Assembly: GCA_964252625.1 (NCBI GenBank)
Contig: CAXUOA010000006.1
Coordinates: 1 to 32,060 of the forward strand
Direction of reading: 5' to 3'
DNA: 32,060 bases
From: an uncultured Acetobacteraceae bacterium
GTDB taxonomy: Bacteria; Pseudomonadota; Alphaproteobacteria; Acetobacterales; Acetobacteraceae
Shown here: positions 1-32,060 of the stretch, piece after piece
How the letters are laid out: each line of letters begins with the position of its first letter
How positions within the stretch are numbered: position 1 is the stretch's first letter
Program-made: the position numbers and the translations under genes
The notes under the pieces: model-generated
Told to the model about the DNA's origin: nothing
Seen by the model: only the letters and a program-made list of their open reading frames with translations
The model's database searches: none

Positions 1-9
1 CGCTTGGGC

Positions 10-169
10 AAGCAAGCAAGGCCTTCTTTTTTGAAAAAAAGAAGCAAAAAACTTTTGCTTCCTGCGCCGGCTCGACTGCCTCGATCAATCCGGAGATGCC
101 CGACTGCTGCAAATGCGACGGGAAGCAAAAGTTTTTTGGTCCTCTTTTTCAAAAAAGGACTGCTTGCTT
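10..169. repeat. MITE-like interspersed repeat with ~50 bp imperfect AT-rich terminal inverted repeats (family A)
   Basis: Left arm 10-62 AAGCAAGCAAGGCCTTCTTTTTTGAAAAAAAGAAGCAAAAAACTTTTGCTTCC is a near reverse complement of right arm 121-169 GGAAGCAAAAGTTTTTTGGTCCTCTTTTTCAAAAAAGGACTGCTTGCTT. Decayed copies lie at ~8465-8568 and ~17401-17453. Confidence 0.85.
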
Positions 170-241
170 TTACTGCATCAGCCTCAAGACTGGTTGGTAT
201 TAGTTCTTCTTGAAGGCCTGCTTTTCGTTTTAGGATGTTCG

Positions 242-979
242 ATGTTCGACCTGACTGAACGCGTAGCCCTGGTGACGGGCGCCTCCGGCGGCATTGGCGC
301 GGCAATTGCGCGGGCGCTGCATAGGCAAGGGGCCACGGTGGTTCTGTCCGGCACGCGGGTGGCGGCGCTGGAGGAGCTGGCAACCGAGCTTGGCGCGCGC
401 GCGCATGTGTGTGCTGCCGATTTGCGCGAAGCGGGAGCGGCGGATGGGTTGATTGCGGCGGCTGAAGCGGCGGCGGGTCCGGTGGGGATCCTGGTGAACA
501 ATGCCGGCTTCACCAAGGACATGCTGGCGTTGCGCATGAAGGACGAGGACTGGGCGTCGGTGCTCGATGTGGATCTGGGGGCGCCGTTCCGGCTGTGCCG
601 GGCGGCGCTGCGGGGGATGCTGAAGCGGCGGGCCGGGCGGATCGTGCAGATATCGAGCGTGGTTGGCCATACCGGCAACCCTGGGCAGGTGAACTATGCG
701 GCGGCGAAGGCGGGGCTGGCCGGGATGAGCCGCGCGCTGGCGCAGGAGGTGGGCAGCCGCAAGGTGACGGTGAACCTGGTGGCGCCGGGGTTTGTGGAGA
801 CCGCGATGACGGCGGGTTTGCAGGAGGCGCAGAAGAGCCGGCTGGTGGAGGCCATACCGCTGGGGCGCATGGGCCGGCCAGACGATGTGGCGGCTGCCGT
901 GGTGTATCTGGCTTCCGACGAGGCCGGGTGGGTGACGGGAACCACGGTGCACGTGAACGGCGGGATGGCGATGCTGTGA
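242..979 (+). CDS. fabG: 3-oxoacyl-ACP reductase
   Basis: SDR motifs TGASGGIG, NNAG, YAAAK, HVNGG. ATG at 242 follows AGGA at 232-235. Lies upstream of acpP-fabF. Confidence 0.97.
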   Translation: MFDLTERVALVTGASGGIGAAIARALHRQGATVVLSGTRVAALEELATELGARAHVCAADLREAGAADGLIAAAEAAAGPVGILVNNAGFTKDMLALRMKDEDWASVLDVDLGAPFRLCRAALRGMLKRRAGRIVQISSVVGHTGNPGQVNYAAAKAGLAGMSRALAQEVGSRKVTVNLVAPGFVETAMTAGLQEAQKSRLVEAIPLGRMGRPDDVAAAVVYLASDEAGWVTGTTVHVNGGMAML

Positions 980-1156
980 GGCCTGTCATCATTCTGCCAT
1001 GATGCCGACTTCGAAGAACCTTGGGCGGCTTTGCGGGCCATAACAGACGTGCTAAGCGCGCTTCAACTGCGGCCGGCACTGCACCGGCGCGCGGCGTGAA
1101 GCCGTGTGTGGATTACGGCTTTGGATGAATTTCACGCAAACTGAGGGTTAGACACG

Positions 1157-1396
1157 ATGAGTGAAGTTGCCGACAAGGTTAAGAAGATCGTGGTCGAGCA
1201 CCTCGGCGTCGAGGAGAGCAAGGTGACCCCGGAGGCGTCGTTCATCGACGATCTGGGCGCGGACAGCCTGGATACGGTGGAGCTGGTGATGGCGTTCGAA
1301 GAGGCGTTCGGCGTGGAGATACCCGAGGATGCGGCCGAGAAGATCAGCACCGTGAAGGACGCGATCGACTACATCGAAAAGCAGAAAGCAGCCTGA
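1157..1396 (+). CDS. acpP: acyl carrier protein
   Basis: [18 protein letters not shown] phosphopantetheine site; 79 aa, acidic. Confidence 0.99.
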
Positions 1397-1405
1397 AGGT
1401 CAGAA

Positions 1406-2677
1406 ATGGGGTACGCGGACCGGCGTGTTGTCGTCACCGGCATGGGGATCGCCTCGCCTTTGGGCGTGGGCGTGGAGTATGTCTGGAAGCGCCTGATCGC
1501 AGGTGAGTCCGGGATAGGGGCGATACAGTCCTTCGACGTGACGGACCTGCCGGCCAAGATTGCCGGACAGGTGCCGGCCGGAACGCGAGCCGATGGCGGG
1601 CTGACGCTTGCCGAGTGGATCCCGGTGAAGGATCTAAAGAAGATGGACCGGTTCATCCATCTGGCGTTGGTGGCGGCGACCGAGGCGGTTGAGGATTCTG
1701 GCTGGCTGCCGGAGGACGAGCCCGGGCGGGAAGCGACGGGCGTGATGATCGGCTCGGGGATCGGCGGGCTGCAGACGATCTTCGAGGCGAGCAAGATGGT
1801 GCTGGAAGGCAAGGTTAAGCGGCTTTCGCCGTTCTTCATTCCTTCGGCGCTGATCAACCTGGCTTCCGGACACCTTTCCATAAAGTATGGGTACAAAGGG
1901 CCGAACCATTCGGCGGTGACAGCTTGTGCCACGGGCGTGCATGCGATCGGCGACGCGATGCGGCTGATCAAGCTGGGCGATGCCGACGTTATGGTGGCAG
2001 GCGGCGCGGAGGCTGCAGTTTGCGAGCTGGGGATCGGCGGGTTTGCCGCCAGCAGGGCGCTGTCCACCGCTTTCAACGACGAGCCGGCGCGGGCTTCCCG
2101 GCCTTGGGACCGTGACAGGGACGGGTTTGTCATGGGTGAGGGCGCGGGCGTTGTGGTGCTCGAGGAGCTGGAGCACGCGCGGACGCGAGGTGCCAAGGTA
2201 TACGGCGAGGTTGTGGGGTATGGCCTGTCGGGAGACGCGCATCACATAACGGCGCCGGCCGATGGGCATGCCGGGGCGTTCCGGGCGATGCGGGCTGCCT
2301 TCAAGAACGGCGGGCTAGCGCCAGGCGACGTGCAGTATGTGAACGCGCACGGCACGTCCACGCCGATGGGCGACGATCTGGAGCTGGAGGCGGTTGAGCG
2401 GTTCTTTGGCGACGACGCGCGCGGGTTGGCGATGTCGTCCACCAAGTCGGCGACCGGGCATCTGCTTGGGGCCGCGGGCGCGGTGGAGTCGATCTTTTCG
2501 TTGTTGGCGATACGCGATGGGGTGGTGCCGCCGACGTTGAACCTGGAGCAGCCGAGCCGGGAGAGCGTAATCGATCGGGTGCCGCTGGCGACGCAGGACC
2601 GCGTGGTGGATTGCGTGCTTTCCAACAGCTTCGGGTTTGGCGGCACGAACGCGAGTATCATTTTCCGGCGTGTGTAG
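1406..2677 (+). CDS. fabF: beta-ketoacyl-ACP synthase II
   Basis: RRVVVTGMG, VTACATG (catalytic Cys), NAHGTST, KSATGHLLGAAG, SNSFGFGGTN. Confidence 0.98.
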   Translation: MGYADRRVVVTGMGIASPLGVGVEYVWKRLIAGESGIGAIQSFDVTDLPAKIAGQVPAGTRADGGLTLAEWIPVKDLKKMDRFIHLALVAATEAVEDSGWLPEDEPGREATGVMIGSGIGGLQTIFEASKMVLEGKVKRLSPFFIPSALINLASGHLSIKYGYKGPNHSAVTACATGVHAIGDAMRLIKLGDADVMVAGGAEAAVCELGIGGFAASRALSTAFNDEPARASRPWDRDRDGFVMGEGAGVVVLEELEHARTRGAKVYGEVVGYGLSGDAHHITAPADGHAGAFRAMRAAFKNGGLAPGDVQYVNAHGTSTPMGDDLELEAVERFFGDDARGLAMSSTKSATGHLLGAAGAVESIFSLLAIRDGVVPPTLNLEQPSRESVIDRVPLATQDRVVDCVLSNSFGFGGTNASIIFRRV

Positions 2678-2822
2678 GAGCGGGTTGGGACATCCCGGCG
2701 AGACACCGCTTCGGCGAATCGTTGGTTGTTGCTGACGGGGAGACCTGCTTCGGGTGGCCCCGCGGCGGTCGAGGCGGCCTTGGTCCTTTTTCAGGAGGGA
2801 CTTTCTTTGATGCTGCCGGAAT

Positions 2823-3779
2823 TTGGTGCGTAAGCTTTTGTTCGTGGGCTTGGTGCTGGGGACGCTCGGCGCGGCCGTCGGCTTTGGCGTGCTGGGCAAC
2901 TACAGGCGTGCGGGCCCACTTCCGCACGCAAGCGATGTTGTTGTGCCGCGTGGGCCATTCGGGAACGTGGCGGCGACTTTGCGCCTGGCCGGGGTGGTTG
3001 AGCGTGTTTGGGCGCTTCGGGGGTTTGAGGCGGCGACCCGGTGGCAAGGGCCGGTGCATGCGGCTGAGCTTTCGTTCCCGGCCGGCGCCAGCATAGAGCG
3101 CGTGTTGCAGATTTTGCGCCACGGCCGGCCGGTGCAGCATCTGTTGACGGTGCCGGAAGGTGTGACATCCGCGCGTGTGGCACGGGTGTTGGCCGAGGCG
3201 CATGGGCTTTCGGGCGAGATTGTTGTGCCTGAAGAGGGCGGTTTCTTGCCGGAGAGCTACGCGTACCAGCTTGGCGACAGAGCAGGTGCAATGCTTGTTC
3301 GTGGTCGTACGGCGATGCAGGATTTTGCGGGACGCGCGTGGCGGGAACGTGCTGTGGGGCTACCCTTGCGTTCCGAGCACGAGCTTGTGGTTCTGGCCAG
3401 CCTGGTGGAGCGGGAGACGCATCTGCCTGACGAGCGTCCCAAGGTGGCGGCCGTGTTCTTAAACCGGCTGCGGGCGGGGATGCGGCTTCAGGCGGACCCG
3501 AGCGTGGCTTATGCGGCCGGTGGCGGTGCGGACGAGCTGGGGCATGGTTTGCGCCATGACGAGCTGGACTGGCTGACGCCTTACAACACGTATTTGCAGG
3601 CAGGTTTGCCTGGGGGACCGATTTGCGATCCCGGTGCGGCCGCTATGTTGGCGGCGGCGCATCCGGCTGCCACAGACGCGCTGTATTTTGTGGCGGACGG
3701 GTCGGGCGGGCATGTGTTTGCGCGGTCGCTCGAGGAGCATCGTTTGAACGTGGCGCGGTATCGAGCGCTGACGCGGTAG
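2823..3779 (+). CDS. mltG: endolytic transglycosylase MltG (YceG family)
   Basis: N-terminal TM, LTVPEG, LASLVERET, VFLNRL..GMRLQADP, PYNTY..GLP.GPI, LYFVADG.GGH.F. Canonical position after fabF. Start is TTG 2823 or GTG 2826. Confidence 0.95.
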   Translation: MVRKLLFVGLVLGTLGAAVGFGVLGNYRRAGPLPHASDVVVPRGPFGNVAATLRLAGVVERVWALRGFEAATRWQGPVHAAELSFPAGASIERVLQILRHGRPVQHLLTVPEGVTSARVARVLAEAHGLSGEIVVPEEGGFLPESYAYQLGDRAGAMLVRGRTAMQDFAGRAWRERAVGLPLRSEHELVVLASLVERETHLPDERPKVAAVFLNRLRAGMRLQADPSVAYAAGGGADELGHGLRHDELDWLTPYNTYLQAGLPGGPICDPGAAAMLAAAHPAATDALYFVADGSGGHVFARSLEEHRLNVARYRALTR

Positions 3780-3815
3780 CGTGGGGGTTGGACAGGCGGC
3801 GGTTGATCAGGCTGC

Positions 3816-4121
3816 CAAGGAAGTCCAGGGGGGTCCTGCGCAATACGCTGTCGCGTGACAGCCCTGGACCCCGCTCGAGATAGTCGTCTTCAGTGACCGT
3901 CTAAAATGCGCTCTGGCGGCCGTCTGACGGCACTCTTTGCGCTCCGATGCTTGTGGCCATTGAAGGCCATTGCGTCCGGTGTTCCAAAATCACCGCCAGC
4001 TGACACACGAGAGCCAGTTTTGAAACGGACACTTAGAACCTGTCTATCAGCAGTCCTGCTGGATGGGGGTCTGGAGCCGCGAGGTCCCCGGCTGGTTTGG
4101 GGCAGAGCCTCAACCTTGCCT
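3816..4121. repeat. composite of interspersed repeats (family B pieces interrupted by a family C inverted-repeat element)
   Basis: CCCTGGACCCCGCT..G.ATAGTCG at 3862-3886 matches the window end (CCCTGGACCCCGCTAAGGACAGTCG). GGGGCAGAGCC near 4100-4110 is the reverse complement of GGCTCTGCCCC at ~32028. An inner imperfect inverted repeat lies at 3892-3914 / 4010-4033. Confidence 0.65.
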
Positions 4122-4329
4122 AGTCATGGCCCGCGGTACCGTGCCTGGAAGGTGGTCTTTTGAATTGAGCGCCAGGCATGGGCACTCGGCGGACGCAGAG
4201 ATGTTTGTCTACGATAAAGGCTGGCTTGTTTGACAGCCAGAAAGCAGGGCCAGTGGGTGCTGACGTGTCGCCCTAGGTAGAAGCACGATATGCTTGTTGT
4301 CGTTTTTTGGTGGAGGAGCAATGCGCAAG

Positions 4330-4365
4330 AGAAAGGGGGCTAGTCTTTCGACTAGCCCCCTTTCT
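4330..4365 (-). terminator. intrinsic terminator of the RTX/S-layer-like gene
   Basis: Perfect 16-bp stem AGAAAGGGGGCTAGTC / GACTAGCCCCCTTTCT with a GAAA loop on the minus strand, 13 nt after the stop codon, ending in a U-rich tract. Confidence 0.9.
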
Positions 4366-4378
4366 GGATTGGGGTTTG

Positions 4379-5764
4379 TTAGGAGCCGCTGCCCGGGGTG
4401 TGCAGTTGGCTAATGCTGTTGAGGCCGACGAAGGTAACAGTTGTGTTGTCGGACAGGGTGACGGTGAGGCCGGTGGCGTTGACGGTGGCAGCCGCGAGAT
4501 CTGCCTTGGTCTCGGAAGCTGTCTGCCCGAGGAAGCTGACGGAGTCGTTGCCAGAGGCGAAGTCGAAGATGGTGATGTGCGCGGTCGAGCCACCGTCGGC
4601 GATGCCGAAGATGTTGGTGCCCGTGCCGCCCATTATGGACTCGCTGCCGCCGGTGGTGTCCGAACCACTCATGACGGTGGAGGCATTGCCGCCGGTGACG
4701 AAGTAGTTGAAGCCGGTCTTGCTGCCGACGAGGGTTTCGGAGGAGGAGGTGTAAGAAGACCCGTAGAAATTCACGCGGCCATCGGCATTGACAGCGTTCA
4801 GCGTCTCATTGCCGGCTCCGGCAAGGAAGCTGCTGACGCTGCCGGACGTGTCACCGGCGAAGGTGAGGCTGTCACCAGAGGCGCCGAAGATGAACGACGA
4901 GCCGCCGCCACCATAGATGGAGTCAGCGAGGACGCTGGACGTGCCGGGCACGGTAGAGTCGGACGCTGCCGGTGTACCGCCGACAAAGCGCAGGACACCC
5001 GCGCCGCCGAAAATGCTGTTGCCGCCCACAGAGTCGAACACCGTTGTGGTGCCGGCACCGGCGGTGATGACGTCACCTGCAGCGCCCGAAGACGTGGTAT
5101 TGTCTTCGATGGCGATGTTCAGGGTGCTGCTGCTGTCCGTGCCGCCGAAGATGGTCTGGCCGTTAGTGGCGGCTACAACATCATCGAAGAGGCCGTTCGC
5201 GACGACGGTGGCATGACCATCACCAAGATAGGCCAGACCGCCCGCTGTGGAGGCGCTGCCAACCGAATCGTTCAGGGTGACGAGCGCACTGCCGGCGCCG
5301 CTGAAGACGGTGCTGAAGCCCGTGCCGGTGTTGATGGAATCTGAGCCGGCACCGCCGGTGATGGTGTCATCGGTTGCAGCGCCGCCGTTGTAGACGTTTG
5401 CGCCGTCCACGAAGGTGACCTGGTTGCCATTGCCTACGGCATCGTAGGTGGTGGCACCAGTGCCGAGAACAGTGTCGCCACCAGCGGTGGAGCCGGTGAC
5501 CGTCGTGGAGATGCCGACATCGACCAGCGTGCTCTGGCCACCGTTAAGAAGGGCGTATCCGGTGGTGCTCGAGTTCGAGAATATTTCGTTCAGTACATTC
5601 GAACCGGCGGTTGGCGCCGCGCCGGCGTTCGAGAGAACATTGACGGTATCGGTGCCAACGGCTTTCTCAAACGCTTTTGCATAGTTCGATGCGCTGCTGC
5701 CGGTGACCTTGAACACGAGGGGAGCCGCACCGGACGCGCCGGGAACTGTGATTGTTACTGCCAT
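4379..5764 (-). CDS. Gly/Ser/Thr-rich beta-roll surface protein (RTX-like calcium-binding or S-layer-like), probable T1SS substrate
   Basis: 461 aa, no Sec signal, no Cys or Trp seen. GGAGSDSIN and AGAGNETLN are RTX-like nonamers. C-terminal ITIFDFASGNDSV..LTVTLSDNTTVTFVG resembles T1SS substrate ends. Has its own strong terminator. Confidence 0.75.
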   Translation of the reverse strand: MAVTITVPGASGAAPLVFKVTGSSASNYAKAFEKAVGTDTVNVLSNAGAAPTAGSNVLNEIFSNSSTTGYALLNGGQSTLVDVGISTTVTGSTAGGDTVLGTGATTYDAVGNGNQVTFVDGANVYNGGAATDDTITGGAGSDSINTGTGFSTVFSGAGSALVTLNDSVGSASTAGGLAYLGDGHATVVANGLFDDVVAATNGQTIFGGTDSSSTLNIAIEDNTTSSGAAGDVITAGAGTTTVFDSVGGNSIFGGAGVLRFVGGTPAASDSTVPGTSSVLADSIYGGGGSSFIFGASGDSLTFAGDTSGSVSSFLAGAGNETLNAVNADGRVNFYGSSYTSSSETLVGSKTGFNYFVTGGNASTVMSGSDTTGGSESIMGGTGTNIFGIADGGSTAHITIFDFASGNDSVSFLGQTASETKADLAAATVNATGLTVTLSDNTTVTFVGLNSISQLHTPGSGS

Positions 5765-6046
5765 GGTTTAAGCCTACCCCACCGTTAAAGTCAGTACCTG
5801 ATGCTGCGCTGCGAGCAGCCTCTCATCTCACGACACGTCTATCAAACGACCACTGGAACAACAACAACGAAATACCTGGCGGTGCATGATTTTTTGCTCT
5901 GCTCCCAACAATGATTGATCGGCGTTACCCAATTCACGCAAAGGTTGTATTGCGCCCCGTGTAGAGGAGAGACAGCAGTTGCGGTGTGTCTTGTCAGCAA
6001 CGTCTTACAAAAAAGATTCCGCCGATGCTATTTGTCGTGCAACAAG

Positions 6047-6691
6047 ATGACAAATACCTTGACGGGGGAGCGCAGGGGCGTCTGCCTGGTCATTTCGGCC
6101 CCGTCGGGTGCCGGCAAGAGCTCGATAGTGCACGGTCTTCTGGCGGCCGATCCCGGCGTTACGGCGTCGGTGAGCGTGACCACACGTGCCCGGCGTGGGA
6201 GCGAGGCAGAGGGCAAGGATTATTATTTCACCGACATGGCGAAGTACTTGGCCATGGTGGCGGCGGATGCGTTGTTGGAGCATGCGCTGGTTTTCGGCCG
6301 CGGCTATGGCACGCCACGCGCGCCTGTCGAGGCCTGTCTGGCTGCCGGGCGGGACGTGGTGCTGGACATCGACTGGCAAGGCTGGCGGCAGTTGCGGGCG
6401 GCGTTGCCCGGCGACGTGGTTGGGGTGTTCATTCTTCCGCCCTCGTTGGCTACGCTGGAAGCCAGACTGCGTGACCGTGGCAGCGACGGCGTGACCGAGG
6501 TGGCGCGGCGCATGGCGGCGGCGCGCGCCGAAATTGCGCACTGGGACGAGTTCGATCATGTGCTGGTCAATGACGACCTGCTGGCTTGTACAGCGGCGGT
6601 CTCTTCTATATTAGTGGCGGCGCGCTGCACGCTGGCGCGCAGCACCGGCGTGACCCGGCTTGCGTGCACCCTGGCCGGGGGTGGCGCCTGA
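6047..6691 (+). CDS. gmk: guanylate kinase
   Basis: P-loop SAPSGAGKSS, SVSVTTRARR..E.EGKDYYF, YGTP, VLDIDWQG, FILPPS..LE.RL, FDHVLVNDDL. Start is ATG 6047 or TTG 6059. Confidence 0.97.
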   Translation: MTNTLTGERRGVCLVISAPSGAGKSSIVHGLLAADPGVTASVSVTTRARRGSEAEGKDYYFTDMAKYLAMVAADALLEHALVFGRGYGTPRAPVEACLAAGRDVVLDIDWQGWRQLRAALPGDVVGVFILPPSLATLEARLRDRGSDGVTEVARRMAAARAEIAHWDEFDHVLVNDDLLACTAAVSSILVAARCTLARSTGVTRLACTLAGGGA

Positions 6692-6704
6692 GCGACCGTC
6701 CGGG

Positions 6705-7034
6705 TCAGACGTGACGGGCGAGCTTGTGGGCGGTGCGAAGCAGGAAGGCGCGGTCTTCGGGATCGCAGCAGCGATAGAGGCGGAGCATCGCCAGCTCGTC
6801 ACCTGTTGCCGGCTCTGTGGGGCTGGCACCTTGTAGCAAGTGTTCGATGGATGCGTCGAGCGCCTCGGCAATACGGGTGATGTTGCCGCGAAGCTGGCCG
6901 GCGCGGTCTGTCTCCCACTGGGCGACGGCACTGCGGCTTACGCCGCAGGCGGCTGCGAGGTCATCCTGGGTGAGGCCGCGGGCGCGTCGGAGGGCGCGGA
7001 TACGGGCGCCGACGCTGTGTGTTTCATCCTGCAT
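6705..7034 (-). CDS. XRE-family HTH repressor (CI-like position)
   Basis: GARIRALRRARGLTQDDLAAACGVSRSAVAQWETDR is an HTH_3 signature. No C-terminal S24 peptidase domain. Converges on gmk with a 13-bp gap. Confidence 0.92.
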   Translation of the reverse strand: MQDETHSVGARIRALRRARGLTQDDLAAACGVSRSAVAQWETDRAGQLRGNITRIAEALDASIEHLLQGASPTEPATGDELAMLRLYRCCDPEDRAFLLRTAHKLARHV

Positions 7035-7135
7035 GCCCGGCAGAGTACGCTAGAGCTACTAACAAATCCAGTTGCTGCTGTTGACAATGTCGTGTCAGTT
7101 CTTCTAACGTCGCTGTTAGCGATGGGGAGGGTGAC
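7035..7135. promoter_or_regulatory. divergent promoter/operator region
   Basis: Perfect TTGACA at 7081-7086. Palindromes TGACA-N6-TGTCA (7082-7097) and CTAAC-N6-GTTAG (7104-7119), plus an extra CTAACA at 7059. RBS GGGGAGG at 7124-7130. Confidence 0.6.
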
Positions 7136-7426
7136 GTGCGGGCACATGTGCATTGGACGCAGGAGTTGGACGAGCGGTTGAAGGCGCTGCGGGAAGCCGG
7201 CGTTACGTGGGACGGGATTGCCGCGGCGATGGGGCTTGGCCGGAACACCGTGCTCGAGCGCGGGCGCAAGATCGGTGCACGGCGGCTGCGTGCGCGTCCG
7301 GTGCCGGCGGTGGAAGAGGCGCGCGACCGGCCGGCCAGGCAGGCCGGGCATCCGGCGACGTGGGGCTTGCTTACGGCCGGCACGCTGCTCGATGGCGAAG
7401 CCTACCCCTATCCCGTCTTTCTTTAG
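7136..7426 (+). CDS. small HTH protein with GcrA-like N-terminus (Cro-like position)
   Basis: WTQELDERLKALREAGVTWDGIAAAMGLGRNTVLERGRKIG resembles the GcrA N-terminal HTH (WT.ER...L..L...G.S...IA..LG..RN.V). Strong RBS, GTG start. Confidence 0.7.
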   Translation: MRAHVHWTQELDERLKALREAGVTWDGIAAAMGLGRNTVLERGRKIGARRLRARPVPAVEEARDRPARQAGHPATWGLLTAGTLLDGEAYPYPVFL

Positions 7427-7435
7427 GAACAAACA

Positions 7436-7927
7436 ATGAACGCATTCGATTTCGCCGCAGAAGGTTTGATGGATGAGGTGCGGCCCGAGCGGGAGCGGGA
7501 GGTGGATTCCGCCTATATCCAGTACCGACTGGAAGAGGCCGGTGCGACGCTGCTGGCGTTGCCCGGGACGGGATACTCGACGCGGTTGAAGGTGAGTCAC
7601 CTGGACGTGGTGCAGGAGGCTTGCGAGGTGCTGGGCGGCGTGTCCGGCTCCGGACAGATCCGGCCGCCCATCCCCTCGGCTTCGCGGATCACGCGCATGG
7701 ACGAGGCGCTGGGTTGGATTGCGCTGATCCCGCGCGAGCGCTACGTGCTTCGCCGCATCGTGGGCGCGCGCTGCCTGGTGAGCCCGGTGACGGAGCGGCA
7801 CTTGTTCTCCTGGCGGCGTCTGGGCGGGGTGATGGGTGCGGACCACAAGGCGGTGCAGCGTTGGCATGCGCAAGGCATCGACATGCTGGTAGCGGCGGTG
7901 GGTGCGTTGCGACGGAACGGGGTGTAG
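7436..7927 (+). CDS. DUF6362-like phage protein, putative late-gene activator or antiterminator
   Basis: RLEEAGATLLALP...PSASRITRMDEALGWI.LI...RRIVGAR...SWRRLG...GADHKAVQRW..GI pattern recognised from alphaproteobacterial prophage DUF6362 proteins. C-terminal HTH-like segment. Sits before the late operon. Confidence 0.65.
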   Translation: MNAFDFAAEGLMDEVRPEREREVDSAYIQYRLEEAGATLLALPGTGYSTRLKVSHLDVVQEACEVLGGVSGSGQIRPPIPSASRITRMDEALGWIALIPRERYVLRRIVGARCLVSPVTERHLFSWRRLGGVMGADHKAVQRWHAQGIDMLVAAVGALRRNGV

Positions 7928-7952
7928 GCGGCGGGATCCGTGTGCTCCTGCC

Positions 7953-8303
7953 TTAATCCCCAGTCTGGCTGAGTGAAAGCGTGTAGCGGCAGCGCGGTGT
8001 GGCCAGAGTGCCTTCTATCCGCCTGCCGGTGAGTTGGCCGTTGAAGGTGATCGGATAGGGTTTTTTGTCTATGCCGGGCAGCGTGGTGCTGGCGGAGAGG
8101 CTTGTCCCGTTGATCGCGCCGGTCAGGTTGAGGGTGCCGTCGGCGGGGGTGACTGTGATGGCATTGCCGCGCCGGGTCAGGGTGGCGCGGGTTTCCGGGT
8201 CACAGGCGCCGGCGATCGGGCGTTGTGGCCCGGTAAAGATACGGGTCTGCTGCATGCCTGTGCAGGCGGTGAGCGGGACCAGGCATAACAACAGAGCGCG
8301 CAT
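7953..8303 (-). CDS. small lipoprotein
   Basis: MRALLLCLVPLTA-C lipobox; beta-rich 116 aa with two further Cys. Confidence 0.75.
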   Translation of the reverse strand: MRALLLCLVPLTACTGMQQTRIFTGPQRPIAGACDPETRATLTRRGNAITVTPADGTLNLTGAINGTSLSASTTLPGIDKKPYPITFNGQLTGRRIEGTLATPRCRYTLSLSQTGD

Positions 8304-8464
8304 ACGGGACGTCTAGCAGTATCCGCACTGCAAGGCGGGACTGTTTTTTGGCCGGCGACCGCTTTGCCGAGTGGCGGCCTGGGCTGTCCGCCGCTTTGCG
8401 CAGATCCGCGGACAGGCACGTTTATGTCTGCCGTGTCGCGCATTACCAACCGGGCGGAGGGCTA

Positions 8465-8568
8465 GCGGTCCTTTTGGAAAGAAAGAGAAGATTCTCTACC
8501 GATTATGTGCCGCTTCATTCGTTGGCGACAGCGCTCGCAAAAGCTTCTTGCTTTCGAGAAAGAAGGCC
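8465..8568. repeat. degenerate family A repeat
   Basis: GCGGTCCTTTTGGAAAGAAAGA...GCAAAAGCTTCTTGCTT..AGAAAGAAGGCC resembles both arms of 10-169. Confidence 0.55.
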
Positions 8569-8676
8569 ATCCGTTTTGTCACGAGCGTCAGGCCAGAAAG
8601 ACCTCATTACGGCGAGCGAGATCGATCTGCTTCTCGATCTGTTCAATTCTTTTCTATGCCAGAGCGATTTTTTTCA

Positions 8677-8706
8677 TTGCCCAGGAACCCCAACTTTCTA
8701 TATATT
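8677..8706 (+). promoter_or_regulatory. candidate sigma70-type late promoter
   Basis: TTGCCC (8677-8682), then TATATA at 16 nt spacing or TATATT at 18 nt. AT-rich context ~140 bp upstream of the first structural gene. Confidence 0.5.
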
Positions 8707-8846
8707 TTGCTTAACGATGGCGGTTTGAGCGAACGACTTCCTCACTGCTTCCGACAGTCTTTTTCTGGTTTGCAGATTAGCGGAGTTCGCTGTTCGGCGA
8801 AACGTGCAGGCGGCATGCCGCCATTTGCTTGTAGATCGGAGAAAGA

Positions 8847-9092
8847 ATGGGTGACGAGGAGCTGACGCCACTGGACGTATTGCTACGGGCGATGCGGCAG
8901 CGATGGCACGAAGGCAAGACGGACGAGGCGGTGGCGCTTGCAAAAGCAGCTGCGCCCTTCATGCATGCGAAGCCAGCGAGCAGCCGGGGGGCAGGCTCGC
9001 TGAGCGGTTTGGGGGGCGACAGGCTGGATGACCTCTGCGCAGCAGCCTTTTACCGAGAGCCGGCTGAAGAGGCAGGTTCGGACGAGTCTTGA
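8847..9092 (+). CDS. putative terminase small subunit (short)
   Basis: RBS GGAGA. LTPLDVLLRAMR...A.ALAKAAAPFMHAK is a motif common in small phage proteins preceding TerL. Overlaps the terL ORF. Confidence 0.6.
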   Translation: MGDEELTPLDVLLRAMRQRWHEGKTDEAVALAKAAAPFMHAKPASSRGAGSLSGLGGDRLDDLCAAAFYREPAEEAGSDES

Positions 9093-10419
9093 AGGCTGGT
9101 CTCGCGTAGCGGTGCGGGGAGCCGGGCAGGCCCCTGCCAAGCACCATTTGCGCATGATTGCCATGTTGGAGGAAGTCGAGCGCGGCAAAATACGGCAGTT
9201 GATGCTGCTGCTGCCACCTGGGTCTGCGAAAAGCACTTACGCAAGCAAGGTGTTTCCGGCCTGGTGGCTGATACGCAACCCGCAGCACTCGGTCATAATG
9301 GCTTGCCACACGGCGCGTCTGGCCGAACATTTCGGGCGCGGCGTGCGGGGGTTGCTGGAGGAACATAACGACTACTTGGACGTGCGTGTAAGCCCCGATG
9401 CGCGCGCGGCCGCGCGGTTTGCGACCGACCAAGGCGGCGAGTTCTTCGGCATCGGCGTGCATGGGGCGGTGACGGGACGGCGCGCTGACCTGGCGATCAT
9501 CGACGACCCGATCAGGAGTTTTGCCGACGCCGAGAGTTTTACGGCGCGCGAGCATCTCTGGGAGTGGTTCCGCTCCGATCTTGTGACGCGGATGAAACCA
9601 CGTGGGCGCATGGTGCTGGTCATGACGCGCTGGCACTCCGATGACCTGGCCGGGCGATTGATCGAGAAGGGTGGGTGGACAGTTCTGCGTTTGCCGGCAC
9701 TGGCCGAGTCTGGCGATCCAATGGGGCGTGCGCCGGGCGAAGCTCTCTGGCCGGCCTGGGAAGACCGGGCCGCTATAGAGGAAAAGCGGGGATTGCTGGG
9801 CGAGCGACAGTTTGCCGCGCTGTTTCAGCAGGCCCCTATGCTGGCTGGCGGTACGCTGTTCGATGCGCGTGCGATGCGCCTGGTGGATGCGGTGCCGGAC
9901 GGCGTTGCCGTGCGGGGCTGGGATCTTGCTGGGACAGCGGATACCTCCGGAGACCCGGATTGGACCGTTGGCGTGAAATTGGTTCGCGACGCCACGGGCG
10001 CCATCTTTGTTGATGACGTGGTTCGGTTCCGTGCGGTTTCGGCCGATGTGGCTGACCGCATCCGGGCGGTGGCTGCGGCGGACGGAAATGCGGTCTCAAT
10101 CGGATTGCCGCAGGATCCGGGTCAGGCGGGCAAGAGCCAGATCATGTTTCTTACGCAGATCCTGGCGGGGTTCCGGGTTGTGGCTTCTCCGGAGACGGGA
10201 TCGAAGGAATTGCGGGCGGTGCCCGTTGCGTCCCAGGTTTCGAATGGTGCGATAGCGATGCGGCGGGCCGCCTGGAACACGGTGTTCCTCGACGAACTGG
10301 CGAATTTTCCGCATGGCCGGAAGGATGATCAGGTGGATGCGCTCGCACGGGCGTTTACCATGTTGCTTGGTGCGAGCGCGCCCGCGCGTTTTACGCGGTC
10401 CTCTTTTTCAGTGCGGTGA
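9028..10419 (+). CDS. terL: terminase large subunit
   Basis: Walker A LLLPPGSAKSTY, Walker B LAIIDDP, motif C VLVMTRWH, nuclease GWDLA and FPHGRKDDQVDA. Alternative start ATG 9154. Confidence 0.95.
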   Translation: MTSAQQPFTESRLKRQVRTSLEGWSRVAVRGAGQAPAKHHLRMIAMLEEVERGKIRQLMLLLPPGSAKSTYASKVFPAWWLIRNPQHSVIMACHTARLAEHFGRGVRGLLEEHNDYLDVRVSPDARAAARFATDQGGEFFGIGVHGAVTGRRADLAIIDDPIRSFADAESFTAREHLWEWFRSDLVTRMKPRGRMVLVMTRWHSDDLAGRLIEKGGWTVLRLPALAESGDPMGRAPGEALWPAWEDRAAIEEKRGLLGERQFAALFQQAPMLAGGTLFDARAMRLVDAVPDGVAVRGWDLAGTADTSGDPDWTVGVKLVRDATGAIFVDDVVRFRAVSADVADRIRAVAAADGNAVSIGLPQDPGQAGKSQIMFLTQILAGFRVVASPETGSKELRAVPVASQVSNGAIAMRRAAWNTVFLDELANFPHGRKDDQVDALARAFTMLLGASAPARFTRSSFSVR

Positions 10420-10511
10420 CGTCGGAGGCTTCCAGTTGAAGGCTCTGGTGTGCCGAATGACGTGACAGCTTCTGCAAGCAGGTTAGTGCAACGAAGTGAT
10501 GGGGGTGGGGA

Positions 10512-11921
10512 TTGTACCGTACAATTTGCGATCTGCTGCCTGACGACGCCGAGTATTCCGAGCGCACGCGGCAGCTCTCCATCTATCAGAAGATGCTTGA
10601 CGGCAGTTTCTATGATGTGCTGCCTTATGAGTTTCACGAGGAGCGCAGCGCGGCGGGAGAGTATATCCCGTTGCGGCAACGTCGGCCGTCGGTTCGCTAC
10701 GGGCTTGCACGGCTTGTGGTGGAGGACAGCGTAGCCCTGCTGTTCAGTGAAGGGCATTTTCCGGCGTTCGACTCGCCGGACCCGGCGGTGCGAGACGTGC
10801 TGACTGCGATCGTCCGCGAGACGCGTCTGAATACGATCATGGTCGAGGCTGGACTTCGCGGGTCCATCGGGTCGGTCGCCTTGTTGCTGCGGGTGCTGCG
10901 CGGGCGGGTGTTCGTCGATGTGCTGGACACACCCTATCTTTGGCCGCAATGGGCGGCGGATGAGCCTGACACGCTCTGCCGTGTGATTGAACGATACAAG
11001 GTGCGTGGCGCTGATTTGATTGCCCAGGGGTATGCCTTACCGGATAGCGGGGCCACGTACTGGTTCCAGCGCGTCTGGGACGAGGAGTACGAGCGCTGGT
11101 ATGAGCCTTTGGCGGTGGGAAATGCAGGACCGCCGATCGAGGATGCGGCACGCAGCGTGCGGCACGGTTTGGGTTTCGTGCCGCTGATCTGGGTGAAGAA
11201 CTTGCCGGGCGGCCCGGGCGTGGATGGTGCTTGCACGTTCCGTTGTGCAATCGACACGAGTATTGAGATCGACTACCAGTTGAGCCAGGCGGGACGCGGG
11301 CTGAAATACAGTTCCGATCCGACGCTGTTGATACGGGAACCGGCGGGCTTCGACGGTAACATGGTGCGGGGTGCCGCGAACGCGCTGGTGGTAAGCGAGA
11401 AGGGCGACGCCAAACTTCTGGAAATCGGAGGCACAGCAAGCCAGGCGGTCATTGATTACGTCAGGATATTGCGTGAGCTGGCTTTGGAAAGCCTGCACGG
11501 GAACCGGGCCGAGGCTAGCCGGCTGAGTGCGCCGGCGAGTGGGCGCGCGTTGCAGCTGATGAACCAGGGATTGCTTTGGCTGGCGGACAACCTTCGCGTC
11601 AGCTACGGCGAGTGCGCGCTCGTGTCCCTTGCGAAAATGATACTTGCAGCCAGCCAGGTCTATGCCTTGCGGGTGGAAGGTCGCGTGGTGCCGAAGCTGC
11701 CAGCGACCGCGCCGGTGAGCTTGCGCTGGCCGGATTGGTACCCGGATGATGCGCTCGACGGGCAGAGGACGGCGGAGACGCTGATCTCGCTGGTTGCGGC
11801 CGGACAGATGTCTCGCGAGACGGCGATGCGGGTGCTGGCCGCGAGCTACGACATCGAGGATGTGGCGGCCGAGGTGGCGCGCATCGAAGCCGAACAACTG
11901 AAAGCCGAGGGGGCAGGATGA
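10512..11921 (+). CDS. portal protein (SPP1-like)
   Basis: Follows terL; 469 aa. HGLGFVPLIWVKN, SGRALQL and C-terminal MSRETAM...DVAAEVARIEAE are portal hallmarks. TTG start. Confidence 0.88.
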   Translation: MYRTICDLLPDDAEYSERTRQLSIYQKMLDGSFYDVLPYEFHEERSAAGEYIPLRQRRPSVRYGLARLVVEDSVALLFSEGHFPAFDSPDPAVRDVLTAIVRETRLNTIMVEAGLRGSIGSVALLLRVLRGRVFVDVLDTPYLWPQWAADEPDTLCRVIERYKVRGADLIAQGYALPDSGATYWFQRVWDEEYERWYEPLAVGNAGPPIEDAARSVRHGLGFVPLIWVKNLPGGPGVDGACTFRCAIDTSIEIDYQLSQAGRGLKYSSDPTLLIREPAGFDGNMVRGAANALVVSEKGDAKLLEIGGTASQAVIDYVRILRELALESLHGNRAEASRLSAPASGRALQLMNQGLLWLADNLRVSYGECALVSLAKMILAASQVYALRVEGRVVPKLPATAPVSLRWPDWYPDDALDGQRTAETLISLVAAGQMSRETAMRVLAASYDIEDVAAEVARIEAEQLKAEGAG

Positions 11922-12322
11922 ACGAAGCCGAACCAGGTTCGAGCGGAGAGGACGACGCATTTCGGGCGTTGAAGGCGCACGCCGATGCGCTGGAGCGGCA
12001 ATTGCACGAATCGGAAGCGCGGTCGGTCATGCAGCTTCGGCAGGCCGAGCTGCGGGCCGAGGCGATGCGGGCGGGAATCGTCGATATCGACGGCTTGCGC
12101 CTGCTTGATCCGGAGTCTCTGGCGGGTGGGCGTGAGGCGGCGCCTGCCGCCAGTGAGGTGATCGGCAAGCTGCGGCGCGACAAGCCGTGGCTGTTCGGTG
12201 CGTCCCATTCGAGCAGCGGCGGGACGGCACCATCGGCCGCGCCGGTCCGCAGGCGGTTGGCGACCGACATGACGATCGAGGAATGGCGGGCTGCGCGGGC
12301 GGAGTTGCTGCGGCGGCGGTGA
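11918..12322 (+). CDS. capsid scaffolding protein
   Basis: Coiled-coil N-terminus, LRRDKPWLFG motif, C-terminal DMTIEEWRAARAEL helix. Lies between portal and capsid. Confidence 0.8.
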   Translation: MNEAEPGSSGEDDAFRALKAHADALERQLHESEARSVMQLRQAELRAEAMRAGIVDIDGLRLLDPESLAGGREAAPAASEVIGKLRRDKPWLFGASHSSSGGTAPSAAPVRRRLATDMTIEEWRAARAELLRRR

Positions 12323-12355
12323 CGCTGAACTAAGCTGGTTTCAAGGCGTATTTCG

Positions 12356-12379
12356 GGGGGCATGGCCCCCTTTTCTTTT
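12356..12379 (+). terminator. terminator-like hairpin immediately before the capsid gene
   Basis: GGGGGC-ATG-GCCCCC followed by TTTTCTTTT. Confidence 0.5.
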
Positions 12380-12390
12380 GGGGGCACTGA

Positions 12391-13719
12391 ATGAGCATTT
12401 CGAATTTCCCGGCGGCGCTGCAGCCCATCATCCAGCAGGGTTTTCTGGAGCGCGAGTTCCAGCAGGCCTTGCGCTCGCGCATTGGCTATCGTGCCTGCGC
12501 GGACCGCGAAGACTTCGCCGTTGGCATAGGTGAGACGCTGACGAAGACGCGGGCCGGATTGAAGCCGGCTGTGACGACGCCACTGGCCGCTTCCACCAAC
12601 ACGAACCTGGACAATGGGCTGATACCAAGCTCGTGGAACGTGGAGCAATTCACGCTCACGCTGAACCATTACGCGGCGACCATGGATCTGAACATGGTCA
12701 CGAGCCGGGTGGGCATTGCCAGCCAGTTCCTGCAGAACGCTTACGTGAACGGCGAGCAGGCCGCGCGCAGCCTCGACGACCTGGCGCGCAACGCTTTGTT
12801 CAACGCGTATTTTGCTGGCAACACTCGGGTGCGAACGACGCTGGCGAGCGCCGGGCCGCAGGTGGCCGTGGATGATATACGCGGTCTCCAGGTCGCTTTC
12901 GTGAACGGCGTGCAGCAGAGCGTGACCTCGGGCAACCCGCTTGTGGTGACGATCGGTTCCGACCTCTATACGCTGATCGGCGTGGGCCCCGACTCCACGA
13001 ACGTCTCGACGGCGCCTGGTGGGCAGAGCGGCGTGCTGACGCTGTCCTCCAACGTGACGGTGAGCGACGCGACGGCTGGCAGCACGGTGCAGGCGGCAAC
13101 AAGTTCGCTCATCCTGCGGCCGAACGCACGCACCAACACCGGGCTGCTGACCACGGGCGACACGCTGTCGATGACAAACATCCTCGACGCCGTGGCGGGG
13201 CTCCGGGTGAATGCTGTGCCGGATATCGAGGGCGCCTACAACTGCTATCTCGATCCCATCAGTGCGCGTCAGCTGTTCGCCGACCAGGACTTCCAGCGGC
13301 TGTTCATCGGTTCGACATCGGCCAATGAGATATTCCGGCCGGGACAGGGTGTGATCAATGAGTTTCTGGGTCTGCGCTTCGTGCTGACCACGGAGTCGTT
13401 CCTGCAGCCGCATCCGACGATTGCCGGTGCTATCGTGCGCCGGCCTATCGTGTGCGGACAGGGCGCGCTGATCGAGGGCGACTTTGCCGGGATGGCGGCG
13501 GATGACGTGGCGCCGAAGGACGCGATCGTCTCCCTTGTCGACAACGTCTGCATGGTGACGCGCGAGCCGATCGACAGGCTGCAGCAGATCATCGCGCAGT
13601 CCTGGTATTGGATCGGCGGTTTTTGCGCCCCGTCCGACACGACGACGAATAGCCTTACGGTTCCGACATCGACGAACGCAAACTTCAAGCGGGCGGTGAT
13701 GATCGAACACATGGGCTGA
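12391..13719 (+). CDS. major capsid protein
   Basis: 442 aa after the scaffold. GETLTKTR, QAARSLDDLARN, Y..Y.DP...RQL..D, EPIDRLQQ...SWYWIGGF fit an HK97-fold capsid. Strong codon bias. Confidence 0.88.
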   Translation: MSISNFPAALQPIIQQGFLEREFQQALRSRIGYRACADREDFAVGIGETLTKTRAGLKPAVTTPLAASTNTNLDNGLIPSSWNVEQFTLTLNHYAATMDLNMVTSRVGIASQFLQNAYVNGEQAARSLDDLARNALFNAYFAGNTRVRTTLASAGPQVAVDDIRGLQVAFVNGVQQSVTSGNPLVVTIGSDLYTLIGVGPDSTNVSTAPGGQSGVLTLSSNVTVSDATAGSTVQAATSSLILRPNARTNTGLLTTGDTLSMTNILDAVAGLRVNAVPDIEGAYNCYLDPISARQLFADQDFQRLFIGSTSANEIFRPGQGVINEFLGLRFVLTTESFLQPHPTIAGAIVRRPIVCGQGALIEGDFAGMAADDVAPKDAIVSLVDNVCMVTREPIDRLQQIIAQSWYWIGGFCAPSDTTTNSLTVPTSTNANFKRAVMIEHMG

Positions 13720-13782
13720 GGTCTGTGGTGGTGCGCTGGGGATGGGGGTCTCTATCGCACCACCACAAGCGGCGGAGGACGC

Positions 13783-14157
13783 ATGCTAACGGATCAGCAG
13801 AAGACCGACATACGCCGGTTTTGCGGCTACCCGGCTTATGGAGCCTCTCCGGCCGGGAATATCGGCTGGCGGTTCTACACGGCCTACGGGTTGCTGGAGT
13901 ATCGGATGAACAACCTCTCCGAAGCGGAAATCGCGGTTGTTCTCGGCTATCTGGCTACGCTGACGCAGTTGGAGATGGCTGTGCCGGCATCGAGCCAGAA
14001 CCTCGACAGCGACGCCGCTGCCACGTGGCGGCATAACCGCGACGAGGTGGCAAACCGTGTGCAGCTTTTTGATAGGTGGTGCCGTCGGCTGTGCGCGTTC
14101 TTTGGCGTACCGCCGGGCGAGGGGCTGGGCTTTTCTGGTGTGAGCTGGACCGTGTGA
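13783..14157 (+). CDS. head-tail adaptor (neck) protein
   Basis: RBS GGAGG; 124 aa helical protein directly after the capsid. Synteny-based call. Confidence 0.65.
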   Translation: MLTDQQKTDIRRFCGYPAYGASPAGNIGWRFYTAYGLLEYRMNNLSEAEIAVVLGYLATLTQLEMAVPASSQNLDSDAAATWRHNRDEVANRVQLFDRWCRRLCAFFGVPPGEGLGFSGVSWTV

Positions 14158-14777
14158 TGGACGCAAGCACGCTGCAGGACCGGATAAGCAAGGGAATGGG
14201 CGCGGCGGCACGCAGGGCGGGAAGCCTGTTCAGCCTGTACCGGCCCCCCGGCATCGTGCAGCCGGTAAGTGCGGGTAACCGGATATTGGACCTGCCCGCC
14301 TTGTTTGCACCGTTTGGCAAGCGGCCGGGCGCGGCCTACGGGCAATCGCTTTGGAGCGGCACCTTCGATTCATCCTACACCCAGCCGGGCGATTATCTTG
14401 CGAGTGCATCGGCGACTTACTTCATTGCCAGCCAGCTACCCGGCCTGGACGTGCAATGTGTGCTGACGAACCGCGTGGTCTCCATTGTGCGGCCGACGCC
14501 AGCGATGCAGGGGGGTTACAGCGGATTCTTCTCCACGCCAGGCGAGGTGGTGATTACCGCGTGGCCCGCGTGTCTGCTGGAAAGCGGCGGACATGCCGAG
14601 GGGGGCCGGGTGGGTGAGACAGTCTTCGGCGGCTGGACGCTGTTGCTGCCGACGTTGCCGACGCGTCCGCAGACAGCCGACGTGGTGAGCGACGACATCG
14701 GTGGCGCTTACGTGGTGGGAAGCGCTGAGCAGAGCGTGCTCGGGTGGCGGCTGACGGTGCGCCAAGTAGGTGCTTGA
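14157..14777 (+). CDS. head closure / neck protein
   Basis: TGATG coupling at 14155-14159; beta-rich 206 aa. Synteny-based call. Confidence 0.6.
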   Translation: MDASTLQDRISKGMGAAARRAGSLFSLYRPPGIVQPVSAGNRILDLPALFAPFGKRPGAAYGQSLWSGTFDSSYTQPGDYLASASATYFIASQLPGLDVQCVLTNRVVSIVRPTPAMQGGYSGFFSTPGEVVITAWPACLLESGGHAEGGRVGETVFGGWTLLLPTLPTRPQTADVVSDDIGGAYVVGSAEQSVLGWRLTVRQVGA

Positions 14778-14801
14778 GGTGCGCTCTTAGGAGTTTCCGA
14801 T

Positions 14802-15611
14802 TTGGCCGACTTGTCTGATGTGGAGACTGCGCTAGCGGCGAGCGTAGTGGCGGCAATGTACCCTGCGGGGACTTCGGCCGCGAGTGTGACCGGCGAGCCT
14901 GTGAGAGTGTATCGTGGCTGGCCGCAGACCGGCGCGCTGGATCTGGACTTGGCTGCAGGTATCGTCAATGTCAGCGTCTTTGCAGTCCCGGACGACGCAC
15001 GCAATACGACCCGCTGGGGCGCGGTGACGCAAACCACGCAGGCGATGCCGAGCTTAAGTGTGAAAGTGTTCGGGACCTCGGCGACGTTCAGTGGCACGGG
15101 CGGCGCGGGACAGGTGGCCGGTTTGCTGGTGGACAACCAGCCTTTCGTCTATCGCGGGCAGGCTGGCGACACGCCCGCACTGGTTGCTGCCGTGCTGGCG
15201 CAGGACGTGCGTGCGGTCCGGGCCTGCTGGCTGTCCGGCACAACGGTGAGCGTTCCGGGTGCCATCCGGGTGGCGGCGCGCGTGGTGGCCGATGGCAGTG
15301 CTCTGACCGAATGGGGCCGCCAGGAGCAGGGATTTCGCGTTACCGCCTGGTGTCCGAACCCAGAGATACGCGATGTTGTTTGCAGCGCCATAGGCAATGC
15401 GCTGTCGGCGACGGCTTTTCTGACGCTGGCCGATGGGACAAGCGGGCGTATCCGCTACCGCAACACCGCAAGCATCGACGACGCCCAGAACGCCCAGTTG
15501 TATCGGCGTGACTTGGTCTACGGCGTTGAATACGCCACCAGTATCAAGGCAAGCGCGCCATCCCTGCTGTTCGGCGACGTTCAGGTTGCCGGCGGCGACA
15601 TTTATGGCTGA
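14802..15611 (+). CDS. tail completion / terminator protein
   Basis: RBS AGGAG with TTG start. VRVYRGWP near the N-terminus, YRRDLVYGVEY near the C-terminus. Precedes the sheath. Confidence 0.6.
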   Translation: MADLSDVETALAASVVAAMYPAGTSAASVTGEPVRVYRGWPQTGALDLDLAAGIVNVSVFAVPDDARNTTRWGAVTQTTQAMPSLSVKVFGTSATFSGTGGAGQVAGLLVDNQPFVYRGQAGDTPALVAAVLAQDVRAVRACWLSGTTVSVPGAIRVAARVVADGSALTEWGRQEQGFRVTAWCPNPEIRDVVCSAIGNALSATAFLTLADGTSGRIRYRNTASIDDAQNAQLYRRDLVYGVEYATSIKASAPSLLFGDVQVAGGDIYG

Positions 15612-15622
15612 AGGAGACGGTG

Positions 15623-15787
15623 ATGAAGCGTGTGCTGCTGGTGGTGCGGCCGTTCGGACCATATGCGATCGGCGACCTGATAAGCGAGGCAAGGGACATT
15701 CGCAGAGTGCTCACCGGCGCACACGCGCATGATGTGATACGGGTGGCGGCGCCGATGGCCGCAACCGACAAGCGGGAGGAGACCTGA
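15623..15787 (+). CDS. 54-aa protein before the tail sheath (absent from the ORF track)
   Basis: RBS AGGAG at 15612-15616. MKRVLLVVRPFGPYAIGDLISEARDIRRVLTGAHAHDVIRVAAPMAATDKREET fills the gap exactly; the stop is 3 nt before the sheath ATG. Confidence 0.75.
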   Translation: MKRVLLVVRPFGPYAIGDLISEARDIRRVLTGAHAHDVIRVAAPMAATDKREET

Positions 15788-15790
15788 AGC

Positions 15791-17362
15791 ATGCCTATTT
15801 ATCAACAAGGTTCGCTCGACACCACATCCTTGGTGGTGCCTGATTTGTACGTGCAAATCGTGGCCCCGCAGAACCTGGTGCTGAACGGCGTGCCGACCAA
15901 CGTGATCGGCGTGGTGGGAACGGCGTCCTGGGGACCGGTAAACACGCCCGTGGCGGTGGCGACGATGGCCGATTACGCGACCGGGTTCGGCGCGGTTGTT
16001 GCCCGGAAATACGACATGGGCACTTCCGTGGCGACCGCCGTGCAGCAGGGCGCCTCGGCTTTCCGGTGTGTACGCGTGACGGACGGAACGGATGCCGCGG
16101 CGAGCTACTCGGTAGGTTTGGCTAACGGCACTTATGCCGTGATGCTGAGCGCGCGGTATACCGGCTCGTTGGGCAATTCGGTAAGTGCCACGCTTTCTGC
16201 GGCGTCTGTGCCGGGGCAGTGGCAGCTTACGGTCTCCATGCCGGGACTGGTTCCCGAAACCTACACGAACCTGGTAGGTTCGACTCCGGCGGCGTTCTGG
16301 CAGGCGCTCGTCAATGCAGTCAACCTTGGCAATGGGCCGCTGCGCGGCCCGTCGCAGATCATCGTCGCCTCGCTCGGCACGGCCACGGCGACGGCGCCCG
16401 CAGCGTTCGGTCCGCAAGGATTGGCGGGCGGCAGCGATGGTGCCAGCGGTGTCACGACAGCAATGATCGTGGGCCAGGACAGCGTGCCGCGCACCGGCAT
16501 GTACGCGCTGCGATCCCAGGGCTGCGGCATCGGTGTGCTGGCTGACGTCGATGACGCGACACAATGGACGACGGAGGCGGCGTTCGGGCTGTCCGAAGGC
16601 GTGTATATGATCATGACCGGTCCGCTCGGGCAAAACATTGCCGGCGCGGTGACGCTGAAGCAGCAAGCCGGCCTGAATTCTTATACGGCCAAGCTGATGT
16701 TCGGTGACTGGGTGTTCTGGAACGACCAGACGAACGGGCTGACACGAATGGTGTCGCCGCAGGGTTTTGTGGCGGGACGGCTCGCAAATCTGTCGCCGGA
16801 ACAGTCCAGCCTGAACAAGCCGCTATACAGCGTGGTGGGCACGCAGCGGTCCGGCCTGCCGGGTAGCGGCCAGACATCGACTTACAGTGACGCCGAGTTG
16901 ACGGTGCTGTTCGAGAACGGGATCGACGTGATTGCCAATCCGCAGCCGGGCGGGGCGTATTGGGGTGTGCGGTGCGGGCACAACACGTCGTCCAACGCGG
17001 CGACAAATGGCGATAACTACTCGCGGCTGACGAACTACGTCGCGGCGACGCTCGCGGCAGGCATGGGCCAGTTTGTTGGCCAGGTGATCAATGCGGGGTT
17101 GTTCCGGCAGATACGCGCGACGCAGCTGAGCTTCTTGCAGACATTGTACTCACAAGGCGTGCTTGGAAGCGTGGACGGGTCCGTGCCGTTCACGGTGATC
17201 TGCGACGCGAGCAACAACCCGCAGAGCCGGATCAACCTGGGCTTCGTGCAGAGCGATGCGCAGGTGCAGTTCCAGAGCATCAACGAGAAGTTCGTGGTCA
17301 ACGTGGAGGGTGGCCAGACGGTGGCCATCCAGAGGCAGGTCCTACCTGGGGGCACGGCCTAG
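15791..17362 (+). CDS. contractile tail sheath protein
   Basis: VPDLYVQIV, GVVGTASWGPVNTPV, LAGGSDG, SPEQSSLNKPL, VICDASNNP..RI..G, EKFVVN are sheath motifs. Confidence 0.93.
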   Translation: MPIYQQGSLDTTSLVVPDLYVQIVAPQNLVLNGVPTNVIGVVGTASWGPVNTPVAVATMADYATGFGAVVARKYDMGTSVATAVQQGASAFRCVRVTDGTDAAASYSVGLANGTYAVMLSARYTGSLGNSVSATLSAASVPGQWQLTVSMPGLVPETYTNLVGSTPAAFWQALVNAVNLGNGPLRGPSQIIVASLGTATATAPAAFGPQGLAGGSDGASGVTTAMIVGQDSVPRTGMYALRSQGCGIGVLADVDDATQWTTEAAFGLSEGVYMIMTGPLGQNIAGAVTLKQQAGLNSYTAKLMFGDWVFWNDQTNGLTRMVSPQGFVAGRLANLSPEQSSLNKPLYSVVGTQRSGLPGSGQTSTYSDAELTVLFENGIDVIANPQPGGAYWGVRCGHNTSSNAATNGDNYSRLTNYVAATLAAGMGQFVGQVINAGLFRQIRATQLSFLQTLYSQGVLGSVDGSVPFTVICDASNNPQSRINLGFVQSDAQVQFQSINEKFVVNVEGGQTVAIQRQVLPGGTA

Positions 17363-17400
17363 ATATTTGCCGGGTGCCGGTGGTTCGAGGACCGCCGGTT

Positions 17401-17453
17401 GGGCGCAAAAATCTCTTGCTTCTTTTCTCCGGGATAGAAGGCCTGGCTTTCTT
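17401..17453 (-). repeat. single degenerate arm of family A repeat between sheath and tube
   Basis: Reverse complement AAGAAAGCCAGGCCTTCTATCCCGGAGAAAAGAAGCAAGAGATTTTTGCGCCC matches 10-62 at 40 of 53 ungapped positions (counted by hand). Confidence 0.75.
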
Positions 17454-17480
17454 CGGATATCTGGTTTGGGGGAACACTGA

Positions 17481-17909
17481 ATGCCGATCAATTCGTTTTC
17501 GATCGGGCGCGATTGCCAGCTTGTGGTGATGGGGCCGCAAGGGCGCGTTGACCTGACTTACGTGACGGGCTTCGAGAGCCGGCAGATGACCCAGTCGGTT
17601 CGGCTCGACCGGTTGGACGGTGTGCCGATGGGGGCGGAGTTGCCGAAAGGTTGGGAAGGCAGCTTCGAAGTAGAACGCGGCACGAGTGCGGTGGACGACT
17701 TCATCGCGGTGTCGGAGCAGACTTTTCTTGCGCAGGGTTCGCTGCCGGCGGGTGCGGTCTACCAGTATGTGACTGAGGTGGATGGGTCGGTCTCGACGTA
17801 CCAATACAGCGGGGTCGTGTTCAAGCTGGTGAACGCGGGAACCTGGAAGGGTGACTCGACGGTCAAGCAGAAGCTCGAGTTTTTCGCCACCCAACGTCAG
17901 CGCGTCTGA
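17481..17909 (+). CDS. tail tube protein
   Basis: 142 aa, beta-rich, directly after the sheath; GWEGSFEVER. Confidence 0.85.
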   Translation: MPINSFSIGRDCQLVVMGPQGRVDLTYVTGFESRQMTQSVRLDRLDGVPMGAELPKGWEGSFEVERGTSAVDDFIAVSEQTFLAQGSLPAGAVYQYVTEVDGSVSTYQYSGVVFKLVNAGTWKGDSTVKQKLEFFATQRQRV

Positions 17910-18253
17910 TGAGCTCGCCGAGTGCGCAGATCCTGGCCGCCGCGTCCGCTACGTTGGTGGTGCGTGATGCGGATGGACGGGAACTGGTTGTGCGCAGGAT
18001 GACGGCGCTGGACAGGTTGCGGCTGTTCAAGGCGATTGGGCCCGTGCTGTCCCAGAACAACCCGTATTTGGGCATGGCGATGCTGGCGGCGAGCGTTGTG
18101 GCGATCGACACGGTGCCTGTGCCGCCGCCGGTCACCGAGGGGCAGATCGAGTCACTGGTGGCGCGGCTGGGCGATGTGGGCATCGCCGCGGTTGCGTCGC
18201 ACTTGTCGGCTGAGCCGGCGCCTGTGCTGGGGAGTGCGGCGCAGGGAAACTGA
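17909..18253 (+). CDS. tail assembly chaperone (G-like)
   Basis: Follows the tube; ends in slippery G GGA AAC then TGA. Confidence 0.8.
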   Translation: MSSPSAQILAAASATLVVRDADGRELVVRRMTALDRLRLFKAIGPVLSQNNPYLGMAMLAASVVAIDTVPVPPPVTEGQIESLVARLGDVGIAAVASHLSAEPAPVLGSAAQGN

Positions 18254-18420
18254 GTGGGCACCCCGATCTGGTTGACTGCCTCTATCTGGTTCGGAACGGG
18301 GTGCCGTTTGATGTGGCCTTCAGCCTGCCCGCGGATGAGCGGCTGGCGTGGGTTGTGGTGATGGGGCGGTTTGACGGGTTTGAGTACGATTGGGGAGCGC
18401 AGCGGTGGAAGAAGCCCTGA
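18250..18420 (+). CDS. -1 frameshift extension of the chaperone (GT-like, 170 aa fused product)
   Basis: The -1 frame after GGGAAAC reads LSGHPDLVDCLYLVRNGVPFDVAFSLPADERLAWVVVMGRFDGFEYDWGAQRWKKP-stop, with no good independent start near its beginning. Confidence 0.8.
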   Translation: MSGHPDLVDCLYLVRNGVPFDVAFSLPADERLAWVVVMGRFDGFEYDWGAQRWKKP

Positions 18421-18680
18421 AGGACGCGCTGCTGCGGGCGGGCGACACTCTCAGCCAGGCGCTGCGCGGGGGATTGCTGGCGCGCGGGTTCGAAGCGGAC
18501 CTCACGGTGTGTGCTGAGGAGGGGCGCGTGACGGTTATGAGCCGCTCGCGTGCGGTTTGGGCGGCGGAGCTCGGTGAGCCGGGCAGGCCGCCGAGTGCGC
18601 CGCTTTCCGGCGCTGCAGGCGCGGCGAGCGGCGACGTGGTGGGCGCGCTGCTGGGCCATCTCAGGGAGGCGTTGCGGTGA
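18405..18680 (+). CDS. small virion morphogenesis protein, HK97 gp10-like (divergent)
   Basis: GTG at 18405 after GGGGAG. V..RS.AVWAAELGEPGRPPSAPL resembles the A...E.GT...PPRPFL motif. Confidence 0.5.
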   Translation: MEEALKDALLRAGDTLSQALRGGLLARGFEADLTVCAEEGRVTVMSRSRAVWAAELGEPGRPPSAPLSGAAGAASGDVVGALLGHLREALR

Positions 18681-19765
18681 GCGAGGCGTATGAGATCGGC
18701 GTGACGCTCGCGTTGGGTGATGGCGTGTCCGCGAGTATTGCACAGGCACGCAAGGACACGGCGCAGCTGGAGCGGGTGCTGCAGGCAGGCGGTGTCTCGG
18801 TGCAGCAACTGCGAGCCGCGTCGGTGGTAGCGCTGTCGGCTATACGGGCGGTGCCGAGCGTTGGCAAAATTGCGGCGAAGGAACCTGTGCCGGCGCAGAC
18901 GGCGGAAGATGGGTCAGCGGTTGCGCGGGTGGACGTAGCGCCGGCCGTGGTGCCGGCATGGCCGCAGGCACGGGATGCGGCCATGCCGGCCAAGGCGGCG
19001 GAACCCGCTGTTGTGGCGCCGCAGCAAGGCTCGGCGGCCATTGTGCCGGCTGTCTCTGAAAGGGGGGCTGCACCGGTTGCGGCTGCGCATGGGGCGCCTG
19101 CGCTGGCGCCTCAGCCATTGCCGCCCGAGCCGGCTTGGATGGCGCCGCAGCCTTTGCCAGCCCCGCAGCCGGCGCAGGCGCCGCAAGCAGCACCCGTGAC
19201 GGCCTCGCAGAGCGTACTGCAAGTGTCCGCGCCGATTTCCCTGGCGACGATCGGGGCGGCTGCCAGGGATGAGCGGCCTGCGCCAGCGCCGGCGGGTTTC
19301 GATTTTGGGTCTGCGCGACCGGTGACGGCCTTGCCGGCAGAAACGCCTGCCGCAGCGGTGCCGGATCTGCGGGTGCCTGACACTGGTGGAGCTACGGGCA
19401 CAGCGCCGCAGGCTTGGGAGCAGGTTTCTGAGCCGGCCTGGGCACCGCCTGGGAGAGGTAACGATGCCGGCGCGGCCGCGCGCATGACGGGTCCGCTGCC
19501 ATCGGCGGCGGCGGCACCGGAGCGAGCGGTTACGGGGCCTCAGGAGGGGGCAGATGCAGGCGCTTCGACGCAGGCACCGGCTGCTCCCCCGCCGGCGGCG
19601 GCGAATGCGGGGCCAACGGAGGGCGACGTGTTTCTGGATGGCGCACTCGTTGGCAGATGGATTTCCCGATTTCTGTCGCAGGAGGCGGGGCGGGCTTCGG
19701 CTGGACCGACCGGGTTTGATCCGCGCCGGGGACGGCTGCTGCCAGGCGCCACGGTGGGGGGCTGA
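18677..19765 (+). CDS. tape-measure-position protein, short and Pro/Ala-rich
   Basis: Lies between chaperone and baseplate. N-terminal EAYEIGVTLAL and C-terminal GDVFLDGALVGRWI resemble tape-measure termini. Low-complexity centre. Confidence 0.6.
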   Translation: MSEAYEIGVTLALGDGVSASIAQARKDTAQLERVLQAGGVSVQQLRAASVVALSAIRAVPSVGKIAAKEPVPAQTAEDGSAVARVDVAPAVVPAWPQARDAAMPAKAAEPAVVAPQQGSAAIVPAVSERGAAPVAAAHGAPALAPQPLPPEPAWMAPQPLPAPQPAQAPQAAPVTASQSVLQVSAPISLATIGAAARDERPAPAPAGFDFGSARPVTALPAETPAAAVPDLRVPDTGGATGTAPQAWEQVSEPAWAPPGRGNDAGAAARMTGPLPSAAAAPERAVTGPQEGADAGASTQAPAAPPPAAANAGPTEGDVFLDGALVGRWISRFLSQEAGRASAGPTGFDPRRGRLLPGATVGG

Positions 19766-20445
19766 TGGCTTTGTTGACACTTGGCGGGCTGGATCTCGAC
19801 GGGTTCGAGGTTCCGGCAAGCGTGCGGTTTGGCGGTGCGCAGCGCGCCGCCGTGCACAAGCTGCTGGGCGGCGGGCGTGTCATCGATACGATGGGCCGCG
19901 ACGATTCTGCACTGTCCTGGTCGGGCATCTTGTCCGGCGCTGACGCGGGTGACCGGGCACGCACCCTCGACGCGATGCGCGTGGCAGGCGGTGTTCTCGC
20001 GCTGGCCTGGGACGCGTTCTGCTACAACGTTGTCATCACCCAACTCGATCTGGATTACTGCAACCCCTGGTGGATCACCTATAAAATCCAATGCACCGTG
20101 CTGAGCGATCTTGCGCAGGCCGCCACTGTCTACACGCCTGACATCGTCGGCAGCATCCTGGCGGATTTGGCGTCCGCATCCGGCGCGTTGGGTCTCTCCA
20201 GCATAGTGGCGGCGGCTTCGGTGGCAGGCGCCTTATTGCCGGGCACGAGCGCTGTTGCTTCGACAATCGTGGGTTTGAGCCAGGCTCAGGCAACGATTGC
20301 GCCGGCTATCGCGAGCGCCGAGCAGTCCCTGTCCGCGAGCGACGTGCCGACATTGGTTACCGCGTGCGGCACGCTGGCGCAGTTTAGCACGGCGCAGGGA
20401 TTTGTCGGGCGAGCGTTGACCAACCTGTCCGGGATACAGATCTGA
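19765..20445 (+). CDS. baseplate tube-initiator protein (P2 gpU-like N-domain)
   Basis: LTLGG..L..FEVP....FGGAQRAAVHKL.GG.R.ID.MG; TGATG coupling; synteny. Confidence 0.65.
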   Translation: MALLTLGGLDLDGFEVPASVRFGGAQRAAVHKLLGGGRVIDTMGRDDSALSWSGILSGADAGDRARTLDAMRVAGGVLALAWDAFCYNVVITQLDLDYCNPWWITYKIQCTVLSDLAQAATVYTPDIVGSILADLASASGALGLSSIVAAASVAGALLPGTSAVASTIVGLSQAQATIAPAIASAEQSLSASDVPTLVTACGTLAQFSTAQGFVGRALTNLSGIQI

Positions 20446-20630
20446 TGCAGACGGTGACGGTTGCGAGCGGAACGCTGTTCGGTGTTGCCGCACAGTATCT
20501 GAATGACGCGACGCAGTGGAACAGGATAGCCGCGCTGAACGGTATCTCCGATCCGTGGCTGTCCGGCCTGACCGTCCTGCAGATACCTGATCTGGATGCC
20601 TCGGCGGGAGGAGGGGTGGGCTTTGAGTGA
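20445..20630 (+). CDS. LysM / P2 gpX-like baseplate protein
   Basis: TVTV.SGTLFGVAAQYLNDATQWNRIAALNGISDP...G.TVLQIP is a LysM-like signature. Confidence 0.82.
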   Translation: MQTVTVASGTLFGVAAQYLNDATQWNRIAALNGISDPWLSGLTVLQIPDLDASAGGGVGFE

Positions 20631-21624
20631 CGCACGGGCGCCTCAGATCTGCGTGCTTGTGAACGGTGAGGTGATTGCTGGGGTCATCGATGTGGAGGTG
20701 GCGGCCAACAACCATCTGGCGGCCGATCGGTATCGGGTGCGAGCGTCGTTGACTGCGACGGGGTACGCAACCTGGATTGGCGACACGTTGGACGTGGAGA
20801 TACGGGCTGGCCTGGCTGGCGCGTGGTGCAGCCTGATCTTCGGCGAAGCGGACCGGCTGGAGTTTGATGTCGGCCGCGGCGAGGTTCGTGTCGAGGGGCG
20901 TGATCTTACGTCACGCTTCATCGAAGCCCGGACCCAGGAGACTTTCGAAAACCAGACTGCAAGCGACATCGCTGCAACACTTGCTGCGAGGCGCGGGCTG
21001 GTGCCGGCCGTTACGCCCACGACGGCGATCGTCGGGCGGGACTACCAGAATTCCACTTCCCGGGTGACGCTAGACCAGCATGCGCGTGCCACGACGGAAT
21101 GGGACCTGCTGATCCGGCTGGCCGAGGGTGAAGGCTTCGATGTCTGGGTCGACGGCCAGACGCTCAATTTTGCGCCTCCCGACCAGACCGCGTCCACACT
21201 ACTGTTGACGCCTGGCGATTGCCTTTCGGTTCGCCTGGAGCGGCTGATGTCCTTGAGTGGGGGTGTCTCGGTAAGCGTGAAGAGCTGGGATTGTCGGGGC
21301 CAGACGGGGGTGCTGCAGACAGCGAGTTCGGCATCCGAAGGCGAGCCCCGCAACTACGTGGTTGTAAGGCCCAACCTGTCTGCGCAGGCCGCACAGGCTG
21401 AGGCACAACGATTACTGACGCAGATGTGCCAGCATGAGCGAGGCGTTTGCATCGAGATGCCCGGCGACCTGACCACGCAGCCGCGCGACATTCTGGTGCT
21501 CGCGGGGACGAACACAGATTTCGATGGAATCTGGACTGTTACCGACGTGGAGCGACGCATGTCGTTCGGCGGCGGCTTCGTTCAGTTGTTGGAAGCGAGG
21601 TTGCCAGCGTGGACAGCTTTCTGA
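20623..21624 (+). CDS. baseplate hub (P2 gpD / Mu gp44-like)
   Basis: V.GRDLTSRFIE, TF.NQTASDIA..LA.R.GL, TEWDLLIRLA..EGF. Start probably TTG 20623. Confidence 0.85.
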   Translation: MSDARAPQICVLVNGEVIAGVIDVEVAANNHLAADRYRVRASLTATGYATWIGDTLDVEIRAGLAGAWCSLIFGEADRLEFDVGRGEVRVEGRDLTSRFIEARTQETFENQTASDIAATLAARRGLVPAVTPTTAIVGRDYQNSTSRVTLDQHARATTEWDLLIRLAEGEGFDVWVDGQTLNFAPPDQTASTLLLTPGDCLSVRLERLMSLSGGVSVSVKSWDCRGQTGVLQTASSASEGEPRNYVVVRPNLSAQAAQAEAQRLLTQMCQHERGVCIEMPGDLTTQPRDILVLAGTNTDFDGIWTVTDVERRMSFGGGFVQLLEARLPAWTAF

Positions 21625-22133
21625 ACCATCTCAAGGCTCACGCCGCACAGATGGACCAGGGGTGGGGGCAGCCGCGCCTGGCGGTGGTGCAATCCGTTGA
21701 TCCGGCGACGTTCACCGTGCGCGTGTCCGTGCAGCCAGAGGGCGTGCTGACGGGGTGGTTGCCGGTTACGTCCGCCTGGGTGGGAGCTGGCTGGGGACTG
21801 GCGTGCCTGCCAGCCACGGGAGACCAGGTTCTGGTGGTCTGGCAGGAGGGTGATGCGGAGCAGGGCATCGTGGTTGGCCGGTTATGGTCCAACATGGTGA
21901 AGCCGCCGCAGGTGCCGGTTGGTGAATTCTGGCTGGTTCACCAGACGGGCAGCTTTGTCAAGCTGCACAATGACGGCTCGATCGAGAGTTCGGGTGCCAC
22001 CTGGACGCACACCGGGGATTTTCATGTAAGCGGCAATGTCTATGACCAGCATGGCTCCTTGGCCGCGTTGCGCGGGCACTACAACACGCACGTGCATCCG
22101 CCATCCTCGGCTGGCCCTGAACCAACGGATTGA
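21609..22133 (+). CDS. baseplate central spike (P2 gpV-like)
   Basis: OB-fold TGWLPV...GWG...LP..GDQVLV..EGD...GIV.G; C-terminal YNTHVHP HxH metal-binding tip. GTG start. Confidence 0.9.
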   Translation: MDSFLNHLKAHAAQMDQGWGQPRLAVVQSVDPATFTVRVSVQPEGVLTGWLPVTSAWVGAGWGLACLPATGDQVLVVWQEGDAEQGIVVGRLWSNMVKPPQVPVGEFWLVHQTGSFVKLHNDGSIESSGATWTHTGDFHVSGNVYDQHGSLAALRGHYNTHVHPPSSAGPEPTD

Positions 22134-22147
22134 AGGGAAGCCGGTGC

Positions 22148-22516
22148 ATGCAGGATGCAGCGTTGTTATGGGGGCAGGATATCGGTGCGAACAGCGTCGG
22201 TGACATCGCACTTGCGTCAGGCACTGTGCTGGGACAACAGCGCGTGCTCCGGCGGCTGCTGACGAACCCCGGGGACTACGTGTGGGACACCGCCTACGGG
22301 GCCGGGCTTGCGCAGTTCGTGGGCACCCCTTGCAACGTTGCTTCCATACGGGCGACGATACGCAGCCAGATATTCAAGGAAGTGTGCGTCGCCCGGCTGC
22401 CTGAGCCGGTCATCGACGTGACATCCGCTTCCAACGGCAGCGTGTACGTGCAGATACGATACGTCGACTCGGCAAGCGGAACGACCCAACTCCTCTCATT
22501 TTCAGTGGGCGTCTGA
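22148..22516 (+). CDS. baseplate wedge / sheath initiator (gp25/gpW-like)
   Basis: QRVLRRLLTNPGDY.W...YGAGL; synteny. Confidence 0.8.
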   Translation: MQDAALLWGQDIGANSVGDIALASGTVLGQQRVLRRLLTNPGDYVWDTAYGAGLAQFVGTPCNVASIRATIRSQIFKEVCVARLPEPVIDVTSASNGSVYVQIRYVDSASGTTQLLSFSVGV

Positions 22517-22517
22517 C

Positions 22518-23639
22518 ATGATCCTTCCGCTGCAGAAGTTCTCGGTGTTGCTGGAGAACATGGCCGCCGGCGTTCAGGGAAACGCTGCGCAGCTTGTTGA
22601 CCTGTCAATCGGCAGTGTGCTTCGTGCACTTCTCGAAGCCTGTGCTGCCGTGGCGTTGTGGATGCAATGGCTCATCCTGCAGGTTTTGACGCTGACACGT
22701 GCGGCTACAAGCACTGGGCCCGATCTGGACAGCTGGATGGCTGATTTCAGCCTGGTGCGGTTGCCAGGGGCAGCAAGCGTCGGCTCGGTTACTTTTTCCC
22801 GTTACACACCGGGCATGAGTGCTACGGTTCTGGTCGGAACGAACGTCAGCACGAATGATGGAGCACAAACGTTTCAGGTTATTCAGCAAAGTAGCAACCC
22901 TGCATGGAACGGGAGCTCGGGCTACAGCGTGGCACCTCTGGTCAGCAGTGTTACCGTGCCGGTGCAGGCGACGGCGCCCGGTGTGGCCGGTAACGTCCAG
23001 GTCGGTGCTATCGGCGTGTTGACGTCACCTGTAGCGGGTATCGATACGGTGACGAACGCCGCCAGCTTTGTGGGTGGTGTCAACGCGGAAAGCGATGCTG
23101 CGCTACGGTCCAGGTTCCAACTTTATATCAACAGCCGGTCACTTGCGACGCCGCAAGCGGTGGACGCTGCCGTCGCCTCGTTGCAGCAGGGATTGCGCTA
23201 CACCGTCCTGGAGAACCAGGACACCACTGGTGCTTTCCTGCCAGGACACTTTTGGGTTGTAGTGGATGATGGTACGGGATCGCCTCCGGACAGCCTGCTG
23301 ACGAACGCGAGTAGCGCGGTCGAGGCTGTGCGGCCGATTGGCGCCACCTACGCTGTTACAGGCCCACTCGTGGTTGCAGTGACTGTGCAGATGAGCATTT
23401 CTACGTCCAATGCTCTTACCCGGCCGGCTGTCATCCTCGCCATCGAGACAGCGACTGCCATGTGGATTAGCGGATTGCCGATCGCCGGAACCCTTGCGAT
23501 CTCAAAACTCGAGGCTTTGGCGCATGGCGCTGACCCGAGTGTTATCAGCGTTACATCGGCCACGATAGACGGAGTGGTGGCGGACGTGATTGCACCGGAA
23601 AATGGGGTGTTGATTGCAAGCAGCATAGTCGTGAGCTGA
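22518..23639 (+). CDS. baseplate J / Mu gp47-like wedge protein
   Basis: GSVLRALLEA, G.DLD, A..PG.AGNV, VTN...F.GG..AESDAALR.RF, VRPIG. Confidence 0.93.
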   Translation: MILPLQKFSVLLENMAAGVQGNAAQLVDLSIGSVLRALLEACAAVALWMQWLILQVLTLTRAATSTGPDLDSWMADFSLVRLPGAASVGSVTFSRYTPGMSATVLVGTNVSTNDGAQTFQVIQQSSNPAWNGSSGYSVAPLVSSVTVPVQATAPGVAGNVQVGAIGVLTSPVAGIDTVTNAASFVGGVNAESDAALRSRFQLYINSRSLATPQAVDAAVASLQQGLRYTVLENQDTTGAFLPGHFWVVVDDGTGSPPDSLLTNASSAVEAVRPIGATYAVTGPLVVAVTVQMSISTSNALTRPAVILAIETATAMWISGLPIAGTLAISKLEALAHGADPSVISVTSATIDGVVADVIAPENGVLIASSIVVS

Positions 23640-23640
23640 C

Positions 23641-24282
23641 ATGCAGGGAGATGTGGCGGACTTTGTGAGCCGCCTGCGACGTGTGTTGCCGGCGCGCTGG
23701 TTTGGCGACACGGCGCCGATTACCGACGCCGTCCTGAGCGGCTTTGGTGTAGCCTGGTCGGCTGTCTACACGCTGATCGAAGTGGTGCGCGCACAGGCCC
23801 GGCTGCTTACTTCGAGCGGCGGTTTCGTGGACAGTTTCGCACAGGACTTTTGTGGTGCGGCATTGCCGAGGCGCAGCGGTGAGAGCGACGCCAGCTATAT
23901 CCAGCGTATCGGCTACGAGTTACTGCGGCCGCGTGGGACGCGGACGGCGATGACGACGGCGATGTTGCAGCTGACCGGTCAGCCGGCAATCGTGTTCGAG
24001 CCCGCGCGGCCGATGGACACCGGCGGGTATGCCACAGGCGGTGCGGGATACGGGGTGGCCGGCGGTTATGGCAACCTGAAGCTCGCCTATCAAAGCTTTC
24101 TGAAAGTAAGGCGCCCGCATGGCGCCGGTATAGCACAGCTCGCCGGCTATCGCACCGGCGGTGTGCTCGCCTACGGAAGCTTGGCGTTGGTGCAGACGGG
24201 CGTGCCTGACAGCAGCATATACGCTTCTGCCGCCTCCATCTTGCCGGCCGGCTCTACGGTCTGGGTCCAAATACAGGGTTAA
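23641..24282 (+). CDS. baseplate wedge protein (gpI / Mu gp48-like)
   Basis: RL.T..G.F.D..A.DF.G..LPRR.GESD..Y..RI...LLRPRGTR; follows baseplate J. Confidence 0.8.
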   Translation: MQGDVADFVSRLRRVLPARWFGDTAPITDAVLSGFGVAWSAVYTLIEVVRAQARLLTSSGGFVDSFAQDFCGAALPRRSGESDASYIQRIGYELLRPRGTRTAMTTAMLQLTGQPAIVFEPARPMDTGGYATGGAGYGVAGGYGNLKLAYQSFLKVRRPHGAGIAQLAGYRTGGVLAYGSLALVQTGVPDSSIYASAASILPAGSTVWVQIQG

Positions 24283-24322
24283 GCCTGGCGGTCCCGTTAC
24301 ACATATTTTTGGAGATACATGC

Positions 24323-25570
24323 ATGGATCGTCAGATCGTGTATCCGGGCAGCATTCCGCTTGATACGGACTTGCTGAATGCCCAGCGCAATACGATGATT
24401 GCCTTGGGTTACCTGTCGCAAATGGTGCTCGGCACGAACACCGTCGCTGACGGCCTGGCATGTACCCCGACGTCGCCCGCGTCAATGTCGGTCAATGTCG
24501 GTGCTGGCAGCATCACGCAGTTTGGCGTCATCGACACGACGCCTTTCGGCTCGCTTCCTGCTTTGCCGACGAACCCCCTTGTAAGGCTTGGGATAAATAT
24601 CGGCAGTACCAGCTTTGCCCTTACGGCGCCGACGGCGTCGGGGCAGGTGATCAACTATTTGGTCGAGGCGACACTGTCCGAGGCCGATGCCGGGGCGACG
24701 GTGTTGCCTTACTACAATGCCGCGAACCCCGCGCAGCCGTATAGCGGGCCTGGCAATGACGGTGCGGCGCAGATGACGGAGCGCGTGCAGTCCGTGCAGC
24801 TCTCGGTGAAGCCGGGACCCGCTGTGGCGATTGGGAGCCTAAGTTTGCCGCCGGTTGATGCGGGCTGGGTGGGGCTCTACGTGGTGAGCGTCGCCTACGG
24901 CCAGCAATCGATCACAGCGGCCAACATCACCACGCTTTCTACGGCTCCTTTCGTAAGTTGGAAGTTGCCGCAATTGACGCCAGGCACGCATAACCTGGCG
25001 GTGTTTCAGCCGACGACGCAGGGTGTCTGGACGGCGCCCGCCAGCGTGAGCGGCGTGCGGCTACGTATTTGGGGAGGAGGCGGCGCAGGCGGCAACGGTT
25101 TTGGCAGTGCAGGTGGTGGCGGTGCCGGGAGCGGTTATGCTGAGGGCTACGTTGGCGTAACGCCGGGGCAATCTTTTAATGTGCTTGTCGGCAACGGCGG
25201 CGCGGGCTCCGGAGCAAGCGGTGGGACTTCAAGTTTTGGTAGCGTGGCCTCCGCGAGCGGAGGTGCGGCTGGTGCGAGTGGCACGTCGAGCACGGCTGGG
25301 ACCGGTGGCTCGACCGGAGGCATTGGCTCTGGCCTGGCTCTGGCAATCTCGGGCAGCACCGGCGGCGACGCATTGAGCCTGGGCAGCAACTGGCTAAGTG
25401 GCACAGGTGGGGGCTCACACGGCAGTACGGGCGGCTTGCCGGTGAGCGGTGCTGCGAGCGGGCTGCTTGCCGGCAAAAACGGCGTGGGGCCAGGCAGCGG
25501 CGCCGGCGGCGGCGTGGGCGGCGGTCTTGGTGGGCAAGGCGGCCCGGGGCTTGTGCTGGTTGAGTGGTGA
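24323..25570 (+). CDS. tail fibre with glycine-rich C-terminal domain
   Basis: RBS GGAGA; MDRQIVYPG start. C-terminal WTAPA.V..VRLRIWGGGGAGG...G.GGPGLVLVEW is a Gly-rich domain typical of phage fibres. Confidence 0.8.
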   Translation: MDRQIVYPGSIPLDTDLLNAQRNTMIALGYLSQMVLGTNTVADGLACTPTSPASMSVNVGAGSITQFGVIDTTPFGSLPALPTNPLVRLGINIGSTSFALTAPTASGQVINYLVEATLSEADAGATVLPYYNAANPAQPYSGPGNDGAAQMTERVQSVQLSVKPGPAVAIGSLSLPPVDAGWVGLYVVSVAYGQQSITAANITTLSTAPFVSWKLPQLTPGTHNLAVFQPTTQGVWTAPASVSGVRLRIWGGGGAGGNGFGSAGGGGAGSGYAEGYVGVTPGQSFNVLVGNGGAGSGASGGTSSFGSVASASGGAAGASGTSSTAGTGGSTGGIGSGLALAISGSTGGDALSLGSNWLSGTGGGSHGSTGGLPVSGAASGLLAGKNGVGPGSGAGGGVGGGLGGQGGPGLVLVEW

Positions 25571-25637
25571 GGGCTCGCGCTCGTACAATCTCTGCCAGTG
25601 TCAGCCGAAAACATCAGTTGCTCTTAGGAGTTTTCGC

Positions 25638-26120
25638 ATGGGAACACCCGCGCAATTTGTCTGGCAGGCGAGTACGTCGCGCGTTGTCGTGCCGGATGGT
25701 TTTGGACCCTTTCCGAGGGGGACCTGGCAAACTGTTCCACCGCCCTTGTCATGGCCGGTCAAGGATCCGGGCGATACGCTGGACTACGTTGTCGATCTTT
25801 CTCGCGCGCTTGCCGGGGATACGGGTGATGGTATCGCAACGCTGGACGTGGCGATCTCGCCGAACAACAGCGGTGACCTGAGCTTGACGTTCTCGCGGGC
25901 GGATGGCGATCGCGCCATCTTGTGGCTTACCGCGGGTTTCACAGGGACGACTTACGCGGTGACGGTGGTGGTAGGCACCCAGAGCGGGCGGACGCTGTCG
26001 CGCACGATCGGGTTGCCGGTCATGACATTGGCGACACCCGCCCCGTTCGGTAACGATATCACGGATCAATCAGGGACGCCCCTGACTGACCAGACGGATA
26101 ACCCGATCACAGTAGATTAG
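25638..26120 (+). CDS. putative fibre/tailspike adaptor protein
   Basis: RBS AGGAG. KDPGDTLDYVVD and W...G..GTTY.VT....T.SGRTL.R give an Ig-like pattern. Acidic TDQ..P.T repeats at the C-terminus. Confidence 0.6.
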   Translation: MGTPAQFVWQASTSRVVVPDGFGPFPRGTWQTVPPPLSWPVKDPGDTLDYVVDLSRALAGDTGDGIATLDVAISPNNSGDLSLTFSRADGDRAILWLTAGFTGTTYAVTVVVGTQSGRTLSRTIGLPVMTLATPAPFGNDITDQSGTPLTDQTDNPITVD

Positions 26121-26215
26121 CCTTGCCAGCAACAATCGGTCGTGCTGCGGGCTGATTGGTTTCGGCCCGCGACTTGCGGGCATACGCGGCTGTTGATGCA
26201 GGAAATGGGGCTTGT

Positions 26216-28486
26216 ATGCCGACAATACCGCAGTTACCGAGCGCCACTGCAACAGGTGCGCAAGACGAGCTTCCCGTCAGTCAAGGCGGAATCACGCGTG
26301 CCGTGACAGTGGCCGAATTGCTGAGTGGCACACAGCAGGCGATTGAAGTTCCAAGCCCGAGTATTCTTGGGCGCGCGTCTCTGGGCCCTGGTGGGCCGGA
26401 GGCATTGGCGCCTGGCCTGGGGTTGGCTGTGCAGAACGCATCATTGCTGGCCAACGGCGCTGATCATGCGGCGTTCGTGCAGGAGAGTGCGTTTGCGGCC
26501 GGTGACGAGGCGATCATCAATTCCAGCGGCACGCCGAAGCGTTTGCCGCTTCCCGGTCTGCGCGCGCTGTTCAGCGGTGGGACGAACGTGTCTATCGACA
26601 CGAACGGCGTGATCGCCGCGTCCACTGACCCCAGCGTGTCCGGAAGCTTGACCGCGCTCTCGCAGACTGTTTCCGGCGCCGAGGCGAGCATAGCGGTACT
26701 TGGCTCCAAGATACCGACGGGCGGCTTCGCGACCGTCAACAGCACTGGCCAGGTGACATCGCCCGTGGCGGGCGACGTAAGCCTGGGGACTGTTCTGACA
26801 GCTCCCGGCGGGTCCTCACGCACGCTCGCGCAGCGTGCAGCCGACCGCATAAACGTACTGGACTTCGGGGCGCAGCTTGGTGGGCCAGACTGCACGGCCG
26901 CGTTCAACGCGGCTATCGCGGTCATGCCGGCTAGCGGGGGCGAGCTTTACCTGCCGCCAGGCGATTACTGGCTGCAGAGCTCCATCGTGATTAGCGGCAA
27001 AGTCATCTCCATACAGGGTGCTGCACGCGGCGTGACGCGCATTCATCTTGCGCATACCGGCATCGGCTTCGACATCGCACCCGGCAACGTACTCAGTAGA
27101 GTCATGTTGGGCGGCTTCTCCCTCTATGCCGAGAGCCAGAACGGACAGACGGCGGCCGGGATCCGAATCACTTATCCGTCCACATCTTCGTTCGGCTATG
27201 TCTCGGCAAGCATCCATGAGATAGAGTTCTTCAGCTACCCAAATAGTGCCAACGGCACCGCGCCTTTCCCGCAAACCTTCCTCCGTGGCATGGTGCTGAA
27301 TGGTTGCTGGAGCACGCAGATCGCTAATGTCTCGTGGTTCGGACCGCCGGCAGCTCCCGGCACCACTTCGTCAGCATTGGTGGAGTTGAACGGCTCCGTC
27401 GATACCAGACTCCATGGCGTGCAAGCCTACTATGGGAACGCCGTCGTATTGCAGACCGGATATTGCGAGGGCATATATCTCAGCTCTCCACTGGTAGTGG
27501 GCGCCGACTACCTGATGCTGCAGACCGACGAGACGAAGTGGCCAGGCTATGCCGTGGGCAGATCGATGCTTCTTGGGCTGTGGGTGGCGCAGGGTGAGGT
27601 AAATACCAGCCTTGGTGTGGTCCAGCTGTCTAACGTGACAGACGGCTTCTTCTCCGGTCTCGACATCACACGTGACACAGGGCCTAACACCTCGCAGGTG
27701 TTTTTTAACCTGACCAACGTCTCGAACTTTCACGTCAGCGGATGCAATTTCGTTGGTGGCCCGAACGGCGGTACGCCGGCCGACGTGGCCTTCTCGTTTA
27801 CGAGTACTGTGAACTCATCAAGCAACATCATAGATGGCTGCCACTTCGAGGATATGGCGACAGTCATCCAGATCAACGGTGCAAACGGCACGGTTGGCCT
27901 GACGACATACGGTCTCCATCTCGGGAACGTGCCGCTAGCGACCGCTATAGTGGACGCGACGCCAGCCACTTCTGGCGATTACCTTTCCTTCATTACGCCG
28001 TCACAGTCCAACACACCGGCAGGGTGGGGCAATTCTAAGGACCATGTGTTCTCGAACCAAGGTGGCACGACCCTTTTCCGGATCACGAACGTCGCCAATG
28101 CCGCCAACTACTTGCGGCCGCAGGCCGCGACCTCAGCCAACCCGCCCACGTTGTGCTTTGACGGCTCCGACGGAACGATCAACGGTGTGATCCAGACGAA
28201 GGGTGGCAACCTGTTCATCAACGCAGCCGGGGGCACGTCCAACAGCGGTAATATGGCCAGCTTGATGAACACGCCGGGAGCGACAAACTGGCTGGTTTTC
28301 CAGAATGCCACGTCCGGTAACCTCAGTCTGATAGAGACGAATGTTGGCGGTTTGGGAATTCAGCCCAAAGGCGCGTTGTGGCTCTCGCCAAGCAGTGGTT
28401 TGTTTGTTCCCGGCTTGCCGACAGTCAGGCCAGCAGCGGGGTCCAGCCAGGTTTGGAACAATAACGGAGTTCTGAGTATCGCGTAG
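26216..28486 (+). CDS. tailspike / polysaccharide depolymerase (pectate-lyase-3-like beta-helix)
   Basis: INVLDFGA...DCTAAFNAAI...GGELYLPPGDY marks the beta-helix entry. N-terminal anchor TIPQLP.A....DELPVSQGG.T; 756 aa. Confidence 0.82.
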   Translation: MPTIPQLPSATATGAQDELPVSQGGITRAVTVAELLSGTQQAIEVPSPSILGRASLGPGGPEALAPGLGLAVQNASLLANGADHAAFVQESAFAAGDEAIINSSGTPKRLPLPGLRALFSGGTNVSIDTNGVIAASTDPSVSGSLTALSQTVSGAEASIAVLGSKIPTGGFATVNSTGQVTSPVAGDVSLGTVLTAPGGSSRTLAQRAADRINVLDFGAQLGGPDCTAAFNAAIAVMPASGGELYLPPGDYWLQSSIVISGKVISIQGAARGVTRIHLAHTGIGFDIAPGNVLSRVMLGGFSLYAESQNGQTAAGIRITYPSTSSFGYVSASIHEIEFFSYPNSANGTAPFPQTFLRGMVLNGCWSTQIANVSWFGPPAAPGTTSSALVELNGSVDTRLHGVQAYYGNAVVLQTGYCEGIYLSSPLVVGADYLMLQTDETKWPGYAVGRSMLLGLWVAQGEVNTSLGVVQLSNVTDGFFSGLDITRDTGPNTSQVFFNLTNVSNFHVSGCNFVGGPNGGTPADVAFSFTSTVNSSSNIIDGCHFEDMATVIQINGANGTVGLTTYGLHLGNVPLATAIVDATPATSGDYLSFITPSQSNTPAGWGNSKDHVFSNQGGTTLFRITNVANAANYLRPQAATSANPPTLCFDGSDGTINGVIQTKGGNLFINAAGGTSNSGNMASLMNTPGATNWLVFQNATSGNLSLIETNVGGLGIQPKGALWLSPSSGLFVPGLPTVRPAAGSSQVWNNNGVLSIA

Positions 28487-28489
28487 GAG

Positions 28490-28921
28490 GTGCAAATGCC
28501 ACAGAGCGACATGCACCTTCTCTTTCAACAAATGGGAGAGGTGCTGACCGGCATACGCGGTCTGCATGACACGATCAATATCCGTCAGGCCCAAGCGGAG
28601 CAGCTGCACGACATTGTAAGGGCCGACCTGGCCACGCTGCGACGTGATCAGCGTGAGCTGGAAGAGAAGTTCGAGTGCATCGTCTCCATCGTGCAGCATG
28701 AAATGGAGACGCTTCGGTCAGGGACTGCAGAGCATGCGCGCTCGATCGGGGAGATGGTTCACGCCATCGATGCGTTACGCCGGCCGATCTCGGAAATACT
28801 GAGCCTGAAATCGCGTGTTGCAGGTTTGGTTTTCGGGGCTGGGCTGATCGGCAGCGCAGCACTTTGGCTGGCTGAGCCGATCTACGGCTGGCTCGTGAGC
28901 GAGAGCTTCCTGAAGCGCTAA
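28490..28921 (+). CDS. coiled-coil protein with C-terminal TM (holin-associated type)
   Basis: Heptad-rich body followed by hydrophobic VAGLVFGAGLIGSAALWLA. Confidence 0.55.
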   Translation: MQMPQSDMHLLFQQMGEVLTGIRGLHDTINIRQAQAEQLHDIVRADLATLRRDQRELEEKFECIVSIVQHEMETLRSGTAEHARSIGEMVHAIDALRRPISEILSLKSRVAGLVFGAGLIGSAALWLAEPIYGWLVSESFLKR

Positions 28922-28969
28922 GACCGGCACCGTCTGGCACCACCATAATCAAACAGATCGGGGATCTCA

Positions 28970-29602
28970 ATGCGAACACATGTCGTGGGCGCGTTAGCGC
29001 TCGGCTTGCTGGCGACGCCGGCAGCGGCTGGAAGCTCTTACATCATGCCCGATGGCACCAACCGGGCACCCGCGGTCACCTTGCATTGCGTGACAGCTGC
29101 CGGGACCGCGGTGGCTTGCGGGACGGCGGCGAACCCGCTCGTGGTGAGCGCACCGGCAGGTGCCTCCTCATCCGCTAACCAGGTAATGCAGCTCGGTGCC
29201 GAGCAGGCCTCTGCCCAGGGTATAGGGACTGTGAGCGACTCGGCGTTTACCGGTGGCCAAGGCTCTATGGTTTCCTTGCTCAAGGCACTTTGGTCTGTGA
29301 CCTCGGCGGGCATTCCTGCGCTGCCCACCGGAGGCACACTTACGTCTCGTACATTGAGCCTACCGGCGGGTGTCAGCACGCAAGTCTTCGCCAGCAATGG
29401 TGCCCGTCGCTATGTGTCATTTCAGGTGCCGCTGTCGGGCGGCGTGTGGATCAATGTCATGGGTGGCATAGCAGGGCCGAATGGCATGGATTGCGCGTAT
29501 TTTGCTGCTGGTAGCTTTTATGAAAGCGGCTCCTTCATCAATCGAGGTGCCATCACGGTCTACTCGTCTTCCGCCGTCATGTTCTCGGCATGGGAGAGCT
29601 GA
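28970..29602 (+). CDS. secreted hypothetical protein
   Basis: Sec-type signal MRTHVVGALALGLLATPAAA; C-terminal beta-sandwich (ASNGARRYVSFQ). Confidence 0.7.
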   Translation: MRTHVVGALALGLLATPAAAGSSYIMPDGTNRAPAVTLHCVTAAGTAVACGTAANPLVVSAPAGASSSANQVMQLGAEQASAQGIGTVSDSAFTGGQGSMVSLLKALWSVTSAGIPALPTGGTLTSRTLSLPAGVSTQVFASNGARRYVSFQVPLSGGVWINVMGGIAGPNGMDCAYFAAGSFYESGSFINRGAITVYSSSAVMFSAWES

Positions 29603-29604
29603 CC

Positions 29605-31392
29605 ATGCGCGGACGTCTTCTACAAATAATCCTCGGCAGCGCATTGCTACTGCCGCCTACGGGCGCCCAGGCTGGACTTGTTACACCGCCCAAGTCGCTG
29701 CGCGCCCTTGCGGGACGGCAAGTTTGGGTACCGGTCTGCTCGCGCCGCGGCGTAAACGGATCGAGCGCCTGGTTCGACAACACGAATACGGCTGTCATGG
29801 ACCAGGTGGCGTGCGTGTCACCGTCCTATGGCACAGTAACAGCATTAAAACTCGTGTACGCCGCGTTCGACATGCCGCAGCAGGGTGAGGCCGACCGCCC
29901 CGTGACAGCCACTGGCACCGCGGCAATCTACATACCGTCAGCCAACGCCAACACCGTATTGGCAAACGGATCCGTCGCCTCGGGTTCGACAACACTCAAT
30001 TTCGCATCCACGACGCTGGGTGCGAATGGCATCAGTGTCGGCCAACTCATAAGCAGCAGCGGCGGCGGCATTGCTGCAAACACCTATGTTGCCTCCGTGG
30101 TAAACAGCTTCGTCGCCGGATCTGGGAACCAACCGTCGGGGACGGTCGTCACGATGAGTAATGCGACGACGGCGACCACGGCTGCAGGACAGCCTATGAG
30201 CTTCAGTGGCTCGTTGATCCCGGCAAAGTTTGGTGGAAAGCGGCAGTTCACGATCGAGCCCGCACATGATGTCGTCACGTCCGACCCAGTCGCCGTGGAG
30301 CTGCTTGCCGGCACGACGTTTTTTATCCGAAGCTTCGCCACAGTAACGGCATCGGGGTTGCAATTGATGGATTACCCGGGGTCAGGTTCTCGCCTGACCG
30401 GGGAGTTCGACAACAGGAGTACGACGCCACTCGACCAGACAATGGTGCCGCTTGCACTTTCGAACACCGGCGGAGGCTACTGGTGCCCGGTCGCGGTGCT
30501 CGGGCTAGTTACCGTGCCGTTCGGCCAGCCGAGCCCCGGCGCGGTTTTGATCCTCGGCGACAGCATTGCGGCTGGTACGGGTGACAACGCGGACGGGCTG
30601 GGTCTGCAAGGCTACATTCAGCGCAGTCTGGAGAATAACATTGGGTTCGTTACTGCGGCGCGTGGGTCGACGACGGCGTTCTCTGTCGTGGCGCACGGTG
30701 ATGGGCAGTACGCGTTATCCGTTGATACCGGCATTACCGACGTGCTTCTGGAGGACGGCCGCAACGACATCTTGAGCTTTCAGGTAAGCGACACCCAGCT
30801 GGAGACCTACATTACCCAGATCGCCACGCGCTATGTGCAGACGGGCAAACGCGTTTGGTGCTTCACCGTTCCGCCGACAACGCAGAGTAATGACGGCTGG
30901 GTGACTCTGGCTAACCAGAGCTGGACAGTGGCGGTTGCGAACACGGGAAGCACGGCAACGAGCGCTGGCAGCGTGTCCGTGCCGATGGTAAGCCTGGCTA
31001 ATCTCGCGGTCGGTCAGGCCGTCTCAGGCACAGCCATTGCAGCTGGGAGTGTGATCAGCGCGCTCGGTTCGGGTGCCATCACGCTTTCAGTGCCGCTCAC
31101 GGCAGCCTTGCCGGCCGGAACGAAACTCAGTTTCGGCTCCGGCAGCGCATCAGCCTCGGCTGCCGAGATGTATCGGCAATCGTACAATAGCTATTTGCGC
31201 CAACATGCCGCCGTCCTGGGATGCAGCGGCGTGGTTGATCCAGACAAGGTGTTTTCGGACCAGGGTGGGTCCGGAAAATGGCGCGTGGACCTGGGGACGG
31301 CCAGCGCAGATGGCGTGCACCCAGCGGCTGTACTTCATCAGGCTGCGGTGAATGCCGGACTGATTACGCCGGCAATGTTCCAGGCGCCCTAA
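29605..31392 (+). CDS. SGNH/GDSL hydrolase with signal peptide
   Basis: Block I LILGDSIAAG, block II ARGS, block III EDGRND, block V DGVHP. Signal MRGRLLQIILGSALLLPPTGAQA. Confidence 0.85.
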   Translation: MRGRLLQIILGSALLLPPTGAQAGLVTPPKSLRALAGRQVWVPVCSRRGVNGSSAWFDNTNTAVMDQVACVSPSYGTVTALKLVYAAFDMPQQGEADRPVTATGTAAIYIPSANANTVLANGSVASGSTTLNFASTTLGANGISVGQLISSSGGGIAANTYVASVVNSFVAGSGNQPSGTVVTMSNATTATTAAGQPMSFSGSLIPAKFGGKRQFTIEPAHDVVTSDPVAVELLAGTTFFIRSFATVTASGLQLMDYPGSGSRLTGEFDNRSTTPLDQTMVPLALSNTGGGYWCPVAVLGLVTVPFGQPSPGAVLILGDSIAAGTGDNADGLGLQGYIQRSLENNIGFVTAARGSTTAFSVVAHGDGQYALSVDTGITDVLLEDGRNDILSFQVSDTQLETYITQIATRYVQTGKRVWCFTVPPTTQSNDGWVTLANQSWTVAVANTGSTATSAGSVSVPMVSLANLAVGQAVSGTAIAAGSVISALGSGAITLSVPLTAALPAGTKLSFGSGSASASAAEMYRQSYNSYLRQHAAVLGCSGVVDPDKVFSDQGGSGKWRVDLGTASADGVHPAAVLHQAAVNAGLITPAMFQAP

Positions 31393-31432
31393 CGCGTCTG
31401 TTTCAGCGACACTAACGACAGTAGAGGGGAAG

Positions 31433-31672
31433 ATGGAAGACCTGCGCGCATGGCTGCGGCAGCCGACGACGGTTGCCGGGATTTCCGCGCTGATCGCCAC
31501 GATCAGCGCGCTGTTGATGGACCAGATCGCATGGGCACAGGCGGTGCCGATTCTCGTGGGCAGTGCTGTCTCGATGCTGCTGCCGGACAATACGGGCGCA
31601 CACGAACAGGCTCAGCAGCTTGCAAGCGAGATCATAACAGAATTCACCAGCAAAAAGGGACCAGCACAATGA
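31433..31672 (+). CDS. putative holin (two TM helices)
   Basis: 79 aa; WLRQPTTVAG then two hydrophobic segments and a charged C-terminus. RBS GAGGGG. Confidence 0.6.
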   Translation: MEDLRAWLRQPTTVAGISALIATISALLMDQIAWAQAVPILVGSAVSMLLPDNTGAHEQAQQLASEIITEFTSKKGPAQ

Positions 31673-31986
31673 TAATCCGTATGAGCCAGGTGTGCGTGGC
31701 AGGGGTGCTTGCCTTCGGAACTCTCTCGGCGTGCACGACAGCCAGACCGGAAATCACCACGGACCTCAACGCCGGTTTGGAGGTGGCGGCTGCATTGCAA
31801 AGCGCCTATGCGGCGCGGCCGAGCGCCGATCCCAAGATCGTGGCAGACTTGACCCGCCTTACGGCAGGCGCCCAGGCCGCAGTCGCTTCCTGGGAAGCTT
31901 CGAGCAGTTCGTCCAACGAGGCTCTGGCCAACGCGGCCATCTCGGGGCTCGTGGCGTATGAGGCCTCAGCTCATATCACCCCGTAA
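31669..31986 (+). CDS. lipoprotein, possibly spanin-like
   Basis: ATGA overlap with the holin-like gene. MIIRMSQVCVAGVLAFGTLSA-C lipobox; Ala-rich helical body. Confidence 0.65.
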   Translation: MIIRMSQVCVAGVLAFGTLSACTTARPEITTDLNAGLEVAAALQSAYAARPSADPKIVADLTRLTAGAQAAVASWEASSSSSNEALANAAISGLVAYEASAHITP

Positions 31987-32012
31987 TACTAATGGCTTTT
32001 GAGATTGATCTG

Positions 32013-32060
32013 TGAAGAAAGGCCAAGGGCTCTGCCCCTGGACCCCGCTAAGGACAGTCG
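32013..32060 (+). repeat. family B interspersed repeat (runs off the window)
   Basis: GAAGAAAGGCCAAGGGCTCTGCCCCTGGACCCCGCTAAGGACAGTCG shares motifs with 3816-3890 and with the reverse complement of 4065-4121. Confidence 0.65.

Follow-up and report, generated by a model that had tools for sequence, protein, structure and literature searches.

Can a phage-like cluster with head and contractile-tail genes, and no visible means of integrating or replicating, work as a gene transfer agent (GTA) for the bacterium that carries it? We asked this of a locus in an Acetobacteraceae genome (completeness 82.6%), analysing the whole of its contig C6, a stretch of 32,060 nt referred to here as the window. 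Gene calling gave 33 open genes for the interval 6705-31986; they fill 94% of it and are of head, contractile-tail, fibre and regulator types (Table 1). Pfam and PHROG families bear out the first-pass annotation, which had counted about 30 apparently intact packaging, head, neck, sheath, tube, baseplate and fibre genes. Among the 33 cluster proteins scanned, PHROG matches included the large terminase (TerL; E 1e-91), portal (1e-12), major head (6e-33), sheath (4e-45) and baseplate wedge (9e-49) proteins, with further matches to hub, spike, gp25 and fibre. The early region does begin 13 bp from the gmk stop, this being the distance to the stop of the minus-strand XRE gene. The description of lysis-type genes held in part: holin-like and lipoprotein genes were recognized by sequence features, the former with two weak hydrophobic segments and the 105-aa lipoprotein predicted by its position to be spanin-like, but Pfam and PHROG scans found no endolysin family in the cluster.

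Table 1. Features of the cluster, with positions in the window.
Feature	Position	Strand	Basis and remarks
XRE (HTH_3) repressor	6705..7034	-	Pfam E 1e-12; dN/dS 0.02-0.20; convergent with gmk
Divergent early promoter region	7035..7135	.	Conserved TTGACA at 7081, repeated CTAAC boxes; 49 upstream regions aligned
GcrA-like HTH protein, 96 aa	7136..7426	+	Weak Pfam GcrA match (E 0.002, below cut-off); conserved; Cro-like/activator position
DUF6362 protein, predicted Q21-like antiterminator (late-gene activator)	7436..7927	+	Pfam; model
Small lipoprotein	7953..8303	-	Signal-like N-terminus with Cys; no Pfam/PHROG family
Late promoter TTGCCC-18-TATATT	8677..8720	+	CCCCA core between hexamers; NANNNT -10-like element downstream; conserved
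Predicted small terminase, 81 aa	8847..9092	+	phrog_15261 positions 37-76 only
Large terminase	9028..10419	+	Walker A/B, coupling motif and nuclease aspartates all intact
Portal, SPP1-like	10512..11921	+	Pfam/PHROG; left end of recurrent deletion at ~11308
Scaffold, 134 aa	11918..12322	+	Scaffolds of phage relatives 180 and 206 aa
Major capsid protein	12391..13719	+	phrog_1357; 59% to Ralstonia phage Raharianne, 49% to phiKX1
Four neck/head-completion genes (13783, 14160, 14802, 15620)	13783..15787	+	Position; colinear homologues in Raharianne and phiKX1
Sheath, tube, tail chaperone(s), 96-aa gene	15791..18680	+	Sheath phrog_23, 54% to Rahariannevirus, 52% to phiKX1; tube and chaperone by position
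Short tape measure, 362 aa	18677..19765	+	Ala/Pro-rich middle; termini resemble 636/742-aa phage proteins
Baseplate block: tube initiator, LysM, hub, spike, gp25-like, baseplate J, wedge	19765..24282	+	Pfam/PHROG
Fibre, gp77-like adaptor, 757-aa second fibre/spike, 143-aa membrane-anchored protein, 210-aa protein	24326..29602	+	
GDSL/SGNH esterase	29605..31392	+	Right end of recurrent deletions at codon 421 (30865)
Holin-like 79-aa protein and 105-aa lipoprotein	31433..31986	+	Sequence features only; no Pfam/PHROG family

A tRNA scan of the window was empty, and no integrase, excisionase, replication or recombination family was found when 36 proteins were compared with Pfam and 33 with PHROGs, in agreement with the absence reported at first pass. 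Integrase or replication genes just past 32060 would have changed this picture. The end of C6 matches the start of contig C19 exactly over 37 bases; this repeat occurs in 8 copies, but no contig other than C19 begins with it. C19 carries the host genes MFS, lexA and a CcrM-type methylase. Intact congeners have the same gene order from C6 into C19, and neither the window nor this continuation contains a replication gene. The lack of integrase, att sites and replication genes sets the locus apart from active temperate prophages, while the presence and constraint of capsid, portal and terminase set it apart from tailocins and eCIS.

Judged by its sequence, the locus is the late operon of an old temperate myovirus. 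Its portal-scaffold-capsid-neck-sheath-tube-baseplate module is colinear with that of Rahariannevirus (Ralstonia phages Raharianne, Albius and Hyacinthe) and of the Komagataeibacter phages phiKX1 and phiKX2. Like the cluster, these phages have no annotated prohead protease gene; a scaffold without a protease had been put forward as a distinguishing trait, but it is common to these relatives and hence simply inherited. In contrast to the cluster, the phages are 46-54 kb long with early modules, for which Raharianne has annotated genes of replication and recombination and phiKX1 an integrase, and they have a different small and large terminase (TerS/TerL) pair, tape measures of 636 and 742 aa and longer scaffolds. 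Active relatives infect Acetobacteraceae (phiKX1/2), which would fit a role of the cluster's proteins in interfering with or decoying related myoviruses, with no movement of DNA. We regard such an anti-phage device as distinctly improbable, since a full head-to-fibre set under selection, with a late promoter of its own, is seldom needed for interference. The closest TerL in the phage collection (47%) belongs to the Acetobacter ‘phage’ phiAO1 (LC644971), a mitomycin-induced small particle (head 43 nm, tail 47 nm) with the same short TerS family and no integrase; it differs in its DUF2184 capsid, other tail set and interspersed host stress genes, and is a separate element.

We found the capsid gene in 200 of 401 Acetobacteraceae genomes and 72 of 118 genera, as a single match in 178 of the 200 carriers, and in none of 16 genomes of other families. 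A tree of six structural proteins from 30 genomes had 19 of 27 splits in common with rpoB (shuffles: mean 0.15, maximum 3), rpoB being the single host marker and the alignments query-anchored. It recovered 12 of 14 strongly supported host splits with zero strong conflict; single-gene trees showed few strong conflicts with the host (capsid 3, baseplate J 4). Five intact pairs (6,500-7,900 codons) gave dN/dS values of 0.07-0.17, compared with 0.10-0.16 for flanking host genes, and 529 of 540 core-gene slots (98%) were free of stops and frameshifts. Vertical inheritance under purifying selection is supported, as is the independent domestication first proposed. Because the capsid gene is widespread and mostly single, the tree resembles that of rpoB and dN/dS is low, these comparisons identify the locus as a domesticated element, not a dying prophage, inherited vertically and kept intact in the Acetobacteraceae.

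No integrase occurred among 195 unique flanking ORFs or in 111 family representatives, which yielded only an IS3 transposase. The state without integration, excision or replication genes was seen in 30 relatives, the sole exception being one (G137) with a primase-like gene upstream of the cluster; these flank surveys rely on our own gene caller, which may miss genes. The fabF-mltG-gmk-XRE-terL synteny expected across the family did not materialize, linkage being confined to the source genus and two neighbouring genera. Among 80 other-genus genomes, gmk was found in 79, and only G089 and G131 have it closer than about 7 kb to the capsid gene. Copies of the acetic-acid-bacteria type form a separate, second clade with phiKX1, a real phage, inside it; there gmk is near the cluster only in G080, inverted.

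Variation of flanking genes between genera would also fit a common phage that integrated repeatedly and is now decaying as ordinary cryptic prophages. The family does include true prophage-like relatives (G151, which has an early gene like that of phiKX1, and G249, with a full-length tape measure), and purifying selection can appear in prophage genes. However, single copy number, family-deep congruence and intact core genes oppose this account, as do the loss in common of all early genes and the retention of regulators at distant loci. It is very improbable overall and, for the clade holding the window, largely refuted.

The XRE gene likely keeps the element off, with the CTAAC boxes of the divergent promoter region as its likely operators. 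DUF6362 is predicted to be a Q21-like antiterminator of the late genes: in a search with its structure model (pLDDT 79), Q21 occupied fold-match ranks 1-5 (Z 8.8-9.5 over 109-119 residues). These Z values are middling, and Foldseek returned nothing at E≤0.001. Outside the second clade, 31 of the 32 genomes with a cluster have a strong DUF6362 orthologue; in only 8 is it closer than about 10 kb to the capsid gene. Both motifs of the late promoter recur in 33 of 47 distinct upstream regions. A GAAC-N7-GAAC sequence, which we take to be a LexA box, occurs in 10 of 49 early promoters; none of the 49 early or 48 late promoter regions carried a CtrA box. The split regulator layout resembles that described for gafYZ and CcGTA (PMC11150451).

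A feature beyond the first-pass annotation is the truncation of the predicted 81-aa small terminase, a protein so named from its place among the genes and from the label of one record. The gene begins at the core motif of its family; a basic N-terminal extension is present in 15 of 150 profile matches and in both complete phages examined. The missing arm may be the part of TerS that confers DNA binding and specificity. TerS of known GTAs is described as lacking a DNA-binding domain (PMC11841831), and the truncation of the predicted small terminase would add this GTA hallmark. Constraint is among the strongest in the genes for terminase, portal and capsid (dN/dS 0.02-0.16). A PDB sequence search gave two weak terminase matches, and neither the capsid nor the second fibre had any. 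For a long TerS homologue, modelling from the single sequence gave low quality (pLDDT 62), and a viral fold search with the model was uninformative.

We put the probability that the cluster works as a GTA at about one half. Predicted XRE repression would lift and the predicted antiterminator DUF6362 would turn on the late operon; terminase with the armless small subunit would then fill heads with host chromosomal DNA, probably by headful and non-specific packaging, for delivery to other cells through a short contractile tail (perhaps ~50 nm, scaled from phiKX1). Since the source lineage has no recognizable endolysin in the cluster, release may be aided by unlinked host genes. The resemblance to RcGTA and CcGTA (Rhodogtaviriformidae), as these are described (PMC9632790, PMC11150451, PMC7947584), includes a vertically inherited structural cluster with no replication or integration genes; their TerS without a DNA-binding domain may have a counterpart in the truncated predicted TerS, and their repressor and antiterminator, often unlinked, in XRE and the predicted antiterminator DUF6362. 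CcGTA is also described as having no holin or endolysin homologue. The cluster differs in its contractile tail, its size (25 kb versus 14 kb), DUF6362 in place of GafZ and XRE in place of the LexA-like RogA, and DNA transfer by it is a prediction. An origin unrelated to RcGTA, also claimed at first pass, is supported: the RcGTA marker TIGR02217 is missing from the source genome (the control in Caulobacter gave a match) and occurs in only 12 of 401 Acetobacteraceae genomes. BaGTA of Bartonella, too, was domesticated independently; it is described with BrrG as a Q21-like antiterminator and with a -10-like element, NANNNT, following its late promoter (10.1101/2024.11.20.624540); its run-off replication module and its non-contractile or missing tails (PMC9662315) have no counterpart in the cluster.

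More tentatively, and with somewhat less than even confidence, we propose a family-wide, contractile-tailed Acetobacteraceae GTA that takes RcGTA's place in the family and whose domestication, from a myovirus of the Rahariannevirus/phiKX1 kind, was separate from that of RcGTA and probably happened twice. Its design would be convergent (truncated TerS, Q-like antiterminator, dispersed regulators), and it would have been repeatedly switched off by deletions that all end at the same nucleotide, so that natural lineages of non-producers arose. Several observations weigh against a GTA: about half of Acetobacteraceae genomes are without the element, at least five relatives have large internal deletions, and in G014 an IS interrupts the capsid gene. 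The single-gene tree conflicts, the phage within the second clade and the primase-like gene in G137 also count against it, and recognized GTAs with described tails are non-contractile or tailless (PMC9662315).

The earlier argument that an element without replication genes packages host DNA and so is a GTA holds as to the missing replication and integration module, but it overlooks PBSX, which has the same logic yet kills. PBSX and PBSX-like elements of Bacillus are described as occupying a conserved locus with genes for an XRE repressor, a sigma-like activator, terminase, portal, head and contractile tail, as packaging random host DNA (9-13 kb) and as bactericidal (PMC8347963). The cluster has the corresponding gene set (head and contractile tail, XRE and a predicted activator, no replication genes), and could be a domesticated operon for headed contractile particles in which host DNA is packaged incidentally and the tail kills kin. 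Fibre sets that vary between genera would suit such a killer, as would the GAAC-N7-GAAC boxes and, in the close pair G007/G016, a dS of 1.0-2.7 in the tail block versus 0.5-0.7 in the head block, as expected under swapping. However, terminase, portal and capsid are highly constrained though a tail alone suffices for killing, and fibres within the source genus are conserved (61-89% identity), not hypervariable. The B. pumilus PBSX-like element is described with a long, untruncated TerS (214 aa), a protease and a 227 nm tail, unlike the cluster (PMC8347963). Bacillus is of a different phylum, and Bacillus phages appeared in our phage comparison only as 25% sheath matches. We judge a killer of this type unlikely, though it is the chief rival to a GTA.

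Sphagnum ‘core virome’ contigs, taken in their description as possibly degraded prophages, carry Acetobacteraceae structural, packaging and lysis genes with no excision or replication modules, one with an S24 peptidase (PMC12142844). DHOD is among their flanking host genes, as in the cluster's flank, and from these flanking genes they may be the same element. We found no published description of the element as a domesticated family, in searches that covered few subscription journals.

An internal deletion of 19.6 kb from the portal to the GDSL gene is identical to the nucleotide in four congeners, and five genomes in two genera, these four among them, have deletions with the same right end. 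The carriers are scattered among intact genomes, and the out-of-frame remnants have dN/dS of 0.06-0.09 among carriers; one old shared deletion with decaying remnants was therefore rejected. The common right end could be the scar of a fixed cut after end-joining, as would arise if terminase had a fixed start site within the element or close to it and so favoured the element's own or local DNA, with lateral-transduction-like spread within species. Such biased packaging is improbable: tree congruence argues against wide spread, the predicted TerS is without the arm thought to give specificity, and the breakpoints show no DNA-level conservation beyond codon constraint. An excised-circle junction was not found either: one narrow pattern had no match in viral_contigs, and 11 matches in metagenome_contigs bore no similarity to window proteins. 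The deletion junction had no match in metagenome_contigs, with a pattern so narrow that it missed even G434.

If the cluster is a GTA, it would represent a further independent origin, the first with a contractile tail within the literature searched, and would allow a direct check on which of the GTA traits have converged; if it is a PBSX-like killer, it would be a widespread, overlooked antibacterial particle. Roughly half of the family, which is dominant in communities of peat, lichen and acid soil, carries the element, with Acidisoma silvae, Acidisphaera rubrifaciens and Rhodopila globiformis as cultured carriers. The predicted repressor, activator and promoter offer a ready induction strategy, and the site-identical deletions are natural knock-outs for asking why costly systems persist. 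As to lysis, a GH108 endolysin was not found in the source genome (where the control gave no match) or in G006, G007 and G131; GH108 is present within the cluster of G087 and, in G015, about 150 kb from it.

The window, an entire contig, comes from an Acetobacteraceae genome that is 82.6% complete. Gene order ahead of the phage-derived cluster is fabG-acpP-fabF-mltG, a glycine-rich repeat gene and gmk. The cluster holds 33 open genes covering 94% of its span, among which PHROGs and Pfam recognised a large terminase (TerL), portal, major head protein, sheath, hub, spike, baseplate wedges, fibre and GDSL esterase. No tRNA was found in the window, and no integrase or replication family was matched there by PHROGs or Pfam. 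The first-pass annotation, which proposed a replication-less gene transfer agent (GTA) anchored at gmk, held that such genes are missing, and this extends past position 32060: the contig end shares a 37-base overlap of repeat sequence with another contig, C19, which carries on with MFS, lexA and methylase genes in the same order as in intact congeners, with nothing phage-like downstream of the cluster. In the window's genus and two neighbouring genera, lexA lies two genes downstream of the cluster. The contig breaks where it does because its ends fall in two dispersed palindromic intergenic repeat families, present in many copies genome-wide. The repeat protein before gmk, possibly a secreted surface protein, is kept at this site in the window's genus and a neighbour and evolves faster (dN/dS 0.2–0.46). 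Where the tail chaperone gene ends, a short conserved frame overlaps it; this frame has homologues in phiKX1 and in many loci, and is probably a second tail chaperone produced by frameshifting.

Positions of the features discussed (window coordinates unless a locus is named)
Feature	Position	Strand	Remark
Palindromic repeat	1–204		
Gly/Ser/Thr-rich repeat protein, 461 aa	4379–5764	−	between mltG and gmk; no Pfam family
Phage-derived cluster	6705–31986		
XRE gene		−	end 13 bp from gmk stop
DUF6362 regulator	7436–7927	+	
Predicted small terminase (TerS)	8847–9092	+	
Deletion, left end	11308		left end in the four congeners
Conserved short frame	about 18233–18410		
GDSL esterase	29605–31392	+	
Deletion, right end	30865		carriers, with G189 of another genus, at L264, L265, L268, L343, L357
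Palindromic repeat	31983–32060		
Primase/polymerase-like gene, genome G137	L053:273–1631		directly upstream of regulator

The capsid gene was present in 17 of 24 congeners and in none of 16 genomes of other families. Across the family it occurred in 200 of 401 genomes, representing 72 of 118 genera, and 178 of the 200 gave just one match; the RcGTA marker TIGR02217 was found in 12 of the same 401 genomes. We fetched approximately 40 kb around the capsid gene for 56 loci selected for good assembly. The proposed anchoring at gmk stood for the window's genus (the 10 congeners first fetched) and two neighbouring genera, and fell for the remaining genera. In three genomes (G024, L269; G017, L358; and the single-contig G048, L359), regulator genes persist though the capsid gene was not found.

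Only 7 of 50,697 phage records matched the capsid: four of Rahariannevirus, which are Ralstonia phages (59%), the Komagataeibacter phages phiKX1 and phiKX2 (49%), and, more distantly, one Streptomyces phage. The structural modules of these phages run colinear with that of the window, in portal-scaffold-capsid order and with no protease annotated; thus the protease-less scaffold is inherited rather than a mark of domestication. Relative to these phages, the element lacks the entire early region, differs in its TerS/TerL pair, and encodes a shorter tape measure (362 aa versus 636 and 742) and scaffold (134 aa versus 180 and 206). Scaling from the 99-nm tails obtained from phiKX1's host (Table 1 of PMC8566455) suggests a tail of ∼50 nm. 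Among at least 596 IMG/VR contigs, the closest 80 were all 32 kb or shorter.

An element tree of six proteins (portal, capsid, neck, sheath, tube and baseplate J; query-anchored alignments, FastTree supports) splits into two groups. Domestication within these hosts, as the first-pass annotation supposed, fits both the comparison with host phylogeny and the estimates of selection. In the window's group (30 genomes with rpoB, the one host marker used; G010, without rpoB, and the basal G146 and G151 were excluded), 19 of 27 splits agreed with rpoB, against a maximum of 3 across 999 shuffles, and the combined tree recovered 12 of 14 strong host splits with no strong conflict; single-gene trees showed 0–4 conflicts each. 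Element dN/dS was 0.07–0.17 in five intact pairs and that of flanking host genes 0.10–0.16, these values being rough since dS is near 1. Stops or frameshifts affected 11 of 540 core-gene slots (18 genes in 30 genomes), some of which may be long-read errors; an IS inside the capsid gene of G014 falls outside this count. Nearly all of the 37 TerL sequences kept their motifs intact, and no integrase was found among 195 unique flanking ORFs of at least 130 aa or among 111 family representatives. We consider it very probable that the cluster is a domesticated, working particle system.

With 14 phage proteins as queries, G151 matched for a phiKX1 early gene, G146 weakly for an exonuclease and G358 for DnaB, while four second-group loci gave matches to tape-measure or late genes. 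Genome G137, which has a primase/polymerase-like gene and three TerL copies, may retain part of an ancestral replication module. Between G007 (L005/L006) and G016 (L019/L020), dS jumps from 0.5–0.7 in head genes to 1.0–2.7 in neck and tail genes, suggesting that the tail block was exchanged in place.

The second group is 45–57% identical and has other terminases. Because phiKX1 nests within it, its members are probably copies from acetic acid bacteria. Nine of 15 splits agree with the host (18 genomes), and its position differs from that of its hosts, which suggests a separate domestication or a replacement. In several genera its loci (L065–L080, L246–L249, L258–L263, L271–L282) sit at one of two conserved sites, next to hsp33-argF-argD or next to bacA-mlaD.

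In 4 of 26 genomes of the window's genus, the portal ends at residue 268. All four have portal codon 266 fused to GDSL codon 421 at an identical nucleotide, with 19.6 kb lost, and a search for a sheath gene in the rest of each genome found none. On flanking-gene trees the carriers are interleaved with intact genomes, with support of 98–100 for the pair G002/G434 and 99 for G006/G001 (terL-portal tree). A comparison of three carriers gave a dS of about 1, with dN/dS of 0.06–0.09 for the out-of-frame remnants. In another genus, G189 shares the right end within 1–2 bases and has its left end near portal codon 33. Given the interleaving, the remnant dN/dS and this common right end, the deletions look either recent and recurrent or like an old polymorphism refreshed through recombination. 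Searches of viral and metagenome contigs found no circle junction; our guess is a fixed nuclease cut, perhaps by terminase, followed by end-joining.

The predicted TerS gene (81 aa) overlaps terL, and its product matches phrog_15261 at positions 37–76 only. The family's gene starts at the core motif in 59 matches from fetched loci, with an in-frame stop at most 15 codons upstream in at least 14 distinct loci. Among 150 profile matches, 48 have at least 22 residues ahead of the core; 15 of these carry a basic arm of GGxRxGAGR type, and six of the 15 cover the PHROG from positions 6–9 onward. A member with a basic extension directly precedes terL in both complete phage genomes examined, and a third record labels a member terminase small subunit. 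We infer that the basic N-terminal arm confers packaging specificity. The predicted TerS here, which lacks that arm, would resemble those of known GTAs, all of which lack a DNA-binding domain according to the relevant passages of a review (PMC11841831; also PMC7947584).

The sheath gene implies a contractile tail, whereas the GTAs mentioned in the pertinent section of PMC9662315 have non-contractile tails or none. The main rival is a killer particle like PBSX of Bacillus, which is headed and contractile and packages random host DNA (compare the relevant part of PMC8347963); we regard it as unlikely. A GTA is the best reading (probability about 0.5), because the packaging genes appear as constrained as the tail, the predicted TerS is shortened in the way seen for GTAs, and few genomes of the family carry RcGTA. 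The literature searched held only fragments, interpreted as degraded prophages (PMC12142844).

Acetobacter phage phiAO1 (LC644971, L243), published as a phage, lacks an integrase, has the same short TerS/TerL family as the cluster, and contains catalase, superoxide dismutase and peroxiredoxin genes in its module, which makes it a possible second locus for a domesticated particle. Several genera with small genomes and no capsid match gave TerL matches (E 1e-101 to 1e-115) that may belong to a phiAO1-type locus.

GH108 endolysins lie at the cluster's tail end in 13 fetched loci from other genera. None is in the cluster in the window's genus, and none was found in the genomes G000 (the window's own), G006, G007 or G131. 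CcGTA is alike in having no holin/endolysin homologue, as stated in the relevant part of PMC9632790.

The DUF6362 model (pLDDT 79) had no Foldseek match at E≤0.001. A second-look alignment placed Q21 antiterminator entries at ranks 1–5 (Z 8.8–9.5; 109–119 residues; rmsd 3.3–4.2), and a wide structure search gave Z 8.3 for sigma region 4 domains and Z 7.5 for a Q complex (108 residues), all middling values. Of 47 regions preceding the TerS gene, 33 conserve a TTGCCC/TATA promoter with a NANNNT element after it. This layout, described as needed for BrrG antitermination in BaGTA in the pertinent part of 10.1101/2024.11.20.624540, agrees with DUF6362 being a putative Q21-type antiterminator. Of the 32 cluster-bearing genomes in the window's group, 31 have a strong DUF6362 orthologue, which in 8 sits no more than about 10 kb from the capsid gene. 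Such an orthologue is also present in 4 of the 24 family genomes negative for the capsid, and in neither the 15 second-group genomes nor the 3 outside the family. The XRE-divergent promoter has conserved TTGACA and CTAAC boxes, and 10 of 49 such regions contain a GAAC-N7-GAAC box, which we take to be the alphaproteobacterial LexA site.
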